Below, one piece after another: positions 1-64,000 of a stretch of DNA of 64,000 nucleotides. The translations under genes and the position numbers were made by a program. Source of the stretch: Candidatus Borrarchaeum weybense (lineage in GTDB: Archaea > Asgardarchaeota > Sifarchaeia > Borrarchaeales > Borrarchaeaceae); assembly GCA_019057385.1 (NCBI GenBank), contig JAHQJS010000006.1, positions 581,038 through 645,037 on the forward strand, in the 5' to 3' direction. The notes below the pieces were generated by a model. That model was given only the letters and a program-made list of their open reading frames with translations, ran no database searches and had not been told where the DNA came from. Every line of letters starts with the position of its first letter. The first letter of the stretch is position 1.

Positions 1-20
1 ACATCTTTAACTATCACCAT
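1..20 (-). CDS. 5' end of a divergent gene running off the window
   Basis: Minus strand reads GGAGG-ctacga-ATG GTG ATA GTT AAA GAT up to the window edge. Confidence 0.4.
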
Positions 21-201
21 TCGTAGCCTCCTTTTTCACAAAATATACAATTTATTGAATAGACTTCTTAGAGGAAACCGGTTAGGGTTTCTTCTTAAAA
101 AGATTACTATTGAAGTTTCCTCATTGAGAAACTTATTAAGAATCAAGAACTTTTATTAATAATCAGTTAGTTCAATCCTCAGTCAACTGGATGCTAAGAG
201 A

Positions 202-2199
202 ATGACATCGACGAAAAAAGAAATCTCAATGGTGAATCTTCTTCCAATTCTTATTGGGATAACACAATCACTTCGTTCTCACCCGGAAATAAAGAAAGCA
301 TCTGCAGGACGAGGAACCTTGGCATTTTTCGAACTTTTAAGAAGCTTGGTTGTATTAAACGGACAGCGCGTAACAAAGAACTATATCAAGAAAGCAGCAT
401 TGGTCACCTTACCGCATCGTATTGCAGTTAATTCGCTTAGACCTTCTGAGGAAATAGTTGAAGAGATAATTGATCAGGTTTTAGATAACAAAGAGACTTC
501 GATATCAATTTTACCTCCTTCAGAGGTACCTTTAACTCAAAATAGTCAAACAGAAAATAATGCGCTGCTACGTGAACTTATGAAATTCGTAGGGCAGAAA
601 AATAAAAATCAACAACCAAGTTCCGCTCTAAGACCTGTCCTGCGATCACTTCATCCTGATTTTCCTGGGTATTTTACACAACAGACTCATGGTTTTACCA
701 TTGAAGATTTAGCAAAACTCCTTCAAATGCCTCGCTCTGAATTGGAAAAACAATATCCCACTCTTTCTAACTTCTTCAGTAAACTAAAGCAACTTTATCA
801 ATCACAAACGCCGAGCCAAGAACTTATGAGCTTACTTCATACGTTACCAAATCAACTTGAGCGACTAGGTTTCATAAGAGGAATGAATGAGCATAATTGG
901 CATCCAAGCGCAATTTTTACATTTACTCCTACTGCAATCGACCTAGTTGGCAAAGATATAGTTGAACAATTATTGGGAGCAGCATTTGGACAACTAGTTT
1001 TAGAAAGCGAAATGGAACAAGTGTCACAAGCGAATCAAACGATTACGGAAGATGTTTCAAAAAATCTTTTCCGAGAACTTCTGGAAGCAATTCAAACTAT
1101 TATTGACCAAAGAGGTCTTGCATCGCCCCAGTCTCTATTGAATGAATCTAACGTTAAATCACTAATAGAAGAGCGATTAAGGGAAAGACTTCAAGTTGAA
1201 CCAGACCTGCTAAGGTACGATCACCTTTTGGCAGCTCTTGATGAACTCCAGACACTCTTGGAAAAACTGGAACTAACAGGATATGTCAAATTGAAGGACA
1301 AAATTACACTTACCACGAAAGCTTATGCATTACTCTTTGAAGAACTTATTCCAGAAGTAGAGAAAATTGTCTCTAAGAGTCAAGAGGGTCATAGGTCTAA
1401 AAAAATCATAAGAAAAATAGGTGAACGATCACTAGATATTAGACCATACAAAAATGGGGATAATTATAGGGATATATCTATTCAAAGGACAATTAAGACC
1501 CTCGTACGTCAAGGCAAACAACTTGATGCAGTTAAAAGGAAAGATTTCCAGATTTATCAGAAAAACCCTCCAACAAATATGGCTATAGCAGTTGCACTTG
1601 ATATCAGTTCCAGTATGGGTGAGTTTCAGAAATTGTATTATGCAAGAAAAGCAGCAGTTGGCCTGACATATGCTGCACAACGAAAAGGAGATAAAGTGGG
1701 TGTAATAACTTTTTCAGACCAAGCGCGTGTGTTGACACAACTTTCGTTAGATGTCAATTTAATTCTTAACAAAGTGTTTCAACAAAGGGCTGATGGTAAT
1801 ACTAACATTCAAGAGGCTCTTTTACTCTCAAGACATCTGTTGAATCAAGGAGGATTAAATGGAATTCATAAGCATATAATAATGCTTTCAGATACAGTTC
1901 CAACCACTTATTCCACTCTTAATGAGAATATTGAGGATCATCTTAGGTTTGATCTTCCTGAAAGAAAGCATTATGCATATCAAGCAGCAGTTCATCAAGC
2001 AAAATTATGTCGTCGACAGGATATTTCGCTTTCAATAGTATGTATAAGGCGTGGTCACCATGTTGACGAAAAATTTGCAAGAAAACTTGCTTTAGATATC
2101 GGTCAAGGATCTCTTTATTTCCTTGAGAATGAATCTAGCCTTCTTAAGGCGACTCTCGATGATTATATGACCATAAGAAATAGATATCTTGCTTCCTGA
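202..2199 (+). CDS. VWA-domain protein, ChlD/MoxR-partner type
   Basis: MIDAS DISSSM and later LSD; IRPYKNGD..DISIQRT motif; N-terminus resembles an AAA+ lid (ALVTLPHRI). Confidence 0.8.
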   Translation: MTSTKKEISMVNLLPILIGITQSLRSHPEIKKASAGRGTLAFFELLRSLVVLNGQRVTKNYIKKAALVTLPHRIAVNSLRPSEEIVEEIIDQVLDNKETSISILPPSEVPLTQNSQTENNALLRELMKFVGQKNKNQQPSSALRPVLRSLHPDFPGYFTQQTHGFTIEDLAKLLQMPRSELEKQYPTLSNFFSKLKQLYQSQTPSQELMSLLHTLPNQLERLGFIRGMNEHNWHPSAIFTFTPTAIDLVGKDIVEQLLGAAFGQLVLESEMEQVSQANQTITEDVSKNLFRELLEAIQTIIDQRGLASPQSLLNESNVKSLIEERLRERLQVEPDLLRYDHLLAALDELQTLLEKLELTGYVKLKDKITLTTKAYALLFEELIPEVEKIVSKSQEGHRSKKIIRKIGERSLDIRPYKNGDNYRDISIQRTIKTLVRQGKQLDAVKRKDFQIYQKNPPTNMAIAVALDISSSMGEFQKLYYARKAAVGLTYAAQRKGDKVGVITFSDQARVLTQLSLDVNLILNKVFQQRADGNTNIQEALLLSRHLLNQGGLNGIHKHIIMLSDTVPTTYSTLNENIEDHLRFDLPERKHYAYQAAVHQAKLCRRQDISLSIVCIRRGHHVDEKFARKLALDIGQGSLYFLENESSLLKATLDDYMTIRNRYLAS

Positions 2200-2424
2200 T
2201 AGTAAATAATGATCTTAGCAGTTTTTCACTGATTTTCCACACCTTGAGTATATTACTCTTGAAGAAGTTATCCACTATTCTAAGAGGTCACGTGAGCACT
2301 TTTCTGAGGCCTCAATGTTTAGTCAACCAGATATAAGATACTCTTAAGGATGATCGATGGATTTAGTTATAAATAGGAGATTTTGTTTATTTTTTGGCAT
2401 ACTCTCGGGGGAAAATAGTATTCC

Positions 2425-2809
2425 TTGTGAACTACCTCACGCTAAAGCAGTGGTGCTTTCTTGCTTAGCTACTTGTAAAAACTGTGATTGTTTCATTTCT
2501 TCTGTGCAAAAGCGTTTACTTGCTTCATTTTGTGTTAGTCTTCACTAATCTCTTCACTCTATTGGTAGTGACTTAGCTGCAATCTAGTTTTTAAAACTCT
2601 ACTTCCATATCAAGTTTCAAAATGTAACCAAATTTTTATTAAACACGTCATTACTTAAGTATAACCGCTTAATTAGTTACAGTTTTGATTAATTGAGCAC
2701 ATCTATAAAATGAGGGATAAGCTTGTGGAAGTTCAATTATATATAATTACCTACCTCATTATTTGATAACGGCGAGAAACCCCTTCCGAAAGGGCGAAGT
2801 AGTTCACAA
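2425..2809. mobile_element. IS200/IS605-family remnant bounded by two end-like hairpins, no intact transposase
   Basis: TTGTGAACTACCTCACGCTAAAGCAGTGGTG at 2425-2468 and GAAACCCCTTCCGAAAGGGCGAAGTAGTTCACAA at 2774-2809; hairpin plus GTAGTTCAC terminus typical of IS605 ends. Confidence 0.65.
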
Positions 2810-2959
2810 TACAAGTTTCTATACACTTATGGCGCAGGTCATAGCCAGACTCTCCTTATCTGATTTTCTTTGGAATAATGTTAAAGAGAGTCCTAGAACG
2901 CGTTATATCTCTCTTCTATTACGCAGCAGATCAGGTTACAAAGAAGAAGGTGAGTTAAG

Positions 2960-4177
2960 GTGCAAGTAGAGCGATTTGCAATTCAAATGTTGCTTATAGT
3001 GGGTTTAATCATTATTGTTGGCTTTGTGGCTGGTAAACTTTTCCAAAGACTAAAACTTCCACGAGTGTTGGGCTTCATAGTCTTAGGGCTAATTTTCGGC
3101 AGTGTTGGAGCCATTCCGCCCTCAGCAATAGAAAGTTTACGCCCTATAGTCGATTTGGCTTTAGGGTTCATCGGTTTCAGGATTGGGAGCGAGCTAGATG
3201 TTAAGGAACTATTTAAGACCTCTAAAAAACTCTTTATAATACTCATATGCGAGTCGATAGGCACTTTTGTCCTTGTCACATTAGTATTCAATTTAGTGTT
3301 TGGGCAGTTGTACATTAGCCTAATTTTCGGAGCGATAGCGTCTGCAACAGCCCCTGCAGCTACTGTTGAAGTGATCAGAGAGTACTGCGCAAAAGGAGAG
3401 TTAACCCAAATCATCCTCTACATCCTTGCCTTAGATGATATTATAGCCGTATTATTATTCAATATTGTAATAATTTATGCCTCACCACAGGTCGCATGGA
3501 GTTTGATTACACTTTTTACCCCTCTAATAGAGATTGTCAGCGCTTTCCTATTAGGAGGCTTATTAGGATACGTCCTTGTAAGGGTGGAAGAATTATTTAA
3601 AGATGAAACCGAATGGTTGATATTAACGGTTGCCTCAGTTATACTCTGCACAGGCATGTCTCAATTTTTCGGGTTTTCAAGCATTTTGTCAAATATGGCC
3701 GTTGGAATTACTATGGAGAATCTTCATGCTGTAAAAATTAAACAATTCGAGGAAAAAATTGAAATTATTATGTTGCCACTTTTTATTGGGTTTTTCGTTT
3801 TAACAGGTGCCAAGTTGAATTTAGCGATTCTTGCTGAGGTTATAGAACTTGCAGCTATTTATGTGGGTGCTAGAACTGCAGGAAAGTTAGTAGGTGCATA
3901 TGGAGGCACTAAATTTGCAAATGAATCCTCAAAAATCGCTAATAATCTTGGATTTTCACTCCTCTCTCAAGCTGGTGTGGCATTAGGGCTTGCATATCTT
4001 GCAAGTACCCAACTGGCGCTGCATGGAAATGTTGCTCTTGGTATGCTCATTTTTAACGTAATTACAGCCTCAGTACTTATAACGGATTTATTTGGCCCTC
4101 TTGGTGTTAAATTTTCTCTACATAGCGCTAAGGAAGTTATGTTAGATCAGGAGATGTGGGAAGAGATTGAAACATGA
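2960..4177 (+). CDS. Cation:proton antiporter (Na+/H+ exchanger family)
   Basis: About 12 TM helices; ASATAPAAT, ALDD and SQAGVALGL motifs. Confidence 0.88.
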   Translation: MQVERFAIQMLLIVGLIIIVGFVAGKLFQRLKLPRVLGFIVLGLIFGSVGAIPPSAIESLRPIVDLALGFIGFRIGSELDVKELFKTSKKLFIILICESIGTFVLVTLVFNLVFGQLYISLIFGAIASATAPAATVEVIREYCAKGELTQIILYILALDDIIAVLLFNIVIIYASPQVAWSLITLFTPLIEIVSAFLLGGLLGYVLVRVEELFKDETEWLILTVASVILCTGMSQFFGFSSILSNMAVGITMENLHAVKIKQFEEKIEIIMLPLFIGFFVLTGAKLNLAILAEVIELAAIYVGARTAGKLVGAYGGTKFANESSKIANNLGFSLLSQAGVALGLAYLASTQLALHGNVALGMLIFNVITASVLITDLFGPLGVKFSLHSAKEVMLDQEMWEEIET

Positions 4178-4228
4178 AAGCTATTTTAATCTCACATTGC
4201 AAGCGCGGTATGCTCAAGAAGAGTTTCA

Positions 4229-5536
4229 TTAAATTTGGGTTTCTTCTTTTGAGGTCTGGGTTATTTCCTCACCTTGTATAACTGTAGTTTCATTCATTAT
4301 TTCAGTATCTGACTCCTCACAATCAATATCTTTACTATTCGCTTCACCTGCTCTATTAATCGCATACTTAACCCCTAATGGCCCCATAAACTCCATTATA
4401 AGGACCGCTGCCATGATAACATTAAAAATAAGAAGCCCCATAATTGCTTCATTTGGTCCTATTGGCGTTAATTCGGTTATCGCAATATATGCTAATCCTA
4501 AAGCAACACCAGCTTGTGCAAGTAGGCCAAAGCCTAGATTTGTTGAGATTTTTGTATCCATTTTTGCTATACGTGCGCCACCGAAACTTCCAAGTATTTT
4601 CCCAGCAGTTCTTCCGATTATATAAAGAGCTGCAATGATTCCGACCTCAAGCAGTATACTGAAATTTAGATGGGCCCCAGTAAGCACAAAAAAACTGATG
4701 AAAATTGGTACTATTAGGACTTCAAGTTTTTCTTCTATGGGCTTAATAGAACTTCCCTTGAAGTTCGCCATCGTCACTCCCAAGGCCATGTTGGTCAAAA
4801 TGCTTGAAAATCCAAAGGTTTCAGCTAAACCAGCACACAAAATGACACTACCTAAAGTCAAAATAATCAATTCGATTTCTTCCGTAAACTGCAGTTCTAG
4901 ATAAGTCAAAATCACTCCTAATCCAACGCCAATAACAACAGCGATACCAATTTCTAATAATGGCTGTAGAATCAGAGTTATAAGCGAAATTACTCCGCTT
5001 GCCAAAGAAAATTTTACGTAGCTGAATACAAAGCTGAATAACAATACTGCCAATACATTATCCAACGCCATCACAAAAAGAATCGTCTGAGTCAGGTCGC
5101 CTTTTGCACAACATTCTTTGATCACCTCGATTGTTGCAGCGGGAGCTGTCGCAGAGGCTAAAGCCCCAAATATAAGGGCTAGATAAAGATTTGCACTCCA
5201 AGCAAAAACCAGTAATGTTACAAGCGCGAACGTGCCCATCGCTTCACACATAAGGATAATGAAGAGTTTTTTTCTTCCTTTGATAACCTTGCTGACATCA
5301 AATTCTGTGCCCACGGTGAATCCTATAAACCCTAACGCTAAATCGACGAGTGGTTGTAAATTTTCAAGTATGTCTGCATGTAGGATGAAAAGGACTGATT
5401 CCCCAAGAATTAAGCCAATAACAATAAATCCTAAAACCCGTGGAATTCTTATTTTTTGGAAGAGCTTGCCTGCTGTAAAACCTCCAATGATGATTAGACC
5501 GCCAAGGAGTAAAATTCTCAAGTCAATCTGTTGCAT
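4229..5536 (-). CDS. Cation:proton antiporter paralog
   Basis: Highly similar to 2960-4177; start placed at ATG 5536 (MQQIDLRILL) by alignment to the paralog; ALDN replaces ALDD. Confidence 0.85.
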   Translation of the reverse strand: MQQIDLRILLLGGLIIIGGFTAGKLFQKIRIPRVLGFIVIGLILGESVLFILHADILENLQPLVDLALGFIGFTVGTEFDVSKVIKGRKKLFIILMCEAMGTFALVTLLVFAWSANLYLALIFGALASATAPAATIEVIKECCAKGDLTQTILFVMALDNVLAVLLFSFVFSYVKFSLASGVISLITLILQPLLEIGIAVVIGVGLGVILTYLELQFTEEIELIILTLGSVILCAGLAETFGFSSILTNMALGVTMANFKGSSIKPIEEKLEVLIVPIFISFFVLTGAHLNFSILLEVGIIAALYIIGRTAGKILGSFGGARIAKMDTKISTNLGFGLLAQAGVALGLAYIAITELTPIGPNEAIMGLLIFNVIMAAVLIMEFMGPLGVKYAINRAGEANSKDIDCEESDTEIMNETTVIQGEEITQTSKEETQI

Positions 5537-5830
5537 AATCTTTCTTTCCGTTCTTAATAAGCAGCTAATAAACCGTATCGTTTTCTTACTTAGTCCCGCA
5601 AGAAACCGCAGGAGTTCTTGATGCAACCCCTACCCGATAAATGATTACTCTTCTTGATAACTCTTTCGAAGGGTAACTAAAACAAACGTTAAAAATCTAT
5701 AATAAACATTCATCTATCATCTATCTCCATCTATTTACAAACACGGATGATGTCCCACACTTTTTCAGGTGTATCTTGTGAGCTTTGAAAATGCATAAAA
5801 AATAAGAAGTATGGTGCCGTTTCTTACCAT

Positions 5831-6268
5831 ATGGTTTCAAAGAAAGTTCATTGTGTCTTAGCTGTTGTTGCAGGTATAATTGCCCTCCTTGCGGGTTTGA
5901 CAGGATCTATCGGTTTATATGGTCCACTCCTTACGCTTGCGACTGATTATGCCCCTGCTGAATATGCTTCCATACTAGGACTGATTCTTTTAATTTTGAC
6001 CATCTTCGCTGCTCTTGGAGGCGCCATTGTAATTCTTGGTGGCCTGCTAATTCTAGCAAATCGATTCTTTATAGGACGATTTTGCATTGGTATGGGAATT
6101 GGCTTCGAAGCAATGAGCGCAATTTTTGAAGTAGTGTTAGTAGCGATTGGAGGTTCATTTATTACCGCATTAGTGAGTTTTGTTGTTTTATTAACCACAT
6201 TAACTGGGATTGCATTCATTTGTGCAATAGTTGCACTTGTAGTCCCCATTAGTAAAGAAAAAGTATAA
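5831..6268 (+). CDS. Small Gly-rich ~4-TM membrane protein (paralog 1 of 3)
   Basis: GG..VI.GG.LI and GRF.IG.GIG motifs shared with the next two genes. Confidence 0.8.
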   Translation: MVSKKVHCVLAVVAGIIALLAGLTGSIGLYGPLLTLATDYAPAEYASILGLILLILTIFAALGGAIVILGGLLILANRFFIGRFCIGMGIGFEAMSAIFEVVLVAIGGSFITALVSFVVLLTTLTGIAFICAIVALVVPISKEKV

Positions 6269-6376
6269 TCGTTTTTGACCATACCGCATCACTTTTTACT
6301 AAGTTCATGCATGATTTTTTATAGTAAACTTAAAACAGAATAAAAAGAAAAAGTATGGAATTGTTGGAGGTATTTT

Positions 6377-6802
6377 ATGAAATCCAATGTGCCAGGATTC
6401 CTCGCAATTATAGCCGGAGTTATCGGAGTAATTGCAGGAATAGTAGGCTCTACTGGTTTTTATGCAACAGTCTTTGCAATAGCTGCCGAGTTAGCTCCAG
6501 CATCAGCGGTGATACTTGGCTGGGTTCTAGCGATTTTAGACTTCTTAGCATCTCTTGGAGGCATAACGGTGATCATAGGAGGCGTTTTAATCTTAGCTTA
6601 CAAGATCGGACTTGGAAAATTCTTGATAGGTCTTGGCATAGGCATGTCTCTTATAGGAATTATCATTAGTATAGTCATAGCTGCCGTTGGTGGCGCTGCA
6701 ATTGCTGCAATATTCGGCTTGGTTGCCGTAATAATTACGCTAAAAGGTATAGCGATAGTTTTATCGATTATTGCAAGACAATTATGTAGAAAAGTCGAGT
6801 AA
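6377..6802 (+). CDS. Small Gly-rich ~4-TM membrane protein (paralog 2)
   Basis: SD GGAGG; same motifs; C-terminal LSIIAR. Confidence 0.8.
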   Translation: MKSNVPGFLAIIAGVIGVIAGIVGSTGFYATVFAIAAELAPASAVILGWVLAILDFLASLGGITVIIGGVLILAYKIGLGKFLIGLGIGMSLIGIIISIVIAAVGGAAIAAIFGLVAVIITLKGIAIVLSIIARQLCRKVE

Positions 6803-6904
6803 CAGTACTTCCTTTTCCTATTTTTTTACCATTATTCGATTTTACTCTTTAATGCACAGAAATCAAAAATTAGAAAAAGAAAGCGCTGGATAGAGGTTAT
6901 TGTT

Positions 6905-7357
6905 ATGAAGAGTGTAGTACCGGGATTAATTGCAATTATTGCAGGAATCTTAGCTTTACTTACTAATATATCAGGGCTTGCAGGCTTTGGTACATATGTA
7001 ATTGTTTTTCAGATTGTTGCAATAATTCTTGTGGCCGTCTTTGGAGGACCTCCCCCACCAATTGTCGTAATTCTTGTAGTAATTGTTTTTTTGATCTTAT
7101 TTTTCCTTGCCGCTGCTGGAGGTTTCACTGTCATTGTAGGAGGCCTCTTAATTTGGTTATCTAAGCGACTTGTACTTGGAAGATTCTTAATCGGAATAGG
7201 CATTGGAGCTGGTTTGATAAGCCTCATATTTTTCCTAATAGTAGCCGCAATTTTAGGAGTTCTTGTTTTGGCGATATTTCTCATGTTATTCTCGCTAAGA
7301 GGATTAGCGATTATCTTGTCTATAATTGCCAGAAGATTGTCAAGAAAAGTCAAGTAA
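6905..7357 (+). CDS. Small Gly-rich ~4-TM membrane protein (paralog 3)
   Basis: MKSVVPG N-terminus and LSIIARR C-terminus match paralog 2. Confidence 0.8.
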   Translation: MKSVVPGLIAIIAGILALLTNISGLAGFGTYVIVFQIVAIILVAVFGGPPPPIVVILVVIVFLILFFLAAAGGFTVIVGGLLIWLSKRLVLGRFLIGIGIGAGLISLIFFLIVAAILGVLVLAIFLMLFSLRGLAIILSIIARRLSRKVK

Positions 7358-7645
7358 GGAAATATTGATTTCTCATTCTTTTTTTCTACAATCTGATTTT
7401 TTTCCGAGTTATAGTTGCTTATAAGTTAGGTTTAGTTTCCATATCAGCGATATTTAACTGAAAATGCACAATAGCTCGACTTTCTTTTTACAAAAATGAT
7501 TAGATGAACCTGAAACCATTAACCTTATATCTGAAAAAAATGGGTTAGAACCACCATTTGAAAGTACAACTATCCTCTTTTAAAATTAGTTAAAAATCGA
7601 TTTCTATAATTCAGCTGTAAATTGGTCAATGGGAGGCTAATCTTT

Positions 7646-8593
7646 GTGATAACTCTTCTATATGGAGGCTCGCGGACGGCAAAATTCTTAGAGGGGCTTT
7701 TAAGGATTATTGACCAAGAAAATTTTTCAATTATAGCAAATACCCTAAATACAGCAGAGGTTTTTGGCTTAGAAATTCACCCAAATCTCGAATATTTGCT
7801 ATTTCTCCTGGCCGGAAAGTTAGATATTCGGTATTGGAAAACAATTCTAGGAGATACTTACAGTTTTATGAATTCGTTATCTTATCTAAAGGAAAATGAA
7901 GAAAATTTATGGTTTAGGTTTGGAGATACCCTCATTGCGCAGGTTGTCTTTCGTGATTATCTTATGAGTCAAGGAAAGTCTTTTTCAGAAGCTATCGAAA
8001 TAATCGCACAGAAACTAGACATTACCGCGCAAATTATTCCACTGACAGATGATAAGGCTACATTCAAAGTTGTTACAGATAAGGGGACGTTACCGTTCTT
8101 AGAATACCGAAATAAGGAGAATCAGGGTCTTATTAAAGAAGTAAAGAAGATTGAACTTAATGGAATCGATAAAGCAAAAGTGAGCCCTAAAGTAAGTGAA
8201 GCTTTGTCTCGCTGTGATACAATAATAATTGGACCTAGTAGTCCTCCAATATATATTGAGCCGATGTTAGCCTTTAATGACATAAAACACGCGTTAGAAA
8301 CTGCGAGTTGTAATGTTATTGCGATCAGTCCTGCTATAGGTGATGAACCAATGGAGGAACCGATCAAAAGAATTATAGAAGCTTTGGGACACGGGACTTC
8401 ACTAATTGAAATTGTTGAAAGATATCCAGGGCTTATCGACACGTTAATTATTGATAAATCAGACGAAAAACACAAGGAGCAACTTGAAGAGATGGGCATG
8501 GAAGTAATTGTTACATCAGTGAATCTTGGTGACTATGAACATAGAACTCAATTAGCCGAGCTTGTTTCTAAGTTGTTACTTCCTAAGGTTTAA
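7646..8593 (+). CDS. CofD-like 2-phospho-L-lactate transferase homolog with degenerate motifs
   Basis: GG..AKF.EGL, WFRFGD, IIIGPS.P and IAISP; GTG start at 7646 after GGGAGG. Confidence 0.75.
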   Translation: MITLLYGGSRTAKFLEGLLRIIDQENFSIIANTLNTAEVFGLEIHPNLEYLLFLLAGKLDIRYWKTILGDTYSFMNSLSYLKENEENLWFRFGDTLIAQVVFRDYLMSQGKSFSEAIEIIAQKLDITAQIIPLTDDKATFKVVTDKGTLPFLEYRNKENQGLIKEVKKIELNGIDKAKVSPKVSEALSRCDTIIIGPSSPPIYIEPMLAFNDIKHALETASCNVIAISPAIGDEPMEEPIKRIIEALGHGTSLIEIVERYPGLIDTLIIDKSDEKHKEQLEEMGMEVIVTSVNLGDYEHRTQLAELVSKLLLPKV

Positions 8594-8852
8594 TCTAATC
8601 GCTATAATATAAAATTCTTCACGTTATTTTTAACTAATTTTTTAAAAATAGATATATTACAATTATTTACTCTATCCATGCGTTTTCATGCACGAAACGT
8701 TTTTAATGTAATGTTTATACTATTATTTTGGATAATGAATCTTTTCCTTCTCTAGGAAAATGTCAATTTGTAGGAGAGATTATGAAAATTAGTGATAAAA
8801 TCATCTTTTCAGATGAAATTATCGCTTAAGGATTTAGGAGGGTATATAGAAT

Positions 8853-9320
8853 ATGTCTATTGAAAGAAGACGAAGAAGACGCGATTTAATTCCCAGGGAT
8901 CCATTTGATATTATCAGACGATTTAGGACGGATTTAGAGGATGTGTTTCAGGATTTTATGGGAGGCTTCGGTCCTGGTTTTTCCGAGATAATGGAATTTC
9001 GATCTGCTCCAATCGACATCCAGGAAACTGAAACTGAAATAATCGTTAAGGCAGATATTCCTGGGTTTGAGAAAGAGAATATTGACCTAGAAATAACTGG
9101 AGATCGACTAAGAATCAAAGCGGAATCTGAAACAGGAAAAGAAGAGGAAGAAAAAGGTTACCATAGACGAGAAAGATCTAGGAAGTCAGTTTACCGTGAA
9201 ATTCTTCTTCCAAAGAATACAAAGCCAGAAGAATCGAAGGCATCATACAAGAACGGTGTTTTAAAAGTTATTTTGACTAAAACTGAAGATGCAAAAGGAA
9301 AGAAATTGGAAATCGAATAA
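8853..9320 (+). CDS. hsp20: Small heat-shock protein (Hsp20/alpha-crystallin)
   Basis: PIDIQET, ADIPGFEKENI, RRER and ASYKNGVLKV; SD GGAGG. Confidence 0.95.
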   Translation: MSIERRRRRRDLIPRDPFDIIRRFRTDLEDVFQDFMGGFGPGFSEIMEFRSAPIDIQETETEIIVKADIPGFEKENIDLEITGDRLRIKAESETGKEEEEKGYHRRERSRKSVYREILLPKNTKPEESKASYKNGVLKVILTKTEDAKGKKLEIE

Positions 9321-9345
9321 AAATGTTTGGAACAATCTATTAACT

Positions 9346-9393
9346 CGTTTTTGGTTCTTTTCCTTTTCCTTTTCCTTTTCCTTTTTACCTTTT
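9346..9393 (+). terminator. Pyrimidine/T-rich terminator with (CCTTTT)n repeats
   Basis: Four tandem CCTTTT units after hsp20, between convergent genes. Confidence 0.5.
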
Positions 9394-9399
9394 CACTGA

Positions 9400-9993
9400 C
9401 TAAGCTTGCTTAATTGCTTCATAGTAACGAATTACAATCTCTCTGCAGAGCTGGATGAATGCACGTTTAACATTAAGCCCATCTACTGCTATTGTTTCAT
9501 AAACTAGGATATCACTGAATCCATTGTCAAAGACGTTGTCAAAGACATTTCGAACCTCATCTTTAGTTACAGTATTTGGCAAATCTCGTTTATTAACCAT
9601 AATTATAACTGGTGTTTTAGATCCATTTTCTTCATGGATAAGAAAATCTTTTAGCTCATTTACAGACCAAATGTTGTCGTCCCAAAATTCTTTCTGTGCA
9701 TCCCAGACGAAAATTACCCCATCCACACCTTGGAGAATGACTTTTCTTTGACCCTTATGCCTTTTCTGTCCAGCTACAGTATATACCTGAAACGTAATTT
9801 TGCCGACGCCAGCAACTGCTCTATCAAAGAATAAAGTACGCCCTGTCGGATCAGCAATGGATTGTAAATCACCTTTTATCAATTCAGGGTCATTTTTGCT
9901 GAGCCAAAAAACAGATGTAGTCTTTCCTCCCATTGAGGGACCCCAATATACAATTTTGAAAACTAGTTTTCCATCAGGAGTTTTGATTGGCAT
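9400..9993 (-). CDS. MglA-family small GTPase
   Basis: KIVYWGPSMGGKTT (G1), RTLFFD (G2), TVAGQ (MglA-type G3), NKRD (G4). Confidence 0.9.
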   Translation of the reverse strand: MPIKTPDGKLVFKIVYWGPSMGGKTTSVFWLSKNDPELIKGDLQSIADPTGRTLFFDRAVAGVGKITFQVYTVAGQKRHKGQRKVILQGVDGVIFVWDAQKEFWDDNIWSVNELKDFLIHEENGSKTPVIIMVNKRDLPNTVTKDEVRNVFDNVFDNGFSDILVYETIAVDGLNVKRAFIQLCREIVIRYYEAIKQA

Positions 9994-10201
9994 TTTTTTT
10001 ACGCCTCTTGTTTTCGAAAGAAGACAAAAGCTAGTTTTGATTATCGAATCAAAGTATTGTCCTTACTGTATTTTTTTGGCTCAACTTTTTTATAAAATGT
10101 GGGAAAAATGACCGCAGCTCTCTAGAATTCTCTCTCTCCTAACAACTAAGGAGCAAAAAAGCATTTTTGGTAATATATTGAGTTAGAGAATTCTAATTGG
10201 T

Positions 10202-10771
10202 CTAATTCTCAAGTTTTTCTGCGATTATTGTTAACGCATCGATTTTTTTGTACATATCTTTTATCAAAGTATGTAACTCTTTGATTTGTGTCTTGAGTAC
10301 CTGAATATGTTCAAATGTTTCTTCTGAACGATTGGAGTCTTCAATTGATGTTTTTGATGTAGTTGTAGTTATTGAGGATGATGTTGTTGTTAATTCACTT
10401 GCTGGTGGAGTAATAATTTCCTCTACTAATGGCTGTAAAGATATTGGAGGAGTATGTTCTTCAATCTCAATTAGGTCTGACGATTTTTCTACTACCACTG
10501 GCGTGGTTGACACTCCACTCAATTCCTCCAATAATTCTCCAACAATTCTACTGAGAATTCTGGGATTCAACTCAAAGCCTTCAGACAGAATAATATCTTC
10601 TAGAATTGAATTAACCGTCTTAGCGTCTAAGGAGGGACAAATTTTTTCTATTGCAGGCCATTTTCCTTTAATTAAACTTAGCTTGCCGTTTTTTGATGTG
10701 GGGTGTGGATGTAATTGAACAGAATATGACGTGCCAGGCAATTTCCTTGTAGGTACACTCAATCTATTCAC
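10202..10771 (-). CDS. Hypothetical protein with Thr/Ser-rich linker and C-terminal coiled coil
   Basis: 189-aa ORF with SD GAGG; upstream of and co-oriented with the GTPase. Confidence 0.65.
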   Translation of the reverse strand: MNRLSVPTRKLPGTSYSVQLHPHPTSKNGKLSLIKGKWPAIEKICPSLDAKTVNSILEDIILSEGFELNPRILSRIVGELLEELSGVSTTPVVVEKSSDLIEIEEHTPPISLQPLVEEIITPPASELTTTSSSITTTTSKTSIEDSNRSEETFEHIQVLKTQIKELHTLIKDMYKKIDALTIIAEKLEN

Positions 10772-10956
10772 CTCTCATTTGAGAGTGTTCTTTATTAGAA
10801 GATAGTTCAAAATCATATAATAAAATTGTCATAATTATTGAAGGCATATACGGCTTCTTTGATGGGTTTCAACTTGTTTAAAGTAGTTATTGGCTAAAAA
10901 CTTCAATGGGTTTATCACTGGCTTAATAATTATGTCTAATGAATGAGTTACGATAA

Positions 10957-11000
10957 CTAAGCAAGAAAGCACCACAGCTTTAGCGTGAGGTAGTTCACAA
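10957..11000 (+). repeat. Solo IS200/IS605 end, copy of 2425-2468
   Basis: 43/44 identical to the reverse complement of 2425-2468. Confidence 0.8.
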
Positions 11001-11092
11001 ATATCAATTAACTTCATCATAAACAAAAACTTAAAATAAGCTAAAATAATAGCCATAGGCAACTACAGCCATGAACTGTAATTGTTTTATAA

Positions 11093-11692
11093 TTGCCTTT
11101 AAGGAAGTTGGCTTTCATGGAAAAGTATCAAACTATCAAAGTAGGCTCTGTAATGAGTAACGTGTTTTATACAATCGATCCTGGTGCCACAATAGAAGAA
11201 GCTGTTTCGCTGTTGAGTGAGAAAGATACTAATTTACTTGTCGTTTGCACTAAAGAAAACTTTCCTGTAGGTATACTCACAGAGCGAGATATTGTTATCC
11301 GTGTTATAGGCGGAGATAAAAAACCAAGCGAAACTCTTGCTGAAGACATAATGTCCTCACCGGTACGAACATGCAGTCCTAACACCTCAATTACAGACGC
11401 TATGCGTCAAATGACAAAGCAGAAAATAAGACAACTATTAGTAGTCAACGAAGGGATTCTTGTGGGCGTATTTCTTGCCAGGGATGCTCTCGCTGTTGCA
11501 CCAGAATTAATTGATATGCTTGCAGAATTAGTTTCAGTTCGAGGTGAAGAAAGCAAACCAATTGAAAAGGGCGCATCTGGATATTGCGATGAATGTGAGG
11601 AATATTCGGATGATTTGAAACTTATTGATGGTCGTTATTATTGTGAATATTGCAGGGAAGCATTGGAATTAGAGAGAATGGAAGAAGAATAA
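11093..11692 (+). CDS. Tandem CBS-domain protein with C-terminal Zn ribbon
   Basis: VGILTERDIV and DIMSSPV; CDEC..CEYC; true start probably ATG 11117. Confidence 0.9.
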   Translation: MPLRKLAFMEKYQTIKVGSVMSNVFYTIDPGATIEEAVSLLSEKDTNLLVVCTKENFPVGILTERDIVIRVIGGDKKPSETLAEDIMSSPVRTCSPNTSITDAMRQMTKQKIRQLLVVNEGILVGVFLARDALAVAPELIDMLAELVSVRGEESKPIEKGASGYCDECEEYSDDLKLIDGRYYCEYCREALELERMEEE

Positions 11693-11694
11693 TT

Positions 11695-12339
11695 CTATTT
11701 TCTTAAAACAGATTTAATTTCCCCAAGTGCTTTGGTCATCAAAATTAGCTTAAAAAATAATTCTGTGAAATTACATATCACACTGATTTTATCTTCTCTA
11801 ATAATCAACATATGTCGAAATACAATCTCTTCGAATCCATTTTTTGCTTTTTTACCGTTTATTGGACTTTCAAGTTTAAAAAGACACCATTCAGCAGAGT
11901 TACTGTTATGAGGAATGAATTTTAAGAAGATTCTTCCTTCTGGACTTTCAATAGTGAATTTTCGAAAGAATTTTCTTTGAATTCTAAATCCGAGTGTTTG
12001 AACCTCATCTATTATGAATTGATTCATTTCTGGCTCTATATAATTGGAAGTAATAACACCAATCGCTACTCCAATTACAAGTAAGCCAAGTTCAATTGCT
12101 GCAAAGGGTTGAATGAAATAAAACGCAGAAGTGTAACTTAGATGTTCTGAACTTCTTCCACCATCAACTAATTCCTTTTGTTGAGCAAAAGTAGGTTGTG
12201 CTAGCATGCCAACTTGTCCATAAGTTAATAATATCCCACTAGCAATAGAAATGACAAAAATAAGCGAAAAAGCTACATAAAGAAGGTTTTTGTATCTTTT
12301 ATAACTCTTTTTTACGCCATCTACTAATTTTTCAGCCAT
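11695..12339 (-). CDS. Hypothetical 2-TM membrane protein
   Basis: Two hydrophobic segments; overlaps the upstream wHTH gene. Confidence 0.65.
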   Translation of the reverse strand: MAEKLVDGVKKSYKRYKNLLYVAFSLIFVISIASGILLTYGQVGMLAQPTFAQQKELVDGGRSSEHLSYTSAFYFIQPFAAIELGLLVIGVAIGVITSNYIEPEMNQFIIDEVQTLGFRIQRKFFRKFTIESPEGRIFLKFIPHNSNSAEWCLFKLESPINGKKAKNGFEEIVFRHMLIIREDKISVICNFTELFFKLILMTKALGEIKSVLRK

Positions 12340-12712
12340 TTTCGTCAGTCCTTAGTGCGTTTTCATACATTTCTCTAATTTTTTTTCCATGTTGTTCTGC
12401 AATAGCGATTAATGTCTTAGCTAATGGATGAAGATGGTTAATTCGTAATGAGTGCAATTTTGAAGTTAATTTATCGCTCAGGATTAACTTCTCCTCTGTA
12501 AGCCTTTGTAATACACCTCTATATAGACTCTTAGCCTTTCCAGAATACCCGATAAGTTTAGTCAACTGTACACCTGAGACTGCTCTTGGATATATATGAG
12601 CTAGACATAACAAGATCTTACGATTCAATTCACTTAGAGATGCAAATCCTATGAGAAGATCGTACATTTCTTTAGTTGTAACAATGCTTTCCTCTGACAT
12701 AACATATCGCAC
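12332..12712 (-). CDS. Winged-helix transcription regulator
   Basis: LSELNRKILLCL..SGVQLTKLIG..LQRLTEEKLI pattern. Confidence 0.65.
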   Translation of the reverse strand: MRYVMSEESIVTTKEMYDLLIGFASLSELNRKILLCLAHIYPRAVSGVQLTKLIGYSGKAKSLYRGVLQRLTEEKLILSDKLTSKLHSLRINHLHPLAKTLIAIAEQHGKKIREMYENALRTDENG

Positions 12713-12807
12713 CCAAAATTGATTAAGTTGGTTGTGTGCCTCATCACACTTTAGTTTTTAGAAAATTATTTAATTCTCTGAGACATGTTTCTCGTTTTTT
12801 TCCAGAA

Positions 12808-15800
12808 TTATGGTGATGATCCTGCAGATCTAACCACCTCAGGGCGAATAATCTTGTTGATCATGGCAACGTAACTTGGATCTTCTGAAATGATTCCAAG
12901 AGTCTCCGCACCTTTAGGTGCAATCAGTACTTCTTCATTGTCTCTTGAAAGCACACTATACTCTATTTTTGAATTTTTCTTGACTCTAACGTTTCCAAGT
13001 TGATACAATTCCTGCAGTGCATGCTTCTCATCATCAGTTTCTAATTCAGGTTGGGTAATTATAAGCACCTGAACTGACGGATCAAGTTTTTTAATCGTGT
13101 TAAATGACACATCCTTGATATTTGGGGTTATTATAGTTAGAGTGCGTTTTGTTCTTTCGATAGCTGCTCGACTAAAATCATTGAGTTGCTCTCCAATTAA
13201 ATACCATGTATTTTCTGAGGCAATCCCAACTGAAAGAATATCCTGAATTTCTTCCCAAAGATCCTTTACAACCACTTCATAGTTTGCAGTATTCTCAATT
13301 ATCTCTTGAATCTTATCGTTTGTCTCCTGAATTATTTTTTTATTTATATTGACTAAATTCTCTATATTTGCTTTGACGTTTCCTACAAATTTTGTCTTAA
13401 TTGTTGTATTGAACTCATCTATGTTATGAGATTGCTGTAATGATAGATTTTGAAGGCCGTTTTGAAGATCATTCTTGGTGGATTCAATTATATTATAACT
13501 CGTTGTTAATTCTTCTCCAATTTCACTGACAATTCTTGCTACTTCTTCAATCTTTTCCTCAGATTTTTGTCCTAAATGATTTCTTGTTTCTTCATTAAGT
13601 TGATTAACGCTATCAGTAAAATCGTCTGTGATTTTTGCAGTCCAACTTTGTGAAAGTTCTTGAATCTCACTTACAAATCGTAATAAATCACCTAAATTCG
13701 TATTGAGAGCGTTTGTAACAAATTCTTCCAAAGATTGCACATGTTCTTCAAAAAGCTGCACTCTTGATTCTCTTGTTGTAGTAATATCCGCGTTTAGTTT
13801 AGCAAGTCTTTTTTCAAAACTTTCAATAGCTTGTTCCAAAGTGGTCGTAATTTCAGTATCAACTAGAGTTGCCATTTCGCTGGTCTTCTGCCTATGTCCA
13901 TCGACTAAATTCTTTATTTCATCGTTGATCGTTGTAATTTCTTGCGTAACTGTTTCGGAAATTTTCTTCACTGTGGCAAGTATTTCATTTTCAGCAATCT
14001 GAGCTTTTTCTTCAAGTTCTTGAAGATATTTTGTATGAATCCCCTCAGTGTCTTCTTGTGTTGTATGAACCATCTTTTCCATTTCTTCGCTTAATCGTAA
14101 CTTTATGGTTTCAATGGCATCAATTTTTGATAGAGCGATCGAATTAACCTCTTGTAGCACCTTACTCAACCGTTCGTTTATTTCTTCTCTCAACGCAGCT
14201 CGGCTTTCATTAGATGTTGCTAGATGAAAATCAACTAATTCTAAAGCACTTTCTCTGATTGAGTTAACAGTATTTTCTATTTCTGCATCGTTAGATTCAA
14301 TTTTGTTCTTTAGAGCATCCTCAAATAAATCTAAACTGTTATTTTGCGTTTCTTTGTTCAAATCAAGTAACCTGGTCAATTCTTGACGAACCAACTGAAA
14401 AAACGTGTCCAGATCGCTCTCTTGAGTTGATAACAAGTTTATGAAGTCTTCATTTGCCTCTGTCATTGATTTTATTAATTGAGAAGTGGTATCCTCTTGA
14501 ATTTGGGTCAATTGACCTATGGCGAGAGCATTATTGAGTTCATATAATGTTATATTGCTCAGAAGTGAGTCACTAACGCTTTTCTTTGCCTCAGTGATTT
14601 CTATATCAATATGTTCAATGTAGGTTGAAAAATCGTCACTAAATTCTTTCTTAAGCGCGTTTATGGCTTTAGAATGCTGTCTTTTACTATTTGCGATCCG
14701 TTTTTTATATTCTTGTTTGAGAGTTGTTATATCTTTCTTTAGAATTGAAATTTGGTCAGTAAAACGGTTGTTTATTTCTTTTTGCAAAGCTTGCGTTTTA
14801 GCGGCAAAATCCTCAAGAAGTTCTGTTTTTGCTGATGTTATTGTTTTTAATGTTGCAGCTATATTCTCTGAGTAAAGTTTTTTCGTAGTTCCAATATATT
14901 CTGAACTAGCTATTTTCGTAGCGTCCACTTGAGCATCAAGTAACTCTTTTATTCCTGCAATCAATTTTGTTATATTATTTACTTGTGCGGTTAGTAATTC
15001 ATCATGTTCTCTCAAGTGACTTGTTACAACAGTATCAAGTTCCTTGGTCAGATTTTTGGTTTCCGTATTCAATCGATCTATTTCTGATTGGAAGTTTGAA
15101 ATAATTCCTTCATTTACGGCGTTTAATTCATTCGTAAGTTGTTCATGTGTCTTAGTATAGGCAACTTCTATACTTTCCTTAAGACTCTGATTTGTATCTA
15201 TAGTCCGCGTTTTTCCTTCTTCCAACGTTCTTAGAAGTGTTTCTTCAAGTGTTTTCAATGTCGTTTCTTTGGTGTTATGAAGTTCTCCAGTATACTTCAT
15301 TATTTCATTTTCAATATTCTTGATTTCAATTTTCTCGCTTTCAATTTGTTTTGCTTTTAACTCTTTGCTGTATTTGTCAATCGACTTTGTTGTATCCTTT
15401 AGTTCTTTCATTTGTTTATCAATAATCTGAGAAAACTCTTTGAGTGATGTTTGATATTCATCGCTAAACTCTTTAAAGCGCAGTTGCAAATTATCTGCAA
15501 ATCCCTTAGCCAGTGAGCCCATCATATTCGTAAAGTTTTGTAAGGTTGTTGATATTCTTAGCTCACTGTTCTTGGAGGCTTGGATAAGAGGTCGATGGAT
15601 TTTTGCTGAGACTTCTGTACTAAGGGCTTCTTTAAACTCAGTTTGCTTATCTTTTAGAGCGGTGATTTTCTGAGTTAAAGACTCTTCGATATTATTATCA
15701 AATTGTTCAAAATGCTGCGCAATTAAATTTGTGTAACGTTCTATATGTTTGTCGAACAGTTCTTTAGATTCCCTAATTTTGTTTATATCAAGATTTTCAA

Positions 15801-18549
15801 AAAATTCAGAGATTTCTGCTTTTAATTCCTTAGTTTCATTCATTGCTTGTGTTTTGGAACCCTCTGATGTTTCAAGGGCCTCTTTACTGTATTCTTTCAA
15901 ATAATCAATTGTTCCTTTCAAGTTGGATTCGATGTGAACAGAAAATCTGCTTTCAATATTTTTAAGAGTAGTCTGAAGTTCTTCGAATAAGGAGTTTGTA
16001 TTACCTGAGAAGAATACAACAATTTGATCAAAGGTAGAAGAGAAATTCAAAATGTCTGTTGAAATCTTTGTAAGAATTTCTTGAACGCTTTCTGACAAAT
16101 TCCTAAGCTTGCTTTCCGAATCGATTTTTATGGATTTCTTAACGCGTATCAGTTCAGGTTCTATCTCCTCTAATTGAGATTGAAGCGTATCGCTAATTTT
16201 GAGTGATACATCATCCAGATATAAGCTCAAATTTCCTATTAATTCATTCATCTTTTCTTTGAGTATTAAGTTATATTTTTTGTAAATTCCTTTTTCTTCG
16301 TTAGATTCTTCCTTGAGGAGCGTTTGTAATTCCTTTTTCGTTTCAGCACTCTCTTTTTGAATTGACTTCTGAAATGTTGATATCTTGTTATTTAAATCAG
16401 TTTGAAGCGTGGCAAATAAATTATCTAAGCTCTCCTTTTCTTGATTGATTGTATCAGTAGTAGTAGTCGTAAAATTTCCAAAAATTTGATCAAAAGTAGT
16501 AAATTCTGTTCTTAAGTGCTCAGAAACTGTATTTTTGAATTCATTTGAGGCATTCTTGTATTCTTCGATATTCGCATCTCGACCTGTTTCTATTTCCCTT
16601 AGAAAGGCCACAACTTCGTTAGTAAATGTAGTGGCTAAGTGAGTCGCTCCACCATCAAGATACTTATGAAGTTTATCAAGTGTCTCAAGTCTTTCATTTG
16701 CTGCGTCATTGATAACGTTGCTTAGATTCTCTATAAGATTATTATCTATTTCTTCTCTCGATTCAGAATGAGTTGTAATTATTGAATTATTAAATTCAAT
16801 AAGTTGTTCATAATCGTCTTTAGCGTTTTCTAAGTGGTCATCCAGAATTTGATTTACCTCGTCTTGTATTATTTTGCTATTCGTAGTAAACGTTTCTTTA
16901 TTTTCAGAGAGTAGAGAGTAGACTTTTGTTTCTAATTCTCTACTAAATTTCCTGCTGTCCTCTATAAGTTCATTAAAAGTTAGTTTGATGGATTTATCTA
17001 CACGAGTTGCAGTATTTTTGTATTCCTCAAAACGATTTGCCATATGACTTGATATTGATTGAAATAGGCTCGCTAGTTCTTTCACAAACTCATCAGAAAA
17101 TTGGGTAATAGTGTTCTCCGTTTGCGCTCTTAGTTTAGTCAATACATTCCTATATTCCTTTACATGGGTAGTAACTTCATTCTCATGTGTGAGTTTAATC
17201 GCGTCGACATTTTTCTCGTACTCAATTAAATTATTTTTCCTTAGTTGTGCAATTTCTTCAATGACTTTCAAAGAATTTGAATGAAGGACTTCTACTATTC
17301 CCTCTAAATCTTCAATCCATCCATCCCTCTTTCCTGCTAACTTTACTTGATATTCTTCAATTTCGTCAATTAATGTCTTCTGAAGAATTGATTCAAAACT
17401 AGAAATAGCGGTGCCAAATTCTTGTTTCGAAAGATTAACATTGGTAACATATTCTGATGTGATCTCGTCTACGCTCGTTTTATAGTGCCCAAAGATGAAA
17501 TTTACCATATCAAAAGCTTTTGTAATAAAATCCGTCAAATCTTTTTGGTATTCTTCTATGTATGTTGAAAAATCTTCTTGAATTTTTATTTCAAATGCTT
17601 TCAGATCTTCTTCGAATTCATCCTTTTGAGTGGAAATATTAACTGATGTGATTTCTCCTAGACTTTTGGGGATTTCCATTATTTGGTCAAAATTCGTGTT
17701 TATTTTTTGAGTAAAACGATCTCTTAAACTGGAAATTTGTGTGTTAATTTTTTCTATTGAAACTGTAAGTGCATCATCTATTTTGTTGTCTATTGATTGC
17801 TCGATCTTATTGACATCATCTTGACAATTTTGTATCTTTTGAGTGGTGCTTTCTTTTAAAGGGGTAATAAGATCATTGCACTGTGTCTTTTCGCTTTCTA
17901 AAGTTTCTATGATCACTTTTGTTGACTGTGATGATTGGCTCTTGATTTTCGTGTTTGTGGCATCGCAAGATTCACTAATTTCTTTACTTATATTCTGAAT
18001 CAATGCTTTCATGTCATTTTGTAGACTTGAAAGGATATCTAAGAGGGTCCCTTTTGTGTTCTTACTTACTTCTTTTATCCCCTCAAGGTTTTCAAATAAG
18101 ATGCTGGTCAGTTCTTCATCAGTTTGTGTAATATTATCCTTCAGGACATTTGTATGAGAATCTGTTGCTTGAACTATAGTTTCAGTCGATTTAACTATTT
18201 CAGTATCAAGCTGTGCTAAAGTTTGATCAAGATAGGTCTTCACTTCCTCATAAATACGGCTCATGGAGTCCTGAAATGTCAAAGTTCCTTCTTGAATGAT
18301 CGAAAGGGGGGGAACACCAAAAAATTTCTCAATTTTCCCAGGAATGCTTTTTATAAATCCCTTTCTTTGCAGTTTTGCTATCGCTTCTGGTACATTCTCT
18401 TTTTTCGAATATAGTTCGATTTCACCTAACGTAATTATCCTTTGTGCTAAGGCAGCAGCATAAATTTGAAATTCATCTTCAGATAATCCTAAAAGTTTAG
18501 GGGTGAATATTTGATCCGCTTCTTTTGCCAATTTAGTATCTCCCTTCAA
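12808..18549 (-). CDS. Giant (1913 aa) TrmB-like protein: N-terminal wHTH, ~1700-aa amphipathic coiled coil, C-terminal PLD-like/TrmB effector domain
   Basis: LGLSEDEFQIY..LQRKGFI..FFGVPP; C-terminal TWYLIG..RTKRTLTIITP..SRDNEEVLIAP; Pro-poor E/K/L-rich core. Confidence 0.75.
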   Translation of the reverse strand: MKGDTKLAKEADQIFTPKLLGLSEDEFQIYAAALAQRIITLGEIELYSKKENVPEAIAKLQRKGFIKSIPGKIEKFFGVPPLSIIQEGTLTFQDSMSRIYEEVKTYLDQTLAQLDTEIVKSTETIVQATDSHTNVLKDNITQTDEELTSILFENLEGIKEVSKNTKGTLLDILSSLQNDMKALIQNISKEISESCDATNTKIKSQSSQSTKVIIETLESEKTQCNDLITPLKESTTQKIQNCQDDVNKIEQSIDNKIDDALTVSIEKINTQISSLRDRFTQKINTNFDQIMEIPKSLGEITSVNISTQKDEFEEDLKAFEIKIQEDFSTYIEEYQKDLTDFITKAFDMVNFIFGHYKTSVDEITSEYVTNVNLSKQEFGTAISSFESILQKTLIDEIEEYQVKLAGKRDGWIEDLEGIVEVLHSNSLKVIEEIAQLRKNNLIEYEKNVDAIKLTHENEVTTHVKEYRNVLTKLRAQTENTITQFSDEFVKELASLFQSISSHMANRFEEYKNTATRVDKSIKLTFNELIEDSRKFSRELETKVYSLLSENKETFTTNSKIIQDEVNQILDDHLENAKDDYEQLIEFNNSIITTHSESREEIDNNLIENLSNVINDAANERLETLDKLHKYLDGGATHLATTFTNEVVAFLREIETGRDANIEEYKNASNEFKNTVSEHLRTEFTTFDQIFGNFTTTTTDTINQEKESLDNLFATLQTDLNNKISTFQKSIQKESAETKKELQTLLKEESNEEKGIYKKYNLILKEKMNELIGNLSLYLDDVSLKISDTLQSQLEEIEPELIRVKKSIKIDSESKLRNLSESVQEILTKISTDILNFSSTFDQIVVFFSGNTNSLFEELQTTLKNIESRFSVHIESNLKGTIDYLKEYSKEALETSEGSKTQAMNETKELKAEISEFFENLDINKIRESKELFDKHIERYTNLIAQHFEQFDNNIEESLTQKITALKDKQTEFKEALSTEVSAKIHRPLIQASKNSELRISTTLQNFTNMMGSLAKGFADNLQLRFKEFSDEYQTSLKEFSQIIDKQMKELKDTTKSIDKYSKELKAKQIESEKIEIKNIENEIMKYTGELHNTKETTLKTLEETLLRTLEEGKTRTIDTNQSLKESIEVAYTKTHEQLTNELNAVNEGIISNFQSEIDRLNTETKNLTKELDTVVTSHLREHDELLTAQVNNITKLIAGIKELLDAQVDATKIASSEYIGTTKKLYSENIAATLKTITSAKTELLEDFAAKTQALQKEINNRFTDQISILKKDITTLKQEYKKRIANSKRQHSKAINALKKEFSDDFSTYIEHIDIEITEAKKSVSDSLLSNITLYELNNALAIGQLTQIQEDTTSQLIKSMTEANEDFINLLSTQESDLDTFFQLVRQELTRLLDLNKETQNNSLDLFEDALKNKIESNDAEIENTVNSIRESALELVDFHLATSNESRAALREEINERLSKVLQEVNSIALSKIDAIETIKLRLSEEMEKMVHTTQEDTEGIHTKYLQELEEKAQIAENEILATVKKISETVTQEITTINDEIKNLVDGHRQKTSEMATLVDTEITTTLEQAIESFEKRLAKLNADITTTRESRVQLFEEHVQSLEEFVTNALNTNLGDLLRFVSEIQELSQSWTAKITDDFTDSVNQLNEETRNHLGQKSEEKIEEVARIVSEIGEELTTSYNIIESTKNDLQNGLQNLSLQQSHNIDEFNTTIKTKFVGNVKANIENLVNINKKIIQETNDKIQEIIENTANYEVVVKDLWEEIQDILSVGIASENTWYLIGEQLNDFSRAAIERTKRTLTIITPNIKDVSFNTIKKLDPSVQVLIITQPELETDDEKHALQELYQLGNVRVKKNSKIEYSVLSRDNEEVLIAPKGAETLGIISEDPSYVAMINKIIRPEVVRSAGSSP

Positions 18550-18699
18550 TTCTCTAATCTAATAATATCTTTTAGTTCTTTTAAATCTAAATTTTTTTTG
18601 CAACCAAAAGTTATTTAGCCTCAATTTCAGCTATTTTTTGTAAAATTGATTATTCAATGTTTCTTGTTACTTATAGCCGATTGAATGTAATGAGGATTC

Positions 18700-19857
18700 A
18701 TGGTGAAAATATCATCTGATGCTTTAAAATTTCTTAAATTGAAACAATGGCTGGATTCCAGGGATTTAACAATTCTTGTTTTTATTATAGCTTCTTTTTT
18801 ACTTTTTTGGCTATTTTATGGGGTAATTTCTTATTTTTTTGCGATCTCAGTCCCATTATCGGGGATAATTTTTATACTGGCAATCCATTTATTTGTTATT
18901 TTTGGTAGCATATTACTGATTGCTCGCGTTAGACGTCGATTTCTTCGTTTATCATCATTATTGCAAGATGAAAGAGTGTCAATTAAAGAAATCTCTGAAA
19001 ACTTTCTGATTCCTGAAAAGAAAATCAAGAGCGCAATTTTGCAGTTCAAGAAAGAAGGAATAATTTCAGGAGTTATTAATGCTGATAAAGACGTCTATCT
19101 CAATTTTAGTCGAGACCGATGGAATGAAGCGCGAAATTTGCTTATAGAACATAAAAAAATCTCTACTGTGGACTTAGCAAAGCACTTCGAAGTTTTAAAA
19201 AGTGAAGCGAAATTCATTTTGTTAGAGATTCAGGATCAAAAAATGGTACACGGTTACTTTGTAGAGGAAAATAGAGAATTCGTCACACAAGAATGGATTT
19301 ATGATACGTTTAGAGAATCATTAGAAAAGCAAGGACGAATTAATCTAAATAAGACGAAACAACGCCTTGGATTGACTGATGAAGCATTTCAGTATGAATT
19401 TAACAACTTTATTCGAGTCGAAAATGTTACTGGCTTTTATTTTGGCAAAAATGAATTCGTTAAATTTGAAGAGCAGGATAAAAATACTTTCTTAGAGGAA
19501 ATAATGAGTGCTGGAAGCATACTAATTAAGGCCCTATCTACTAAGTTCAACTTATCAGAAGATTATTGCAGCTATCTAATTACTGAGTATCGTTCTAATG
19601 GATTATTAAATGGAATATTATCAGAGGACAAAAGAGTCTTCATTACCCTTGATTCACTAAGAGAACATATTTTTTTGGCAATCTCGAAAGATAAGACCCT
19701 AAAAATCTTCGCAAAAGACTTAGGACTCCCTCATGATGTTTTATATACGACAATACTCCGTAATTTTACCTTTGAAGATCTAATAGAGCGTACAGGCGTG
19801 ACCCGAAATGCACTTGAAAATATTCTTAATCAACTTTTAACAGAAAAAGAAGAATAG
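18700..19857 (+). CDS. 2-TM-anchored protein with tandem PCI/winged-helix repeats
   Basis: Two N-terminal TMs, then repeats such as GIISGVI, VHGYF and GLLNGIL..RVFIT. Confidence 0.7.
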   Translation: MVKISSDALKFLKLKQWLDSRDLTILVFIIASFLLFWLFYGVISYFFAISVPLSGIIFILAIHLFVIFGSILLIARVRRRFLRLSSLLQDERVSIKEISENFLIPEKKIKSAILQFKKEGIISGVINADKDVYLNFSRDRWNEARNLLIEHKKISTVDLAKHFEVLKSEAKFILLEIQDQKMVHGYFVEENREFVTQEWIYDTFRESLEKQGRINLNKTKQRLGLTDEAFQYEFNNFIRVENVTGFYFGKNEFVKFEEQDKNTFLEEIMSAGSILIKALSTKFNLSEDYCSYLITEYRSNGLLNGILSEDKRVFITLDSLREHIFLAISKDKTLKIFAKDLGLPHDVLYTTILRNFTFEDLIERTGVTRNALENILNQLLTEKEE

Positions 19858-19972
19858 ACGTGACTGTGTTTGTTGCTCCTTTAGCGAAATATGGCAAAAT
19901 ACTACTTAACAAAAACGGAAAGTTTTATAGGGAATGTTCTCGTAGAAACTACAAGTCTTGGAAGGTGACTTC

Positions 19973-20209
19973 ATGTCTTTGGAACTTAAAGTAATGTTAA
20001 GTCTTCATAATTTGGGAGTTGTAAAAGAGGAAGTCGCAAAGACACCCGATCAACTTGCAAATACGTTAAACATGAATTTCGATGATGTTAAAAGGGCGCT
20101 AGAAACACTATCATCAGAAAGTTACGTAAGTAAAATTCCTCACGAGAATAGTCATGCCTATTTCCTCACAGGGAAGGGCATAGTGACTGTTTGTAGCATG
20201 TTTACATAA
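19973..20209 (+). CDS. Small winged-helix protein
   Basis: QLANTLNM..VKRALETL..YFLTGKG; SD GGTGA before ATG 19973. Confidence 0.7.
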   Translation: MSLELKVMLSLHNLGVVKEEVAKTPDQLANTLNMNFDDVKRALETLSSESYVSKIPHENSHAYFLTGKGIVTVCSMFT

Positions 20210-20255
20210 GTCATTTGATCTAGGAGGAGCTCATCTAAATTTAAAGAGGTTTTTT

Positions 20256-20897
20256 ATGGCAGTAAAGAAAGCTCTAATTGTAACTTGGGAATACTCTCCA
20301 AAAATTGGCTCTATCGCTCCTGCATGCGAAACTTTAGTTAAAGGACTTGTAGCTCAAAATATTAAAGTGGACGTAGTTACTTGGGATGATTGGCGAGCAT
20401 ATATGGGATTTGAGGATAGAGATGATGTGCGAATTCATTATATTAGCGCCCCTATTTCGCCTGCTTCTAATACAATAACCTTCTATGCCACTCTCAATAC
20501 TGAGTTGGAACGTGTGGCGGCGTCTATTTTTCATGAGTCCCCTGTTGTTCCAGATGTAATTCATGTCCACGAATGGATAACTGTCCTAGCAGGACTTTCT
20601 TTGAAAAGCATATTTAATAAACCTCTCATCTTAACACTCTATAGCCTGGAAGATCATAGAAGCCATGGGGCGACATCGCCATTTAATGAATCCATTAAGG
20701 CTATAGAACGAAAAGGAGTAAAAGCGGCTTCAAAGATAATAGTATTTTCCAACTTCATGAGGGACGGGATTGTCGATGTCTATGGTGTATCCAAAGACAA
20801 AATTTGTGTAATGAGTTTAGATGAAGCCCTGAGTGGTCGAACCGCAGAAATTTATAACGAAATAGTTGAACAAGATCAATCTATTTCTGTACGTTAA
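20256..20897 (+). CDS. GT4 glycosyltransferase, N-terminal domain only
   Basis: TWEYSPK and DVIHVHEW; lacks the C-terminal Rossmann domain. Confidence 0.75.
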   Translation: MAVKKALIVTWEYSPKIGSIAPACETLVKGLVAQNIKVDVVTWDDWRAYMGFEDRDDVRIHYISAPISPASNTITFYATLNTELERVAASIFHESPVVPDVIHVHEWITVLAGLSLKSIFNKPLILTLYSLEDHRSHGATSPFNESIKAIERKGVKAASKIIVFSNFMRDGIVDVYGVSKDKICVMSLDEALSGRTAEIYNEIVEQDQSISVR

Positions 20898-21015
20898 ATA
20901 AGAGATTTGAAGTTTTTTTAATCATTTTTTGTTTTCATCTTCCTCCACATAAAGGCTTAAATTCTTTGAATTCCCATGATTGAAACAATAAAGGATTATA
21001 GTCAAGGGAATATCT

Positions 21016-22254
21016 TTGAAACCGTTAACAGTGATTCATTTATCATGGGAGTTTCCACCACGTAAGGTTGGTGGTCTTGCTGCGCATGTATCTGACCTCA
21101 GTCAAGCTTTGACAAAGTTAGGTCACAATATATACGTTATAACTACCGACTTTCCAGGTACAAAAGAGACTGAAGTCGTTGGTGGCGTGAACGTTCACAG
21201 GTATGATTCATATTCATTCCCTGGACCTGACTTCATTACATGGGCTATCTTAATGCAACAGACAATGCAGGAAAAAGCAGCTGAAGTCATTACTGAATTA
21301 CATGCTTCAGGACAGCAAGTTGATCTTATTCACGCTCATGACTGGCTCTCCGGCCTTGCTGCAATTGAATTGAAGCACGGATTTAGACTCCCACTAGTGA
21401 CGACTATCCACTCCACGGAGCTTGGACGAAGAAATGGACTGCACGATGATGGACAACGAATGATCCATGCAATTGAAAAGCGATTATCCTTCGATAGTTG
21501 GAGAATAATTGCATGTAGCCGTTATATGGCGGATCAAATTAAATATGCATATGCTCTTTCTGAAGATAAGATCGATGTAATCCCAAACGGAGTTTACACC
21601 AAAGAATTCAAAAGCGTAGACACGCAATCTACTGTAGATCTCGATTTTCGAAGAACATATGCAACAGATCAAGAAAAAATCGTTTTGTTTGTCGGAAGGA
21701 TGGTGCCAGAAAAAGGCGTAAACGTTTTAGTCGGAAGCATACCTCAAGTTCTAGCTAGCATGCCCAACGCAAAATTTATTTTCGTTGGAGATGGATACTA
21801 TCGTGCACAATACATGCGCATTGCATATGGTCTTGGTGTCGCTCATAAGTGCTTCTTCACAGGTTTTGTCGAAAAGGATAGTGATGTCCGAAAATTGTTT
21901 ACTCTTGCAGATGCCTGCGTCTTTCCAAGCTTCTACGAACCCTTCGGAATTGTTGCCTTAGAAGCTATGGCTGCAGGTACTCCAGTTATAGTTTCAGATA
22001 TTGGCGGTCTCTCTGAAATCATTGATCATGGTCATACTGGATTGAAAGTTCCTGTCAATAATTCTAGTGCTTTAGCGAGAGCAATTATCTCTCTATTAAG
22101 TGATTCTGGATTAGCGAGTTCGTTACGCAAAAATGCACTTGAGACAGTACAGAAATTATATCATTGGCAGAGAATTGCAAAACATACTACTCGGGTATAC
22201 CAACGCGTTGTTAGTGAATACCAAAAAAATCCGTGGAAACCTAAAGCATTTTAA
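21016..22254 (+). CDS. GT4 glycosyltransferase (archaeal glycogen-synthase-like)
   Basis: SWEFPPRKVGGL, HAHDWL, VGRMVPEKG and PSFYEPFGIVALEAM. Confidence 0.9.
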   Translation: MKPLTVIHLSWEFPPRKVGGLAAHVSDLSQALTKLGHNIYVITTDFPGTKETEVVGGVNVHRYDSYSFPGPDFITWAILMQQTMQEKAAEVITELHASGQQVDLIHAHDWLSGLAAIELKHGFRLPLVTTIHSTELGRRNGLHDDGQRMIHAIEKRLSFDSWRIIACSRYMADQIKYAYALSEDKIDVIPNGVYTKEFKSVDTQSTVDLDFRRTYATDQEKIVLFVGRMVPEKGVNVLVGSIPQVLASMPNAKFIFVGDGYYRAQYMRIAYGLGVAHKCFFTGFVEKDSDVRKLFTLADACVFPSFYEPFGIVALEAMAAGTPVIVSDIGGLSEIIDHGHTGLKVPVNNSSALARAIISLLSDSGLASSLRKNALETVQKLYHWQRIAKHTTRVYQRVVSEYQKNPWKPKAF

Positions 22255-22290
22255 TTATTCAAAAAAACAGTTGCCTACCCTTTAATGCTT

Positions 22291-23553
22291 TTATTTAACG
22301 TAATTTTGCAGAACATTTTCGTATATGGGTATAGTTCTTTCTATACATTTATCCCATGTGAATTCTGCCAGTACCCGTTTTCGTGCATTTTCTCCTAAGA
22401 TTTTCGTATGATCAGGGTCTCTTAGGATATTTTTAATCCCCCAGGCAACATCTTTGGGATCATAAGGATTCACATGATACCCACAATGTCCTTCACCACT
22501 AGACACTATCTGCTCTCTTAATCCACTTATACCTTGAGCTCCAACAACAACAGGTGTGCTGCAGGCCATAGCTTCAGTACATGCTCTTCCAAACGGTTTC
22601 CATGTGGATGGGAAGACGGCAACATCTGCAGCCACATAGTGGGCAATTTTCTCTATTTCCGTAACGTATTCTGTTCTCACTATAACGTTTCCTCGTAGTT
22701 CTGATTCAATTTTCCCTTTTAATTCTGTAGGCAAAACATTTTCGCTGAGAAGTACTAATTTCGAGCGTGGAAATTCGTTAATTACGTCTGGCATAGCTTT
22801 AATGAGCGCCTCAATATTCTCAGAAGGAGAAAAGTCGCCAATGTATAAAATCATGGGGTCGCCTTCATTGATTCCATATCTTTCACGAAGTTCCAGAATT
22901 AGTGCCTCATCGCTATTTGAGGGTGCATAAGTCTGTGCGTCAACCCCATCCCAACAAACGAAAATTTTTTTTCTTTCTTCTTCTTTTAACCCCATCCTTA
23001 GCAACTCTTCTTGAACAGCATAAGATGGAACAATTATGGCATCCGAAACTTCTAATCCTCGTCTCTCGATGGATTCAATAGTGATACTTCCACGTCCCGT
23101 ACCGCGTATTCTTTCTGTAGAATGTACATGAAAAATTAGAGGAATGTCTAATTGTCTTTTTACTGCAATTCCAGCAAGAATTGCATCACTGTTATGGGCA
23201 GAAATAATGTCAAATTCTCTTTTTTCTTCAAAAACAAGCTGATTAATCAATTGACCTGAAGCTAATATGTTATATGATACCATGTCTGAAAAAACATGAA
23301 GATCATAGTTTGATCGCATAAGATCGGAACTCACAAACATCGGTATCATGTCACGAATATCTATAAGCTCAGGGCGACGTACTTCTATTCCTTTCCACAT
23401 TTCAGTGCTTAAAAAAGAGCCAGCTGGATTTGTTGTAAATACTGTGACCTCATGACCTACCTCTAGGAGTTTTCTACTCATTTCTCTTGCATAAACACCT
23501 AAAGACCGCTCCCTTAGTGGAGGGAACTCACTGCAGAAACAAGCAATTTTCAT
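22291..23553 (-). CDS. GT4 glycosyltransferase paralog with altered catalytic motifs
   Basis: SEFPP, HVHSTE and PSTWKPFGRACTEAM. Confidence 0.85.
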   Translation of the reverse strand: MKIACFCSEFPPLRERSLGVYAREMSRKLLEVGHEVTVFTTNPAGSFLSTEMWKGIEVRRPELIDIRDMIPMFVSSDLMRSNYDLHVFSDMVSYNILASGQLINQLVFEEKREFDIISAHNSDAILAGIAVKRQLDIPLIFHVHSTERIRGTGRGSITIESIERRGLEVSDAIIVPSYAVQEELLRMGLKEEERKKIFVCWDGVDAQTYAPSNSDEALILELRERYGINEGDPMILYIGDFSPSENIEALIKAMPDVINEFPRSKLVLLSENVLPTELKGKIESELRGNVIVRTEYVTEIEKIAHYVAADVAVFPSTWKPFGRACTEAMACSTPVVVGAQGISGLREQIVSSGEGHCGYHVNPYDPKDVAWGIKNILRDPDHTKILGENARKRVLAEFTWDKCIERTIPIYENVLQNYVK

Positions 23554-23794
23554 TTTTCATCTCACCTAATTCAGATATTAAGAGGACACAATTATGTTGC
23601 TAAGGAGTCTCTAATATCGTATAGAGTGGGTTCTTAAGGTTTTTGGTGACATGTTTTTCTGTTTAAAAGTACAGAAAATTGTATAAGATCGCAATCTTTA
23701 AAAGATTCAGTACGAAATGGAAAATGACTTTTAAATTCCCAAAGATGCTTCGCTTTACATGGCACAGGGTTTTTTCTAATTTGGAGGTTTTATA

Positions 23795-25081
23795 ATATCA
23801 GCTTTAACAGTTAGATTTCTCGGCGGTTGTCGAACGATAGGCGGTTCAGGTGTACTAGTCGAGAACGATGATAATAGAGGCGCTCTTTTCGATTACGGTG
23901 TATACCTCTTTCAGAATGGTAGACGACGTCCCAGTTTTCCAGAACATGTATCACCAAAAAGTCTTGATGCAGTTCTTCTGTCGCATGCGCATATCGATCA
24001 TTCTGGTGGTCTCCCTATCTTTTATTCAACAGGAGCACCACCCTTATTTGCCACAAGTGCGACTCTAGCGTTAACAGAACTTTTAATTCAAGATATGCTT
24101 CGTATCTCAGGAAAATATATCCCCTTTGAAGCTCAAGAACTTGGTCGTATGATGCATTATGCAACTCCACTCGACTACGATAAATGGATGCAGGCTAATT
24201 CATTTCGTTTCAAGCTATTTAACGCAGGGCATATACCTGGCAGTTCTCTTATTCTTTTAGAATGCAATGGCAAACGAATTCTGTATACAGGCGACTTCAA
24301 CGATTTAGATACCGCACTTTTAACCGGTGCATCTCTCTTAGAGGAAGAACTTGACGCAGTAATCATCGAAAGTACTTATTCACAAAAACTTCGCTCTGAT
24401 CGACAGAAAATAGAACTGGAGTTAATTAAGGCGACAGAAAATATTTTAGAAGAGAACGGAACGATTTGTATTCCTGCTTTTTCTGTAGGGCGTAGTCAAG
24501 AGATCATGTGTATTCTTACAAAATATGCAGTTGATGCATTCTGCATTGTTGATGGGATGGCCCGAGCCGTAAATCAAATTATCACGGCAAACCCAGAATC
24601 CATTAGAGACTATAATCTTTTCCTAGATGCATTAAAAAAGATTCATAGCGTCAGAAACAAAAAAGATCGAGATCGTGCGCTTTCTAAGGACTTACCAAGT
24701 GTAATTATCGCACCAGCTGGAATGTTAACGGGTGGTTCAGTAAAATATTACATCAAAAAACTCTATGATGATCCCAGAAATGGATTGTTTTTCGTTTCCT
24801 TTCAGGTTGAAGGGACACCCGGTTACAAGATACTAAAAACAGGACAATTTCAATATAAGAAGAAATTTGTTGACATTGAAGCACAAATTAAGCATTTCGA
24901 GCTTTCTTCACATGCCGATCGAACTGGTCTTCTTGAATTACTGAAAAACATTCAAGGGACACCAAAAGTCTTTTGTATGCATGGCGATAATGATTCCTGC
25001 ACGATTTTTGCTCAAGAAACTATTGAGAATTTAGGCCTGGATGCGGTTGCACCCAGCGTCGGTGATACCTTCAAAATATAG
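23795..25081 (+). CDS. MBL-fold beta-CASP ribonuclease (aCPSF-like); extends ~100 codons upstream of the ORF track
   Basis: The in-frame upstream part encodes FLGGCRTIGGS, FDYG and SHAHIDHSG; downstream AGHIPGS, TGD, ESTY, SSHAD and HGD; only ATA codons follow SD GGAGG (23783). Confidence 0.9.
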   Translation: MSALTVRFLGGCRTIGGSGVLVENDDNRGALFDYGVYLFQNGRRRPSFPEHVSPKSLDAVLLSHAHIDHSGGLPIFYSTGAPPLFATSATLALTELLIQDMLRISGKYIPFEAQELGRMMHYATPLDYDKWMQANSFRFKLFNAGHIPGSSLILLECNGKRILYTGDFNDLDTALLTGASLLEEELDAVIIESTYSQKLRSDRQKIELELIKATENILEENGTICIPAFSVGRSQEIMCILTKYAVDAFCIVDGMARAVNQIITANPESIRDYNLFLDALKKIHSVRNKKDRDRALSKDLPSVIIAPAGMLTGGSVKYYIKKLYDDPRNGLFFVSFQVEGTPGYKILKTGQFQYKKKFVDIEAQIKHFELSSHADRTGLLELLKNIQGTPKVFCMHGDNDSCTIFAQETIENLGLDAVAPSVGDTFKI

Positions 25082-25108
25082 TTCAAAATGGGATAGTTTA
25101 AACTGAAT

Positions 25109-25312
25109 TCAATATTTTTCTCCCGAAAAAGCTATACCGATAAGAGAAATTAAGGCGAGTGCTATACCCATTTGCCAATGATGAATATGAACTCCTGAAA
25201 TGACGAGTGAATATTGGGGATCAAGAACTATCCATTGCAAGAAATATCCTTCGATAAACGCCAGTAATCCAATTATAAACAAAATAATAAAGAAAGCTCG
25301 AAGTTTTCTCAT
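25109..25312 (-). CDS. Small 2-TM membrane protein
   Basis: Two hydrophobic helices flanking GVHIHHWQMG. Confidence 0.6.
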   Translation of the reverse strand: MRKLRAFFIILFIIGLLAFIEGYFLQWIVLDPQYSLVISGVHIHHWQMGIALALISLIGIAFSGEKY

Positions 25313-25519
25313 TTCTTATTCCATCCATTTCCCAAAATGAATTAATTGTAACATAACAGAATGAAGGCAAAATTTTTTGAGTTGCTTATTCACTAAGCTT
25401 CGTTCTATGGGATGATATTGCCACCAAAGTATATTAAGCCTTCTTTCTACAAAATGAAAAAATAAAAAGAAAAAATCCTACTCAATGTGAGTATTCAAAC
25501 AGGATAAGGAAGAATCAAT

Positions 25520-26413
25520 ATGCAAAGAGACAAAGAAGAGTTTAAAAGATGGATTACTGAAGAAATTAAAAGATTTGTAAGGGAAGACCCTGATAATCGA
25601 TTAAATCTTTTAGATGGCTCTTATATCTTTGAAGAACCCTTAATTGGTTTTGTGGCTGGCGATGATCCTATCTTCTATAAATTGAAAGAAGTCATAGGCG
25701 AATTTCATCTTACACCAAAAGAGGCCGTGACAAAAATTGCGGAGAATAAAGGCATTTCAGTTCCTTCTGAAAAAGAAATTGGAGTTATTTCTTATATTCT
25801 TCCGATTTCTAAGAAAACACGAGAAGAAAACGCTAAAATGAAATCAATGCCTGGTGAAAGATGGGCTCATACTCGTTTATTTGGTGAACAATTTAACAAG
25901 AAACTTCAAAGACATTTAGTGGCGTTCTTAGAAGAAGAGGGGTATTTTGCTATTGCTCCCCAACAAGTAGGAGACCTTTTTGAAACAAAAAGAGATGACA
26001 AAGTCGGTTATGCTTCTACATGGTCTCAACGTCATGTAACTTTCGCTGCAGACTTAGGTACCTTCGGTCTTTCAGATGGTTTGATCACGAAAGCTGGCAA
26101 GGCCCATAGATGTGGTAGCGTTGTTGTTAATCAACCATTGGATTCTCCGCAGAGACGCGAAATTAATGAAACCAATTTACATTGGGACTGTTTGTATTAC
26201 CAAAATGAAGGATGCATTGAATGTGTCATGCGATGTCCCGTTGGTGCAATTTCTGAAGAATTTGGACACGACAAAGATTTATGTTTTGAGCATGCTGTAA
26301 AGAAATCTGCTGAATTTGTTAAAGAGAACTACAAGATCGATATTTATGGATGTGGGCTGTGCCAAACAGATGTCCCATGTGAGGAAGAGAGTCCAGTAAA
26401 AGAAGAAGAATAG
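25520..26413 (+). CDS. Epoxyqueuosine-reductase-like (QueG/RdhA superfamily) Fe-S protein
   Basis: WSQRH..AADLGTFGLS, CIECVMRCPVGAI and CGLCQTDVPC. Confidence 0.8.
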   Translation: MQRDKEEFKRWITEEIKRFVREDPDNRLNLLDGSYIFEEPLIGFVAGDDPIFYKLKEVIGEFHLTPKEAVTKIAENKGISVPSEKEIGVISYILPISKKTREENAKMKSMPGERWAHTRLFGEQFNKKLQRHLVAFLEEEGYFAIAPQQVGDLFETKRDDKVGYASTWSQRHVTFAADLGTFGLSDGLITKAGKAHRCGSVVVNQPLDSPQRREINETNLHWDCLYYQNEGCIECVMRCPVGAISEEFGHDKDLCFEHAVKKSAEFVKENYKIDIYGCGLCQTDVPCEEESPVKEEE

Positions 26414-26545
26414 TCGAGACACGCTATTCCTTTTCAATCTGCAAAGTTTTTCTTCATTTTTAAGTAAGTTATTTTTATAAATGATTATAATAGTGAATTT
26501 CATTCATTCATTTTGAAATATTTAAACTATAATTGAGGCGATAAA

Positions 26546-27352
26546 ATGTCTGAACGTATTAAAGATTGGCGAATTAAGAACTGGGTTTTTGATGCCAGCA
26601 AACCTTTCGATTTAACAGGTAAAGCCATAATTGTTACTGGCGCAGGTTCTGGCATTGGACGAGCTATCACTCTTGGCATTGATGCAATGGGTGGTAATGT
26701 CGTCTTAGCAGATATTGTCGAAGAAGGCATGGACGAAGTCGCAAAAGAACTCAAGAATGACTATTTGACACTTAAAGTCGATGTAACTAGTGAGGCCGAT
26801 GTAAAAAATATGGTCGAACAAACTTTATCAACTTTTAATAAGATAGATGGTTGTTTTAACGCACCTGCAATTAATTTTAGACTTCCTTTCCTTGAACTCA
26901 GTGCGGATCAATGGACGAAAGTATGGAACGTTAACATTGGAGGAGTTTGCCTGTGTGCTAGAGAAGTTGGAAAAGTTATGGTAAAACAGAAGTACGGAAG
27001 CATGGTCAACATTGCTTCATTCAGAGGATTAGTAGGCGCTAAGGAAGGGCGGCAATCTATTTATTCTGCGAGCAAGGGAGCTGTTGTAATACTCACAAAA
27101 TGCTTAGCCGCCGAATGGGGCGAGTTTAACGTAAGAGTTAATGCTATAGCTCCTGGCATGACTAAGACACCGCTCGTAACGCAGATTCTTAAAGATGACG
27201 ATTGGTATAACGAACTGGCTTCTATGCACGTATTAAATCGATTTGCTGAGCCAGAGGAGATGGTCGGTGCGGCAATCTTTCTAGTTAGTGATGCATCTAC
27301 TTTTATAACCGGTACAACCCTCCTTGTGGATGGCGGACTCACAGCCGTGTAA
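26546..27352 (+). CDS. SDR-family oxidoreductase
   Basis: TGAGSGIG, YSASK, NAIAPG and VDGG. Confidence 0.95.
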   Translation: MSERIKDWRIKNWVFDASKPFDLTGKAIIVTGAGSGIGRAITLGIDAMGGNVVLADIVEEGMDEVAKELKNDYLTLKVDVTSEADVKNMVEQTLSTFNKIDGCFNAPAINFRLPFLELSADQWTKVWNVNIGGVCLCAREVGKVMVKQKYGSMVNIASFRGLVGAKEGRQSIYSASKGAVVILTKCLAAEWGEFNVRVNAIAPGMTKTPLVTQILKDDDWYNELASMHVLNRFAEPEEMVGAAIFLVSDASTFITGTTLLVDGGLTAV

Positions 27353-27556
27353 GTCAGTAGTTATACAATCACTTTTTCATTTTTTTATCTCTTTTTTTCC
27401 TATTTTCTTCTAAAGTCTTTATTCATTATCACAAAACTTGTTATGTGTGTCTATACTCAACTTATGGTCAAGATTTGTTGATCATTACATTCTTAAACAA
27501 CAGAACACCACTTATCGTCACATTTCTATTCAAACTATTATTGGAGCGATTAAAAC

Positions 27557-29290
27557 ATGGTTATGATATCAGGAGCTAAAGTATTAGCTGAATCTTTGCG
27601 CCGAGAAGACGTAAAACATCTTTTCGGAATAACGGGTGGAGCTATAATGAATCTACTCCACAAACTATGGGAATACGGCGAAGCTGAAGAAATGCGGATA
27701 ATAACCTGCAGACATGAGCAATGTGCTGCTCATGCAGCAGAAGGTTATGCAGTTGCCAGCGGTGATGTCGGAGTATGCTTCGCCACATCAGGTCCAGGTG
27801 CTACTAATTTAGTAACGGGCATCGCTGATGCATTTCTTGACTCACGGCCTATCGTTGCGATTACTGGTCAAGTACCTACCAACTTGGTTGGCAACGATGC
27901 CTTTCAAGAAGCCGATATTATTGGCTCAACTATGCCAATTACTAAAGCTAATTTTCAATTTCATAGAGTCAAAGATATTCCACTGCTTACTAAGATGGCC
28001 TTCAAAATAGCGAAAACAGGACGTCCAGGACCAGTTCTCTTGGACTTTCCTAAAAATATCCAAATCGGTGAAGAACATGTTGAATTTCCTGAAGGTGAGA
28101 TTGAAATTCCTGGCTACAATCCTACCTTAAAAGGGCATCCACGTCAAATCAAACGGATTGCAAAGGTTTTGAAAAAAGCCGAGCGCCCTATTATAATAGC
28201 TGGAGGTGGAACTATCTCAGCTATGGCAGGTAATGAAGTCTTAGAATTGGCAGAAATGTTAGGAATTCCTATCATAAATACGTTAATGGGAAAGGGAATC
28301 ATTCCAGAGACGCATCCTTTGTCATTAGGGATGGCTGGGATGCATGGACACATGTGCGCAAATAGTGTTATCAATCAGGCTGATCTACTCTTTGCCGTAG
28401 GTATGCGTTTTTCTGATCGAATAACAGGGAAACTCGAACATTTTGCACGAGAGGCAACGATAATCCATTTAGATATTGATTCGGCAGAAATTGGAAAAAA
28501 CGTTGGAGTACATTATCCTATCGTTGGAGATGCAAGAATTGTGCTCCGTCAAATCGTTGAAGAATTAAAGAAACTGGAAGTAACTAAACCGAATGGCTGG
28601 ATGCAGAAAATAAAACAACTCAAAGACAGATGTCAGTGCAACATACCACTAACTGACATTCAGCCTATCAAGCCGCAACAAGTTATGAGGCTCTTAAGGG
28701 AACATATCGATAGCAAAACGATTGTGACAACGGGTGTTGGACGAAACCAAATGTGGGCTGCACATTATTTACGTGTCGGTCCAAGAAAGTTTATTACGTC
28801 TGGAGGACTTGGAACGATGGGTTTTGGATTTCCTGCGGCTATCGGCGCAAGAGCGGCAAAACCAGATCATTGGGTCGTTGATGTCGATGGTGATGGCTCA
28901 TTCTTAATGACACAGCAAGAACTCGCTACAAGCGTAATAGAAGACATCCCTGTCACAGTAATAATTTTAAATGACCAAGTACTGGGCATGGTGAGACAGT
29001 GGCAGAATTTATTCTTCGAAGAACGTTATGCTGTAACAGATCTCGGGCCGAAAGGATTTAAGAAAAGAGTTCCTGATTTTGCAAAACTGGCAGAAGCATT
29101 CGGAGCAAACGGGATTTTAGTAGAGCGTGTTTCAGAAATAGGACCTGCGATTAAAGAGGCCAAAGAGTCTGATGTAACAACAGTGATTGATGTACAAATT
29201 GATCGAAATGAGAACATTTATCCGCATCTGCCATCAGGTGCAAAATTAGAAGAAATAATACCATGTCCATCTTGGACGGAGGCGGAATGA
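27557..29290 (+). CDS. ilvB: Acetolactate synthase large subunit (copy 1)
   Basis: RHEQ, TSGPGATN, AFQEAD, SGGLGTMGFG and GDGSF..LGMVRQWQ. Confidence 0.95.
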   Translation: MVMISGAKVLAESLRREDVKHLFGITGGAIMNLLHKLWEYGEAEEMRIITCRHEQCAAHAAEGYAVASGDVGVCFATSGPGATNLVTGIADAFLDSRPIVAITGQVPTNLVGNDAFQEADIIGSTMPITKANFQFHRVKDIPLLTKMAFKIAKTGRPGPVLLDFPKNIQIGEEHVEFPEGEIEIPGYNPTLKGHPRQIKRIAKVLKKAERPIIIAGGGTISAMAGNEVLELAEMLGIPIINTLMGKGIIPETHPLSLGMAGMHGHMCANSVINQADLLFAVGMRFSDRITGKLEHFAREATIIHLDIDSAEIGKNVGVHYPIVGDARIVLRQIVEELKKLEVTKPNGWMQKIKQLKDRCQCNIPLTDIQPIKPQQVMRLLREHIDSKTIVTTGVGRNQMWAAHYLRVGPRKFITSGGLGTMGFGFPAAIGARAAKPDHWVVDVDGDGSFLMTQQELATSVIEDIPVTVIILNDQVLGMVRQWQNLFFEERYAVTDLGPKGFKKRVPDFAKLAEAFGANGILVERVSEIGPAIKEAKESDVTTVIDVQIDRNENIYPHLPSGAKLEEIIPCPSWTEAE

Positions 29291-29291
29291 T

Positions 29292-29864
29292 ATGGTACGT
29301 ATAAATTCTGGAAACGGCAAAGAAAACGGAACAGTAGGCTCTCATATTATAACCTTTCTGGTAGAAGACAGACCTGGAGTGTTTGCTAAAGTTACTGGCT
29401 TGATCAGACGTAGAAATTTTAACATTGCGAAGATCACTGTGGGCCCAACACACATTGAGAAAGTTACTCGAATGACTTTTCTTATCAATGCAGATGAAGC
29501 AACCCTTGAACAGGTCGTGAAGCAGTTAAATAAGATGGTTGAAGTCTTACGCATTACTGAGCTTAAACCAAAAGATTGTGTGATCCGCGAGCTCGCTTTA
29601 ATAAAGATCAATACAAGTGATCAACAAGAACGAAATGAAGCTATGCAATTCGTAAATATCTTTAGGGGCAATGTGCTGGATGTAAGCCCCACTTCCTTGA
29701 CGGTTGAGGTTACAGGAGACAGTCAGAAAATCGATGCTTTTTTAGAATTGACCAAGCGATTTGGCATTATTGAAGTCGCACGTACTGGCATTACTGCCTT
29801 ATCTAGGGGTTCTGATCCACGCCCCCGTGGGGTTGATAGCTTGACTTTGCTAGACTACGAATAA
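29292..29864 (+). CDS. ilvN: Acetolactate synthase regulatory subunit (copy 1)
   Basis: EDRPGV..RRRNFNI, RELALIK and EVARTG. Confidence 0.93.
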   Translation: MVRINSGNGKENGTVGSHIITFLVEDRPGVFAKVTGLIRRRNFNIAKITVGPTHIEKVTRMTFLINADEATLEQVVKQLNKMVEVLRITELKPKDCVIRELALIKINTSDQQERNEAMQFVNIFRGNVLDVSPTSLTVEVTGDSQKIDAFLELTKRFGIIEVARTGITALSRGSDPRPRGVDSLTLLDYE

Positions 29865-30025
29865 TACGATCATTATTCAATTTTCTTTTATTTTTGTTAC
29901 TTTTTTTAAAATAAATTATTAAAACAACAAATTAAACAATAAGCTTACCTGAAATAGCCTCTTTTAAACTTGAAGTATAAAGAAAGTAAAAGAGGGAAAT
30001 CCGCAAATAAAAAATTGTCAATTGG

Positions 30026-30274
30026 TTAGCTAAGTAGCAAGAGTAGCTTTTCTGATGTAAGTTCGTCAACCCTGCCAAAAGTTGACAATACACTCTTGAG
30101 CGAATTCACCTTTTCTTCTTCCGTAGAAAAAGAAAAAGTCACTGTAGAGGAGTCTGGATGTGCCGAAAGTTCCATTCTTTCAAGGTTTACATCATTCTGC
30201 TGAAAGACTGATAGCATCTCTTGAAGCGCTGTAAGATCTCTTCTTCGGGTCGTTACATGAAATGTATAATTCAT
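30026..30274 (-). CDS. Stand-alone ACT-domain protein
   Basis: 82-aa beta-alpha-beta pattern (VFQQNDVNL); coupled to the ilvN2 stop. Confidence 0.65.
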   Translation of the reverse strand: MNYTFHVTTRRRDLTALQEMLSVFQQNDVNLERMELSAHPDSSTVTFSFSTEEEKVNSLKSVLSTFGRVDELTSEKLLLLLS

Positions 30275-30774
30275 TAATACTTCACCTCACCCATTCTCTC
30301 TATTGCTAATGCACCAGAGCGTACAAGTTGTGTAACTCCGAAAGTTTCCATTACGTCAATGAAGCTACTGACTTTCTTTGGGCCTCCTGTAACCTCAACT
30401 GCCAATCCATTTTTGACTGCTTCAACAACCTTTGCTCCATAGACATTGACAAAGTTCAATATATCTGCCCTTTCCTCAGGACTCTTGGCTTGTACTTTCA
30501 TTAAGGCGATTTCTCTGAGGAGGGTGGTTTCTTTATCAAGTTCTTCTATCCATTTGACCTCTTGAAGTTTGTCTAATTGCCTTACAACTTGGTTTGCTGT
30601 ATTATCGTCTCCCCAGAACGTGATGGTTATTCTCGTGATGCCTTCAGTTTCTGTCGCTCCTGCGGTGATCGTGTGGATGTTAAAATTCCTTCTACTGATC
30701 AGACTTGAGATTCTTTGCAACACACCTGGTTGATCTAATACCTTTAATGATATCACATGAAGACCATTTGTCAT
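30274..30774 (-). CDS. ilvN: Acetolactate synthase regulatory subunit (copy 2)
   Basis: LDQPGVLQRI..RRNFNI, REIALMKV and LVRSG. Confidence 0.93.
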   Translation of the reverse strand: MTNGLHVISLKVLDQPGVLQRISSLISRRNFNIHTITAGATETEGITRITITFWGDDNTANQVVRQLDKLQEVKWIEELDKETTLLREIALMKVQAKSPEERADILNFVNVYGAKVVEAVKNGLAVEVTGGPKKVSSFIDVMETFGVTQLVRSGALAIERMGEVKY

Positions 30775-30785
30775 TTACATCACCT

Positions 30786-32525
30786 CTATCCACATCTCTC
30801 CACTAATTCGGGGGGACACCGTCCACCTATCATTTCATTAAGTCCTTTTGGCGGTGGTACCATCGGTAAGATATCCTCTTCTGGATCTATCTTGATGTCA
30901 ACCACATAAGGTACTCCCTCTTTTATTGCCCTTTCAAGTGCTTCCCTTATCTCGCCAGGGCGCACAACGACTTCACCTTTTGCTCCGAAAGCTTCTGCCA
31001 ACTTAACAAAATCTGGAACTTGGCCTAAATTCGTTGCAGAGTAGCGTGCTCCAAAGAACAATTTTTGCCATTGTTTCACCATTCCAAGCCATCTATTATT
31101 CAAAAGTGCTATTACAACGGGTATTTCATTTTCAACTGCAGTTGCGAACTCTTGACACACCATCATAAGCGATCCATCTCCTGCTACATCAATGACTGGT
31201 GCATCTGGTTGTCCTGAAACTTGCATGGCTACCTTTGCACCGATAGCGGCAGGAAATCCAAAGCCCATCGTCCCTAGTCCGCCCGATGTTAGAAAACTCC
31301 GAGCATGTGTACTCTTTAAGAAATGTCCCGCAAAAATCTGATTCTGGCCTACCTCCGTTGTAACTACATGGCGTTTGTAATTTGACAAAACTTTACTGAG
31401 TTCCCTCATCACTCTTTGAGGTTTTATAGGCACATCTTCAAATTCTAGATTGCAGTCACACAATTCTTTCAGTTCTTTCACTTTATTGCTCCATTCTAAC
31501 TTCTTACCATTCATTTCTACATTGGAAACCTGATTTAACATTTCTGTCAGCACTTTTTTCGCGTCGCCTAGAATATACATATCCACCGGCAGATTCTTTT
31601 CAATTTCTGCAAAGTCTATATCAACGTGAATTATCTGTGTTTTACTCCATACAGACTGTTGCCATGCTGTCACACGGTCACTAAATCGGCATCCAACCGC
31701 CAACAAAACATCGCTATTTATTAGCGGGAAGTTTGCTGTTCTTCGACCATGGAAGCCTGCCATTCCCATTGCAAGCGGATGTGTCTCTGGAATCACTCCT
31801 TTCGCCACGAGTGTCGTTGATACTGGAGCCATGAGGAGTTCAGCCAACTGAACTAATTCATTCCATGCACCAGACATGAGCACTCCTCCTCCTGCAAGAA
31901 TAGCTGGTCGTTCTGCTTGAAGCAACATCTTGACAGCTTCTTTTACTTTCGTCTTGTCCAAGCTATTATTGTTCGCCTTCACGTTTACTGTCATGTTAGG
32001 GTCGAATTCGACTTCCTTTTGTTGCACATCTCTTGGGAGATCTATAAATACGGGTCCTGGACGTCCTGTTTGAGCAATTGCAAGGGCTTCTTTCATTACA
32101 TAAGGGAGTTTATTGACATCTGTGACCTTATAGTTATGCTTTGTAACATTTAAGGTGAGTCCAAACATATCGGCTTCTTGAAACGCATCGGTTCCCATCA
32201 TGGAAGTAGGAACTTGGCCTGAAACATAAAGACACGCTGAACTATCTAGAAATGCAGTGGCCATGCCCGTAAGAAGGTTCGTTCCTCCGGGACCACTCGT
32301 CGAGAATCCGATTCCTACTTCTCCTAATGCTCGATAGTATCCGTCCGCTGCGTGGGCAACACCTTGCTCATGTCGGCATAAAACATGCCTCACGTTGCCA
32401 GCATCAACCGCTGATAAAACTTCATCATAAAGTTCCATTACAGCTCCACCAGGAAACCCGAAAATAGCTTTTACACCATCGCTTTTTAAAGCTTCAAGAA
32501 CTACTTTAGCACCTCTAATTTTCAT
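30786..32525 (-). CDS. ilvB: Acetolactate synthase large subunit (copy 2)
   Basis: FGFPGG, RHEQG, SGPGGTN, AFQEAD and GDGSL..LGMVKQWQ. Confidence 0.95.
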   Translation of the reverse strand: MKIRGAKVVLEALKSDGVKAIFGFPGGAVMELYDEVLSAVDAGNVRHVLCRHEQGVAHAADGYYRALGEVGIGFSTSGPGGTNLLTGMATAFLDSSACLYVSGQVPTSMMGTDAFQEADMFGLTLNVTKHNYKVTDVNKLPYVMKEALAIAQTGRPGPVFIDLPRDVQQKEVEFDPNMTVNVKANNNSLDKTKVKEAVKMLLQAERPAILAGGGVLMSGAWNELVQLAELLMAPVSTTLVAKGVIPETHPLAMGMAGFHGRRTANFPLINSDVLLAVGCRFSDRVTAWQQSVWSKTQIIHVDIDFAEIEKNLPVDMYILGDAKKVLTEMLNQVSNVEMNGKKLEWSNKVKELKELCDCNLEFEDVPIKPQRVMRELSKVLSNYKRHVVTTEVGQNQIFAGHFLKSTHARSFLTSGGLGTMGFGFPAAIGAKVAMQVSGQPDAPVIDVAGDGSLMMVCQEFATAVENEIPVVIALLNNRWLGMVKQWQKLFFGARYSATNLGQVPDFVKLAEAFGAKGEVVVRPGEIREALERAIKEGVPYVVDIKIDPEEDILPMVPPPKGLNEMIGGRCPPELVERCG

Positions 32526-32995
32526 TAAAATTCCTCCTTTTAGAATCTAGTTTGTATATTTCCCTACTATTGACTGAAAACAAAACATTGTTGTCATTAA
32601 AAGCATTAAATTGTCTTAAAATGACTAAACTAATTTTATTAGAAAAATAGCTTTTATGCTTACCAAATGGAATATAATCTTGTTTCAAGAACAAGTCTAT
32701 AGCTGGGAATAATTTTCTAGGTAGGTAACCCCCAAAATCCAAAAAGAATAATGTTTTGTTGCAAAGGCCTGTGTAACTAACAGATTTGATGATACCTCCA
32801 GTTCATCTGCGGACCTCCGGTAACTTTTAGGGGGTTGAATTTGTACGCTTACTTTATACTAATCTTTTATAAGTCTTTGTTTTCAATCCGATCTTTTCAA
32901 AAATAAGTATGATGGTTAACAAAGCTTGACCTTAACTTATAAAAGCGCATTCGTGTATTCGTCGAAAAAAAAGTAACAGCTTTGGAGGATTAAAT

Positions 32996-33973
32996 GTGGT
33001 AAAGATATATCATGAAAACGATGCGGATCTATCACTCCTAGATGGTAAAACGATTGCAATAATCGGTTATGGATTACAAGGGTCGGCGCAGGCAATGTGC
33101 ATGAAAGATACTGGCGTAAATGTCATAATTGGTGCACGTCCTAATGGTCCATCTTGGAATAAAGCAAGAGAATATGGTTTTGAAGTTTATGAAATCCCAG
33201 AGGCTTCAAAACGTGCCGAGATTATCTATCTTTTAGTACCCGATGAACATCACGAAAAAGTCTATAAAGAACAAATTGAACCTTACATGGAAAAATGTGA
33301 AGTATTTTGCGTTTCCCATGCATTCAGTATTGTCTTTGGGCAAGTAGTACCACCAGATAACGTAGATATAATCATGGTTGCCCCTAAAGCGCCAGGAAAG
33401 ATCGAACGTCGTCTTTATTGCGAAGGTTTCGGTGCACCTGCTCTTATCGCTGTTGAACAGGATGTAAGTAGAAAGGCAAAAGATATCGCACTTGCAATGT
33501 GCAAAGCAAATGGTTTTACACGTGCTGGAGTAATAGAGACAAAATTCTATGATGAAGTAACCAGTGATCTTTTCGGTGAGCAAGCGGTACTTTGTGGAGG
33601 TCTACACGAGCTTATTAAAACAGGTTTCGACTTGTTGGTTGAAAATGGATATGATCCAGTTCTCGCATATTTTGAATGTCTAAATGAATGTAAACTAATT
33701 ATGGATCTAATTTACGAGGGCGGTATTGAAGGAATGTGGAACAACGTTTCCAACACGGCAGAATACGGTGGCAGAACTAGAGGTGAAAGTGTAATAAATA
33801 AAGCAGCGATGGAAAAAATCCTAAAAGACGTTCAAAGCGGAAAATTTGCTCAAGAATGGATTTCAGAATACAAGGCGAATGCACCATCTCTTAAGGTTCA
33901 ACGAATTACTGGTGCTAAAGAAAACATAGAAGAAGTTGGAAAAGAAGTTAGAAAACTCTTTGAAAAGAAATAA
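32996..33973 (+). CDS. ilvC: Ketol-acid reductoisomerase
   Basis: IIGYGLQG, VAPKAPG, DLFGEQAVLCGG, AYFECL and SNTAEYG. Confidence 0.96.
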   Translation: MVKIYHENDADLSLLDGKTIAIIGYGLQGSAQAMCMKDTGVNVIIGARPNGPSWNKAREYGFEVYEIPEASKRAEIIYLLVPDEHHEKVYKEQIEPYMEKCEVFCVSHAFSIVFGQVVPPDNVDIIMVAPKAPGKIERRLYCEGFGAPALIAVEQDVSRKAKDIALAMCKANGFTRAGVIETKFYDEVTSDLFGEQAVLCGGLHELIKTGFDLLVENGYDPVLAYFECLNECKLIMDLIYEGGIEGMWNNVSNTAEYGGRTRGESVINKAAMEKILKDVQSGKFAQEWISEYKANAPSLKVQRITGAKENIEEVGKEVRKLFEKK

Positions 33974-34202
33974 ATAACCCCCTCTTTTTTTATACTTCTT
34001 TGCACTTTCATGCCGTAATAGGTAAAAAACTTTCTTTTTATGTATGTATTTGAGAGATTCGCATTTTTATTACTTAAAAGTCTAAAAGACTTTTATAGAA
34101 GTTCTGTTACAATTTTTATGAAATGGGACTATTTGAGGGGGCTTCAGTTACTATACAAGGGGTATTTATTGGCATTTTTATTTATTCATAGGAGGGGTAT
34201 CA

Positions 34203-35144
34203 GTGATGGATGAAGACAAAGAAGACGACAATAAAGAAAATGAAAAAGAAGGGTTACTAAGAGAGTTGGGTGGACCAATAATCAATAGAATTGCAAATAA
34301 ACACAGTATCAAGCCAGGAAATACTGAAGAAAGATTACTTAGATTACTGGCGATGTTATCTCACACCAATGTGAAACAGGAGTATGAAAATTATATTGAC
34401 TGTAGATTGAAAGCACATTTTCTCTACTTATTAAGGCCTGATCACTTAGGCTTGGCTAAGAATGATTTTACTAAATTCTTAGAAAGTCACAACTTAACTG
34501 ATTATCTTTATTCTTCATCTAAAAACCCCCCTAAGACTAAAACGCCACAATTGGTGTTTATAAAACAAATGGAAGATTCTTGGTTCAAACTATATTATAC
34601 CTACCTAGATGAAAGTTCTGAATGGGACTATATAAAAAACAAACCAATAGTCTCTAAATACCCTTGTCTAGCAATAGCACTTATAGAACCTGAAACTGGA
34701 TTGTTAAGCATTAGAGTTCCTGGAATGGATCATAGAAACAGTGCTGATGTAATATTCAAAAAACTTAAACGTGGATTCTCAAAAGGTAATGGAATTGAAT
34801 TAAAATTTGATCAAAATCATCTGCTTAATTTATTTGGTTGGTCAGAGCAAAGACGAATTGCAACAGTTCTTCCAGTTTTTGACGATGCTGAAGAACAGGA
34901 AATAATAAATGACAAGAAATATAGGGCAAAAAGAGGAAAGGATTTCTACGAAAGTGAAAAACTTAAGAAAGAAATAGAGAGTTCCTTGAAAGGAGGTATT
35001 CATGTATTGAAAACCTTCGAAAAATCAAAGGTGGGTTTTAATACTAGCACTGGACCCGCGAGATTATCGTTTAGAACTAATATAGGAGAGAGGGCAATTA
35101 AATATGTCCTTAATTACATTAAAGAAATACTTGGAATATCCTAA
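34203..35144 (+). CDS. Hypothetical protein, first gene of a 3-gene overlapping operon
   Basis: 313-aa ORF, SD GGAGG, AT-rich. Confidence 0.75.
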   Translation: MMDEDKEDDNKENEKEGLLRELGGPIINRIANKHSIKPGNTEERLLRLLAMLSHTNVKQEYENYIDCRLKAHFLYLLRPDHLGLAKNDFTKFLESHNLTDYLYSSSKNPPKTKTPQLVFIKQMEDSWFKLYYTYLDESSEWDYIKNKPIVSKYPCLAIALIEPETGLLSIRVPGMDHRNSADVIFKKLKRGFSKGNGIELKFDQNHLLNLFGWSEQRRIATVLPVFDDAEEQEIINDKKYRAKRGKDFYESEKLKKEIESSLKGGIHVLKTFEKSKVGFNTSTGPARLSFRTNIGERAIKYVLNYIKEILGIS

Positions 35145-35517
35145 TAAAAAGGAAGAAAAGGATTTCTGTAGATTTATCGATTATTTAATGAACAATATTA
35201 CTACGATTACAGCTATTTCTCCAAGTTTCATTTCAGAAAAATTCAATATATCAAAAAGAGAAGCTCAAAAATTTCTTCAGCATGCTGTAAAAACTAACTT
35301 TTTTGAAGTTGAACAACAACTTATTTGTCCAAAATGTGCGTATACAATAGACGAGATCACAGATCCAAATAATCTACCAAAAGAAACAATAGTTTGTGAA
35401 GATTGCGGTCTTGAATTTACACCTAAAAAAGGAGATATATTTGTAATTTACAAGCTTTCAGAAGAAGCAAAGGAGGTGATCAATAAATTTTTTCGGAACA
35501 AAGGTAGACAAAATTGA
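35104..35517 (+). CDS. wHTH plus Zn-ribbon protein
   Basis: ISEKFNISKREAQKFL; CPKC..CEDC. Confidence 0.75.
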   Translation: MSLITLKKYLEYPNKKEEKDFCRFIDYLMNNITTITAISPSFISEKFNISKREAQKFLQHAVKTNFFEVEQQLICPKCAYTIDEITDPNNLPKETIVCEDCGLEFTPKKGDIFVIYKLSEEAKEVINKFFRNKGRQN

Positions 35518-35788
35518 TGAATTTAAACTACCGATTCAAGATTTTGAAGACCAAGGGATATCTTGGGACGCTTTTGCAGATTTTATACAAATTTATGGTA
35601 CACTAATTACCGGAATTATTTTTGCTGTATCTCTTCCTATTAATATTGTTCTAAACCATTTCAATATTTATGTTCCATACCTGGAGGAACTTTTCAATTT
35701 TCTCTCTGGCATGTCTCTATTGCTATTATTCGCACTCGGACTTTTCCTCATTGGAAGAGGTGCTAAGAGAAAAAAGAGTATTAAGTAG
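35483..35788 (+). CDS. 2-TM membrane protein (101 aa) missed by the ORF track; probable ATA start
   Basis: GGAGGTGA-tca-ATA; open frame (M)NFFGTKVDKIDEF..TLITGIIFAVSL..SLLLLFALGLFLIGRGAKRKKSIK*. Confidence 0.65.
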   Translation: MNFFGTKVDKIDEFKLPIQDFEDQGISWDAFADFIQIYGTLITGIIFAVSLPINIVLNHFNIYVPYLEELFNFLSGMSLLLLFALGLFLIGRGAKRKKSIK

Positions 35789-36112
35789 TTCTCTTCTGCT
35801 AAATTGAAATCATTTAGTTTTTAATTCATGATATCAAAGGTACATAAGTTCCTAAAGATAAAAAATAATATCATTGCTAACTTCTCTAAAAGAAAAGTTT
35901 ACTTTGAATACAATTCATAACATTCTTATTTTGCATCTTTCATTGAGTTATTTGAAATATAAAACATAAAGTTCGTTCTTAGAATGAATTTAATCTCGAA
36001 AGTCTATGTCCCTTTTTTTAGATTAATTTACTTTCAATTACATAAAACTATATTTTAACCTTAATACTACTTCATGCTATCACATTCTTAGTCTCTGAAA
36101 ACTATTCCTTAA

Positions 36113-37241
36113 TACTTAGGTACTCAGGAACGGCTAATAAAACTTATATAGAAGTTCCTAAGCATACATTCTGCTCAAAAAACAAAATAGGAAAAAGAGG
36201 AAAAGGTTTCCATTTTGCGCTGGTGCCTTTCCCTCTTTGAAGGTAATCCCTATGGATTCTATTAGGAACTTTTCCGATAAAAAGTTTTCGCTCGCGGTTC
36301 ACGAAATTCTTTTGCAGTTGAAGTATAATTCGTATCCACACAATTATCTTGTTGCGAAAATTCAGGAAAGTCATGCTACTTTTTCAAGATCTCTTGTTGA
36401 AAAAGTGATACATTTTCTCTATTATAACGCGAAAAAATTAGGCAGAATTGTCATAGACTTTGAAGGGAAGGCTCTTCATTTCTATTACAATCTTGACATT
36501 TCTGAGGAAATTGCATTTCAGCGTGCAAAGAGTTTCATGGCAAATTACAGACTCTATCTTAAAAAGATGATTACGAATGACAAAAAGACAAATATTGTTG
36601 GCAGGATGGGTGAAGGAGCTGTAAGAGCTGTCTTACGGAAATTAGGTTTCACAGTCCTGCAACGAGTCAGAGCAGGGAAAGGTGATATTGACCTTATTGC
36701 AATGATTAAAAGTTTCAATTGGCGTATTTGCAAAGTAAAAGAATTCGTAATTGCTTTTGAAGTGAAGAATAGAGACAAAGAAGTAGAGTCATCTTGTCTT
36801 ACTAAATTTAATTATGCTTTAGATAAGTTTACTGCAAAAACAAACATCAAGATAGACCGAAAAATCTTAGTCGCCAAAAAATGTAGTTACAAGACGCAAA
36901 AGAGGAGTAATGGGGAGGGAATAGACATTGTTGAACTCATGCAAAAATATGTGCCGCATACTCCCTATGCAAAACCCTTTGGAAGCATATCAATCAAACA
37001 GTTTATGAGAAAAATTCTCAGGAAATTGATTAGTCTTTTTAGAGGTCTTACAGATCTCATCGAATATATTTATGCAAAAGGAATCATTTCAAACAGATTA
37101 GAACACTATAAGACTCTTCTTAATCAATTCGATTGGCTATTACTTGCTCAGTTTTTAAAAGATCATTCTCTATGTCCTGCAAAAATACGTGACTTCGTTT
37201 TAAAAATGAGGTTATCCGACTTGTTCCTGAGTACCTAAGTA
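36113..37241. repeat. Perfect 19-bp inverted repeats flanking the nuclease gene
   Basis: TACTTAGGTACTCAGGAAC (36113-36131) and GTTCCTGAGTACCTAAGTA (37223-37241). Confidence 0.9.
36237..37238 (+). CDS. PD-(D/E)xK restriction-endonuclease-like (Mrr-cat-like) nuclease
   Basis: GRMGEGAV..GDIDLIA..AFEVKN. Confidence 0.75.
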   Translation: MKVIPMDSIRNFSDKKFSLAVHEILLQLKYNSYPHNYLVAKIQESHATFSRSLVEKVIHFLYYNAKKLGRIVIDFEGKALHFYYNLDISEEIAFQRAKSFMANYRLYLKKMITNDKKTNIVGRMGEGAVRAVLRKLGFTVLQRVRAGKGDIDLIAMIKSFNWRICKVKEFVIAFEVKNRDKEVESSCLTKFNYALDKFTAKTNIKIDRKILVAKKCSYKTQKRSNGEGIDIVELMQKYVPHTPYAKPFGSISIKQFMRKILRKLISLFRGLTDLIEYIYAKGIISNRLEHYKTLLNQFDWLLLAQFLKDHSLCPAKIRDFVLKMRLSDLFLST

Positions 37242-37366
37242 CTTTCGTAGTGATCATAAGAAAAAACTATCACAAACTCATTACCTAAGTACTGAGGAAT
37301 ACATACCTTTATATAAGACTAAATCCCCATTTACCAATGTAAAAACTTGTGTGGTGGGATGACAAA

Positions 37367-37525
37367 GTGGGTGCCCTCAAATGTCCACGTTGCAATACGC
37401 AACTTTTCAAACAAAATGCTATTTATAGATGTCCTTGTTGTGGCTTTTGGGCTACGCATGAAGCACTTATAGCATCCCAAACCTCTTCTACTTTTATAAA
37501 AAATACCATAAAAGCAGTAGCATAA
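37367..37525 (+). CDS. 52-aa Zn-ribbon microprotein (not in ORF track)
   Basis: MGALKCPRCNTQLFKQNAIYRCPCCGFW..; GGTGG SD before GTG. Confidence 0.6.
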   Translation: MGALKCPRCNTQLFKQNAIYRCPCCGFWATHEALIASQTSSTFIKNTIKAVA

Positions 37526-37534
37526 AAAAAAAGA

Positions 37535-37867
37535 TTATTTGAAAAGTTGAATAAGTGCAACGAATCTCTCTGTGACGTCTTTTCCTAATTTTGTAATAGT
37601 GTATTCCTCAAGGTTACGAGATTCATCGTAAACCTTTGCTTCTAAAACACCAAGTTCTACTAGAGAATCAATTCTACTACGAATTGTATTATAACTAAAT
37701 TTTCCAAATTCATTCTTAAACTCATGTAAAAGATCTGTGGTTCGCCAAGTCGTTTTCTTTTGAAACATCAAGAGCACTTCAACACTCTTTGATTTCTCGA
37801 AAGCATCTAACATTTGCATTGTTTTTTTGTTTTTGAGATCTGAAATGACTGACAATATCAACACCAA
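37535..37867 (-). CDS. Winged-helix regulator (HxlR/PadR-like)
   Basis: SYNTIRSRIDSLVELGVL..EYTITKLG. Confidence 0.8.
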   Translation of the reverse strand: MVLILSVISDLKNKKTMQMLDAFEKSKSVEVLLMFQKKTTWRTTDLLHEFKNEFGKFSYNTIRSRIDSLVELGVLEAKVYDESRNLEEYTITKLGKDVTERFVALIQLFK

Positions 37868-37925
37868 CCAAAGTACCTAAGTAATAAGATATGATTTCCT
37901 CATACTAAAAACTACTTCATAAATC

Positions 37926-37981
37926 TTGTTATGACAGTTGTGATAACAAAATAAAGGTTTGGTCCTAAATTGTAATAACAA
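37926..37981 (-). promoter_or_regulatory. Operator array A: three TTGTnATnACAA palindromes
   Basis: Boxes at 37926, 37938 and 37970, upstream of the wHTH gene. Confidence 0.75.
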
Positions 37982-37998
37982 CTTTATTCCTGGAATAC

Positions 37999-39285
37999 TT
38001 ACAGAAAATAAAGGTAGGCGAAGAATAATAGCCCTATTGTCGGTAAAATAAGAATAAATAGATTCATCGCTATTTTAATTATAGGCATTTTTTTGTAGAG
38101 TTGATAGATTGTAACAAAACATAGTAATACAATATTTAGAAGAGCACCAATTTTGAGGACCTGAACAAGCCGGGTGTGTGGAAGAAGTACTTTTGATTCA
38201 AATTTTTCTTTGAGGAACTGATAGGAGTTCCCTGATAACCTCTCAAAATTATAGATACTTACTCCATCGGCACTTAATCGAATGCTTTCAAGTTTTTGTT
38301 TCATTATGTTAATATCTTCAGGAATTATCGGCAAATATGTCGCCGAACGTAAGTCTATATTTCTTAGATAAGTGATAGTTTCTTGAAACGTCTTGAGATC
38401 GCCGTATTCCATCACCTTGTAAAAGTCCACAAAATTGTCCCATGAATCCCATTCCTGGAAGATTCCATATCCATCTGATCCATGGATACTTGGCCGCGTA
38501 AACACATTACATCCGATATATTTGAATTTGCTGTGGACTATTTTTGAAGCCTCTTTAACAAAGGTGGTGATGGTCTCAGTCATAAAGGTTTCCCATTTAG
38601 CCCACATTTGTGTATCTGCTTCATCAAAATCTAAAGGACTAACGCTGTAAGTTTCGGTGAATTTTTCTAAACTGTATGGATCATAGGACGGTTTATCTAA
38701 ATATCTGACGAAATCTAATATAATCCCGTCCACGCCTTTTGCAAGTATTTCTTCAATGATCGAAAAATAGAACTCACGGACTTCTGGAATCGCGGGTGAG
38801 AACCAATACTTGATCCACGAAGCTTGAGGAGTCACAGGATTGCCTTGTCTGTCCACTGCCCACCACTCACTATGGTTCTCACTACCCGTTCGTGAAGAAT
38901 AATCAATCCACAGGTCTACAATTGCATAGACTTTGAGTCCCTTTTCCTTTCCCTTTTGAATAAAATATTCCAGCACGTCAAAGTCATACGTAAAATCAGT
39001 GATAGAAATTTGACCTTGTGAAACTTCGCTGGGATAATACGTCAGAGATCCACCAACCGCTAAAGAAATTATGTTTGCGCCAAGTTGGTCAATTTGCCTA
39101 ATCTTGGCATCAATTTCTTCTTGAGTTTTATACTGACCGCTATCAAGTTTGATAGTAACGATTCTGCCTTCCTCATATTTGTTCTCTGCCGTTGTGATAT
39201 TGAAAGCAATTTGTATGAAAGCAGAACTGCAAATGATTACGAGCAATACTATGAATGCAATTCTCAAGTCGTCAGGTTTTGCCAT
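37999..39285 (-). CDS. Membrane-anchored GHL10/DUF187-like glycoside hydrolase
   Basis: GLKVYA, WFSPAIPEVREF and GVDGIILDFVRY; N-terminal TM and two C-terminal TMs; start set at ATG 39285. Confidence 0.8.
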   Translation of the reverse strand: MAKPDDLRIAFIVLLVIICSSAFIQIAFNITTAENKYEEGRIVTIKLDSGQYKTQEEIDAKIRQIDQLGANIISLAVGGSLTYYPSEVSQGQISITDFTYDFDVLEYFIQKGKEKGLKVYAIVDLWIDYSSRTGSENHSEWWAVDRQGNPVTPQASWIKYWFSPAIPEVREFYFSIIEEILAKGVDGIILDFVRYLDKPSYDPYSLEKFTETYSVSPLDFDEADTQMWAKWETFMTETITTFVKEASKIVHSKFKYIGCNVFTRPSIHGSDGYGIFQEWDSWDNFVDFYKVMEYGDLKTFQETITYLRNIDLRSATYLPIIPEDINIMKQKLESIRLSADGVSIYNFERLSGNSYQFLKEKFESKVLLPHTRLVQVLKIGALLNIVLLCFVTIYQLYKKMPIIKIAMNLFILILPTIGLLFFAYLYFL

Positions 39286-39394
39286 TATTTTTTTCCTCTT
39301 CTTTTTTTTCAATTTCCTGTCTGATAACTTCTAAAACAGAACCACACAAGAAAAGTCCTCCTGATTATACTTAGGTAATGAAAAAAATAATTGA

Positions 39395-39640
39395 CTAGAG
39401 TTCAACAGGCAGTCGACTAACAATGTCCGCAATTGCTTTGGTATTCTTCTGTATGCTAGTTAACGTATGTTTCATCTTTGCTTCATGTTGTCCTATCTTA
39501 GAACACGCTTCTTTGTCGCCATGTACCTTGCATAAATGAACAACTTCCCTGAGTTCAGTTTGATTCTCAGCATACTCTTCTAAGTCTGCAACAAGAAACA
39601 AAATCCAACTATCGAGATTCAAAGGCATTGTTTCATGCAC
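39395..39640 (-). CDS. Hypothetical helical protein
   Basis: 81-aa ORF within the minus-strand gene run. Confidence 0.55.
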   Translation of the reverse strand: MHETMPLNLDSWILFLVADLEEYAENQTELREVVHLCKVHGDKEACSKIGQHEAKMKHTLTSIQKNTKAIADIVSRLPVEL

Positions 39641-39697
39641 ACTCCTTCTTCTTTTCTTTTTGATTATTTAAGTAGTCTAAAAGGCGACTTCTACTCA

Positions 39698-40378
39698 TTA
39701 TTTGGAGAACGATTTTTCATAATAGCTCTTCTTCCTTTTCTTGTGAATCAACGGGATCATAAGAATAAGTACAGTAATGATTACGCCGATCATAAGAATA
39801 AGTAGTTCATAACCACCGATGTAAAAGTATACATACCAAGACTCAGGATCCCAGAGTGAACTTCCCTCTTTTACTTGCGTCACAACTATTCTTTGGAAAT
39901 AACTCTCTTCTACTGTTGTCACGTAACTAATCGAATCGTGGATTCGTTGAAGCCTGAGATGGTTATTTGTATCTGAGAAATCCCATCGAATTATGTACAG
40001 ATTGATTTCAATGTAATTGAAAATGATTTCAACAGTCAGTACTACATGATGTCTCTGGTCGCCATTGAACTCATCTATGTCATATACAAGTTTTTGTGAA
40101 GTAGAAGTTACTTGAAACAAGTCAACTTTTTCTGAATTAAAGTCGAGCGTGTGTTGTTTTAAGCCGTTAGAATTGAACTCTTGAATGGCAACGTATTCGA
40201 GGTCATGTTTATTATTGATATTTTTGTACCAATAACGGAAGTGTACTTTATCGTTTCGGTAACTAAGACATATCTCCTCATTACTGATAGTATCAGTCGC
40301 GGCGACTGTTGGTTGAACAAGAACACCGACTAAGACAAGTGCTACAATTAGCGCACACATTGCTTGTTTATGATTCAT
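39698..40378 (-). CDS. Secreted beta-rich protein with C-terminal TM anchor (putative surface/virion protein)
   Basis: Signal peptide MNHKQAMCAL..PTVAA; C-terminal TM followed by KKRKK. Confidence 0.7.
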   Translation of the reverse strand: MNHKQAMCALIVALVLVGVLVQPTVAATDTISNEEICLSYRNDKVHFRYWYKNINNKHDLEYVAIQEFNSNGLKQHTLDFNSEKVDLFQVTSTSQKLVYDIDEFNGDQRHHVVLTVEIIFNYIEINLYIIRWDFSDTNNHLRLQRIHDSISYVTTVEESYFQRIVVTQVKEGSSLWDPESWYVYFYIGGYELLILMIGVIITVLILMIPLIHKKRKKSYYEKSFSK

Positions 40379-40385
40379 TTTTTTC

Positions 40386-40688
40386 TTACTTCCCAATAAT
40401 TCTTTTAATGGTCGGAAAACCAAGTAGCGCAATACTTAGAAGTAAGCATAATGCCGCAACGACTAAGATTGCAATGTAAGGAAACCCTAGATACAATAGA
40501 TTTCCAACGATATTTTCTGAAGATGTAGTAAAGTATTGAAGAACATAGTCTTTAGCCTTAGTGACCCACAAATTAGCACCAACTGCATTAGCGATCCAAC
40601 CTCCAAGTGACCAGATCATACCTGATGCGATGAATAAAAACGCAACACCAACGAGATACCGCAATTTAGAAACTACCTTTTTGACCAT
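40386..40688 (-). CDS. 100-aa two-hydrophobic-helix protein, candidate virion coat protein
   Basis: Basic N-terminus, two long hydrophobic helices, basic C-terminus KRIIGK. Confidence 0.65.
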   Translation of the reverse strand: MVKKVVSKLRYLVGVAFLFIASGMIWSLGGWIANAVGANLWVTKAKDYVLQYFTTSSENIVGNLLYLGFPYIAILVVAALCLLLSIALLGFPTIKRIIGK

Positions 40689-40803
40689 TTTTCCTTTCAC
40701 CTTTTCTAATTACTTAGGTACTTTCGTAATATCTGTCACGCCAGGAATTGACGCAACACACGATTTATGAAAGCATTTGGGGATTTAGGCGGTGCAAATC
40801 TAT

Positions 40804-41550
40804 TCAGGGGGACATCAGCGCAAACATTTTCGAGAGTATATTATTTAATCTATGAACCCAGATTGACGCATAGAGTCCATACTTTGTTCTGATCGCAGCA
40901 AGTTCTATTCCTGCTACAACTGTAAACATGAGTAAAATTGCATTGAAGGCGTACGCTACACTATGCGCAATTCCAAAGAATAGTGTCGATGAAATCACGT
41001 ACGCAATCGCATACGCCGTTGTTTCATCAAACTTAAGAAATCGTTGCAGAACCCACTTGATAGGCTCAGGGTACGCATACCTGAAAAAAAGTTCTTCAGT
41101 CGGAGCGATCAAACAAACATGGAACATTATACTGACAAAAAACCCTTCAATTGGAGATAAGGTTTGCGTGCTTTCTAATAACAAGATTTCTGACGTTGGG
41201 GATACAGAAATCCCATAAAGCGGGCTTTCTGTGTCTACTATTGACAGACCAAGAGTGTTTTGAAAAGGTGCGAGCACATAACTAAAGATCACGTTCGTAA
41301 ATATCACAATAGTGACGCCTAAAGTAATACCCACGATAAAATTGGCTTTCTTTTCTCGCACACTTTTGTAAGAATAAAATGCATATACTGCGGCAACCGC
41401 TGAAAAGATAATCGCATAACTATAAAAAAGAAAAATTTGGAGATAGGTTAAGACGGCGAAACCAATTGTAAACATCAGTATCCCCATAGCGATAACGTAA
41501 TCTGCCGCACTGATTACAATATCTTCAGTAATAGCCTCTCTAGTTATCAA
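40804..41550 (-). CDS. CPBP-family (type II CAAX/Abi) intramembrane glutamic protease
   Basis: PTEELFFR (EExxxR), FFGIAH (FxxxH) and WVHRLNN (HxxxN). Confidence 0.88.
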   Translation of the reverse strand: MITREAITEDIVISAADYVIAMGILMFTIGFAVLTYLQIFLFYSYAIIFSAVAAVYAFYSYKSVREKKANFIVGITLGVTIVIFTNVIFSYVLAPFQNTLGLSIVDTESPLYGISVSPTSEILLLESTQTLSPIEGFFVSIMFHVCLIAPTEELFFRYAYPEPIKWVLQRFLKFDETTAYAIAYVISSTLFFGIAHSVAYAFNAILLMFTVVAGIELAAIRTKYGLYASIWVHRLNNILSKMFALMSP

Positions 41551-44500
41551 CGAAATCTCCTCCTGTCACCTTTGAAGTACCTAAGCAGTATGATTCCAAA
41601 GATTACGATGAATGTAAAGAACCCATAGACACCGAATTGAGTGAGCATTTGTACTTCTACTGGTGCCTCTGCTACATTTAAAGCACCGATAGATCCTGCA
41701 ACAGCAATCAATAGCGAGAATAGACCCCCACCTGAAATAAGTCCGATGTGCCATTGGAAGTTGTGCTTCCTGTAAGACTCATAAACAGGACCCGCCTTAG
41801 CGACATGACTCCACAGGATCACAACAATTGCAACTGTGATTGGGACAAACGCAAATACAGGACTTGCTAAGTTAATTGCTGGTTTTCTAAATGTTACAGA
41901 CCATTCAGATATGTCGGTAAGTGACAAAACTCCTCCAAGTTGAGGTAAAAACAAGAATATAGCAAGTGTTACTCCAGCTGCACCGAAGATCGCTGTGTAA
42001 ACATAGAACGCATATTTCTGATAAAATTTCTTAACACGCGATACGTCTTTCGTACTTTGAACTACAACTATGCCTATTATTGAAATACTTAAAGCGTAGA
42101 TAAAAGGCTCTATTGTAAGCGTGTAAGTCTTTTCTTTGACATATCCCACAAGATACAGTGTTTGATCGGGTTCTATATTGATGCCATAAATGCTAATTGT
42201 TCCTTCGTAATCATTAGGCATAAATTCAACTGAATATCCGCTTTCTTCATTACTTAAGTAGTCTAAAAGAGTTGCACTTGCAGCAGAGGATATTTCGTTC
42301 TGTAATTTGCTGTCAGTGTATATTTTCCATGATTTTATGCTGTCTGTAGTGTAACCCGCCCAATATAGTTTTCGTATTGAAGGCAGGTCGATTCCAATAA
42401 TAGAGACATTCTCTCGTGCTATTTGAGTGTCTATATTCATCGTATAGACAGCTTTGTTATTATCAGCGTTTACCACAGCGGGACTAGAAACCTTTGGTTC
42501 AGTTTCATAGAAATAGATTTTGAAGGAAGCGTCTTCGGTAGGTGCTTCATCAAATTCAAGTGTGAGTTTCCACTTAGATCCTTCTGCTTTAAACTTTAAG
42601 TTAGTCACATTCTTTGTGCTTACAGCAACAGCAGTAACTAAGTCAAAGTCGTCACCTAGTTTTTCCTTGAATGAATTGCTTAACGTCTTGGTATAGACCA
42701 ATTGTGATTCGTGAATCGTTGCAGTGCACCAAAACATAAGATCTTCTGTGACGTTTCCACACTTTACTTCTTCAGGTTCGTGAAGTGAACCTAATTGAAG
42801 TCCATTCTCAGGGGTAGAATCTGCGAAGAATGTTATTGTTTCTTTTTCTGTGAGCCCATTAGTATTTTCTGCTCTGATCTGTAGTTTATAATCATCATCT
42901 TCATCAAAAAACGTGCTGTTTACCTCAAAAGAGCCCTCATAAACTCCTGTAGTAGTATTTCCTGATTCTAGGCTCATAGTTTGCCAGGCAGAATAAACCT
43001 CGTATTGCGTAATTTGTGATTCATAAGTGTATCTAAATTTCACTGAGGAGATAGTAGCAGCTTCTGATGATAATTGAGTAGCAGTACATTTTACTGTTAC
43101 AGTTTCAAAGTCTACTCTCTCGTTATGTGAGGGATCTACATTAGTAATAGAAACACCCTGATCGCATAGCCAATTACTAAAACTTAGAGTAGTGTTATGC
43201 CCTTCAAAATCCTCAGAAATAATAAAATCTAAGTCAGTATCACTACCTAAATTTACCTCAGAAATCTCCCAATGATCTGTATCCCATGTTGCCGTGAAAG
43301 AATCTCCATCTGTGGCAGATATATCTCCTGAATCAATGCCTGTAGTGTATGAAGGTGTGATAGTACCAGATTGTAAGTTTTCTGATGCTACCGCAAAAGT
43401 TCTTGAACTATCAAAGTAAATATTGTCAATGTATGCCTTTAAATTGATCTGTGAGGAATTATAATAGAATCCAATGTAATCAATATCATTCCAATTAGGA
43501 GAGCCCTGCTCACTCCATCCTGAACTACCAGAGCCTAACTCTATAGTTTCTACCTGCCATGTATTAGGAGTAGTTATGTCTACTGTTCGATAAAAATAAT
43601 TAGAATCACTATCATAAAGTCTTAACTCCAGAAATGAATGAGATTTAAGTTTAACAATATGTGCATCAGCATAATCAACATTATTTATCGGAAAATATAT
43701 ATAATCATCCGTTGGCTGAATAAACGAACTTGTTGGGCAACCTTCACCTGATCCGTATGTTACAAGATCTGTAAAGGTATCCTCTTTTATGTCATAATAT
43801 CCCACTCCACCAACGTACCAACCGTAGTATATAATATTGTTATCGTCATCGTAATATACACTTTCAAGTGTATAGGGATCTGAATAACCAATATAACCAA
43901 GATCATTAGTTGAATCCGTTGTTACGTTTAACTGATAAAGGTGCCCTGTAATTGATCTTCCAAAAAGAATTAAATCAGTACCATTCATTGTAGGACTAAG
44001 AGCTGTATCGCCAAGCGAACTAACTACTGTCTGTTCGTGTGACGTGAGATTCATTTTTTGAATCCCAACAGAGGCACCGCCAATATAAAGAAAATCTCCA
44101 ACATTAACTAAAGTTTGTGGGTCCTCATCGTTAGTGCCAACGGTAGAATACCACTCTTCTGCCCATTCATCAGTTTGAGCGTCAAAAGTTTTCCAACCCA
44201 TTTTAGCAGCTTCTCTCCAAAACGAGTAAAAAATATGTGATCCATTATACCAACAAGAAGATACTGCCCAAGTTGATGAAGTAAAAATGTCACCAACCAA
44301 TTCTATTGTACCATCAGAGATATCTAATTTACAAACTTGATGAGAAAAAGTTGGAGTGGTATTATAAGCTATAAAATAAATGAATTCATTATCAACATTT
44401 ATTAAACTTTGAATCGAGTCATAATGTGTTTCAAGTTCAGAGGGCAAAGTAACCTCAGTAACGGTATCTGTAGAGATGTTTAATTTGAATAGATTACAAA

Positions 44501-45194
44501 CATCTGTTAGTTCTCTATCTCCAAAATAAACAGAACCATCTCCATCATAAGCCATTCCTGTAAAGGAAGCATCTGATACTGATTTTGTGCCCGTCATAAT
44601 ACCAATATCTTCTATCTCAAAATAATAGCCTCCACTTTGATAGACTGCAAAGTTGAGATATTCATAGTAATTCTCACAATCTAATGAAAGGTTTTTAGAA
44701 GCATTATAATAAGCCACTCGATTATCTTCACCTGCTGTAGCAGTTGCATTAATCGAATAACTGCCTGTGTATTTTATATCTCCTTCATCAGATAACGTGA
44801 AATTATCACTTCCCCATGAACTTGCAGTATTTTCAGTCCACGAATCACCGCCTTCAGGAATTGCATAATAGTTGAGATCAGAAGGAGGATCACCGCCACC
44901 GCCATCGCCATTAGACAGAGTACCGATAGTAGGACCACTTGTTTTTTTTTCGTCTGGGATTTCAGGAGATTCTATATGTATATCTGGTTCTTTGGTATTA
45001 TGAAGTGTGGCCTGTGATGAGTCTGATATTTTCATAGCCACTTGTATGGCGAAAAGACACAGGCAAAAGATGATAAGCACTGATGTAATGTGACGGGCTT
45101 TAGGTCTGGGAACTAACCCTTTTATGATTTCTTTGGCTACTAATGGAACTAATTGTGTTTTCTTACGTTTAATCGGTTTACGTTTTATCCTCAT
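41547..45194 (-). CDS. 1215-aa membrane-anchored adhesin/spike-like protein
   Basis: N-terminal TM; acidic S/T/D/Y-rich beta domains including propeller-like repeats; ~5 C-terminal TMs. Confidence 0.75.
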   Translation of the reverse strand: MRIKRKPIKRKKTQLVPLVAKEIIKGLVPRPKARHITSVLIIFCLCLFAIQVAMKISDSSQATLHNTKEPDIHIESPEIPDEKKTSGPTIGTLSNGDGGGGDPPSDLNYYAIPEGGDSWTENTASSWGSDNFTLSDEGDIKYTGSYSINATATAGEDNRVAYYNASKNLSLDCENYYEYLNFAVYQSGGYYFEIEDIGIMTGTKSVSDASFTGMAYDGDGSVYFGDRELTDVCNLFKLNISTDTVTEVTLPSELETHYDSIQSLINVDNEFIYFIAYNTTPTFSHQVCKLDISDGTIELVGDIFTSSTWAVSSCWYNGSHIFYSFWREAAKMGWKTFDAQTDEWAEEWYSTVGTNDEDPQTLVNVGDFLYIGGASVGIQKMNLTSHEQTVVSSLGDTALSPTMNGTDLILFGRSITGHLYQLNVTTDSTNDLGYIGYSDPYTLESVYYDDDNNIIYYGWYVGGVGYYDIKEDTFTDLVTYGSGEGCPTSSFIQPTDDYIYFPINNVDYADAHIVKLKSHSFLELRLYDSDSNYFYRTVDITTPNTWQVETIELGSGSSGWSEQGSPNWNDIDYIGFYYNSSQINLKAYIDNIYFDSSRTFAVASENLQSGTITPSYTTGIDSGDISATDGDSFTATWDTDHWEISEVNLGSDTDLDFIISEDFEGHNTTLSFSNWLCDQGVSITNVDPSHNERVDFETVTVKCTATQLSSEAATISSVKFRYTYESQITQYEVYSAWQTMSLESGNTTTGVYEGSFEVNSTFFDEDDDYKLQIRAENTNGLTEKETITFFADSTPENGLQLGSLHEPEEVKCGNVTEDLMFWCTATIHESQLVYTKTLSNSFKEKLGDDFDLVTAVAVSTKNVTNLKFKAEGSKWKLTLEFDEAPTEDASFKIYFYETEPKVSSPAVVNADNNKAVYTMNIDTQIARENVSIIGIDLPSIRKLYWAGYTTDSIKSWKIYTDSKLQNEISSAASATLLDYLSNEESGYSVEFMPNDYEGTISIYGINIEPDQTLYLVGYVKEKTYTLTIEPFIYALSISIIGIVVVQSTKDVSRVKKFYQKYAFYVYTAIFGAAGVTLAIFLFLPQLGGVLSLTDISEWSVTFRKPAINLASPVFAFVPITVAIVVILWSHVAKAGPVYESYRKHNFQWHIGLISGGGLFSLLIAVAGSIGALNVAEAPVEVQMLTQFGVYGFFTFIVIFGIILLRYFKGDRRRFR

Positions 45195-45227
45195 CTACCT
45201 ACCTCACGATAACTGTCAATAGTTAAA

Positions 45228-45887
45228 TCACTCCATTTCCTTTCGGAGAAATACCAGATACATCCCTACTAGATTTAGTGCGACGAGTTTCAAAATAGCA
45301 ACAATTTCCGCTACAACGGCGTTAGCACCATACGCAACGGTAAATATTTGTTCAGGAGGAACTAAGTCTCCAAGTAGGAGCCAGAATGTCACACCAACGG
45401 TCAGAAAGATTATACCCACCGCAACAAGTTTTCTTCCGAAGAATACCAGAACCATACTTGCCCCAAAGACGAGTAAGAGCAGTGGAAAAAGCGTAGAATT
45501 CAATAATGATGAGGGGACGTCCACAAACGCCAATGAACGTGCGACTTGTTGTTCCTGATAGCCGAACAAACTTGCTATCTGTAAATCCAAGTCTAAGACA
45601 ACAAGTACGCCTAACATCATACCAATGAGATTGAGTAACATTCCGAGTGGACTTTGTTTTGAAAAATTGTAAAAAGTCCGTACCACCGTTCCCGTGATAA
45701 AGAGACCGATCATACCGTAGAACGAGATGTAAAACGGTATAAAGCGCACTACATAGAGTAATATGTCTATTACTGCTATAAGAATCAAGATTTCAAAGAA
45801 CGCTTTTTTGTAATCTCTTGTGAATATGCCGATGCGTGTGACTTCTAAGGCATTACTTATTTTGCGTTGTATTCTTGCCATTTCCAA
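45228..45887 (-). CDS. Polytopic membrane protein
   Basis: About 6 TM segments. Confidence 0.75.
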   Translation of the reverse strand: MEMARIQRKISNALEVTRIGIFTRDYKKAFFEILILIAVIDILLYVVRFIPFYISFYGMIGLFITGTVVRTFYNFSKQSPLGMLLNLIGMMLGVLVVLDLDLQIASLFGYQEQQVARSLAFVDVPSSLLNSTLFPLLLLVFGASMVLVFFGRKLVAVGIIFLTVGVTFWLLLGDLVPPEQIFTVAYGANAVVAEIVAILKLVALNLVGMYLVFLRKEME

Positions 45888-45945
45888 TTTTCTCCATTTT
45901 TTCTGTTTCTAATTACTTAGGTAGTTTGGATCAATGAGGCACAAT

Positions 45946-47187
45946 TTATCGAAATTTGAGGATTTTCCCTATTCTCTTTGCGCCTCTTGAGATACGCTCT
46001 CTCATAGTTCTTGAAGAACTACCAGAAGAGCCACTTCTTACCATAAAAGCAAGTGAACTGCCACTTGCCTTGCGCTCGGGGGGATTTTGTGCCTTTTTTG
46101 TCACTACATTCTTTATCCCTGCACCGAGTTTCCCAGCGGCATCATTTATTCTTTCAGACACAACAGAACGCAAACCATACTTGTCCGTGTAACTTATCGC
46201 CATGATGAGCCCCATACAGATCAGAGTGGGTATTCCAAACGCTGTAAACCATTCAAGGAGTGCGAAAATTAATGCTACGTATTGCGATACAGGAGGAAAC
46301 CAATCCGCCCACTCGATCCCAGCAGTAAAAGTTGCAGGTGCAGCAAGCATTATGACAATGCCAGCAATAAAGAATGAACCACTAATTTTTGCGAGTGTTT
46401 CAAGCAGATCAGTGCCTATGACAAAACTCAATGCAAAGAATATAAACGCAAGAAGGACAGTTACAAATGCGATGAACTCATGTACTTGGTCTGGGTGTAC
46501 GATCCACTCGAAAAAGTTTGGATAACCTTTCCATTCGTAGCCCGCACCAGGACTTTGATCTTCGTCTTCTACGTCTTCTGGTAAGCCTCTCCCTCCTTCG
46601 CCTTCCTCAGCGTTCCATTGAAAATTCTCATACGTTTCAGAACTACCGTACCAAAGATAGATTTTCCCGTAAAAGTCAGCGTTCTTCAAATCTTTATCTT
46701 GAAAATAGAGAACTGCCGTGAAGCTACCGTCATCAATTTTAATTTTATCACTTGTGTAGAGACTATTGTCGTCTATATCGAATATTTGTATTTGATACTC
46801 CGCGCCTCCATCGTTATCTTTTGGTAACTCATTGTCGTCAATTGAATCAACCAATTCTGGAGTCACGTCAGATACGGTAACCGTGTAAATAGTTCCCACT
46901 TGACTTATATCAAAATCAAGTTCTACTTCTGTGTTTGTACTTGAGATAGAGAGGTCCATCATGGACATTTTATTTGTGCCAATAAAAACACCAAATAGAA
47001 TCGCGTAGCCAACACAAAGGATCGCTAAATACTTATAGCCCTTTTGTGTTGCTAAAAGAACTGCTAAATAAAAAAAACCGAGAAATCCAATAAGAAAAAT
47101 GTATTGCCTAAAGATCCCAAGAACGATAGAAGGCACTATAATCGTAGAAACAACTGCTGTTGAGGTCCAGTTTGCTGTACGTTTCAT
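45946..47187 (-). CDS. Polytopic membrane protein with acidic Ig-like external domain
   Basis: N- and C-terminal TM clusters, acidic beta domain, basic tail. Confidence 0.75.
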   Translation of the reverse strand: MKRTANWTSTAVVSTIIVPSIVLGIFRQYIFLIGFLGFFYLAVLLATQKGYKYLAILCVGYAILFGVFIGTNKMSMMDLSISSTNTEVELDFDISQVGTIYTVTVSDVTPELVDSIDDNELPKDNDGGAEYQIQIFDIDDNSLYTSDKIKIDDGSFTAVLYFQDKDLKNADFYGKIYLWYGSSETYENFQWNAEEGEGGRGLPEDVEDEDQSPGAGYEWKGYPNFFEWIVHPDQVHEFIAFVTVLLAFIFFALSFVIGTDLLETLAKISGSFFIAGIVIMLAAPATFTAGIEWADWFPPVSQYVALIFALLEWFTAFGIPTLICMGLIMAISYTDKYGLRSVVSERINDAAGKLGAGIKNVVTKKAQNPPERKASGSSLAFMVRSGSSGSSSRTMRERISRGAKRIGKILKFR

Positions 47188-47216
47188 AGATTATAAGCCC
47201 CCACTATCACTATTGG

Positions 47217-47948
47217 TTATCTTGTGGCGTTAATAATGGCTTTTCCGAGTCCTATCGGAACTACTGCAAAGAGTCCAACTGTAAACGCTTCGATCCAACC
47301 TGCCATTTCGCCAAGATTCAATGGTGCCCCAACAAACGTGTCGTCTGGCGGCATCCAGCCGAAAAACAGACTAACCACGATGATGATGAAGGGGATCATG
47401 GCCATTCCTGCGGCTTTTCGTCTACCTGTTGCGTATGCAAAAAGTGCCGTCATGCCACATATCGCACCGATCATCATTTTAGGCGCGGTCAAAATCGTTT
47501 GTATAATGTCAGTTTCGGTGTAAGTGGCGGAAGATAACGGTGTGAGGCTCAGATATGCCATAGCATTAGAGTCGGTCATGGACATTGTTGCGAGTGCCCC
47601 AAGTCCATTGGCTACTATGAACGTCAGAAGAAGAATGATTGCAAGATTAGCAACGATATGATAGCCCCGCAAATACTGAAAGTTCAGAATCATCTCAAAT
47701 ATAATCGCAACTATTCCGAACGCATAAAACGTCTTGAGGAATGTTCCAAGCGAAATACCAGACAAGAAACTGATGTCAGCAAATATTGTCACCAAGAATA
47801 AAGTGATCACAACAATTACAGCTAGTGCGTAGAAATAAAACACATTATTAACCATGTTTTGGATTTCTGCTGTTCTTCTGCTAGAAAAGACCTTTCTAGT
47901 AAATTTCTTAAAAGATATACCAAATGCCATTTTCCAAATTTCCTCCAT
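47217..47948 (-). CDS. Polytopic membrane protein (architecture like 45228-45887)
   Basis: About 6 TMs; GR(R)K..G motif and PP in the last loop shared with 45228. Confidence 0.75.
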   Translation of the reverse strand: MEEIWKMAFGISFKKFTRKVFSSRRTAEIQNMVNNVFYFYALAVIVVITLFLVTIFADISFLSGISLGTFLKTFYAFGIVAIIFEMILNFQYLRGYHIVANLAIILLLTFIVANGLGALATMSMTDSNAMAYLSLTPLSSATYTETDIIQTILTAPKMMIGAICGMTALFAYATGRRKAAGMAMIPFIIIVVSLFFGWMPPDDTFVGAPLNLGEMAGWIEAFTVGLFAVVPIGLGKAIINATR

Positions 47949-48012
47949 TTTTTTTCAAATTACTTAAGTAGTCGGGTACGGTTCAGATAAGGCACAAAAA
48001 AGCGTGCTAAAC

Positions 48013-48420
48013 TCATTTTCTACGGGATTCTAGTAGATCTGCGATGATAGCAGAAAACACAGTCGAAAACGCGGCGGCAACACTTGTAATGACATCGAAT
48101 CCAAAGAAACTGCCTGTGGTTGCGCTACCTCCACTGATTAATACAATTAATGCACCGATGAAAAAGCCGATAGCCGCACCTATTGCTAAAACTAAGATCT
48201 GGTGAAAATACGCTAAAAATAATGATTTTACAAGGAGTCGTTGTAATCCTGCGCCGAGTCCTGCCACATTGTCCATCTTAAATGCCAGCAAGAGTGTGAC
48301 AAAACCAATTGCCATAATAAGTATACTAGCAAAAAGATAAGGCGTAATAAATATGGCTAAAATACCGCAAGTTATCAGTACTGTCGCAATTATGTAGGTA
48401 ACGCCGCGTAGTGCAGTCAT
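48013..48420 (-). CDS. 4-TM membrane protein
   Basis: Hydrophobic 135-aa ORF with SD GGAGG. Confidence 0.75.
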   Translation of the reverse strand: MTALRGVTYIIATVLITCGILAIFITPYLFASILIMAIGFVTLLLAFKMDNVAGLGAGLQRLLVKSLFLAYFHQILVLAIGAAIGFFIGALIVLISGGSATTGSFFGFDVITSVAAAFSTVFSAIIADLLESRRK

Positions 48421-48435
48421 AACATATTGAACCTC

Positions 48436-48654
48436 CTATACGTCTTTTGGGAGGTTCTTCTGTTCTTTGATACGTGCGATCTCTACGTCAAGTGGGCTAT
48501 CAAAAGTACCCATTTCCTCGAGCACTTTTGCGAATTCGTCTTTGGGATAACATTTTTCCCTACCGTCCTCTGTTATGAAACAAATCTGATCACCGCGTTC
48601 AACGATGTCTCTGCCGTGACCGTTATGAGTTTTGTCTCCTCGCCATTGAACCAA
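48436..48654 (-). CDS. Hypothetical 72-aa protein
   Basis: SD GGAGG before TTG. Confidence 0.6.
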   Translation of the reverse strand: MVQWRGDKTHNGHGRDIVERGDQICFITEDGREKCYPKDEFAKVLEEMGTFDSPLDVEIARIKEQKNLPKDV

Positions 48655-48725
48655 CTTTTAGACCTCCTAATTTAAAGTAAAAAAAGGGTGCGGGGTGCTC
48701 TGTATCTAGTGAAGTCAAATTCGGC

Positions 48726-48971
48726 TTATTTGCAACCAAATTCGTCAGAAACTTCTTTTGGAAGACCTTCTATACTGCAAATACCATTTTTCCAAGCGTC
48801 AGGTCCAGCAGTTTTCAGACCTTTAGCGTAGTTTCTGTCCATCTTTGCGGTGTCGGTGGCATTGATGTCGTTAAGGAAGTCCTCTTCGGTAACATTGGCG
48901 ACATTATCTTTCCACTTTGCAATCGTGGATTTTTTTGTCATTTTTGCCTTCCAAGGGCCAGAAATTACCAT
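48726..48971 (-). CDS. Small helical protein, paralog of 49026-49298 (candidate nucleocapsid protein)
   Basis: PWK.KMTK.STI.KWK.NV..V.EEDF..ATD..MD.N.A.GL..W..IC.I.GLP..V.D.FGC conserved in both. Confidence 0.8.
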   Translation of the reverse strand: MVISGPWKAKMTKKSTIAKWKDNVANVTEEDFLNDINATDTAKMDRNYAKGLKTAGPDAWKNGICSIEGLPKEVSDEFGCK

Positions 48972-49025
48972 AGTTTTTCCTCCACATTTTTCGTTTTTTT
49001 TAAAACCAAACCAAAAGAAGTAACG

Positions 49026-49298
49026 CTACCAGGTCCTTTTGACATCGATGCAACCAAATGCGTCTCTGACGTCCTGTGGTAATCCGTCTATTCGACAGAT
49101 CGCAGCTGCCCATGGGGCACCATATTCTGATTTATGTACTTTGATAAGTCCGTCTGCCCAATTCTTGTCCATTTCGACAGAATCAGTGGCAGCTATACTG
49201 ACGTTAAAGTCCTCTTCAGAAACCGCATTGACATTTTCCTTCCACTTTTTGATAGTAGAAGACTTAGTCATTTTGTTCTTCCAAGGTTCTGAAATCAT
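49026..49298 (-). CDS. Small helical protein, paralog of 48726-48971; first gene of the minus-strand arm
   Basis: As above; TATA-like TTTATATATAAA just upstream. Confidence 0.8.
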   Translation of the reverse strand: MISEPWKNKMTKSSTIKKWKENVNAVSEEDFNVSIAATDSVEMDKNWADGLIKVHKSEYGAPWAAAICRIDGLPQDVRDAFGCIDVKRTW

Positions 49299-49401
49299 AG
49301 AATCAAATCTTTGGTATTGGTTATTGGTTTTTGATACTCATGTTTTTATATATAAATTGTGAGGATTACTTATACAGGAAACATACATTTTCCGCTATGG
49401 G

Positions 49402-49614
49402 GTGTTTATGAGGTTGCAATTGTATGGAATACCAACTTTAACGATAGTGAACGAAGACCTACTTTATTTACCCGCTGAACTTAGAAAACGATATAAGCTT
49501 ACAAAAAATGAAAAAATCCTCGCTGTCACACAGATGGATGATGACGGCTTTTTTGTTCGAGTCATTGATAAACAACAAAGAGAGACTATAGCGAATTTAC
49601 CTACTTTGGGGTGA
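49402..49614 (+). CDS. AbrB/MazE-like DNA-binding protein
   Basis: LYLPAELRKRYKLTKNEKI swapped-hairpin pattern. Confidence 0.65.
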   Translation: MFMRLQLYGIPTLTIVNEDLLYLPAELRKRYKLTKNEKILAVTQMDDDGFFVRVIDKQQRETIANLPTLG

Positions 49615-49618
49615 GACT

Positions 49619-50401
49619 ATGGCTTCGGAAACTAAGAGTGAGGCTCCAAAAACAGAAGCCATCGCGTCTGATGATGTTAAACAGCCGACACAACCTAAAA
49701 TGATCGATGACTCGCTTCCACTCTGGGAAAGAATGCGTAAAGCCGCTTTCAACTATATTAATATGATGGTAAGTCTGATTAAACCTTCGGCTATTGATCC
49801 CGATTTTGCCGATGCGTGTCAGAAATTGACGTATATTGACGCAATGACTGTTTTTTCGACGTATATGTATGCTACCGCACAAATTTGCGCTGAAGCACTT
49901 GGTATTCTTGAAACATCGGCACGTGCAAGAGAAATTATCAAACGAGAGCCACAGCAAATTCATCCTATCATGCGAGCATTGGGTAGACTTGCCCAAATAT
50001 CGAAACAAATTGATTACGCCAGCAGTGCGGTAATGGGTGTATATCCCCATCAAATGAAACAACTATTAAATGAAGTTCATTACGGTCTTTTCGCAGGTTC
50101 AGGAACGATCCGATGTATTGAAATGAATGGCAAAGGACGTGAAGTAACAGAAGAGAAAAAAAAGATCCCTGACTCCGCGTTCCAACTGCTTAAAATGTTA
50201 GTTGAACGTGATGAAAACGAACAAGGATTATTACAAAGCGATTTGAAAGATTTAATGACGTACAACGAAAGAACTATCCGACAACAAGTTTCGTTCCTCT
50301 TGGAAGAGGGATGCATAGATAGAGATAGAGAGAGTCGTACCTTTCGGCTTTCCCTCACTGATAAGGGAAAATTGGTATATGACAACGGAGGGCATCTATA
50401 G
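49619..50401 (+). CDS. Protein with C-terminal MarR-like wHTH
   Basis: LQSDLKDLM..RTIRQQVSFLLEEGCI..LSLTDKG. Confidence 0.7.
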   Translation: MASETKSEAPKTEAIASDDVKQPTQPKMIDDSLPLWERMRKAAFNYINMMVSLIKPSAIDPDFADACQKLTYIDAMTVFSTYMYATAQICAEALGILETSARAREIIKREPQQIHPIMRALGRLAQISKQIDYASSAVMGVYPHQMKQLLNEVHYGLFAGSGTIRCIEMNGKGREVTEEKKKIPDSAFQLLKMLVERDENEQGLLQSDLKDLMTYNERTIRQQVSFLLEEGCIDRDRESRTFRLSLTDKGKLVYDNGGHL

Positions 50402-50506
50402 GTGTCGTATATCGCAATTTTGCTTTTGACAGGGGTAGGTTGTGCACCTTCATTCGTGACTACCTAAGTATTCATGTAGGAATTGGTAGATTGGTGAGCG
50501 AAAAGT

Positions 50507-50905
50507 ATGACACGAAAATCATTATTTTTTAGAGGCACACTCAAGTACTATTTTCATCACAGCTGCGAACACTGCATGCAGTTTATCGAGTCTGCCGCTT
50601 TCACTGATGTAAAAACATACTGCCGCAATAACAAAATCAGGTTCATTATGTTGGACATAGGGAAAGAATCACATCTTATGGAGTTCCTGGCCGCAGGATT
50701 CGAGGGAACTCCAACACTAATTCTTGGCGATGAGACAGGTCTCCCAATTGTAGTCGAAGGGTTCAAACCTCAGAGTTCAGAAGAGATATTATCGATCTTG
50801 AAGGGAAGTGGTATCTCAGAAACAGTTCACGAAATTCAAAAATCCCGTATTTTAGAGGGATTAAAAAAAGATTTTTGGACACAATTCGCTAATAAAAAAC
50901 TTTAG
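50507..50905 (+). CDS. Thioredoxin/glutaredoxin-like protein
   Basis: CEHC, GTPTL and VEGF. Confidence 0.7.
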   Translation: MTRKSLFFRGTLKYYFHHSCEHCMQFIESAAFTDVKTYCRNNKIRFIMLDIGKESHLMEFLAAGFEGTPTLILGDETGLPIVVEGFKPQSSEEILSILKGSGISETVHEIQKSRILEGLKKDFWTQFANKKL

Positions 50906-50918
50906 GAGGAATGTAAAC

Positions 50919-51731
50919 GTGCAATTTATTACAATGACCCCACAACAGTTCTATACATTATGCGGGGTCTTGGTAGGAATACCAACGGTTATTGCGGTAT
51001 TAATTTACCTAAGAATGAAATTTAGGGGAGATCCTCTCCTAATACAGTACAGAAATGAACATGGCTTATGTGAAACCGATTGGACTACCTTAATCGAGTA
51101 CAGTCCAAACGGGAAAAAATTAAAACTCAGACGTGGATGGCGTGTAGTGGAATATTTACTAAGTAGAGGAACTTTAGGTAAATTTCTTGAAGAAGATAAA
51201 TACGGAAATAAGTTCTTGGAAGTTGCTGACATCTACGAAAAAGACGACACAAATATAATTGAGCCGTGGGTGGAAATCAAAAATAAATCATTATTGGCAA
51301 AGAATGAACTCGCGGTGCATAAACTTGAGTCTATTTATTCGAGGGAGATCGCTAATGCCAATCAGGAAATCATGAATGAACGTAAAAAGAGATTAGAGGC
51401 GGGACGGAAATTGACAAAAGAACTAAATGAACAACAAACAATGATCGACAAAGTGAACATTGACTCGATAACAATGCCGAGAAAACTTGTTGCCACATAC
51501 TTAGCTGGAAAAGTAGGGACTGTAGACTTGGAACACATCAAATCGACAGTCGTAGATAAACTCTTGCAGGATACGAAGGGAAGTTTTATAGAAGTCATTG
51601 AGTCATTAGATAAACGCATAGAACTCGTTGGCGTCAGTTTAAAACAGTTCTCAAAACAATTCGTACCTGTCATAAATGCAATGGCGAATAAACTCAATAT
51701 CAAACCTGTAAAAGTAATAGAACAGTCATAA
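50919..51731 (+). CDS. N-terminal TM protein with coiled coil
   Basis: One TM, heptad-rich C-terminal half; SD GGAGG. Confidence 0.7.
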   Translation: MQFITMTPQQFYTLCGVLVGIPTVIAVLIYLRMKFRGDPLLIQYRNEHGLCETDWTTLIEYSPNGKKLKLRRGWRVVEYLLSRGTLGKFLEEDKYGNKFLEVADIYEKDDTNIIEPWVEIKNKSLLAKNELAVHKLESIYSREIANANQEIMNERKKRLEAGRKLTKELNEQQTMIDKVNIDSITMPRKLVATYLAGKVGTVDLEHIKSTVVDKLLQDTKGSFIEVIESLDKRIELVGVSLKQFSKQFVPVINAMANKLNIKPVKVIEQS

Positions 51732-52220
51732 TTAATACTGTAGCTCGAGATTTACTTTTAAATCCCTTATTATTTTTAGATTTTCAAGTGTGTTGTCGTT
51801 AAATTCGTGGATTACCGCTATCTGTTTCGCTCGATTTTTTTCATTCTCTTCTGTAGCAAGTACTTTGAGAATTGCCTCTATTTCTTTCATATTTTTTGCA
51901 ATAACACGGAAATACGGCTTAAGTTCCTTAGAAGCAACACCTTTTACTTGTTCCTCACTACTTACGTAATATTCTAATCGTTTTTTACCTCTTTCAGTTA
52001 TAATGTACTCGTATATCGGTTTCTTGCTTTCTTCAATGTGTTTTTTATCACGATCGACAAGCCCTTGTCTATAGCACCGAAGTAGTATCACACAAACCAA
52101 CTCCCGGTCCTTCCCTAAGGCATCACTTATCACCTTTGATGTGTTGTTTCCTTTACTTACTTCCTTCAATATTCTTTGTTTGACTTCAGAGAAGCCTGTA
52201 AGCGTTTTTGACATATTCAT
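51732..52220 (-). CDS. wHTH regulator with C-terminal coiled coil, divergent from the early arm (candidate repressor)
   Basis: TSKVISDALG..LLRCYRQGLV..YIITERG. Confidence 0.75.
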   Translation of the reverse strand: MNMSKTLTGFSEVKQRILKEVSKGNNTSKVISDALGKDRELVCVILLRCYRQGLVDRDKKHIEESKKPIYEYIITERGKKRLEYYVSSEEQVKGVASKELKPYFRVIAKNMKEIEAILKVLATEENEKNRAKQIAVIHEFNDNTLENLKIIRDLKVNLELQY

Positions 52221-52426
52221 CTCCAGAGAGGGGATTTTAGTTTTTAGATAAGAATATGAGAGTACTGCTATTTAAATTTAACGCTAGCGTTTAAATAAGT
52301 CAATTTGCGGAGAAATTTACCACAAAATATATATAAAAGTAGTGACATTGTTTCTATTAACAAGCTTTGAAGGATGGTGATGTATGGATACGTTAGTAGC
52401 TAAGTCGCTGTGTTCAATCGGGCGCG

Positions 52427-52450
52427 TAGTCGCATAGTCGCATAGTCGCG
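52427..52450 (+). repeat. (TAGTCGCA)x3 iteron-like repeat
   Basis: Three tandem 8-mers; repeated at 53062-53085 and, degenerate, at 58646-58669. Confidence 0.85.
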
Positions 52451-52645
52451 CAGTTTTTGGACGCACCCACCCCACCAAATAGGACGGGCAAGAGCTATTC
52501 TACTTGTTAAAGACAACGTCAATTGATGGAGCTTATACCATCAACTCAACTCCTGGAGAGCCAACTTATACTTGGGGGGTCACACCCCCCGAGCTCCACC
52601 CTTAAAAAATTCACTTTTGTATATGGAGCTCATGCTCAGGAGTTT

Positions 52646-52966
52646 ATGAAATTGTATTTGTGTTCTAAATGTGGAACAACTCGCCACACACCCAATTTAT
52701 TTGAAGGTAAACCATACTGTCGTAAGTGTTACAAAAAAGTGATTCAGAAGCCAAAAGGTTGTTCTATCCCTTTAGGGATACCCCCTAAAAATAGAGGTAA
52801 CTATCGAAAAAGTCAGGGTTTACGTAAAAGAAGAATCTGGCGAGTAGTCAGAAATCAATCTGGTGAGATTATAGAAGAAGAGAGAATACCAAACCGCAAA
52901 GGACGTTTTAACCGTCATATCTCTCTAAATATGAAGGATAAACTCACCCCTCAACCCAATCATTAA
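52646..52966 (+). CDS. Basic Zn-finger protein
   Basis: CSKC..CRKC; ATG 52646 follows a GGAGCT leader and SD GGAG. Confidence 0.7.
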   Translation: MKLYLCSKCGTTRHTPNLFEGKPYCRKCYKKVIQKPKGCSIPLGIPPKNRGNYRKSQGLRKRRIWRVVRNQSGEIIEEERIPNRKGRFNRHISLNMKDKLTPQPNH

Positions 52967-53002
52967 TCTTTTTTTTGTGGAGCTTGGCTCTAAGGTGGCT
53001 AA

Positions 53003-53080
53003 ATGAACCAAAGAGTAATTCTTGAGACCTTACTGAATTTCATTACTCTTGTTGTGGCTATTAGTCGCATAGTCGCATAG
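53003..53080 (+). CDS. 25-aa hydrophobic peptide
   Basis: MNQRVILETLLNFITLVVAISRIVA*; leader identical to that of 55392. Confidence 0.45.
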   Translation: MNQRVILETLLNFITLVVAISRIVA

Positions 53081-53085
53081 TCGCA
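53062..53085 (+). repeat. (TAGTCGCA)x3 perfect repeat
   Basis: Direct reading. Confidence 0.85.
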
Positions 53086-53302
53086 CAAAAAGGAGAGATA
53101 CACCTTGCAAGACAAATTTAATAAGAAAAACGTAACTCTCCGCCTTGTCTTGTGGTATTTTGCAATACACCAAGACGCGAGACTACTAAACTTTGTGGTC
53201 GCGGCGTAATTTGTTCAAGACTACTTAAGTACTTAGGTACATAGGTATCGTCATACCTAAGTAGTCCTCTTTTTTGGAGCTCTAAGGCTCTGGAGTGAAA
53301 TT

Positions 53303-55045
53303 ATGACTGAAGCAATAGAAGAAGCCACAAATCCTGAAAAGGAATGGCTAAAAACTTTAGTTCGAGCGGATTTTGAAAAAACTAAAGAGGATGAAGAACT
53401 TAAACTAAAACCCATAACCTCAGGGATACAATCACTAATCCTTGAATTCTACCAGCGGTTATCCTCGACAGATACACCAGACGAATTCGATCAGTTTTAC
53501 AGTGAAAGACTGAAACAGTATAAAGCAATGCATTTGTTCATCAGTTTCCTTAATGAATATGCGGTTAAATTGGGGTTATCTCCCCGACCAACGGCACCAG
53601 AGTTTTACAGGAATTCACAAGAAGTAGAAAAGTATCTCTTTGAGATTACTGAAGCTACTCTCGGAGAACCACAGACACTTAAAACCTTGCAAGATCAGAT
53701 CAGTGCAAAATATCCCGATCTACTCAGTCAAATCATTAAAAATGAAATTGACAAAACGAACGGGAAATATGAAGATTTTGTCAACAACGAAATGACAGAG
53801 ATTGAGGAGAAAATTGATTTAGGGGTCGAAATAGAACTTGATCCCGTCATCAGTAAACAATTGCAATTAATCGAGGAATCTAAGGGAAAAATTCAGCAAA
53901 TTTCAGCAGAATTAAACAAGATGATTATTCTCGGTGAAACGGTATGGGAATATCTCATCTATGCAATGGTGAGCCCGCACTGCCCACCCTTTTACATCAA
54001 TGGTCTTAAAAAACGTGCTAATTTGCACGTACTTCTGGTGGGCGATATTTCTACAGCAAAGTCAGAAATCATCGACGTTACTGATGAAATAGCCTTTAAG
54101 AGTTTTAAAATAGACGATAGCACACGCGCCGCTATGGAAGGAAAATATACTACTGAAGGAATCGAAGCTGGGGTTATCGACCATGCTAACAATGGCTTGC
54201 TCTGTATTCACGAATTCGATAAAGCCTTGAAGGAGTTTAAATTACTCCGAAGGTGTCTCGATTGCAGAGATTTTACAATTGCGAAAGGCGAGCACATGAA
54301 AATCACTAACATCAACATGACACTTTTCTGTGGAGCCAACCCAACCGATGATTTTTTCCATAAAGAATGTTATCGGGATCAGATCCCCTTTTCAGAGGGG
54401 CTTCTGAGCAGGTTTGATATAACATTGCCCCTCCAATCTACCCCACTACGTAATAACCTCATGCTTGATCGTTTAGACCTCTTTTCCGAAGATAAAATCG
54501 TTGATATTACAAAAACCAAAGAAATCTTAGCAACTTTAATTCATGGCATACAGAAACTCAAAGGCGTTAAAATCGAACAAGAACACCAAAAAATGATAAA
54601 AGAAGTCTTTCGTCTGTATAACATTCGTTTACCACGCCGCCCCTTTGTAATCCTTCGAGACCTCGAAACCATTGCCCGATTTGTCAATGTAATAGCGTCT
54701 GCCAACTTTTATAATAGACAGGTAAAAGACGGCTACGTGTATGCTATAAAAGAGGACATTGAGAAAGCAATTTCCCTATGGGAGGACTTAATGCACCGCC
54801 GCCGACAACTGTACGAAGAAACAGGCGCAAAGAAAGAATTGACAAGCATTGATGACATAATCAAGAAAGAAATCATCATGCACGGTAAAGACCACATTAA
54901 AAGTACGGATCTTTATGAGATAATCGTGGAAAAACTCCATATATGTCACAAAGCGACCTTCTATAGAGCACTAAATCGCATGGAAGCGCAGGGAAAAATA
55001 CAACGTAAAGGCAGGAAAAACGCAACAATCATCCTCAACTCCTAA
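53303..55045 (+). CDS. Divergent MCM-family helicase with non-canonical N-terminus and C-terminal wHTH
   Basis: HVLLVGDISTAKS, EAGVIDHANNGLLCIHEFDK, GANP, LLSRFD and RDLE. Confidence 0.85.
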   Translation: MTEAIEEATNPEKEWLKTLVRADFEKTKEDEELKLKPITSGIQSLILEFYQRLSSTDTPDEFDQFYSERLKQYKAMHLFISFLNEYAVKLGLSPRPTAPEFYRNSQEVEKYLFEITEATLGEPQTLKTLQDQISAKYPDLLSQIIKNEIDKTNGKYEDFVNNEMTEIEEKIDLGVEIELDPVISKQLQLIEESKGKIQQISAELNKMIILGETVWEYLIYAMVSPHCPPFYINGLKKRANLHVLLVGDISTAKSEIIDVTDEIAFKSFKIDDSTRAAMEGKYTTEGIEAGVIDHANNGLLCIHEFDKALKEFKLLRRCLDCRDFTIAKGEHMKITNINMTLFCGANPTDDFFHKECYRDQIPFSEGLLSRFDITLPLQSTPLRNNLMLDRLDLFSEDKIVDITKTKEILATLIHGIQKLKGVKIEQEHQKMIKEVFRLYNIRLPRRPFVILRDLETIARFVNVIASANFYNRQVKDGYVYAIKEDIEKAISLWEDLMHRRRQLYEETGAKKELTSIDDIIKKEIIMHGKDHIKSTDLYEIIVEKLHICHKATFYRALNRMEAQGKIQRKGRKNATIILNS

Positions 55046-55140
55046 TTTTTTTCTCATTACTTAAGTACTTGTAAATGGAGCTTACTTCCAGGAGTAATAT
55101 TTTTAACATAGTCACTACAAAAGTATATACGGTGTTTATA

Positions 55141-55356
55141 TTGATCGAAAAAAAGAAAGTTTATAGATCAGGCAACTCAAAAGCCGTCCTCATACCCGCC
55201 TCTACATTTAAAGCGATGGAGAAACCCGATAAGGTATCAGTTGCTTTTAACGAGGTTATGATAGTTTTTAATGAGGATATGGACATTGAGATGATTAAAT
55301 CTGACATCTTAAACCTTCTCAAGTCAATAGAACTGCGTTATGGGAAGGTTACATAA
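55141..55356 (+). CDS. AbrB/MazE-like DNA-binding protein
   Basis: KKVYRSGNSKAVLIPA; TTG start after GGTG. Confidence 0.7.
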   Translation: MIEKKKVYRSGNSKAVLIPASTFKAMEKPDKVSVAFNEVMIVFNEDMDIEMIKSDILNLLKSIELRYGKVT

Positions 55357-55391
55357 TTCTTTTTTGTGGAGCTTGGCTCTAAGGTGGATTT

Positions 55392-55646
55392 ATGGTAATT
55401 AAAGGCGAAGCGCAAACCATGCACCAAGCATGGCAAAAAGCCTTTGTGAATCTCGAAGAAACTATTAAAGAACGAGAAGTCGAACTTAAAAGACTACAAA
55501 CGGCTAAAAAAGAATGTCAGAAAAAACTCACAAAGGCGAATAAACAAACGGTTCTTGAACTAATTGAGACACGAATTGATTACTTACAGAAAAAACTCGA
55601 AAGCGAGAGAAGTATGCTCAATAGTTTAGAACCTTACAACTCTTAA
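55392..55646 (+). CDS. Coiled-coil hypothetical protein
   Basis: 84 aa with heptads; conserved leader. Confidence 0.7.
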   Translation: MVIKGEAQTMHQAWQKAFVNLEETIKEREVELKRLQTAKKECQKKLTKANKQTVLELIETRIDYLQKKLESERSMLNSLEPYNS

Positions 55647-55692
55647 CCTTTTTTTCCCTTCTTGTGGAGCTATAAGGCTCTGGAGTGAAAAC

Positions 55693-56184
55693 ATGACCTT
55701 AGAATACAAAGGGTTTTTTAAAAACGTAAACTACGAACCCGAAAAGGGAGATTGGATCGAGGTTTTTGCAAGCGATTGGAACAAAGACTATTGGGCATTC
55801 TACGCATACATTCCATTCGAGAACTATGAACAAGGAATTCAAGTGATCAATGACTTGATCGGCGAATTGAATTGGCGAGACGGGGACGTATATATTGAGT
55901 TAATTAATATGAGTCCTGGTCTTGAAAAATTGTATAACAAACTCTACGATGACGGCTATTTTGCTCATTGGTCGGCTCTTAATCCCGACAAATGGCGCGA
56001 ATATTTAGAGGAAATCGAAGAGGAAGAAGCCGAAGAATTTTCCGACTTCAAAGATCAATATTTTAGGAAAAACTGTCAAACAAAATCAATTGAAGAGTGC
56101 GATGAAACGTCTTGCAATGAATCTTGTATAGATGAATGGGCGTATCCTCAACGACCAGATCCATCCCTGTATTACGACCAATAA
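55693..56184 (+). CDS. Acidic hypothetical protein
   Basis: Very D/E/W/Y-rich; conserved leader. Confidence 0.75.
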   Translation: MTLEYKGFFKNVNYEPEKGDWIEVFASDWNKDYWAFYAYIPFENYEQGIQVINDLIGELNWRDGDVYIELINMSPGLEKLYNKLYDDGYFAHWSALNPDKWREYLEEIEEEEAEEFSDFKDQYFRKNCQTKSIEECDETSCNESCIDEWAYPQRPDPSLYYDQ

Positions 56185-56238
56185 ATCTCCACCTTTTTTT
56201 TCTTTCATGGAGCTAACAAAGGCTCAGGAGTGTTTACT

Positions 56239-56619
56239 ATGAATGTCGAAATCAATTCTTTCGCGGATCTTATATACGTCCTATCTGAATTCGCAAAAGT
56301 TGATAAAAACTACGAATGGCACGTCAGTGAAGACGATGAACGTGTGTATTTAACACATTTCAGATGTGAAACTTCAGAAGCACCAGAATATTTTGTAAAT
56401 GACAGGAAACAAGACTTCAAAAAGTTGTGGGACACCGCATATCAGTACACCTTACGGTGTGCGACTTCTAAGGAAGAACCGAGTTTTGAGGCTCTTTGTA
56501 ATGCGATAAAGAAACAGAACATCGAAATCAGAACGTCGACGGATGAGGAACGGCTTTCCTATGTAGATCGAATCACTGAAATGGACGCTAATATGGAAGA
56601 AGAACTTGCTATGGAGTGA
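56239..56619 (+). CDS. Acidic hypothetical protein
   Basis: ATG 56239 after leader GGAGTG. Confidence 0.7.
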   Translation: MNVEINSFADLIYVLSEFAKVDKNYEWHVSEDDERVYLTHFRCETSEAPEYFVNDRKQDFKKLWDTAYQYTLRCATSKEEPSFEALCNAIKKQNIEIRTSTDEERLSYVDRITEMDANMEEELAME

Positions 56620-56641
56620 AGATCAGAATTAGGGTGTTTAC

Positions 56642-56776
56642 ATGACAGAAGAACGCGAATTTAGTGTATTTGTCATCTTAAGAAAGATGGCGACAGACCG
56701 CCAAGACGCTTTAGATAAAGTAGATCAGGACATACTCGATAAAGATTTCGAAATTTACGATGTCATTGAATCTTAA
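56642..56776 (+). CDS. 44-aa acidic microprotein (not in ORF track)
   Basis: GGGTG SD; MTEEREFSVFVILRKMATDRQDALDKVD..IES*. Confidence 0.55.
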   Translation: MTEEREFSVFVILRKMATDRQDALDKVDQDILDKDFEIYDVIES

Positions 56777-56869
56777 ACGAGACTACTTAGGTAATTAGGT
56801 ACTTAGGTAATTCCAAACATCTCCTATTTTTTTATGTGTGGAGCTTCAAAAGGCTCTGGAGTGAACAAT

Positions 56870-57814
56870 ATGGTACAAATCAAATTTGATAGTGCAAAAC
56901 TTTGGTCTTCTCTTGTGAAGGGTGTAAATGCTCTCATAAAAGAAGCCGAATTTGAGACCACTAAAGAAGGACTACATCTTCGAGCAATTGATGACGCGCA
57001 CATTGCCATGATCGACTTGGACATACCAAGCGATTCTATGAAAGAATACTCTTTTACTCTTCATGACAAAGAGGCAGACTTCGCGAAATTCGGCATAAAT
57101 ATTACTGAAATGGCTACAATAATGCGACGTATCCCCATTGGAGAAAAATTGACGCTGACATTGGATTCACAAAAAAGCAAATTTCATGTCGTAGCAGACT
57201 CTTTATACACAAAACGACGATTTTCAATTCCTCTCCTAGGTTCAACTTCCGCTGAAGACATTCCTGTACCGAAGATAGACTTTACAACAAAAATCAAACT
57301 TAAAGCAAAGTACCTCAAAGAGGCAATTAAAGACGCCGCTGTGATGGGTGACTATTTAAAACTCAAGACGACTGCCGATAAATTTTCTTTATGGGCAGAA
57401 GGCGATACAGGAAACGTCAGCATAGACTATGAATATGGAGAATCAATCTCTCTTGAGAAACGCGGTGACGCTGTTGGAATTTATGCTTTAAAGTACTTAG
57501 ACGATATGACCGATCCTATCCCTGGCGAATCTGAGGTAAGTATTGAGTTCTCAAATGATATGCCTCTGAAACTTACGTGGATGTTAAACGGCTCAAAACT
57601 AGATTACTACTTAGCTCCACGTATTCCACCCTCGGATGAAGAACCACCAAAAAAAGAGGAAAAGGAACAAGAAAAAACTAAGGATGACACAGAAGAGGAA
57701 AAAGAAACGCACGAAGAAACTAAGGAATTCCCTTGTGACGAGTGCGGAAAGACCTTTACTAGCCAAAGAGGACTTAACACACACATGCGCGTACATAAAG
57801 ACTCTGATGAATAG
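56870..57814 (+). CDS. pcn: PCNA sliding clamp fused to an acidic linker and a classical C2H2 zinc finger
   Basis: LRAIDDAHIAMIDL, YALKYL, EFSNDMPLKL and YYLAPRI; tail FPCDECGKTFTSQRGLNTHMRVH. Confidence 0.9.
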   Translation: MVQIKFDSAKLWSSLVKGVNALIKEAEFETTKEGLHLRAIDDAHIAMIDLDIPSDSMKEYSFTLHDKEADFAKFGINITEMATIMRRIPIGEKLTLTLDSQKSKFHVVADSLYTKRRFSIPLLGSTSAEDIPVPKIDFTTKIKLKAKYLKEAIKDAAVMGDYLKLKTTADKFSLWAEGDTGNVSIDYEYGESISLEKRGDAVGIYALKYLDDMTDPIPGESEVSIEFSNDMPLKLTWMLNGSKLDYYLAPRIPPSDEEPPKKEEKEQEKTKDDTEEEKETHEETKEFPCDECGKTFTSQRGLNTHMRVHKDSDE

Positions 57815-57883
57815 TCCTTCCTCTATTTTTTCTCGTTACTTAAGTAATTTTTTAAGGAGCTTCTGACTCCAGGGTGTATTTAC

Positions 57884-58168
57884 ATGAACGGATGGAAAAA
57901 AATATGGGATACCGAAGAAAAAGGACTCTACAAAGACAATTCTTTCTCGTTCGTTGATTTTGAGAAAGAGGACTTATATCTATTGATACAAAAGTCTGGT
58001 CCGAGTGGTTGGTATCTTTATTTATTTGAACACGGTAGCCCAAGAACTGTTGGATGGGCTACTACAAAAGAAAAAGCCTTAGAGATAGCTAAGTTTATGA
58101 TGGAAACAGATAATTTCCCACCAGCACATAAGTACTTCAATGCGGATCTTGAACTTTGTAAGTCCTAA
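57884..58168 (+). CDS. Hypothetical protein
   Basis: 94 aa, TKEKALEIAKFMM motif; conserved leader. Confidence 0.7.
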   Translation: MNGWKKIWDTEEKGLYKDNSFSFVDFEKEDLYLLIQKSGPSGWYLYLFEHGSPRTVGWATTKEKALEIAKFMMETDNFPPAHKYFNADLELCKS

Positions 58169-58231
58169 CATCCTTTTTTTCTAATTCTGTCTGCAAAGTG
58201 CTGCAGGGGCTCAAACCTCCAGGATCAGAAT

Positions 58232-58319
58232 TTGTTATTACAATTCAGGCCCTTACTTTCATTTTGTTATCACATTTGTAATAACATTCTACACCCGGCA
58301 ACTTATTTTGTGATGACAA
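58232..58319 (+). promoter_or_regulatory. Operator array B: four TTGTnATnACAA palindromes upstream of a TATA box
   Basis: Boxes at 58232, 58264, 58276 and 58308; AAAATATATAA at 58344. Confidence 0.75.
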
Positions 58320-58377
58320 ATTATAACCTAATAACTGAGACACAAAATATATAATTGAGTTCTTATAATGTAGTTCA

Positions 58378-58622
58378 TGAGACACACACGAAATACATCT
58401 ACAAGGTCGCACCCTTGCTGACCTATTATGTCTCAGAAAAGGAAGGGTCTCCTGCCGCGGGAGTTTGAAACGTCACTCACTTCCCTCCGTGAGTAAGCGG
58501 GCGTGGTCACGACTCGAAATGTGGGTAAAAGTCGTGTAGTGAAGTCAGTGAAACAGAAAACTCATAAAAAGAAAAAACCCTCCTGAGGTAGAAGAACGGG
58601 GGTTCGATTCCCCCAAGCTCCT
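58378..58622 (+). ncRNA. Structured ncRNA ending in a tRNA/tmRNA-like acceptor plus T-arm domain
   Basis: GGAGTTT(58460)/AAGCTCC(58615) 7-bp stem; GGGGG-TTCGATT-CCCCC T-arm (58598-58614); internal hairpins; no long ORF. Confidence 0.65.
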
Positions 58623-58748
58623 CCCTCAAAAATTAAAGACTAGCGTAGCCGCATAGTCATATAGTCGCAAATATTATTTATACGTGGAGCTTAATAAATT
58701 TAATGGAACGGGAGTTTTTACTTCAGAACTACTTAGGTAGTGCGAAAT

Positions 58749-59690
58749 ATGTCCTTAGTGCACTTTTTGCAGAAAAACCCTGACTACCTCTCAGGTGTCA
58801 GAAGAATCCTCGAATATGAAGAGGACCATAAAGACGATCAGTATTTCAAGGACTTAGGGTGGTCTTGGGATGATATTAGACTTTCAGGACCACACTTGAA
58901 TCAGTTAGTTTTGGCGGGAATAATTCAAATTGTGTATAAATCCCGCAAGAATCGCGGCTATTTGTTAGTAGATCGAGAAAAAACAAAGAAAGAGATCGAA
59001 CTATACGAAGCACAATTAAATTATAGTCCAGAGACAGACGAAGAGATTGAATTCTCAGAATCTATCTTTGATGACATTATAGGCTATAACGATGTGAAAA
59101 AACTCTTTAAACGGGCGTTGCGGAGTGAAGAACCGATACATATCCTCATGATTGGACCACCCGCCAGCGCAAAGAGTATGTTTCTTTTTTGTCTTGCACG
59201 TTTAGATGGGGCTCATTATTCTCTTGGCTCATCGAGTACCAAAAGCGGATTATCTGATTTTCTTATTGAGTATTCTCCGCGCATATTATTGATCGACGAG
59301 TTGGACAAAATGAACACACCTGACTACTCCGTACTGCTCTCCTTATGTGAGAGTGGACTTGTGGGAGAAACAAAATACAAGAGAGTACGAAGTGTTCAGT
59401 TGAAATGTTCTGTATTCGCGGCTGCCAATGATGACAAAAAAATTCCGCGAGAAGTTAAAAGTCGATTTATTGCACTTCGATTTAAGGAGTATTCAAAAGC
59501 AGATTTTATAGAAACTGCCGTAAAACTTCTTATGCGGGAAGGAAAAGACCATGACTTAGCCACCTATATCGCTGAAAAAGTATGGCACTTTAAAAACCGC
59601 GATATAAGAGACTGCATACAGATAAGCCGCTTAGGAGATACACAAGAAGAGATCGACTCAACCCTGAAAACACTTCAGAAGTATTCGTGA
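58749..59690 (+). CDS. wHTH plus AAA+ ATPase (MCM/RuvB-like, typical of archaeal integrative elements)
   Basis: HILMIGPPASAKS, LIDELDK, AAAN, SRF and DIRD. Confidence 0.85.
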   Translation: MSLVHFLQKNPDYLSGVRRILEYEEDHKDDQYFKDLGWSWDDIRLSGPHLNQLVLAGIIQIVYKSRKNRGYLLVDREKTKKEIELYEAQLNYSPETDEEIEFSESIFDDIIGYNDVKKLFKRALRSEEPIHILMIGPPASAKSMFLFCLARLDGAHYSLGSSSTKSGLSDFLIEYSPRILLIDELDKMNTPDYSVLLSLCESGLVGETKYKRVRSVQLKCSVFAAANDDKKIPREVKSRFIALRFKEYSKADFIETAVKLLMREGKDHDLATYIAEKVWHFKNRDIRDCIQISRLGDTQEEIDSTLKTLQKYS

Positions 59691-59742
59691 GTACCTAAGT
59701 ACTCATGTTTGTTTTATTTTTTCTTTTCATGGAGCTTCAATC

Positions 59743-61461
59743 ATGAAGGCTCTACCACAAACAGGAGGAATTCAAATTTCGTGGATACATGAATTTTTTG
59801 AGAAATATCGTGCCCAAATAACACCCCTCAGTATCACACATTTCAATATCGAGGATTTCCCGCAACTTTTTACTGCAAAAGTAAATGGGAAAACTCTTCC
59901 TGGATATTTTGAATTCGTAATTGAGTATGATATTGGATCGGGGTTATGTCCTTTTGAACCACAAAAAACAGACTCTGAACAACTTACAACAGATGAAGAC
60001 AGCTCTGAACAAATTACAATGACCGACAAACTACGTCAAGAATATGCGAAGTTTATACAGTCAGACGAAGTTTATGAACTACCTGTTGATCCCGTAGAAA
60101 CGCTGAACTTTATCCGCTATTTATTCCGCGAATATAAGGGGCTTTTTGTTCTTTATGATTGCGAAACAATAGCACCTGACAGTTCGGCGGCACACATGAC
60201 GCTACAGGATCGTCAATGTTCGCAACTACTTAAAAATTTAGCATTAGACCACAAAATTCGCAAAAAAGGAAGCGCAATCATAGTGACTGCCGAGAGGCTT
60301 GAGGATATTGCCCAAAAAGTCCGAAAGGTAGCTAATATCATTGAAATTCCGCTTCCTGACGATACATCACGAAAGAAAGTGTTTGAACAAGCAACTGAAA
60401 AAGTCGCTTATAATCCTAAGGACTTGGATCAATGGGTAGTCGGATCGAAAGGTTTGACAATCAAAGAACTTAAGTCGATCATAGTTGAACTTTATCAGAA
60501 AGACACCACAATTATGTTAGGTGACTTCTATGATCAAAAAGCGAAAAAGTTAGAGAAGTACGACATGGTCTCTTTAGAGAATCCAAAGTTCGGATTCGAG
60601 GGCTTAGTTCTACCAGACTACTTAAGTACTTTCCTTAAGACCTTCATAATAAAGCCATATCAACAAGCTATGCAAATTCGTCCAAAAGGGATCTTGTTCA
60701 CAGGACCACCAGGCACAGGGAAATCAGTGTTGGCGGAAGTAATAGCCTACGAACTTAACAGACCGTTGATTACCGTTGACGCAAGTAATTTACTCTCTCA
60801 ATATGTCGGGGAGAGTGAGAAACGGACTGCTCAATTTTTCCGAGTAATCAGACAATTTGGTGAGGCAGTTGTCCTTATTGATGAAGCCGAAGAATTACTC
60901 AGCGAGCGATCTACAGCAGTCAACACTGATAGCGGTGTGACATCCAATTTGAAGGCAACCTTTCTTCATGAAATGGCGAGAGATCATGGAGTATTGTTTA
61001 TACTCAATACTAATTATCCAATGAAACTCGATGCTGCCATGGTTCGTGTGGGCAGAATTAATTACAAAATACCACTTTTGCCACCATTTACCGCTGAAGA
61101 ACGGGCTAAAATACTTCGTGTGGTGTTAGATGTTCAATTAAAAGTCCCATACGATAAGAACATAGATTTTGAAGCAATTGCCGCAACACTTCAGGGATAC
61201 ACAGGCGCAGAATTACGAGAATTAGCAAGTGTAGCATGGGCTATTGCTTGTGTTGAAAATGACAAAGAAAAAACCGAGCAGGAAGATTTTGATGTCGCAA
61301 AAACGGTGTTTCTACCCGATACGCGAAAGATCAAAGAAATGACCGCCGACGCACTTTCAGTAGTGAATGACAAAAGGCTTTTGCCGCCACAACTCCACAA
61401 AGAAAAAGAAAAGAAGGTTCAAGAGTTTCAAGAAGGCACTTGGGATTCACTCTTTCAATAA
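59743..61461 (+). CDS. Ycf46-like AAA+ ATPase (degenerate N-terminal AAA plus active C-terminal AAA)
   Basis: PKGILFTGPPGTGKS, YVGESE, IDEAE, LDAAMVRVGRI and GYTGAEL; true start may be ATT 59776. Confidence 0.85.
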   Translation: MKALPQTGGIQISWIHEFFEKYRAQITPLSITHFNIEDFPQLFTAKVNGKTLPGYFEFVIEYDIGSGLCPFEPQKTDSEQLTTDEDSSEQITMTDKLRQEYAKFIQSDEVYELPVDPVETLNFIRYLFREYKGLFVLYDCETIAPDSSAAHMTLQDRQCSQLLKNLALDHKIRKKGSAIIVTAERLEDIAQKVRKVANIIEIPLPDDTSRKKVFEQATEKVAYNPKDLDQWVVGSKGLTIKELKSIIVELYQKDTTIMLGDFYDQKAKKLEKYDMVSLENPKFGFEGLVLPDYLSTFLKTFIIKPYQQAMQIRPKGILFTGPPGTGKSVLAEVIAYELNRPLITVDASNLLSQYVGESEKRTAQFFRVIRQFGEAVVLIDEAEELLSERSTAVNTDSGVTSNLKATFLHEMARDHGVLFILNTNYPMKLDAAMVRVGRINYKIPLLPPFTAEERAKILRVVLDVQLKVPYDKNIDFEAIAATLQGYTGAELRELASVAWAIACVENDKEKTEQEDFDVAKTVFLPDTRKIKEMTADALSVVNDKRLLPPQLHKEKEKKVQEFQEGTWDSLFQ

Positions 61462-61558
61462 TTTCCTCTTTTTTTTCTTTATCACTACTTAGGTAATTGT
61501 GTTCATTTTTAGAGGGGCTTCTTCTCCAGGAAGCTACTAACTTTAATGAGGAAAAAAG

Positions 61559-62059
61559 TTGAGTAAATATCTCGAAGTAAAAACTCAATTCAAAAGTATG
61601 GCACATCTTATCGAGGCATTAACATCAATCTATGGCTACGGTACAGTCAAAGCGGGTAAAAATTTACCTCTCAAGGATTATCTTGGCAATATACGACCAG
61701 AAAAGGCAGATATCGTAGTACCAAGACGCTTCATTCATCCAGCGTCAAACGATCTTGGATTCAAGAAAAATGAAAACGGTGTTTATACCATGATTATCTC
61801 AGAATTTGACGAAGTAGTAGCATCAATGACTCCCCAAAGACTCGCTAATGAACTTAATTTGTATGGTCCGCCATATTCGACTCAATGCAAAGGAATTCCG
61901 AATACTGAGATAAAGAAACAATACAATCTCAGTTTTATCAGAGACTTTGCCAAGAAAAACCGTTGGAATCTGTCATTGACAGACAAAGAAACTCATTTTG
62001 AAGTTCGTTTGAAACGAAGAGTGACTGTTTCCGCAAAAGCAAGGAGGTCTGCCAGATGA
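61559..62059 (+). CDS. DUF1257 (Ycf35-like) protein
   Basis: SKYLEVKTQF..LIEAL, ADIVVPR..SNDLGF..YTMIISEFD. Confidence 0.8.
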   Translation: MSKYLEVKTQFKSMAHLIEALTSIYGYGTVKAGKNLPLKDYLGNIRPEKADIVVPRRFIHPASNDLGFKKNENGVYTMIISEFDEVVASMTPQRLANELNLYGPPYSTQCKGIPNTEIKKQYNLSFIRDFAKKNRWNLSLTDKETHFEVRLKRRVTVSAKARRSAR

Positions 62060-62262
62060 CACAAGAAGAGCAGATCTTCTTCAAAATCGACAAAAAGACA
62101 GGTAACTTGACAATCGAAGGCAAAGGATTCGAAGGACCGATCTGTGAAGACGTTTTAAAGTCATTTGAAGAGTTAGGAGAGATAACACATGACAAAAGAA
62201 CACCAGAGTACTATAAAAAACCTCGACAAGTCCAAACAACCCGCCAACGACTTAGACATTAA
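62056..62262 (+). CDS. DUF2997 protein
   Basis: FKIDKKTG..IEGKGFEGPIC..ELG..TPEYY. Confidence 0.8.
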   Translation: MTQEEQIFFKIDKKTGNLTIEGKGFEGPICEDVLKSFEELGEITHDKRTPEYYKKPRQVQTTRQRLRH

Positions 62263-62448
62263 AATAAAAACAATAATTCGCATTGAGGACGATGGAACAG
62301 TCATTTTTTGCGATATTCCAACTGAGTTAATCCCTTTAGCCTTAGCATTGCGGGGCGATTAATTTCTCTTTTTTTTCTTATTATTTAGGTAATTCGTTAG
62401 GATGGAGCTTCTTCGTTGAGAGGCTACCAACTTCAGGAGAAAACCAAG

Positions 62449-63591
62449 ATGTCAGATACGAAAAACATTTCCATTTCTGTTAATGAAATGGATGTTCTTC
62501 TGAATGGTCAACGAATAGATCTTCATATCTCGTCAGGAGATATGTTTAGTCAATCTAAGTTGAATAAATTGCTCTACAAAGGATATAAAAGGCTTTCATC
62601 AACAATGGTGAAAACTTATACAAACGGCGATACTCTCACGCTTGATTCAATCAAGACAAAAGCACATGAACTAAGGCAGAAATACTGTTTCAGGTTATTT
62701 GAAAACAGCGTTGAAGACAACAGAGGGGCTGTATATTTTTGTCCCGAGTCTCTGACCGAAAAGTTGCGCAAAGACCTACGGGAACTCAAAAAGGAATATA
62801 AAAAGACACTTGAGTTTATTGGCAAAATCAGAGATACTTTGAATGAAGAAATCTTTAGTTTTTACAGTGAGCATTGTATTTATTGCGGGCGACCTGTGAA
62901 AGAAGAAAAGGCGGGAAAGATCATAAAATTGCGATGCACAGGCGATGATTCGCATATATTCACTAAAAAACTCATGGATCATTGGTTAGAACAAAATAAG
63001 TCGGTGATAGAAGTACCCTCGTTAGAGGAGATTAAAGCGCGAAAGAGATTTTATTATCGCTTCAGCAAATATTTTTTCCCCACTGAAGAACTCACTGACA
63101 ACTTAGTTGATACACAACTTAAACAGCAAAAGCAAAAAATGTATCAGGCAGAATTATCTACATGCAAGTCTGCAATAAAAAAACAGTTATGGCAAAAGAT
63201 GAAGTTAATCCTTGAATACATAGATGATCGGCTTTCAAAAAGAGAAAAACTTCGTGCAGACCAACTTGATAAAATCAAGAATGATTTAGATGCATTAGAA
63301 GAACTAAATAAAAGCACCTTCAAAATTCCTCAGATTTCTAATTCTATAGACAATCTCAATGCACAGATTGCAGACAAAGAAGCTGCACTGAAAGTTTTGA
63401 CAAACATCTCGAAGAACATCGAAAAGAAAATCAAAGAAGCTGAAGAAAATGAAAATATTGCGATGGATCTAATAGACAAATTAGAGGACATCGACATAGA
63501 AATTGGTACAGAAACGCTTGAACTAGAACAAAAAGAAGCAGTTGAAATTGAACTTGGTGACCAGAAAGAAGAGATTTTTTCTACAAATTAG
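62449..63591 (+). CDS. DUF3150-like coiled-coil protein with inserted Zn ribbon
   Basis: RGAVYFCPE motif, CIYC..C..H insert, position after DUF1257/DUF2997. Confidence 0.55.
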   Translation: MSDTKNISISVNEMDVLLNGQRIDLHISSGDMFSQSKLNKLLYKGYKRLSSTMVKTYTNGDTLTLDSIKTKAHELRQKYCFRLFENSVEDNRGAVYFCPESLTEKLRKDLRELKKEYKKTLEFIGKIRDTLNEEIFSFYSEHCIYCGRPVKEEKAGKIIKLRCTGDDSHIFTKKLMDHWLEQNKSVIEVPSLEEIKARKRFYYRFSKYFFPTEELTDNLVDTQLKQQKQKMYQAELSTCKSAIKKQLWQKMKLILEYIDDRLSKREKLRADQLDKIKNDLDALEELNKSTFKIPQISNSIDNLNAQIADKEAALKVLTNISKNIEKKIKEAEENENIAMDLIDKLEDIDIEIGTETLELEQKEAVEIELGDQKEEIFSTN

Positions 63592-63682
63592 TTTAAATCA
63601 AATCTTAGTACCTAGGTACTAAGAAATATTTTTCAATTTTTTATTTTTATGTGGGGCTTCATGGCTCAGGGGTGAACAAACT

Positions 63683-63880
63683 ATGCCTATAGATTCATGG
63701 CAAGAGTTCATTGAAACGATCAAAGGGCTTCTAATTGGTTGCGGTATAGATATTATTATTGTGTCTTTCTATATTCCAGAAGTCCGCAATGATCTCAATT
63801 ATTGGGTTCTCACACCAATACTCATCATCTTAGACTTTCTTGTGCGCTTTGTGAGAACCTTTTTTATTTTTTTATTATGA
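63683..63880 (+). CDS. Small 2-TM protein
   Basis: 65 aa; conserved leader GGGGCTTCATGGCTCAGGGGTGA. Confidence 0.6.
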   Translation: MPIDSWQEFIETIKGLLIGCGIDIIIVSFYIPEVRNDLNYWVLTPILIILDFLVRFVRTFFIFLL

Positions 63881-64000
63881 GGGGCTTCTTCTCCAGGAAG
63901 AACGCTACCAACTTTTTGTGAGGGATTAATATAAGACAACGAAAAAAGATTCAACTTCTGAGGGTCTCTCCAGTCACACGAATGAGACTTGTCAAAAAGT

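Follow-up and report, generated by a model that had tools for sequence, protein, structure and literature searches.

The integrated element and its boundaries

A Borrarchaeum-type Asgard archaeon carries a 59.5-kb mobile element integrated in its chromosome, and the flagged stretch covers the left half of this element. In the window, which is the whole 64,000-nucleotide stretch analysed, the element begins at 36045; it extends 31.5 kb beyond the window end, to window-equivalent position 95557 (L002:12557; L002 covers the DNA beyond the window), and spans 59,501 bp. A repeat search located a 12-bp direct repeat at the two ends: the attL core (AAACTATATTTT) at 36045-36056 and its second copy, the attR core, at window-equivalent 95546-95557 (L002:12546-12557). 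The sister species G004 has an unoccupied attB site (AATCTATATTTT), whose flanks are homologous to the sequences left of attL and right of attR. There, ilvC and a radical-SAM gene, the same two host genes that border the element, lie 2.5 kb apart. The segment 36045-95557 is a single element, which entered an intergenic site downstream of ilvC by site-specific recombination. The gene of a 391-aa tyrosine integrase (L002:11309-12484, minus strand; PF00589, 8e-7; XerA-type NCBIfam, 5e-15) is found 62 nt inside attR, at the right end of the element. The integrase has TGMD at the usual position of the box-I arginine.

The preliminary description had seen foreign, integrated DNA of an Asgard host and had proposed looking for an integrase and att sites in the adjacent DNA. 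Both were found, and an assembly labelled 'Candidatus Borrarchaeum sp.' matches the flanks at 97% identity. The limits given at that time (36113-64000) had to be moved: 36113 is the first copy of a palindrome described below, the true left end is attL at 36045, and the right end is at 95557, not 64000.

One conspecific genome carries the same genes at the same site. A conspecific contig follows the sequence at 99.986% identity as far as the attR core, and directly beyond it the two are unrelated; this change of the right flank exactly at the core implies recent recombination there. Two genomes with 2-3% divergence in the flanking host genes (dS 0.06-0.11) share a block of at least 5.1 kb (47217-52347) at 100% identity; in the same two genomes other arm genes have diverged beyond the host flanks (dS 0.24-0.45). 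The element occurs in two sediment studies. We regard its integrated, mobile nature as virtually certain.

Circular junctions, coverage and CRISPR spacers were also looked into, as had been proposed. No attP junction was present in the assembly, the JGI metagenome contigs or IMG/VR (all searched as contigs), and the depth of the element equalled that of the host flanks in Logan contigs, a contig-level and hence weak figure. None of the host's own 48 spacers matched the element. The DNA of the whole element was also compared with four congeners (69-100% complete), in a search not targeted at their CRISPR arrays; it returned neither element DNA nor a spacer-like match.

By tetranucleotide distance the element lies 3.6 sd above random host segments; its GC content is the same as the host's. 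No gene is obviously broken, and the coding density is 86%. A motif search revealed an element-specific palindrome, TACYTARGTA, with the first copy at 36113-36122. The genome has 48 copies, of which 40 fall between 36113 and window-equivalent 94094, mostly 10-120 nt upstream of gene starts. This distribution ahead of the element genes points to regulation by an element-encoded DNA-binding protein. The element also encodes a restriction-modification system, a PriS-like primase, a topoisomerase-like protein (matching only phrog_6247, 5e-7) and, at 36237-37238 (plus strand), a 333-aa protein with an Mrr-cat-like nuclease domain (PF04471, 6e-5), whose gene is also present in the conspecific copy. 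TFB, Rad51 or HMG proteins were not detected in the element.

Genes of the two arms

The minus-strand arm (37.5-49.3 kb) measures 11.8 kb, about a fifth of the element, and forms one co-oriented block. Its content had been described correctly, and the spike-like protein, the CPBP protease and the glycoside hydrolase were all located; instead of 'about 10' membrane proteins, crude hydropathy counts gave nine. The last gene of the arm encodes an HxlR-type winged-helix regulator (37535-37867; PF01638, 5e-5). It is preceded by the gene of a GHL10 glycoside-hydrolase-like protein (37999-39312; PF02638, 7e-14), which is predicted to be membrane-anchored by its signal and C-terminal TM helices; outside the species its closest homologues reach about 30% identity, and its dN/dS is 0.27. 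Then come an 81-aa soluble protein without family in Pfam and PHROGs (39395-39640), a type-I membrane protein with a signal-like N-terminus, an ectodomain, a C-terminal TM segment and a basic tail (39698-40432; dN/dS 0.17) and a 104-aa protein with two hydrophobic segments (40386-40700), for which PHROGs gave weak matches only (E ≥ 0.003). A CPBP/Rce1-like intramembrane protease (40804-41550; PF02517, 1.6e-8), 99.6% identical to the conspecific copy, follows.

Upstream of the large surface protein the arm encodes a 219-aa polytopic membrane protein (45228-45887; 86% nucleotide identity to the conspecific copy, dN/dS 0.17) and a 413-aa membrane protein (45946-47187). The latter has an acidic ectodomain and a tail rich in Ser and Arg; it had no homologue among 1.84e9 representative proteins and no IMG/VR locus. 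Next to these are a 243-aa polytopic membrane protein (47217-47948), identical in the conspecific copy, a 135-aa protein with 4-5 TM segments (48013-48420) and a 72-aa soluble protein (48436-48654), also annotated as a gene in the conspecific record. The arm is headed by two paralogous small Trp/Lys-rich proteins of 81 and 90 aa (48726-49298; 54-56% mutual identity). The AF2 model of such a protein was all-helical (pLDDT 68.7), and a fold search with it returned no match.

Arm genes compared with the conspecific copy had dN/dS values of 0.15-0.27, which indicates purifying selection on a functional arm. The arm carries the same palindrome sites as the replication genes and adjoins the central divergent control region. 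Only GHL10 and CPBP have cellular homologues; the relatives of the tested arm proteins, among 1.8-5.8 billion proteins, were limited to one conspecific genome. No ATPase is encoded in or beside the arm.

The largest product of the arm is a predicted surface protein of 1215 aa (41547-45194, minus strand). From its sequence and hydropathy it has an N-terminal TM/signal segment and five C-terminal TM segments, and its ectodomain, acidic and rich in Ser/Thr, contains 17 N-glycosylation sequons. A single homologue was found in 5.8e9 proteins, and there was no match in Pfam, PHROGs, PDB, Atlas or INPHARED. Residues 28-503 (43686-45113, minus strand) make up a variable head, which is 24% identical to the conspecific copy, whereas residues 523-1215 are 87% identical. 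Judged from this alignment, the head has been exchanged between two element copies that are nearly identical elsewhere. Part of it (44008-44674) has no cover in other samples. The head contains seven repeats of about 45 aa (3.8 sd above shuffles), and the only fold matches of a low-confidence AF2 model of the protein (pLDDT 35.6) were beta-propellers. The head is probably a seven-bladed beta-propeller.

A divergent intergenic region (49299-49401) separates the leftward arm from the rightward one, for which Pfam confirmed the MCM, PCNA and AAA+ genes reported previously. On the plus strand the rightward arm encodes a 260-aa protein with a C-terminal winged-helix regulator-like domain (49619-50401; phrog_11046, 3e-4), an element-type MCM helicase (53303-55045; PF00493, 3.5e-18), a PCNA sliding clamp fused to a C2H2 zinc finger (56834-57814; Pfam, NCBIfam) and an RFC/clamp-loader-like AAA+ protein (58740-59690; phrog_168, 3.6e-11, with a partial PF00493 match). 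These are followed by a classical AAA ATPase with a CDC48/CdvC/PAN-like core (59743-61461; PF00004, 6e-29; NCBIfam) and a 391-aa soluble protein without family in Pfam and PHROGs (62416-63591). A 162-aa protein on the minus strand (51732-52220) matched a Sulfolobus pRN plasmid regulator family weakly (PF05584, 2.6e-3, below cut-off). The MCM had no match among host genes at 1e-5; its homologues, 31-41% identical, were found in metagenome contigs only and in no GTDB species genome. The PCNA is 46% identical to the host PCNA on C8. In the classical AAA ATPase the 265-aa N-terminal part is without known family, and phrog_8638 covers residues 105-513. The MCM, the RFC-like protein and the classical AAA ATPase are the only P-loop proteins of the element. 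With the PCNA fusion, the topoisomerase-like protein and the PriS-like primase they make up a replication set of the element's own.

Transfer hallmarks and known systems

Every ORF of at least 250 aa, from the window as well as from the following 31.5 kb, was scanned with Pfam and PHROGs, and so were the arm ORFs. The reported lack of terminase, portal, HK97 or DJR capsid protein and VirB4 holds over this whole range. Among the scanned ORFs of the 59.5 kb no family match was obtained to the terminase, portal or HK97 capsid protein of tailed viruses, including the Asgard verdandiviruses and Nidhogg- and Opia-like viruses. Nor was there a match to the hallmarks of Varidnaviria such as the Asgard skuldviruses (DJR capsid protein; DUF87, FtsK/HerA or A32-type ATPase), to a VirB4/TraC- or TraG/VirD4-type conjugation ATPase, or to a relaxase. 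Small proteins with two hydrophobic segments are encoded at 40386-40700, 63683-63880 and L002:2536-2865. PHROGs linked none to the capsid families of spindle-shaped viruses (wyrdviruses, Halspiviridae, Fuselloviridae), whose His1 VP21 or SSV1 VP1-like proteins measure about 80 aa, although sequence searches easily miss proteins so small; the product of 40386-40700 is the sole arm protein of roughly this shape. A morphogenesis ATPase resembling pI/B251 of spindle viruses was not found near the adhesin block, the AAA protein at 59743-61461 being of the CDC48/PAN/CdvC class. The arm proteins had no PHROGs match to the VP4 spike, VP3 or VP8 NTPase of Pleolipoviridae, and the model of the 1215-aa protein was too poor for a fold test beyond the propeller. 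The core of pR1SE and other apHPVs includes an S8 peptidase (ORF7), and no scanned ORF contained an S8 domain; for the other apHPV core genes (ORF6, 8, 17, 21, 23 and 24) likeness was judged by architecture only. Of the virus or vesicle-borne element proposed in the preliminary description, the provirus-like integration was upheld, but the viral or vesicle nature was not, since neither sequence nor fold revealed a structural protein of a known virus or plasmid vesicle.

By gene content the element would belong with the published 'enigmatic MGEs of Asgard archaea', an informal group not defined by homology: 10H_0 (84.5 kb), Ga0114923_10000127 (58.8 kb, circular) and 7H_42 (Medvedeva et al., 10.1101/2021.07.29.453957). 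Their authors left virus versus plasmid open, but considered them 'perhaps more likely plasmids' (10.1101/2021.07.29.453957). Compared by description, the likeness consists in an Asgard host, a size of 45-85 kb, no recognisable capsid protein, and genes for PCNA, nucleases, methylases, many zinc-finger proteins and, putatively, a topoisomerase of the Topo mini-A type. The enigmatic MGEs, however, are free, CRISPR-targeted and partly circular contigs with a primase-SF3 helicase, whereas the present element is integrated with att sites, has no spacer match, encodes an MCM and a PriS-like primase, and differs in the lack of detected TFB, Rad51 and HMG proteins. HeimV1, a putative virus of Ca. Heimdallarchaeum endolithica, integrated or circular (Wu et al. 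2022, PMC8813620), is likewise inserted in an Asgard genome; it too has an integrase and polycistronic arms, encodes a large fibre-like protein and lacks a clear capsid gene. Unlike the present element it is 30 kb long and lies next to tRNA-Gly, and its circular replicating state is documented by PCR and V-shaped coverage; the 1215-aa protein had no homologue in 300 Asgard genomes.

The apHPVs (pR1SE and kin) are haloarchaeal plasmids transmitted in self-encoded vesicles and restricted to Halobacteriales; their largest vesicle protein has a variable N-terminus, often a WD40 beta-propeller, and a conserved C-terminus, MCM is their commonest replication gene, and integrases are usual (PMC10818511). 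The likeness, which concerns only how the systems may work, extends to the layout of the largest protein, a protease in the core region, MCM, integrases and integration, defence cargo, and a size of about 50 kb or more. The apHPV protease is an S8 serine peptidase, as opposed to CPBP. A 20.8-kb circular plasmid of Atabeyarchaeia (Valentin-Alvarado et al. 2024, PMC11529989) encodes a mini-topoisomerase VI, a tyrosine integrase, seven TM proteins and a CAAX-like protease, and was read by its authors as a plasmid with a putative conjugative or secretion-like system. By description it shares the lack of capsid genes; it is one third the size, and has a primase-helicase instead of MCM/PCNA and a ParB-like NTPase.

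Metagenomic MCM-PCNA replicons (L012 and L013 from JGI 3300031673 and 3300031539, Logan SRR14699983, L008 and L010) have the MCM homologues mentioned above and an ASCH-domain ORF in common with the element. L012 and L013 also show the same order, MCM, two or three small ORFs, then PCNA. In contrast to the element, L008, L012 and L013 (not L010) carry a giant ORF and a DUF87/HerA ATPase beside MCM. None of these replicons has anything of the membrane arm.

Possible role of the leftward arm

With the present data a virus, a vesicle-borne plasmid and a plain integrative plasmid are inseparable. Dissemination in a membrane-bound particle is slightly favoured over the rival readings, as a tentative choice held at somewhat less than even confidence. 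The leftward arm would then be the dissemination module: the nine membrane proteins and the two small helical proteins would build or decorate a membrane-bound particle without capsid shell, pleomorphic-virus-like or plasmid-vesicle-like. The 1215-aa protein would be held in the particle membrane by its C-terminal helices, and its exchangeable beta-propeller head may recognise the next host, while the membrane-anchored glycosidase-like protein may act on surface glycans. After induction the rightward arm would replicate the element DNA. Purifying selection, the nine membrane proteins and the swapped, propeller-like head suggest that the arm is functional and surface-directed; a conjugation or icosahedral packaging ATPase is found nowhere in the element; and there is the apparent likeness to the haloarchaeal plasmid-vesicle elements. 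Polytopic proteins with 5-6 TM segments are commoner in transport or secretion machinery than in virions, and the abundance of such proteins in the arm speaks against a particle, as do the lack of an adjoining morphogenesis ATPase and of a recognised structural protein, the missing CRISPR spacer match and, weakly, the depth equal to the host flank. Known pleomorphic viruses and small spindle viruses are far smaller than 59.5 kb, which also counts against this reading. Moreover, comparable published Asgard elements were judged to be plasmids (10.1101/2021.07.29.453957; PMC11529989).

These judgements and the polytopic proteins favour instead an integrative plasmid-like element that makes no particle, an explanation that is possible but a little less likely. 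In the donor cell the arm would form an apparatus of the envelope, a new system for contact, secretion or mating. The variable propeller protein would serve as its adhesin, and DNA would pass by cell contact or fusion. MCM, integrase and restriction-modification are the usual set of cryptic integrated archaeal elements, and the giant ORF and DUF87/HerA ATPase of L008, L012 and L013 are conjugation-like. The element, however, has no relaxase and no VirB4, TraG, HerA or FtsK-type ATPase, and its arm shares nothing with the modules of these relatives. CPBP proteins are established as bacteriocin-immunity or Abi-type proteins. The arm might be cargo unrelated to transfer, its CPBP/Abi-like protease, glycosidase and adhesin serving surface remodelling, immunity or exclusion of other elements, to the benefit of the lysogen or by blocking rivals. 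We consider this unlikely: GHL10 and CPBP being the only arm genes with cellular homologues and the other defence-type cargo (restriction-modification, Mrr-like nuclease) fit it, but the arm takes up a fifth of the element at its central divergent control region, is under purifying selection, shares operator sites with the replication genes, and has at least 10 co-oriented genes without database match, many for one accessory trait.

A decayed, immobile remnant (domesticated island) is quite improbable. The absence of a circular junction from the assembly and public contig collections, the TGMD of the integrase and the host-like depth would suit it; the coding density, unbroken and selected genes, intact att repeats, 100% identical blocks in hosts differing by 2-3% and the recent recombination implied at the core would not. 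Ordinary chromosomal genes of the lineage would explain the host-like GC content and the same genes at the same site in one conspecific genome. This reading, that of syntenic core genes in relatives, is refuted by the unoccupied attB in the sister species and by the 1215-aa protein, which is missing from 300 further genomes of Asgard archaea, including four congeners; the DNA search of four congeners also gave no match to the element, and the probability left to this reading is negligible.

Ends, distribution and mosaicism of the element

The source genome (4.18 Mb in 8 contigs, GC 37%, estimated to be 100% complete) belongs to the Asgard lineage Candidatus Borrarchaeum, contains the window as G000:C6:581038-645037 and has 48 copies of the palindrome TACYTARGTA. 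Forty of the 48 copies lie between window 36113 and window-equivalent 94094, mostly 10-120 nt upstream of gene starts. Because this spread continued past the window, the next 40 kb were also examined, as L001 (window 63001-83000) and L002 (83001-103000).

The distance between ilvC and a radical-SAM gene is 61.6 kb in the source genome versus 2.5 kb in the sister species G004, whose ilvC is 94% identical. The 12-bp sequence AAACTATATTTT is present as a direct repeat at 36045-36056 and 95546-95557. At the right end, contig JAHPYX010000257.1 of the conspecific genome GCA_019058535.1 matches window-equivalent 88309-95555 at 99.986% identity, and all similarity stops right after AAACTATATT. At the left end, conspecific contig JAHPYX010000244.1 joins host DNA to the element just 5' of the 12-bp core, and a Logan contig from a different sample has its host-element join also just before it. 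The unoccupied site in G004 reads ...GTAGATTGATTTGGTTTCTAATGTCGTG-AATCTATATTTT-CACGTAATTCG, its left part being homologous to attL-left and its right part to attR-right of the source genome. The right-end break, the left-end joins and the empty site identify the 12-bp repeat as the attachment core. An initial BLAST comparison of the two ends for att repeats was swamped by AT-rich chance matches, and the core could be seen only through the sequences of the relatives.

The element comprises 59,501 bp (GC 36.9%, 86% coding). Host genes (the radical-SAM gene, SepSecS) start again directly past its integrase. Neither tRNAs nor RNA families were detected by ARAGORN and Rfam (gathering thresholds) in the window and the next 20 kb, and the site is intergenic, so the element does not sit in a detectable tRNA gene. 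Two putative tRNA-like stretches, at window 58378-58622 and 52528-52600, were likewise reported by neither program. The preliminary description had pointed to the adjacent DNA for an integrase and att sites, and both are there: a 391-aa tyrosine integrase (L002:11309-12484, minus strand) and the 12-bp repeats at the two ends. Its failure to recognise terminase, portal, capsid or VirB4 genes was borne out by Pfam and PHROGs searches, which gave no hit to these families or to FtsK/HerA. It is established that this DNA is an integrated mobile element with exact ends and without tailed-virus hallmarks.

Tetranucleotide composition places the element 3.6 sd farther from the host than random host segments. 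A DNA search with the whole element against four congeners (69-100% complete) gave no element-like match except for a small multi-copy ORF. This 94-aa ORF (L001:8792-9076, minus strand; window-equivalent 71792-72076) has five paralogues elsewhere in the genome, the best (88%) at C7:367888-368169, and DNA matches in the congeners.

The host genes of the window share 97-98% DNA identity with contigs of the conspecific genome (NCBI name 'Candidatus Borrarchaeum sp.'). Within the element, window 47217-52347 is 100% identical to the conspecific copy; in the host genes on either side the two genomes differ by 2-3% (dS 0.06-0.11). Other genes are more diverged than the host, namely the GHL10 gene (dS 0.24) and that of a 219-aa membrane protein (dS 0.45). 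In the 1215-aa surface protein (41547-45194, minus strand), residues 28-503 are 24% identical between the two copies and residues 523-1215 are 87% identical. As judged from these comparisons, the element is a mosaic relative to the conspecific copy, the head of the surface protein having been replaced outright, and it has moved or recombined recently. Logan contigs show it to be present in two sediment studies, and wherever they cover the flank the insertion site is the same; they give the variable head no cover at all. No RNA run is listed among those that hold the element.

Gene content of the two arms

All the genes listed for the two arms in the preliminary description were found by Pfam/PHROGs searches and hydropathy analysis. 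On the plus strand, the rightward arm carries genes for an MCM, a PCNA with a fused C2H2 zinc finger, an RFC-like AAA+ protein and an AAA ATPase of the classical type. Identity between the element's PCNA and that of the host is 46%; the MCM has no similarity to host genes at 1e-5. Relatives of the MCM (31-41% identity) were all on unbinned metagenome contigs; a 13-sequence profile detected none in the GTDB species genomes, and a search of IMG/VR gave nothing useful. On several of these contigs the MCM gene is likewise followed by two or three small ORFs and then PCNA, and an ASCH ORF is also present; the rightward arm can therefore be placed in a recognisable mobile-replicon family. The MCM gene adjoins a giant ORF and a DUF87/HerA ATPase in three JGI metagenome contigs (L008, L012, L013). 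Neither is found in the element, and none of the three contigs has any of the element's membrane arm; the three may belong to an Asgard-type family of mobile replicons that uses another transfer or packaging module.

The DNA past the window (L001/L002) encodes a topoisomerase-like 603-aa protein (phrog_6247, 5e-7), an ASCH protein, a type I/IIG restriction-modification pair, a HIT protein, a spore-photoproduct-lyase-like radical-SAM protein, a PriS-like primase and a small serine recombinase of 258 aa (L002:196-972, window-equivalent 83196-83972, minus strand). The recombinase has a resolvase domain and the start of a 'Recombinase' domain; being shorter than large serine recombinases usually are, it may be truncated or a resolvase/invertase. 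The 391-aa integrase (P0026) contains HAIR (HxxR box) and C-terminal tyrosines, has 'TGMD' at the usual place of the box-I arginine and ends in a long, coiled-coil-like Glu/Lys-rich tail. A sequence search of the PDB with the 603-aa protein, and one with a 391-aa soluble protein encoded at window 62416-63591 (plus strand), returned nothing useful.

From 37535 to 49298, the minus strand encodes an HxlR regulator, a GHL10 glycosidase-like protein anchored in the membrane, a CPBP/Rce1-like protease and the 1215-aa protein. This block also has genes for five more membrane proteins, polytopic or bitopic, and for four small soluble ones, including the paralogous pair at its head (81 and 90 aa, 48726-49298). 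Apart from GHL10 and CPBP, the proteins of this arm have no Pfam or PHROGs family, and GHL10 homologues outside the species are only ~30% identical. A 413-aa membrane protein matched only itself among 1.84e9 representative proteins, and its IMG/VR search was also empty.

The 1215-aa protein has one relative in 5.8e9 proteins, the conspecific one; PHROGs, INPHARED (tblastn), ESM Atlas features and PDB sequences yielded nothing useful. It has one N-terminal and five C-terminal hydrophobic segments, and its ectodomain is acidic, Ser/Thr-rich and contains 17 N-glycosylation sequons. Residues ~205-530 comprise seven repeats of ~45 residues with the form x-N/D-G-x-hYF...K-h-D-h-x-T (mean pairwise score 3.8 sd over shuffles). 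The AF2 model of the ectodomain was poor (pLDDT 35.6), too poor for use past the propeller signal, and its sole Foldseek matches were beta-propellers: Kelch, WD40, TolB and designed ones (E ~2e-8). On this weak model, the head is probably a seven-bladed propeller. The two small paralogues gave a helical model (pLDDT 68.7) with no meaningful fold match; one idea is that they are a candidate paired nucleocapsid.

Proposed working, alternatives and known systems

The element combines defined-site integration, an element-wide operator-like palindrome and a self-contained replication set with a conserved membrane/surface module that has an exchangeable head. We propose that a resident repressor would silence both arms. 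Upon induction the integrase would excise a 59.5-kb circle, which the rightward arm would replicate, and the leftward arm would provide the means of leaving one cell and entering the next. A membrane-bound particle would be the simplest vehicle, since the element has neither a capsid shell nor an ATPase for packaging or conjugation; that the leftward arm makes such a particle is quite possible, if short of an even chance. The 1215-aa protein would be held in the particle membrane by its C-terminal helices, the propeller serving as the host-recognition tip.

A virus or vesicle-borne element, as the preliminary description suggested, is a reasonable but unproven reading. A fuller form of it, somewhat less probable than the particle itself, is that the element is the provirus of an Asgard virus group new at family level, enveloped by a membrane and lacking a capsid, or else an Asgard equivalent of plasmid vesicles, whose particle would consist solely of membrane proteins unmatched in the searched databases and bear a giant spike with a beta-propeller head exchanged between strains. 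Checks proposed for it brought no support from spacers, circular forms or coverage. A simple genome scan found a single CRISPR array (G000:C4:148433-152129; 49 repeats, core TTTCAATCCTTATTACTTAAGGAATTCTTTTGCAAC), and none of its 48 spacers (38-47 nt) matches the element or the array's own genome; the whole-element search of the four congeners gave no spacer-like match either. The attP junction is absent from the assembly, JGI metagenome contigs and IMG/VR. A 32-mer of the 100%-conserved block is also absent from the JGI contigs, so these public collections probably lack the element altogether. At the level of Logan contigs, the depth of the element is similar to that of the flank.

Ranked second to the membrane-bound particle, and also possible, is an integrative plasmid whose leftward arm would serve the donor cell for contact or secretion; the same interpretation was given to a smaller element of Atabeyarchaeia, which carries mini-topoisomerase VI, an integrase, a CAAX-like protease and seven TM proteins (PMC11529989). 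The element would then be an ordinary addition to the Asgard mobilome. That the arm is accessory surface or immunity cargo is unlikely, and a dead remnant is more improbable still: the arm genes that differ from the conspecific ones have dN/dS values of 0.15-0.27, which argues that they are kept by selection. The counter-case of the preliminary description, syntenic core genes in relatives, deserves almost no credence, given the empty site in G004 and the failure of the 1215-aa protein to match anything in 300 other genomes of the phylum, including four congeners.

By description, the closest published kind is the 'enigmatic MGEs of Asgard archaea' (44-85 kb; PCNA, Topo mini-A and zinc-finger proteins, no capsid protein), for which the authors left virus versus plasmid open (10.1101/2021.07.29.453957). 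HeimV1, whose circular replicating state has been demonstrated, is the other close case on the same footing (PMC8813620). The nearest working analogy, as distinct from homology, is offered by haloarchaeal plasmid-vesicle elements, which integrate, replicate mostly with MCM and encode a largest vesicle protein with a variable, often WD40, N-terminus and a conserved C-terminus (PMC10818511). Capsid-less integrated Asgard elements are already known, and the literature contains several large Asgard elements that lack capsid genes; what is new here is the membrane module unmatched in the searched databases. The element is unusually clean to study, with its chromosome context in a genome of 8 contigs estimated to be 100% complete, exact ends and an empty site in a sister species, and comparison with the second, diverged copy separates frozen parts from exchanged ones. 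It bears on the question whether Asgard archaea have membrane-only viruses or vesicle-borne plasmids. No publication was found that describes a virus or an integrated element from Borrarchaeia; if the virus or vesicle reading is true, this would be their first known virus-like agent.

Neighbourhood of the insertion site

In G004 (contig C17) a gene for a 734-aa leucine-rich-repeat protein lies between attB and the radical-SAM gene, where the source genome has only ~45 bp; the site is therefore variable even without the element. Past attR, conspecific contig JAHPYX010000257.1 continues not with the radical-SAM gene but with at least 6 kb of small ORFs; these gave no Pfam hit, lack the palindrome and match nothing in the source genome. 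This DNA may be another element lying in tandem at that att site, or the product of a rearrangement.

Between ilvC and attL, window 33998-36016 is a 2-kb stretch of 31% GC with ORFs at 34203-35144 (313 aa, no family) and 35104-35517 (zinc-ribbon, TackOD1-like). It is missing from the conspecific genome and from another sample's contig, which have ~100-140 other bases in its place; it is a separate indel, outside the element. Directly left of ilvC, two acetolactate synthase large-plus-small subunit pairs face each other, at 27557-29864 (plus strand) and 30274-32525 (minus strand).

Follow-up and report, generated by a model that had tools for sequence, protein, structure and literature searches.

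The elements described here, el1 and el2, can be set against several known RNA systems. They resemble SD-sequestering 5' UTRs (anti-SD:SD hairpins, translational operators) in that an upstream CUCC-rich strand of el1 is predicted to lie on the SD up to the start codon, and relatives of the mobile element that carries them show a hairpin and an anti-SD:SD pairing in cis. They differ in forming a three-way junction into which a tRNA-like hairpin is inserted, and in having an antisense that fits the whole leader family. Engineered external guide sequences for RNase P have been reviewed, in both stem and three-quarter-tRNA designs (PMC4693268). As in those designs, el1 and el2 would give an acceptor 3' strand behind a T stem-loop and a second helix opposite, the target would give the 5' strand, and the cut would fall 5' of the first paired base. 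In contrast to them, el1 and el2 are natural, end in NCCC and not NCCA, include one loop that is not a T-loop, and have their best partner in cis. We know of no natural trans guide for RNase P, and literature searches likewise yielded none.

Known tRNA-like processing signals include the element before haloarchaeal 5S rRNA, the MALAT1 mascRNA, and the gammaherpesvirus TMERs. The likeness is a tRNA top-half mimic inside a non-tRNA virus or operon transcript, but those signals are self-contained and cloverleaf-like, whereas here the 5' strand is a leader box repeated before many genes. Circularly permuted tRNA genes and two-piece tmRNA (RF04321) have the same order of parts, from T-arm to acceptor 3' strand, N-CC, AU-rich loop and 5' strand; however, el1 and el2 have no D or anticodon arm, tag reading frame or pseudoknots, and their scores are low. 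tmRNA is bacterial. To our knowledge, almost nothing is known about the control of gene expression in the mobile elements of Asgard archaea.

Results

We analyzed a stretch of 64,000 nucleotides (the window) from the genome of Candidatus Borrarchaeum weybense (Sifarchaeia, Asgard), which carries an integrated mobile element or provirus of roughly 58 kb. The right arm of the element (52.3-68 kb) comprises two operons with replication-module genes, and the element also encodes a tyrosine integrase, located at the element end about 36 kb from el1 and el2. The promoter-like boxes P1 and P2 (Table 1) resemble the host TATA boxes found upstream of tRNA genes, and we infer from the sequence that transcription may proceed from P1. 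Palindromes of the TTGTTATCACA type precede P2 at about 58230-58320. Three blocks of a triplicated iteron, (ATAGTCGC)x3, flank el1 and follow el2, and two MCM-family genes are each downstream of iteron blocks. The iteron motif gave five overlapping matches versus 0.19 expected, and no further blocks were found elsewhere in the 4.18 Mb genome.

A GGAGCTT-type leader had been reported to be repeated before about 16 genes, and 16 leaders on the + strand were found to share one grammar: a T-run, GGRGCTN (box 1), a short loop, GCTCY or CTCC, an SD, and a start codon. GGAG and GGTG were taken as SD sequences because the host 16S rRNA ends GGATCACCTCCT. GGRGCTT occurred 22 times in the window versus 10.5 +/- 2.8 in shuffles, none of which reached 22, and 15 of the 22 were on the + strand between 52.5 and 63.9 kb. 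The + strand of the right arm contains 25 GGRGCT versus 3 AGCYCC; one of these three is coding and the other two are the hairpin-linked 3' strands of el1 and el2. The leader series runs on past the window to about 67.6 kb, with further boxes at 65627 and 67564. A local 5' hairpin was predicted at most leaders, and each ordinary leader has a conserved local partner for GGRGC. Comparison with a single strain that is about 95% identical (ORF difference rate 5.3%) revealed that all GGRGCT boxes were kept, and that one leader had its partner GGCUCU swapped for CUCC with the local pairing preserved. Energies from duplexfold were discounted, since this method allows very long interior loops. The T-runs were also considered as TATA boxes for each gene and disfavored, since the start would fall within or after the SD and the host TATA boxes differ.

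Table 1. Coordinates of the promoter-like boxes, iterons, anti-leader elements, and leaders
Feature	Position	Strand	Remark
P1 promoter-like BRE/TATA box (CACAAAATATATA...)	52321..52340	+	head of operon 1; near-identical copy at 58341
Iteron block (ATAGTCGC x3), copy 1 of 3	52426..52449	+	other copies 53061-53084, 58645-58668
el1 box 2, anti-SD / anti-GCUC strand (AACUCCUG..GAGC, AGAGCC)	52548..52562	+	
el1 G/C hairpin (G6, TCACA loop, C6)	52574..52590	+	
el1 box 1: GAGCTCC, then A, then CCC	52591..52601	+	
Operon 1 first leader: GGAGCTC, GCTC, SD AGGAG, ATG	52625..52648	+	106-aa zinc-ribbon protein
P2, second promoter-like box copy	58341..58355	+	head of operon 2
Structured P2 leader RNA	58378..58726	+	putative extent; includes the 'ncRNA' of the preliminary description
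GGAGTTT	58460..58466	+	5' acceptor strand of the preliminary description
el2 box 2, CCCUCCUGAGGUAGAAG: anti-SD plus closing-helix strand	58578..58594	+	
el2 T-arm, 5-bp stem, loop TTCGATT	58598..58614	+	base-pair probability 0.95
el2 box 1: AAGCTCC, then T, then CCC	58615..58625	+	
Leader-like GGAGCTT without own SD or start codon	58686..58692	+	candidate cis partner of el2 box 1
Leader array, 16 box 1 (GGRGCT) leaders	52625..63925	+	shared grammar
Box 1 starts, first eight	52625, 52979, 53276, 55077, 55368, 55666, 56209, 56840	+	
Box 1 starts, last eight	57856, 58206, 58686, 59731, 61514, 62404, 63653, 63881	+	

The preliminary description of this DNA centered on a tRNA-like ncRNA (el2 and its surroundings) with a 3' strand complementary to the leaders. 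Its sequence is as described: GGGGG TTCGATT CCCCC, a canonical T-arm, is followed by AAGCTCC, the reverse complement of GGAGCTT, and then TCCC. The complementarity is non-random and is specific to the right-arm leaders compared with host SD-led 5' UTRs. It is longer than had been claimed, being bipartite around the hairpin and covering the SD box, with CUCCUGAG of el2 complementary to CUCAGGAG of the leaders. A paralogue, el1 (52548-52601, + strand), had been overlooked. Both el1 and el2 are antisense to the whole leader in two parts, with a G/C hairpin standing in place of the spacer. They have C5-R-AGCTCC-W-CCC and a subsequent A-run in common, the near-identical CACAAAATATATA box lies about 200-270 nt upstream of each, and CCCC-R-AGCTCC has exactly two sites (52587 and 58611) in the 4.18 Mb genome.

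The folding of el1 with the first leader of operon 1 gave -40.3 kcal/mol versus -23.8 +/- 3.1 kcal/mol for shuffled sequences (z = -5.4), and 0 of 200 shuffles were as stable. In the predicted fold, the hairpin is accompanied by two helices, one of 8 bp formed with the downstream GGAGCUC and one of 8+4 bp over the SD, and these pairs have probabilities of about 1. Box 1 pairs with TGGAGCTC (52624-52631) at a base-pair probability of 0.98-1.0, and its pairing probability with the upstream GGAGCTT (52528) is 0. Box 2 pairs with 52634-52644 (GCUC, CAGGAGUU) in both the MFE and the centroid, and the ATG follows at 52646. As in SD sequestration in cis, 8 bp of the fold lie on CAGGAGUU adjoining the AUG, and the three-way junction is predicted to bury the SD of the first gene.

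The el2 fold was modestly better than its shuffles (z = -2.2). In the MFE and the centroid, 58583-58594 pairs with 58715-58726; this closing helix stops 22 nt short of the AUG and leaves the SD uncovered. The MFE uses CUCCC:GGGAG and leaves AAGCUC single-stranded next to the T-arm. The candidate partners of el2 box 1 are the downstream GGAGCTT, at a cost of +2.1 kcal/mol, and the upstream GGAGTTT, at +8.9 kcal/mol. An acceptor stem closed by this upstream GGAGTTT, as proposed in the preliminary description, is not supported, with an ensemble pairing probability of 0.0 between 58460-58466 and 58615-58621, and closure in the normal tRNA order has to be forced in both elements (+11.6 kcal/mol for el1, +8.9 kcal/mol for el2). 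Permuted closure with the downstream strand is the MFE for el1 and costs +2.1 kcal/mol for el2. The best-supported partner of each 3' strand is predicted to be the box directly downstream in the same RNA.

In the 95% strain, there were 0 differences in the 118 nt of 52528-52645 (P = 0.002), and the P2 leader (58378-58748) had 6 differences in 371 nt versus 19.7 expected from the ORF rate (P = 0.0003). On this comparison, both elements are under purifying selection and far better conserved than the flanking genes. The elements themselves are invariant in this strain, hence there is no covariation signal; el1 and el2 differ from each other compensatorily (position 7, G:C versus A:U). Diverged relatives suitable for testing covariation were sought in viral contigs, genomes of the phylum, and congeners, and none was found.

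The description of el2 as a tRNA-like ncRNA holds for its T-arm, with the canonical loop TTCGATT, but not for the rest: ARAGORN detected 0 tRNA or tmRNA genes in the window, there was no Rfam match at the gathering score, and there is no encoded CCA, as the tails are TCCC (el2) and ACCC (el1). The el1 loop is a 5-nt TCACA and not a T-loop, and no Rfam family matched the P2 leader RNA. At a permissive E-value (E <= 10), the T-arm of el2 matched tmRNA and tRNA models, with no full tRNA. Positions 36-95 of the Rfam model tmRNA_permuted (RF04321) weakly matched el1 and el2 (21.1 and 18.6 bits versus a gathering score of 47), in both cases in the order T-arm, 3' strand, NCC, AU loop, 5' strand; across RF00023 and RF04321 the scores were 18.5-21.1 bits versus 47, with these positions or the T-arm alone matched. 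Two ARAGORN calls were dismissed as artefacts: a tRNA-Gly with a 95-nt intron, found at a lowered threshold, has mismatched stems, and a tmRNA (tmRNAp), found at -ps80 only, has an implausible 5-residue tag.

In distant relatives of the element (MCM 31% identical), several genes have in cis an anti-SD:SD hairpin with a GUCACAC-loop hairpin immediately in front of it, and an el1-like hairpin with a GUCACAC-type loop precedes genes in the distant relatives L036 and L038. No closer relatives were found in single-protein scans of viral contigs with MCM and AAA ATPase queries. In viral contigs, the leader pattern gave 15 single, unrelated, mostly high-GC matches and the T-arm plus box 1 pattern gave none; a metagenome scan for paired TACTTAGGTA palindromes returned low-complexity, unrelated DNA. 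There was no MCM relative at E <= 1e-20 among 400 genomes of the phylum and no homologue of the RNA region in 4 congeners.

Discussion

The most likely explanation, at about even odds, is that el1 and el2 are cis-acting structured operon leaders. This explanation is preferred because of the el1 fold, the energies of permuted closure, the paralogy, the conservation, and the local partners in ordinary leaders, and because distant relatives place the hairpin and the anti-SD:SD pairing in cis. The right arm would be assembled from one expression cassette (U-run, 5' GGRGCU hairpin, SD, start codon), and at the head of each operon, after the shared promoter-like box, there would be an anti-leader, in which the leader of the cassette is copied in inverted orientation. 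The anti-leader would fold onto leader-like sequence just downstream in the same RNA to form a three-way junction, which in el1 would join box 1 to GGAGCUC and box 2 to the SD of the first cistron up to the AUG. Acting in cis, it may set translation, stability or processing at the operon head. The match to other leaders would then arise because all leaders are copies of one cassette. As a whole, the earlier interpretation is partly supported.

Some observations are not accounted for by a pure cis role. All 8 operon-2 leaders carry a U at box 1 position 7, the counterpart of the A in el2; this match and the preference of each element for binding its own operon (P = 0.003) could come from local duplication. 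The zero-nucleotide junction between the hairpin and box 1, the tRNA-like 12-bp stack, and the el2 T-loop are also left over. The modest el2 fold, the ambiguous partner of el2 box 1, and the iterons beside both elements were counted against a cis role.

Another possible explanation, which we consider unlikely, is that the leader RNAs made from P1 and P2, either as such or after attenuation or processing to short forms, use box 1 and box 2 to pair in trans with the leaders of the other cistrons in their own operon, masking the 5' hairpin and SD and tuning translation of the whole replication module, with no involvement of RNase P. Cofolding of the element cores with 18 leaders gave a mean ddG of -12.2 (el1) and -10.9 (el2) kcal/mol versus -5.3 and -5.4 for host SD-led 5' UTRs (P about 1e-9), and left-arm genes of the same element mostly gave -0.5 to -6. 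However, the leaders are one repeat family, so these statistics count copies and not independent events. The pairing is bipartite around the hairpin and includes the SD, the el2 AAGCUC is unpaired beside the T-arm in the MFE, and leaders of the own operon are predicted to be bound better even with the adjacent leader excluded; an inverted duplication of a neighboring leader would produce the same operon matching. Moreover, each transcript would supply one anti-leader for 8-10 leaders, and cis pairing is predicted to take up the el1 boxes completely.

Processing by RNase P is quite unlikely in our estimate. Here a tRNA top half would be made by stacking of the hairpin on the 7-bp helix between box 1 and GGRGCU, and the host enzyme would cut 5' of G1, acting in cis on the head of the operon and perhaps in trans on the other leaders, giving mRNAs that start with a protective GGRGCU hairpin. 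The hairpin does adjoin box 1 without a linker, forming a coaxial stack of 5+7 (el2) or 6+7 (el1) bp, and the first 5-7 nt of 17 of the 18 leaders pair with AAGCUCC in silico; the 7-bp acceptor-like helix adjoining a T stem-loop (12-bp stack) expected of an external guide is likewise present in silico only. The canonical T-loop of el2, the N-CC-C tails (near N-CCA), and a second helix on the 5' side that mirrors three-quarter external guides point the same way, and the host RNase P is RNA-based, as its archaeal RNase P RNA was found at 208 bits. In a relative, a tRNA top-half mimic between the MCM and PCNA genes passes the Rfam tRNA threshold (31.8 versus 29 bits), but this mimic forms a perfect stem by itself and requires no partner. 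CCA is absent, the el1 loop is not a T-loop, and local leader hairpins compete for the same bases. In addition, N73 of el1 pairs with N-1, and such pairing disfavors correct RNase P cleavage. It is very unlikely that el1 and el2 are natural external guides that direct a cut both at the operon head, in cis, and at the other leaders of their own operon, in trans; if they were, the mRNAs of an Asgard provirus replication regulon would be punctuated and stabilized in this way.

It is improbable that the features act at the DNA level, as origin or protein-binding architecture in which the inverted repeats, the G/C palindrome, and the iterons would serve beside the two MCM-like genes and RNA pairing would be incidental. 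The iteron blocks are each upstream of an MCM-family gene, and conservation is highest in the intergenic region 52967-53302, which contains iterons and palindromes and has 3 differences in 336 nt. Against this, the leader boxes are strictly strand-specific and in fixed register to the SD and start codons, and the loops between paired boxes are 3 to 12 nt, which fits RNA hairpins and not dimeric DNA sites. Least probable of all is a remnant, either of a tRNA gene that has decayed or of an att site, that no longer has a function and whose 7-nt match is due to chance. The T-arm is tRNA-like, the element has a tyrosine integrase, and tRNA genes are carried by viruses of the group (one in L036, with an intron, scores 58 bits). 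However, the 3' half is absent from all host tRNAs with up to 3 mismatches allowed, the integrase is distant, and the element occurs as two paralogues, el1 and el2, whose complementarity is extended and bipartite and which are both strongly conserved relative to ORFs. As an att remnant it was rejected, with no second copy in the genome and no direct repeats at the element ends.

The element is a compact, testable system, in which a standard leader precedes about 18 genes and each operon has a single conserved antisense with a tRNA-like arm, and action in cis, action in trans, and RNase P processing predict distinct 5'-end maps. If the anti-leaders act only in cis, they would represent a new translational operator design; if they act in trans, a regulon-wide RNA regulator in an archaeal provirus; and if RNase P is involved, they would give external guide sequences their first natural counterpart.

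A standard leader and two anti-leader elements

The preliminary description had reported about 16 early genes preceded by a common leader, and this count was borne out: 16 leaders in the window start with GGRGCT, all on the + strand, and two further copies lie past the window. In the right arm (52.3-68 kb), GGRGCT occurs 25 times on the + strand versus 3 times as its reverse complement. The layout is a T-run, GGRGCTN, a 3-12-nt loop, GCTCY or CTCC, a Shine-Dalgarno sequence (SD; GGAGTG, GGTGG or AGGAG) and the start codon. A small 5' hairpin, in which GGRGC pairs with the downstream GCUCY or CUCC, is predicted in most leaders. In a strain that is about 95% identical, one leader has CUCC in place of GGCUCU while GGAGCUA is kept. 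Together with the variable loop length, this argues for a hairpin in the RNA and against a site in the DNA. The leader of a 163-aa gene (window 55647-55692 versus 2590-2645 of L164, a contig of that strain) is of a different type in the strain, with 30% of positions changed; GGAGCTA and the 5' hairpin are still there. Leaders appear to be swapped as cassettes.

Two paralogous anti-leader elements, el1 and el2, were found in this arm (Table). In el1, GAGCTCC comes right after a G6/TCACA/C6 hairpin, with A, CCC and an A-run behind it. The sequence at 58598-58625 in el2 reads as first described, and the stretch from 58610 onwards (C5-AAGCTCC-T-CCC and an A-run) parallels el1. CCCC-R-AGCTCC has only these two sites genome-wide. 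Near-identical CACAAAATATATA boxes, similar to host TATA boxes, are located upstream of both elements; since ordinary leaders have no comparable box, el1 and el2 look like the heads of two operons. (ATAGTCGC)x3 blocks, candidate origin iterons or operator arrays, lie near both elements, and the second falls within a possible 25-codon ORF (53004-53081). The TTGTTATCACA / TGTAATAACA repeats look like a second operator type, and a similar inverted repeat occurs on the minus strand close to window-equivalent 77036.

Table. Coordinates of features in the element and its relatives
Feature	Coordinates	Strand	Remarks
el1	window ~52548-52601		head of operon 1
el2	window ~58578-58625		head of operon 2
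(ATAGTCGC)x3 blocks	window 52426-52449, 53061-53084, 58645-58668	+ (all)	upstream of zinc-ribbon gene and both MCM-family genes
TTGTTATCACA / TGTAATAACA-type inverted-repeat cluster	window 58230-58320		directly upstream of the promoter-like box P2
PCNA fused to C-terminal C2H2 zinc finger	window 56834-57814		
Restriction-modification methylase + S subunit	L166:8782-12058		inside element, beyond window
Serine recombinase	L166:19196-19972		inside element, beyond window
Tyrosine integrase	C6:675346-676521 (= L167:10309-11484)	minus	right element end, just past last palindrome
tRNA top-half mimic	L036:6551-6604		distant relative; between MCM and PCNA genes; Rfam tRNA 31.8 bits; without D/anticodon arm; own perfect stem
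tRNA with 37-nt intron	L036:9368-9474		no ARAGORN call

Predicted folds and pairing with the leaders

A tRNA-like RNA closed by its own upstream strand had been proposed for el2. ARAGORN and Rfam recognized neither element as tRNA or tmRNA, and closure by the upstream GGAGTTT (58460) has a probability near zero at a cost of 8.9 kcal/mol, so this part of the proposal is not supported. The same was found for el1 with the upstream GGAGCTT (52528; probability near zero, 11.6 kcal/mol). Closure by the adjoining downstream GGAGCTY box is the minimum-free-energy fold of el1, with a probability near one, and costs 2.1 kcal/mol in el2. The difference between the elements is compensatory (G of GAGCTCC with C of GGAGCTC versus A of AAGCTCC with T of GGAGCTT), a single event of little weight. 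With its own leader, el1 folds far more stably than shuffles (z = -5.4), into a predicted three-way junction. There a second strand from the upstream side, AACUCCUG..GAGC, is matched to GCUC and to CAGGAGUU, which is the SD adjoining the AUG of the first gene. For el2, a robust T-arm is predicted together with a closing helix of 12 bp, formed by 58583-58594 and 58715-58726; the AAGCTCC box of this element has alternative predicted partners.

Taken whole, el1 and el2 are each a leader in reverse complement, with the hairpin inserted at the position of the leader spacer, and cofolding predicts bipartite pairing flanking the hairpin with nearly every leader. The predicted gain is about -11 to -12 kcal/mol for the leaders, which are copies of one family. 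All three control sets (random genomic 40-mers, leaders after shuffling, and 150 SD-led 5' UTRs of the host) gave -5 kcal/mol, and left-arm genes of the same element were mostly weaker than these controls. The best matches followed the operons: class A leaders (operon 1) for el1 and GAGGGGCUUCUUCU-type leaders (operon 2) for el2 (P = 0.003). These modeled gains show specificity but not function, because the leaders are a single copied family and inverted duplication of a neighbor would give the same pattern.

Cis and trans readings

Action of el1 and el2 in cis explains most with the fewest assumptions, and we give it about an even chance of being correct. It is preferred because of the operon-head position, the predicted folds, the burial of the el1 SD, the analogy in relatives and the local partner present in each ordinary leader. 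In cis, el1 would fold back on the first leader of its operon, burying the SD of the first gene. Three features stay unexplained on this reading: the 12-bp stack resembling that of a tRNA, the canonical T-loop and the operon-matched complementarity. They keep two alternatives alive. Antisense action in trans on the leaders is unlikely, and guiding of RNase P, taking all its forms together, somewhat more so; its full trans version is less likely again. A role at the DNA level is about as improbable as that full version, and a dead tRNA relic is the least likely of all.

Extent of the mobile element and its host

Of 45 copies of the 10-bp palindrome TACYTARGTA on contig C6, 44 lie at window positions 36113-94094 (to C6:675131); the other contigs together have three. 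In both arms the copies usually fall between genes, often arranged TTCGTGAC-TACTTAGGTA-GTTAGGA, and are probably an operator for an element-encoded regulator. This distribution delimits an element of ~58 kb that extends past the window end. Genes inside the window include an MCM helicase, the PCNA fusion, a second MCM-like protein and an AAA ATPase; past it are the methylase, the serine recombinase, a primase small-subunit domain and the tyrosine integrase. Judged by this gene content, the region is a mobile element that has integrated into the host genome, and it is probably a provirus. Neither att repeats nor a recognizable capsid gene turned up. Its PCNA is 46-48% identical to that of the host genus and probably starts at the ATG at 56870, behind an SD.

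The host is an Asgard archaeon of the Sifarchaeia. Its genome (4.18 Mb on 8 contigs, with the window at C6:581038-645037) encodes RNase P RNA, a 16S rRNA with insertions and the 3' end GGATCACCTCCT, and tRNA genes of which many have introns and an encoded CCA. The contamination estimate for the genome is 7%. Contig C1 (179 kb, 39% GC) differs from the other contigs in carrying a tight group of tRNA genes that have neither introns nor an encoded CCA; C1 may be foreign to the genome.

Conservation and relatives

The 95% strain was recovered as Logan contigs via protein clusters. ORFs differ at 5.3% of positions, compared to 0 of 118 nt around el1 (52528-52645) and 6 of 371 nt around el2 (58378-58748). 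These low values indicate that both elements are constrained; the strain differences are uninformative about pairing. The closest MCM homologues (31-41% identity) lie within MCM-PCNA modules of other uncultured elements. One group of distant relatives (L036-L038) has a genuine tRNA, interrupted by an intron, as well as the tRNA top-half mimic. Several of their genes are preceded by an anti-SD:SD hairpin in cis, and immediately 5' of it stands a hairpin with a GUCACAC loop. The theme conserved in the group, as read from these sequences, is therefore a hairpin plus anti-SD in cis, and tRNA-like arms recur. In another MCM-bearing element (L032, a 38-kb Logan contig), CTACAGGTG (TCTACAGGTGAAGAA) recurs 26 times within 21 kb and appears to serve as a standard leader for ribosome binding. 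Standardized leaders may be common among this group of elements.

Follow-up and report, generated by a model that had tools for sequence, protein, structure and literature searches.

What is a single short signal doing in front of about 19 unrelated genes of one archaeal mobile element? The window (the whole 64-kb stretch of DNA analysed) includes the replication ('early') arm, encoding MCM and PCNA, of an element of roughly 58 kb that is integrated in an archaeal chromosome; the archaeal nature of the host is indicated by its 16S 3' end. A preliminary description of this DNA had listed 16 GGRGCT sites in the arm, typically placed within a leader made of a T-tract, a hairpin and a Shine-Dalgarno (SD) sequence, and had proposed, by analogy with the repeats of T4-like phages, an RNA element for processing, antitermination or stability that might also mediate cassette exchange. 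GGRGCT stands on the + strand at each of the 16 coordinates (Table 1). In the whole window we found 45 matches on both strands, compared to 28.5 ± 5.8 expected, a number reached by none of 100 shuffled sequences. Between 52500 and 64000 the strand bias was strong (21 matches on the + strand vs 3 on the - strand), and 17 of those 21 fell within non-coding DNA, which makes up about 17% of that region; the others lie inside genes, at 54397, 59208, 60138 and 62725. The strict form GGRGCT-N1-10-GGCTC occurs 7 times in about 11 kb, always on the + strand (52979-63653), and just as often (7 times) on the two strands of the remaining 4.1 Mb, while the looser GGRGCT-N0-12-CTCY is found 12 times on the + strand of the arm. 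Three copies were added to those originally listed, one at 52528 and two past the window end (65627 and 67564), giving a series of at least 19 leader boxes that extends from 52528 to about 67564. Position 7 of the box is limited to T (14), C (3) or A (2) among the 19 copies, and the conserved box is thus better described as the 7-mer R-W-GGRGCUY. Position -1 is U in 13 of the copies; T6 never changes and T7 is present in 14 of 19, even where both bases fall in the loop of the local hairpin.

The motif proved to be element-specific, and specific also to the sense strand. None of 3119 host gene starts carried the full motif, so that a signal equally common before host genes, the result that had been named as fatal to the proposal, was not encountered, and the proposal was not refuted. 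Its reported absence from the minus arm also holds, the minus-strand copies at 46208, 47196 and 47663 being devoid of the T-tract/hairpin form. The identical stretch described for the copies at 52979 and 55368 exists, and it is 28 rather than 27 bases long, within a 35-nt repeat of 91% identity; a longer duplication (72 nt, 91% identity) links 61484 to about 65597. Most leaders have in common only the 7-mer plus about 10 nt.

Table 1. Leader copies and T-arm-like units of the replication arm, in window coordinates.
Position	Strand	T tract	Box, hairpin or other structure	SD	Start codon
52528..52534	+		Box GGAGCTT, first copy; possible 5' strand of a 73-nt tRNA-like fold (52528-52600) with closing GAGCTCC at 52591-52597		
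52574..52597	+		T-arm-like hairpin GGGGG-GTCACAC-CCCCC, directly followed by GAGCTCC, then ACCC		
52625..52648	+		Box GGAGCTC; local stem GAGC/GCTC (52626-52637)	GGAGT	ATG 52646 (first gene)
52969..53005	+	T8	Box and hairpin 52979-52991	GGTGG (SD-like)	ATG 53003 (24-codon ORF)
53270..53305	+	T6	Hairpin GGAGCT-CTAA-GGCTCT (53276-53291)	GGAGTG	ATG 53303 (MCM)
55046..55097	+	T7	Palindrome TACTTAAGTA; box 55077 fused to start codon; atypical, weak local fold		ATG 55075
55360..55394	+	T6	Hairpin 55368-55380; 28 identical bases with copy at 52971	GGTGG	ATG 55392
55649..55695	+	T7	Hairpin 55666-55681	GGAGTG	ATG 55693
56194..56241	+	T8	Hairpin 56209-56225	GGAGTG	ATG 56239
56827..56872	+	T7	7-bp hairpin 56840-56857	GGAGTG	ATG 56870 (PCNA-C2H2)
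57826..57886	+	T6, second T6	Palindrome between the T6 tracts; hairpin GGAG/CTCC (57856-57870)	GGGTG	ATG 57884
58174..58234	+	T7	Box GGGGCTC 58206; weak hairpin to 58220		TTG 58232 (start uncertain)
58598..58621	+		Canonical T-arm GGGGG-TTCGATT-CCCCC, directly followed by AAGCTCC, then TCCC		
58686..58751	+		Box GGAGCTT without local partner; palindrome 58730		ATG 58749 (MCM-like AAA+)
59717..59753	+	T6	9-bp bulged hairpin 59731-59753 enclosing start codon	box GGAG at SD distance	ATG 59743
61469..61561	+	T8, T5	Palindrome between the T tracts; B-type hairpin GGCTTCTT/AGGAAGCT (61516-61535)		TTG 61559
62369..62451	+	T8	Palindrome-like TATTTAGGTA; 10-bp hairpin 62404-62428	GGAG	ATG 62449
63637..63685	+	T6, T5	Hairpin 63654-63667	GGGGTG	ATG 63683
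63860..63984	+	T6, T7	B-type 12-bp bulged hairpin 63881-63909		ATG 63982

In 17 of the 19 copies the box pairs locally as the 5' arm of a hairpin, with stems of 5-12 bp in which the base (GGRGCU with GGCUCY) is fixed while the top varies and the loop or insert ranges from 3 to about 25 nt. In most cases only 0-1 nt separates the hairpin from the SD sequence behind it, and SD-like motifs stand at canonical spacing. G·U pairs close the stem, and in 14 of 16 copies the + strand RNA folded more stably than that of the - strand (Wilcoxon p 0.0017; the copies are not independent). Together with the variable loop, these features favour an RNA structure over a DNA palindrome, as had been suggested. 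When folding was used as the test, 16 of 18 leader copies qualified, compared to 36% of 1556 GGRGCT sites elsewhere (Fisher p 6e-6), with mean fold energies of -6.5 and -3.9 kcal/mol, respectively; an earlier version of the test based on a loose regular expression was uninformative (38% background, p 0.098). It should be considered that the leader copies are paralogous, and statistics on them overstate the evidence, and that the stems are short (-3.4 to -14 kcal/mol), with a mean z-score against shuffled sequences of only -1.4. No compensatory change was found in the core stem among the copies, the sole variation being A/G opposite U, and differences beyond A-U to G·U are confined to the variable upper stems; with an invariant core and no close relative of the element, the window hairpin offers no true covariation.

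The T-tract resembles a terminator signal of the sense strand rather than a piece of a promoter. On the sense strand an oligo-T tract comes straight after the stop codon of the preceding gene, and the box lies 0-27 nt downstream of this tract. Runs of at least six T were found 21 times in 2.7 kb of intergenic DNA vs 9 times in 13.3 kb of coding DNA, the corresponding figures for runs of at least six A being 5 vs 29. Sense-strand runs of at least five T, just past the stop codon and avoided within genes, are what characterizes an archaeal oligo-T terminator, and host tRNA genes likewise have T-tracts behind them. The tract is therefore best read, from its sequence and placement, as an archaeal oligo-U termination signal. 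U-tracts are known to terminate archaeal transcription with aCPSF1/FttA (PMC8716108), and internal-operon terminators tune expression inside archaeal operons (PMC10450193). The arm resembles those systems in carrying T6-T8 directly past the stop codon at nearly every junction, but the known sites have no conserved hairpin behind them, whereas here the same box follows within about 50 nt at 16-17 of the 18 T-tract junctions (separate results read together). The junctions without a T-tract (56620 and 62056) are also without a box, and the minus arm has T-tracts and no hairpins. No TATA box was found at a fixed distance from the box upstream of the leader copies, and a promoter with its start site at the box was rejected, there being no TATA box at about -26. 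Host TATA boxes read TTTAWA and have a purine-rich BRE. The copy at 58686 is an exception, with a TATA-like TTATTTATA just upstream; this box may lie between a promoter and its start site.

We then considered whether the leaders, or the element itself, had recognizable kin. The proteins of the arm are unrelated to each other, no BLASTP match being obtained between them, and a spread of the leaders with gene duplication was discarded on that ground. Candidate DNA-binding functions in the arm are a weak wHTH match and the C2H2 domain on PCNA; the ORF at 55075 looks AbrB-like by eye and gave no Pfam match. The sole RNA-binding candidate is a marginal ASCH-domain ORF. No close relative of the element was found in 6 genomes of the class or in species-representative genomes, no related element by DNA in 400 genomes of the phylum or by alignment in IMG/VR, and no close relative in metagenome contigs by a single-protein search. 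Searches of IMG/VR by protein and by motif also revealed no close relative, and 13 single-copy motif matches look like chance. Across the whole window, Rfam recognized no known RNA family at gathering score, and in 52200-59000 its matches were all sub-threshold.

Two further structures head the two gene blocks, one each: T-arm-like hairpins at 52574-52597 and 58598-58621, both unique in the genome. Directly behind each stands RAGCUCC, the complement of the leader 7-mer. The GAGCTCC of the 52574 unit complements the GGAGCTC box at 52625, across a 27-nt loop, and the SD GGAGTT at 52639; the AAGCTCC of the 58598 unit complements the GGAGCTT at 58686, across a 64-nt loop, and a GGAGTTT at about 58461. 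A tRNA-like top half (5-bp stem, 7-nt T-loop, contiguous 7-bp helix and unpaired N-CC) can be drawn only at 52574-52600 and 58598-58624, the other 17 leaders having no T-arm. The longer fold at 52528-52600 has an energy of -26.7 kcal/mol (z -3.3), but is sited in an open frame and may be coding sequence. In the window, ARAGORN called no tRNA or tmRNA and Rfam matched none at gathering score, the 58598..58621 unit included; the best Rfam alignments, at T-arm level or resembling permuted tmRNA, reached 18-21 bits vs a threshold of 47. Remnants of integration into a tRNA gene were also considered and rejected, as no host tRNA has such a 3' half and no direct repeat of at least 16 bp links the presumed element ends. 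Plant mitochondrial t-elements and external guide sequences for RNase P are tRNA-like processing signals, and so is mitochondrial tRNA punctuation (reviewed in PMC9181182). The window units share with such signals a 7-bp acceptor-like helix that has a T-arm stacked on it and N-CC behind it, between or before cistrons. They differ from them in having the 3' strand first, a permuted order, or else a mimic divided between one guide and many targets, in the lack of a D or anticodon arm, and in that neither ARAGORN nor Rfam calls a tRNA; cleavage at these sites would be by analogy.

A compact version of this architecture precedes most genes of distant MCM-encoding relatives, where a T-arm-like hairpin is stacked on an anti-SD/SD helix. 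A covariance model of these leaders (R1) collected 97 of them from 31 contigs, always on the strand that encodes MCM, 92 being placed 1-11 nt upstream of a start codon and 8 preceded by a T-tract. Both helices covary, with 11 of 11 pairs changing on both sides, and helix 2 is kept even when no SD lies inside it, as in the MCM leaders of contigs L031, L032 and L025. R1 leaders matched neither Rfam families nor tRNA, and the family was not found in the literature searched: R1 is a well-supported structured RNA, apparently undescribed. Nothing significant was detected with R1 in the window's own genome or in 151 genomes of the phylum, and its matches to the window elements were not significant either (best E 0.3-2), the 52574 unit aligning over the hairpin only. 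An R1-like order can be traced at 52574-52631 and 58598-58692, but the loops there measure 27 and 64 nt vs 7-18 nt in R1, with 14-56 nt from box to ATG vs mostly 5-9 nt from the leader end to ATG. The GTCACAC loop of the 52574 unit is identical to that in the leaders of L028 and L054, and its loop ACCCTTAAAAAATT resembles ACCCTAAAAAATTG of L017. The link between the window module and R1 rests on the architecture and two short sequence resemblances; because the RAGCUCC/T-arm architecture matches the compact leaders of the distant relatives, the window module is probably a derived, local version of this wider leader family.

The reading we favour, tentatively and with somewhat less than even confidence, is that the T-tract, GGRGCUY hairpin and SD together constitute an mRNA module between cistrons that serves processing, stability or translation. 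The oligo-U tract would act as an archaeal termination or 3'-end signal, that is, as a partial internal-operon terminator, while the hairpin, heading the downstream cistron, would protect or define the new 5' end and present the adjacent SD. The invariant hairpin base could be the recognition site for one factor, encoded by the host or by the element, and if one factor served all boxes, the whole arm would be one post-transcriptional regulon. Bacterial polycistronic mRNAs contain intercistronic 5' stabiliser hairpins and SD-adjacent leader hairpins, which are likewise stem-loops with a variable top that head the downstream cistron beside the SD; here, in contrast, about 19 unrelated genes of a single element have the same stem base and the host is archaeal. 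Translational regulons and hairpin operators are also known in phages, such as those of T4 RegA and of the MS2 coat protein at the replicase gene, where one short RNA signal marks the ribosome-binding region, in the case of a regulon that of many early genes as in this arm, but the only RNA-binding candidate here is the ASCH-domain ORF. Counting against the module, a polycistronic transcript that meets T6-T8 at each junction should be strongly attenuated, barring efficient read-through or processing.

The RAGCUCC strand behind the T-arms might pair with every GGRGCUY box, either in trans or over a long distance, forming a split tRNA mimic that guides RNase P, which we consider unlikely. Such pairing would build an acceptor-stem plus T-arm 'top half', and a cut 5' of G1 would split the operon RNA into cistrons, much as with an external guide sequence, the relatives' leaders each holding their own guide in cis in permuted order. 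AAGCUCC is a perfect 7-nt match for 8 GGAGCTT leader boxes (9 with 52528), GAGCUCC is perfect for 2 GGAGCTC boxes, 5 GGGGCTT boxes are complementary with one G·U, and the stacked 5 + 7 bp equal the 12 bp of a tRNA top half, with N-CC after the 3' strand in both units. The retention of T6 and mostly of T7, also within hairpin loops, the frequent U at -1, the uniqueness of both units, the sub-threshold permuted-tmRNA-like alignments, which cover exactly this geometry, and the retention of an SD-free helix 2 in relatives all fit. On the other hand, 17 of the 19 boxes already pair within a local hairpin that is about as stable or more so, the Rfam scores are far under threshold (21 and 19 bits vs 47), the GUCACAC T-loop of the first unit and most relatives' loops have no A58, the relatives stack just 5 + 6 bp, and we know of no natural trans guide for RNase P. 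A fuller version, in which one short RNA per block (52574-52600, 58598-58624) would be a natural external guide pairing with every box, host RNase P would cut the trans top half to yield translatable cistrons capped by a hairpin, and the relatives' leaders would represent a cis, circularly permuted ancestor, seems to us quite improbable. The box and its imperfect inverted partner might alternatively act at the DNA level, as an operator or promoter-proximal site for a transcription factor of the element, each gene being started from a T-rich TATA-like tract. The likely DNA binders of the arm, the 58686 box, which lies behind a TATA-like box and ahead of the expected start, and the need for a promoter at every gene if every junction has a terminator would agree with this, but half-site spacing ranges from 3 to about 25 nt, the G·U positions are mismatches in DNA, the host TTTAWA and BRE are unlike the pyrimidine-flanked T runs of the leaders, and the 26-60 nt from T-tract to ATG would leave the SD untranscribed, yet SD-like motifs are there; this, too, we hold unlikely.

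The strict pairing of T-tract and hairpin in the arm and the sequence conservation of the stem base, as for a factor-binding RNA, are also what processive antitermination would predict, as with lambda nut or HK022 put, the hairpin RNA, with or without a protein, modifying the polymerase to pass the next oligo-T terminator. Since the minus arm has T-tracts without hairpins, the hairpin appears as an arm-specific addition, a point in its favour. The hairpin lies downstream of its own T-tract, however, the proximity to the SD is left unexplained, and we know of no case in which archaeal RNA polymerase undergoes RNA-based antitermination; we find this explanation improbable. That RTG-GAG-CTY encodes a start codon plus Glu-Leu, opening short uORFs that couple or gate translation of the main gene, is very doubtful. 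Positions -2/-1 do yield ATG, GTG or TTG in 13 of 19 copies, every base seen at position 7 keeps Leu, and in four copies (52625, 52979, 56209 and 59731) the end of the uORF overlaps the main start as ATGA. The overlaps are near chance expectation, since most genes here start with ATGA; moreover, the starts are preceded by a T run with no SD ahead, six copies have A at -1 and hence no start codon, the peptides (3 to 18 codons) have nothing common past M-E-L, and the downstream complement of the box is unexplained. We give least credence, and very little of it, to recombination cassettes, with the repeated leaders serving as homology for gene shuffling as in T4-like phages. PeSL (promoter-early stem-loop) repeats of these phages contain a sigma-70 early promoter, flank cassettes that vary in content among related genomes and are, as here, short repeated units with a stem-loop between small unrelated early genes, and in the arm unrelated genes do lie between near-identical leaders (the 28-base pair at 52971/55360 and the 72-nt pair at 61484/about 65597). 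Here, though, the host is archaeal and the arm encodes MCM and PCNA, so no sigma-70 promoter is involved and the phage analogy fails; no promoter element stands at a fixed distance, a T run precedes the hairpin, and the leaders fall outside the PeSL definition. Most also share too little sequence for efficient homologous exchange, no related element was found, in the genomes and contigs searched, in which to compare gene content at leaders, no paralogous genes lie behind them, and nothing shows the proposed exchange.

Very little is known about post-transcriptional gene organisation in archaeal viruses and plasmids, and measurements are lacking altogether for Asgard-type hosts. If the intercistronic module were only a stabiliser hairpin, the result would be a tidy annotation of modest interest. 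One leader signal before about 19 unrelated replication genes provides a concrete handle that can be mutated in its hairpin, T-tract and SD. The R1 leader, which joins a T-loop hairpin to an SD-sequestering helix, could show how translation is coupled or gated in archaeal mobile elements or, alternatively, whether the tRNA-processing machinery serves mRNA punctuation.

All 16 GGRGCT copies listed in the preliminary description are present, every one of them on the + strand. With its seventh position the motif forms a box (GGRGCUY in RNA) found at least 19 times in the leaders of the + strand replication arm, where T-tract, box hairpin and SD precede the start codon. Between 52500 and 64000, the + strand carries 21 copies of GGRGCT versus 3 on the − strand, and 17 of those 21 fall inside short non-coding gaps; the whole window holds 45, compared to 28.5 ± 5.8 in shuffled sequences. 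The box series begins at 52528 and runs beyond the window end, to positions ~65627 and ~67564. Aligned on the box, the flanks are T-rich between −16 and −3, with R at −2 and W at −1; the position after GGRGCT is T in 14 copies, C in 3 and A in 2. The 7 matches here to the strict form GGRGCT-N1-10-GGCTC compare with 7 across the remainder of the 4.18-Mb genome, both strands included. Since the full motif was found at 0 of 3119 host ORF starts, the earlier concern that it might be equally common before host genes does not hold.

The proposal that these leaders act as structured RNA, made from the variation of loop length over a kept stem, is supported by folding: in 17 of the 19 copies the box supplies the 5' side of a local stem. 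Seven leaders (A-type) pair GGAGCU(U) with (A)GGCUCU. Longer stems are found at 59731, 61514, 62404, 63881, 65627 and 67564; their base is constant and the upper part varies in sequence and length, with a loop or insert of 3 to ~25 nt. G·U pairs, which in DNA or antisense RNA would count as mismatches, close both ends of the A-type stems, in agreement with the higher stability of the + strand RNA in 14 out of 16 copies (1.8 kcal/mol on average; Wilcoxon p = 0.0017). Of the 18 leader copies tested, 16 pair the box within 30 nt with an energy of −3.4 kcal/mol or lower, versus 36% for 1556 GGRGCT sites from the rest of the genome (Fisher p = 6e-6). Because the leader copies are paralogues of each other, this comparison and that of strand stability make the evidence look stronger than it is. 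The stems are short, with a mean z of −1.4, and their core pairs show no two-sided changes among the copies of this element. A-type stems end 0-1 nt upstream of GGAGTG, itself 5-7 nt upstream of the ATG; in the 59731 copy, the GGAG within the box is spaced from the ATG like an SD.

On the sense strand, the 2.7 kb of intergenic sequence contain 21 runs of at least six T, versus 9 for the 13.3 kb that are coding, the corresponding figures for A runs being 5 and 29. T runs stand directly 3' of stop codons in the arm and also 3' of host tRNA genes. Oligo-U is an archaeal termination signal (PMC8716108), and internal terminators within archaeal operons grade expression (PMC10450193); the arm T-tracts bear the signature of the former and, within operons, that of the latter. 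Several analyses read together place a box within ~50 nt of the T-tract at 16-17 of the 18 T-tract junctions of the arm, and the two junctions lacking a T-tract (56620 and 62056) also lack a box. This anatomy suggests, tentatively and with somewhat less than even confidence on our part, that the leader is a punctuation module operating at the RNA level. The oligo-U tract would terminate or attenuate the upstream message and the conserved hairpin would form where the following cistron begins; there it could shield or define the 5' end and display the adjoining SD, its invariant base being the putative recognition site of one factor.

At two places in the genome, and nowhere else, a 5-bp hairpin with a 7-nt loop is directly followed by the exact complement of the box and then by N-CC (T-arm units, see table); one such unit lies at the head of each gene block. 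The unit at 52574 can pair with the downstream box at 52625 (27-nt loop) and that at 58598 with 58686 (64-nt loop); pairing is also possible upstream, with 52528 and ~58461, respectively. Neither ARAGORN nor Rfam detected a tRNA at the units, whose geometry was traced solely by sub-threshold, permuted-tmRNA-like Rfam alignments. Integration scars were ruled out, as none of the genome's tRNAs has the 3' half of the units and no long direct repeat was found between the element ends. The idea that a split tRNA mimic guides RNase P gains appeal from T6 and T7 of the box, which stay conserved even when located in the local loop. Against this, the local hairpin competes for the same box bases, and we regard the explanation as unlikely.

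A DNA operator or promoter-proximal site seems unlikely too, if anything a shade more so; no host-type TATA (TTTAWA behind a purine-rich stretch) was found at a fixed distance upstream of the box across the copies. Antitermination, on which the preliminary description had touched, would here be of the put/nut type and appears slightly less probable again. Mini-uORFs beginning RTG-GAG-CTY could account for the ATG, GTG or TTG present at −2 to +1 in 13 of 19 copies; however, these candidate starts lack an SD and the peptides have only M-E-L in common, which leaves the idea quite improbable. The least probable reading makes the leaders recombination cassettes. Two unrelated genes are each preceded by a copy of one 72-nt leader with palindrome, T-tract and B-type hairpin, the copies being 91% identical; the genes behind leaders are not paralogues of each other.

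The analogy with the early arm of a T4-like phage had to be abandoned. The genome is archaeal, with a 16S rRNA 3' end reading GGATCACCTCCT and introns in many tRNA genes; the genes of the + strand arm include those for an MCM helicase, PCNA with a fused C2H2 finger, another AAA+ protein that is MCM-like, and an AAA ATPase; and ~47 copies of the 10-bp palindrome TAYYTARRTA in 58 kb, versus roughly 25 per Mb elsewhere, outline what would be an inserted element of ~58 kb. Bacterial promoter logic is therefore inapplicable. The palindrome, which resembles a target of a dimeric regulator, precedes genes of both arms, usually 7-35 nt upstream of the SD or start codon. The (TAGTCGCA)3 arrays have relatives, TAGTCTCA and CATAGACTCATAG, beside the MCM gene on four related metagenome contigs (L015, L040, L045 and L070); they probably serve as iterons or operators that have been kept throughout this MCM clade. 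The region between the two arms likely holds a pair of divergent promoters, as predicted from its palindrome and TTTAAAT boxes. The ASCH-domain fold is predicted to bind RNA, and the ORF with the marginal match is the sole RNA-binding candidate seen in the arm. Contig C1 of the assembly (39% GC) carries tightly packed clusters of intron-less tRNAs, whereas those of the other contigs are intron-rich; it may be contamination, the assembly being rated 7% contaminated.

Features of the element and of leaders on related contigs (window positions unless a contig is named; L089 is sequence past the window end)
Feature	Position	Strand	Description
T-arm unit 1	52574	+	GGGGG-GTCACAC-CCCCC-GAGCTCC-ACC
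T-arm unit 2	58598	+	GGGGG-TTCGATT-CCCCC-AAGCTCC-TCC
(TAGTCGCA)3 arrays	52427-52452, 53062-53087, 58646-58671		flanking heads of both gene blocks
Palindrome AACGCTAGCGTT	52270-52300		two flanking TTTAAAT boxes; divergent region between minus and plus arms
24-codon hydrophobic ORF	53003-53077		behind full leader; 3' end enters TAGTCGCA array
PCNA fusion	56870-57814		C-terminal C2H2 zinc finger
Duplicated 72-nt leader	61484-61555; L089:1597-1670 (~65597-65670)
ORF	L089:820-1389 (64820-65389)		marginal ASCH-domain match, 21.6 bits vs cut-off 21.2
TAYYTARRTA cluster	36113 to ~94094 (G000:C6:617150-675131)
R1 leader examples	L032:4797-4851; L059:6404-6452
Variant leader	L062:2000-8600		CTCGC-GTCAAA-GCGAG then CCTG...CAGGAG; ahead of at least 3 genes

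No element similar at the DNA level was found in the collections searched. Protein relatives of the MCM (30-41% identity) are encoded on 74 metagenome contigs, many of which carry a compact leader ahead of + strand genes. This leader (R1) consists of a 5-bp stem with loop yUCAnnA; a 6-nt strand directly behind it (CCUCUG, CACCUG, CUCACC, UCGCCG and others); a purine-rich loop of 7-18 nt, often with RCC-UAAA at its start; the complementary strand, formed by the SD (CAGAGG, CAGGUG, GGUGAG, CGGUGA); and 3-10 nt before the start codon. Its architecture is thus a T-loop-like hairpin on which an anti-SD/SD helix is stacked. At E ≤ 0.01, a covariance model built from 39 leaders matched 97 copies distributed over 31 contigs, without exception on the same strand as the MCM gene; 92 of them stand 1-11 nt upstream of the first codon of an ORF with 40 or more codons. 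All 11 base pairs, in both helices, showed changes on both sides; as the seeds were selected by pairing and the second alignment was model-fitted, the diversity of pair types alone counts as evidence, not the percentage paired. R1 leaders had no match in Rfam, and no description of the type was found in the literature searched. The upstream stop codon abuts the first hairpin in about a third of the copies, and 8 have a T run upstream. Some MCM leaders of the relatives keep the second helix even though the SD lies outside it. The variant leader of contig L062 was missed by the model at E 0.01.

Run on the window, the R1 model gave no scoring match to its elements. The hairpin loop of the 52574 unit is identical to loops in two of the related contigs (L028 and L054), and its ACCCTTAAAAAATT resembles ACCCTAAAAAATTG of a third (L017), so that the link between the two sets of leaders is weak but not empty. 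On these sequence resemblances, the two T-arm units are probably expanded members of the R1 leader family, of which we infer the other 17 leaders of the series to be a local derivative.

Follow-up and report, generated by a model that had tools for sequence, protein, structure and literature searches.

The locus lies within the replication arm of a mobile element, or provirus, integrated in the genome of a Ca. Sifarchaeia (Asgard) archaeon; sequences that match RNA polymerase subunit B of the host exactly bear this name. The stretch of DNA analysed, referred to here as the window, is 64,000 nucleotides long, and the host genome of 4.18 Mb to which it belongs is rated as 100% complete with 7% contamination. 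The genes around the locus form a co-oriented block that includes many orphans. Two operons of this arm open with leaders that carry a related module, and the features of both leaders are collected in Table 1 together with the neighbouring genes. The PCNA gene is complete and carries its zinc finger at the C-terminus, which is unusual in an archaeal element. The serine recombinase of the element is encoded ~26 kb downstream of the locus, outside the window.

Table 1. Features of the two operon leaders and of the surrounding part of the window.
Feature	Position	Strand	Remarks
Host ilvC	32996-33973		
Upstream heptamer GGAGCTT, first operon	52528-52534	+	Alternative partner over 7 bp, U.G included; probability of pairing in context 0.02
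First-operon module: G6-TCACA-C6 hairpin, GAGCTCC, A, CCC	52574-52601	+	Behind the 13-mer CACAAAATATATA at 52321
Downstream heptamer GGAGCTC, first operon	52625-52631	+	Perfect partner of 52591-97; the 5' UTR of the first gene (ATG 52646) begins with it
Leader heptamers GGRGCTY	52625-63887, continuing past the window to ~67.6 kb	+	12-30 nt before gene starts
MCM, divergent	53303-55045		
PCNA fused to C2H2 zinc finger	56834-57814		
Promoter-like 13-mer CACAAAATATATA, BRE/TATA type	58341-58353	+	Identical copy at 52321
5' hairpin domain, TGAGACA/TGTCTCA closure	58379-58436	+	~25 nt past the TATA-like 13-mer
Upstream strand GGAGTTT (acceptor 5' strand of the preliminary description)	58460-58466	+	7 pairs with 58615-21, including one G.U (U5.G68)
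Interior domain	58473-58551	+	Encloses hairpin CACGACT/AGTCGTG 58508-36, 15-nt loop beginning CGAA
T arm GGGGG-TTCGATT-CCCCC	58598-58614	+	Strict motif match; Rfam tmRNA T-arm match 18.5 bits
Acceptor-type 3' strand AAGCTCC, discriminator T58622, then CCC	58615-58625	+	Adjoins the T stem with zero spacer
A/T-rich spacer	58626-58685	+	Three degenerate 8-bp ATAGTCGC-type repeats ~58644-58672; aligned as the permuted-tmRNA core loop
Downstream heptamer GGAGCTT	58686-58692	+	Full Watson-Crick complement of 58615-21; copy of the arm-wide leader motif that belongs to the first gene
MCM/AAA-like ATPase	58749-59690		
AAA ATPase	59743-61461		

The promoter-like 13-mer of the second operon occurs just four times in the genome, and the two copies outside the operon pair precede protein genes, for which reason we rejected its reading as a stable-RNA promoter. 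From the spacing usual for archaeal TATA boxes, the transcript is predicted to start at ~58377. The 5' hairpin domain has a fold z-score of -1.7, which is not significant on its own, and the z-scores for the pieces of this leader are weak throughout (-1.3 to -1.9). Within the interior domain, TCACTCACTTC (58473-83) has two possible pairings, a long one with GAAGTCAGTGA (58541-51) and the local ACTCAC/GTGAGT (58475-94); folding gives the long TCACTCACTTC/GAAGTCAGTGA helix a pair probability of 0.8-0.95. The region 58537-97 contains 30 A in 61 nt. The CCA end is not encoded, T58622 being followed by CCC. The preliminary description had reported the ACTCAC/GTGAGT hairpin, the TGAGACA/TGTCTCA domain, an A-rich region of ~60 nt and the lack of an encoded CCA, and each of these lies where it was placed. 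It had also likened the CACGACT/AGTCGTG hairpin to a Ser(CGA) anticodon arm; this hairpin is an uninterrupted helix of 7 bp that closes a 15-nt loop, and not a bulge-helix-bulge. Two further readings of the locus were discarded. Open reading frames on the strand of the element are arbitrary and do not exceed 40 aa, with a single frame of 55 aa on the opposite strand, so a small protein is not indicated; and minus-strand genes, which a minus-strand terminator would serve, are absent nearby.

Two kinds of repeat were noted in this part of the element. A 69-bp segment with internal palindromes (TTGTTATTACAA...) is present at 58218-58286 (+) and, inverted and with 81% identity, at 37927-37994 (-), that is, directly upstream of the promoter of the second operon and at the left edge of the element. 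Triple 8-bp direct repeats of the ATAGTCGC type form three sets (52427-52452, 53060-53085 and 58644-58672, the third of which is degenerate), each at most ~150 nt from a tRNA-like module or directly after the first small gene, and such repeats stand beside both modules. These sets may serve the replication arm as iterons or operators.

The significance of the T arm was assessed with a strict motif, defined as a 5-bp stem with at least four G-C pairs, the pair G53-C61 and the loop TTCRANN, which was searched on both strands of the 4.18-Mb genome. There are 27 occurrences, 26 of which lie in tRNA genes (22 called by ARAGORN or Infernal and four in recognisable multi-intron tRNA genes); the 27th is the arm at 58598-58614. 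With 26 of 27 such motifs in tRNA genes, we conclude that this arm is either derived from a tRNA or selected. A T arm with G53-C61 and TTCRANN that adjoins a 7-bp acceptor stem is found at the locus. The preliminary description had termed both the T arm and the acceptor canonical. The T arm is far beyond chance. The acceptor as closed by the upstream strand GGAGTTT is weaker evidence: this partner is just modestly beyond chance, the expectation for such 7-mers being 0.039 per 200 nt, and the closure has a probability of ~0 in folds of the full leader. The exact 24-mer extending from the T arm through AAGCTCC is found at 12 loci in species-representative genomes, and the five of these that were scanned with ARAGORN are bacterial tRNA-Ala genes. 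The tRNA-like end is therefore generic, and of the alanine type in sequence.

No conventional gene is called here. ARAGORN reports no tRNA or tmRNA gene in the whole window and leaves the locus uncalled when introns are allowed, and a search of Rfam at gathering scores gives no match. The tRNA family RF00005 has no match at the locus above 18.5 bits, and any match to its clan is likewise at most 18.5 bits. These results, together with the lack of SmpB in the genome, bear out the earlier statement that the element is neither a normal tRNA nor a tmRNA and yet is tRNA-like.

An interrupted tRNA was considered next, the tRNA genes of this host being heavily interrupted. For the Sifarchaeaceae, ~1.9 intervening sequences per tRNA gene have been described, along with many D-arm insertions that are without a canonical splicing motif (bioRxiv 10.64898/2026.10.13.758758). 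On this explanation the locus would encode a functional tRNA, Ser(CGA) or other, that is borne by the element, interrupted by at least three introns and spliced by the host. Besides the much-interrupted tRNA genes of the family, the length of host tRNA genes, which reach 228 to ~470 nt, speaks for such a gene, and so does the hairpin itself, which on removal of 12 nt becomes CACGA-CUCGAAG-UCGUG with U33 and A37 in place. The splicing signals do not agree with it. A custom bulge-helix-bulge finder, which picks up the canonical tRNA-Asn intron of the host along with non-canonical host introns, found no bulge-helix-bulge of host quality in 58360-58660; the matches were at noise level and none lay at boundaries that would yield a tRNA. 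The supposed anticodon helix is continuous and unbulged, lacking both bulges, and positions 32-35 (CTCG) face GTAA where CGAG would be needed.

We also removed every pair of segments from the D region and the variable region (~804,000 variants) and submitted the products to ARAGORN with an anticodon-loop intron allowed. This simulated splicing produced 1,493 tRNA calls, 715 of them Ser(CGA), compared with 2,396-11,125 calls for seven shuffled interiors. As the shuffled interiors give more calls, an ARAGORN call after free deletion is uninformative. The best Ser cloverleaf that can be forced on the sequence is defective at three places: a single nucleotide separates the acceptor from the D stem, the three positions of the D stem comprise one Watson-Crick pair, one wobble and one mismatch, and the variable-arm helix is absent. 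Neither a D arm with U8 and G18-G19 nor an anticodon arm whose loop has 7 nt is present. The locus has G8, U73 and an A/U-rich acceptor, whereas the host Ser tRNAs have G73. The host Ser tRNAs, and even a host tRNA gene with four introns, keep canonical exons (GCCGGGGTAGCC...), which are missing here, and the paralogous module of the first operon is of tRNA size yet has no cloverleaf. The proposal of a multi-intron tRNA, which had been put forward for this element, thus finds neither the splice motifs nor the cloverleaf it would need, and we consider it very improbable. A decoy for anticodon nucleases, the other earlier suggestion, finds no support for want of a credible anticodon arm at the locus, and the paralogue at 52574-52601 has none at all.

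Several observations were made on the tRNA genes of the host in the course of this comparison. The gene at C3:114533-114760 (-) is 228 nt long, with about four intervening sequences, one of them inside the T loop, and has the anticodon loop CTCGAGA; that at C6:872129-872597 (+) extends over ~470 nt. Both are missed by ARAGORN and by the Rfam tRNA model alike. The 179-kb contig C1 carries ~12 compact, intron-free tRNA genes without an encoded CCA, six of which form one tight cluster (e.g. C1:19435-19896), whereas on the remaining contigs tRNA genes are interrupted and in many cases have the CCA encoded. This contig may represent contamination or a large replicon of foreign origin. A tRNA-Pyl (CTA) gene was called by ARAGORN at C7:143743-143811 (-), in agreement with the account of stop-codon recoding given in a report on Sifarchaeia (PMC9723677).

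Both modules match the same core, positions 36-95, of the permuted tmRNA family RF04321 in Infernal searches. In this core the T arm is followed by the acceptor 3' strand, NCCN, a spacer rich in A/U and, last, the acceptor 5' strand, the place of which is taken in the alignment by the downstream heptamer; the searches thus arrived at the permuted order independently. The first-operon copy aligns without gaps at 21.1 bits (E 0.035) and the second at 18.6 bits (E 0.15), both far from the gathering score of 47; with the 18.5-bit match to RF00023, every tmRNA-type score is below gathering. The pair G3.U70 is absent from the pairings available in cis, which have A3-U70 instead, an ARAGORN search for tmRNA found none, and SmpB (PF01668) has no match in this genome rated 100% complete. 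A true tmRNA was rejected on these three grounds. We know of no tmRNA in archaea.

In both copies the acceptor-type 7-mer RAGCUCC has a perfect Watson-Crick partner downstream, after a spacer of 27 nt in the first operon (GGAGCTC, 52625) and 64 nt in the second (GGAGCTT, 58686), and the pair 7:66 formed with this partner, G:C in the first operon, is A:U in the second. For the first operon the downstream pairing is predicted with a probability of 0.99 when the full leader is folded and 0.90 when the unit is folded by itself; the second operon gives 0.97 for the unit by itself and 0.12 for the full leader. Closure with the upstream strand has a probability of 0.0 in both full leaders and is ~10 kcal/mol worse in the second operon, and it reaches 0.5 in the isolated 166 nt. 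The upstream GGAGUUU (58460-66) prefers AAACUC at 58558-63, and the upstream heptamer of the first operon is seldom paired with the module because it is sequestered in the hairpin TTGATGG/CCATCAA. Folding models therefore favour the downstream partner over the upstream one that was originally proposed. RAGCUCC does, however, have several competing partners, in the manner of a switch.

The two leaders share just the promoter, the hairpin stem and the sequence RAGCTCC-N-CCCTYAAAAA, and the predicted start is separated from the T arm or hairpin by 217 nt in one of them and by 221 nt in the other. The hairpin loops differ at five of seven positions, and that of the first operon (GUCACAC) is without the T-loop consensus; recognition of a T-loop cannot therefore be a requirement common to both copies. 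A different loop with a kept stem and kept RAGCUCC-N-CCCUYAAAAA points to selection on the helix and its flank, and in our comparison of the two sequences this argues for selection on structure and against a decaying relic. The explanation in question is that the module is a non-functional remnant of the 3' end of a tRNA gene, such as an old attachment site, with complements that arose by chance or from the leader motif. Fragments of tRNA 3' ends are indeed common in mobile elements, the 24-nt end shared with bacterial tRNA-Ala genes is generic and the upstream partner is just modestly unlikely. The module nevertheless matches no tRNA fragment of the host, lies inside the element behind a promoter and not at an element end, and belongs to an element whose recombinase is a serine recombinase ~26 kb away. 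The retention of the stem, the 7-mer and a 12-nt trailer alongside a loop with five of seven positions changed is unlike neutral decay. We judge a relic to be improbable.

The heptamer is not confined to the two operon starts. Heptamers of this type precede ~17-20 genes of the arm, nearly every plus-strand gene start from 52.6 to ~67.6 kb, usually with a T tract on the 5' side and a Shine-Dalgarno sequence on the 3' side. GGAGCT is found 13 times on the plus strand of the arm against 1.2 expected, and of 12 matches to the full leader grammar in the genome nine are in the arm. The pentamer GGRGC is followed by T in 25 of 27 cases in the arm, compared with 29% genome-wide, and position 7 is mostly T. 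In 11 of 14 leaders a U precedes the heptamer, and two leaders have A at position 7 and so pair with neither module. In the distal arm (61514, 63653 and 63881 and, beyond the window, 64499-67564) we note a change of the leader heptamer from U-GGAGCUU to A-GGGGCUU. Pairing of GGGGCUU with AAGCUCC would give an alanine-type stem with G3.U70, the same stem as the acceptor of Arthrobacter tRNA-Ala.

The leader heptamers also form local hairpins of 4-6 bp with GGCUCU, GCUC or CUCC, with loops of 3-12 nt, and such a local hairpin could by itself explain the motif. This leads to a second functional reading, in which the GGAGCU/RGCUCY stems constitute a family of cis-regulatory hairpins, an RNA signal or DNA operator that is read by a protein of the element or acts as a translational switch. 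The two operon leaders would then merely have an additional G/C hairpin, and the T-loop of the second would be inherited or incidental and not read by tRNA enzymes. One and the same inverted-repeat family is present at all leaders, with loops of 3-12 nt, which speaks for this reading, and the first-operon copy without a T-loop, the switch-like competition for RAGCUCC and the triple ATAGTCGC repeats next to both modules are in keeping with it. So is the anti-Shine-Dalgarno-like CCUCC, which occurs three times in ~170 nt against 0.11 expected. The reading does not account well for the T-loop: a 7-nt loop matches TTCRANN by chance about once in 512, and every other strict T-arm motif sits in a tRNA gene. 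It also leaves aside the junction between hairpin and 7-bp helix, which in both copies has zero spacer, as in tRNA, and a search of the genes of the element identified no RNA-binding regulator. On balance we regard it as rather unlikely.

The same heptamers can be read as targets. As an extension of the processing reading preferred below, the leader RNA, once released, might act in trans as a natural guide that pairs with GGRGCUU before each cistron, so that RNase P (or tRNase Z) would cut the polycistronic RNA into monocistronic mRNAs. Artificial external guides that consist of a T arm and an acceptor strand direct RNase P; we know of no description of a natural one. In favour of a guide, the module strand and the heptamer are exactly complementary; the plus-strand enrichment (13 GGAGCT against 1.2), the T that follows GGRGC (25/27 against 29%), the ~17-20 copies placed 12-30 nt before gene starts behind a T tract and the preceding U (11/14) speak for it as well. 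Position 3 of the heptamer varies between A and G only, both of which pair with U70, and small guide RNAs are able to direct tRNase Z (PMC3366928). Seven base pairs are, however, short for a duplex in trans. The local partners of the leaders (GGCUCU and similar) explain the hexamer as well, including U6 as a wobble pair, and the two leaders with A at position 7 fall outside the pairing with either module. The complementarity of the module strand to the heptamer of most genes of the arm lends some support to the earlier suggestion of a guide, though we consider a trans-acting guide distinctly unlikely. With a similarly small probability, the freed leader would pair with the GGRGCUU of ~20 cistrons to give two-piece tRNA top halves, with RNase P punctuating the transcript or the mRNAs carrying a tRNA-like 5' domain. 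In trans, the GGGGCUU leaders would form the alanine-type stem GGGGCUU/AAGCUCC with G3.U70, as in two-piece tmRNA.

Searches for relatives returned little beyond the genome itself. No homologous DNA was found among 40 relatives, and covariation is therefore limited to one pair between the two paralogues. The module pattern was found in the host genome only among 400 Asgard genomes, a search of same-class genomes with the downstream protein likewise returned only the host, and viral contigs searched by protein and by pattern contained no relative. Relatives of the downstream ATPase with 45-49% identity (L002-L006) have no module; their leaders consist of a plain T tract and a Shine-Dalgarno sequence and are without the heptamer. 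The only close relatives, with 90-93% amino-acid identity and a 612-nt gap each, are contigs in SRR14699978 (1,831 nt) and SRR14699980 (1,752 nt). One DNA run of the same study yields a contig identical over 58150-58744, and a soil DNA run from another study covers 58582-58800 with a single difference, so that neither offers variation informative on covariation; among the listed sequencing runs that contain the stretch there is no RNA run. In metagenome contigs the pattern found 59 G/C hairpins, all of them unrelated and lacking both the T-loop and the trailer. We note that the repeat GGGGGCT(T/A)AGCCCCC-AAGCTCCCCCC recurs in low-GC metagenome contigs (L025, L034, L039, L042, L044-L046, L057, L062 and L066); it is apparently an unrelated dispersed double-hairpin element of another organism.

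From these comparisons we conclude that the locus is a real tRNA-like module and is not a tRNA, a tmRNA or an interrupted tRNA gene. As to what it does, the reading we tentatively prefer, with a good deal of reserve, is that the module is a t-element-like, circularly permuted tRNA top half that would be cut by RNase P and tRNase Z. The tRNA-like portion would consist of the T arm and AAGCUCC, U, CCC only, with the ~130 nt in front of it forming a separate structured leader. The acceptor-type strand and a GGAGCUY heptamer would together build a 12-bp stack of acceptor and T arm. The most stable partner is predicted to be the heptamer 64 nt downstream, which opens the leader of the first gene, with the upstream GGAGUUU as an alternative, and the resulting order would be the permuted one of T arm, 3' strand, NCCC, A/U spacer and 5' strand. 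An acceptor-like helix stacked on a T-arm-like hairpin is the geometry of a t-element, and it is found in both copies just before the 5' UTR of the first gene.

We infer transcription of the module from the promoter. RNase P would then cut directly 5' of the heptamer, before G58686 (G52625 in the first operon), and tRNase Z after the discriminator U58622 (A52598 in the first operon). The host has an archaeal RNase P RNA, which scores 207.9 bits. The two cuts would release a leader RNA of ~245 nt and leave the mRNA with a defined 5' end that starts with the small leader hairpin, which might in turn affect expression. Against this reading stand the two Rfam scores far below the gathering score of 47 bits, the GUCACAC loop without T-loop consensus and the downstream pairing of only 0.12 in the full second-operon leader. 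The weak fold z-scores of that leader (-1.3 to -1.9) and the local 4-6-bp hairpins that alone could explain the motif count against it as well. What the sequence itself shows is the anatomy of the module, its duplication, the complementarity and the folding preference.

Processing signals that resemble tRNA are known in plant mitochondria, in Haloferax and in some viruses. If the preferred reading is correct, a permuted top half that heads operons of an Asgard mobile element would be new both in the order of its parts and in having an acceptor strand that matches a heptamer before nearly every gene, and the element would be exploiting the tRNA-maturation enzymes of its host to shape its own mRNAs. 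Should the action in trans be correct, this would be, to our knowledge, the first natural counterpart of engineered external guide sequences. The link of the module to the arm-wide heptamer is potentially very interesting, and the locus is also a warning that a tRNA-like end in an Asgard genome need not belong to an interrupted tRNA gene.

The module can be compared with four known systems. With the interrupted tRNA genes of the Sifarchaeaceae it shares the host group, and the 163 nt between the acceptor strands are within the host range, but those genes keep canonical exons and mostly splice motifs, both of which the locus lacks. It resembles two-piece (permuted) tmRNA (RF04321) in the succession of T arm, acceptor 3' strand, NCCN, A/U-rich spacer and acceptor 5' strand; it differs in its sub-threshold scores and in having no pseudoknots, tag frame, cis G3.U70 or SmpB. 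External guide sequences and tRNase Z guides (PMC3366928) likewise combine a T-arm hairpin with an adjoining acceptor-type strand of 7 nt that complements the target, and guide and target would assemble into a two-part substrate resembling a pre-tRNA; unlike this locus, they are man-made tools. The fourth system is that of the t-elements, which RNase P and tRNase Z are known to process in plant mitochondria (PMC1920247) and in Haloferax, upstream of the 5S rRNA of H. volcanii, in work by Holzle (2008, 2012) as cited in PMC4326828. As in t-elements, a mimic of the acceptor and T arm without a working anticodon arm lies beside a gene start in a longer transcript. The best-supported 5' strand is here downstream, however, so that the order is permuted, or else ~130 nt of foreign RNA are inserted if the upstream strand is used. 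The module, for which cleavage is a prediction, also differs in its setting in an Asgard mobile element, in the lack of the T-loop consensus from one of its two copies and in the recurrence of its paired heptamer before most genes of the arm.
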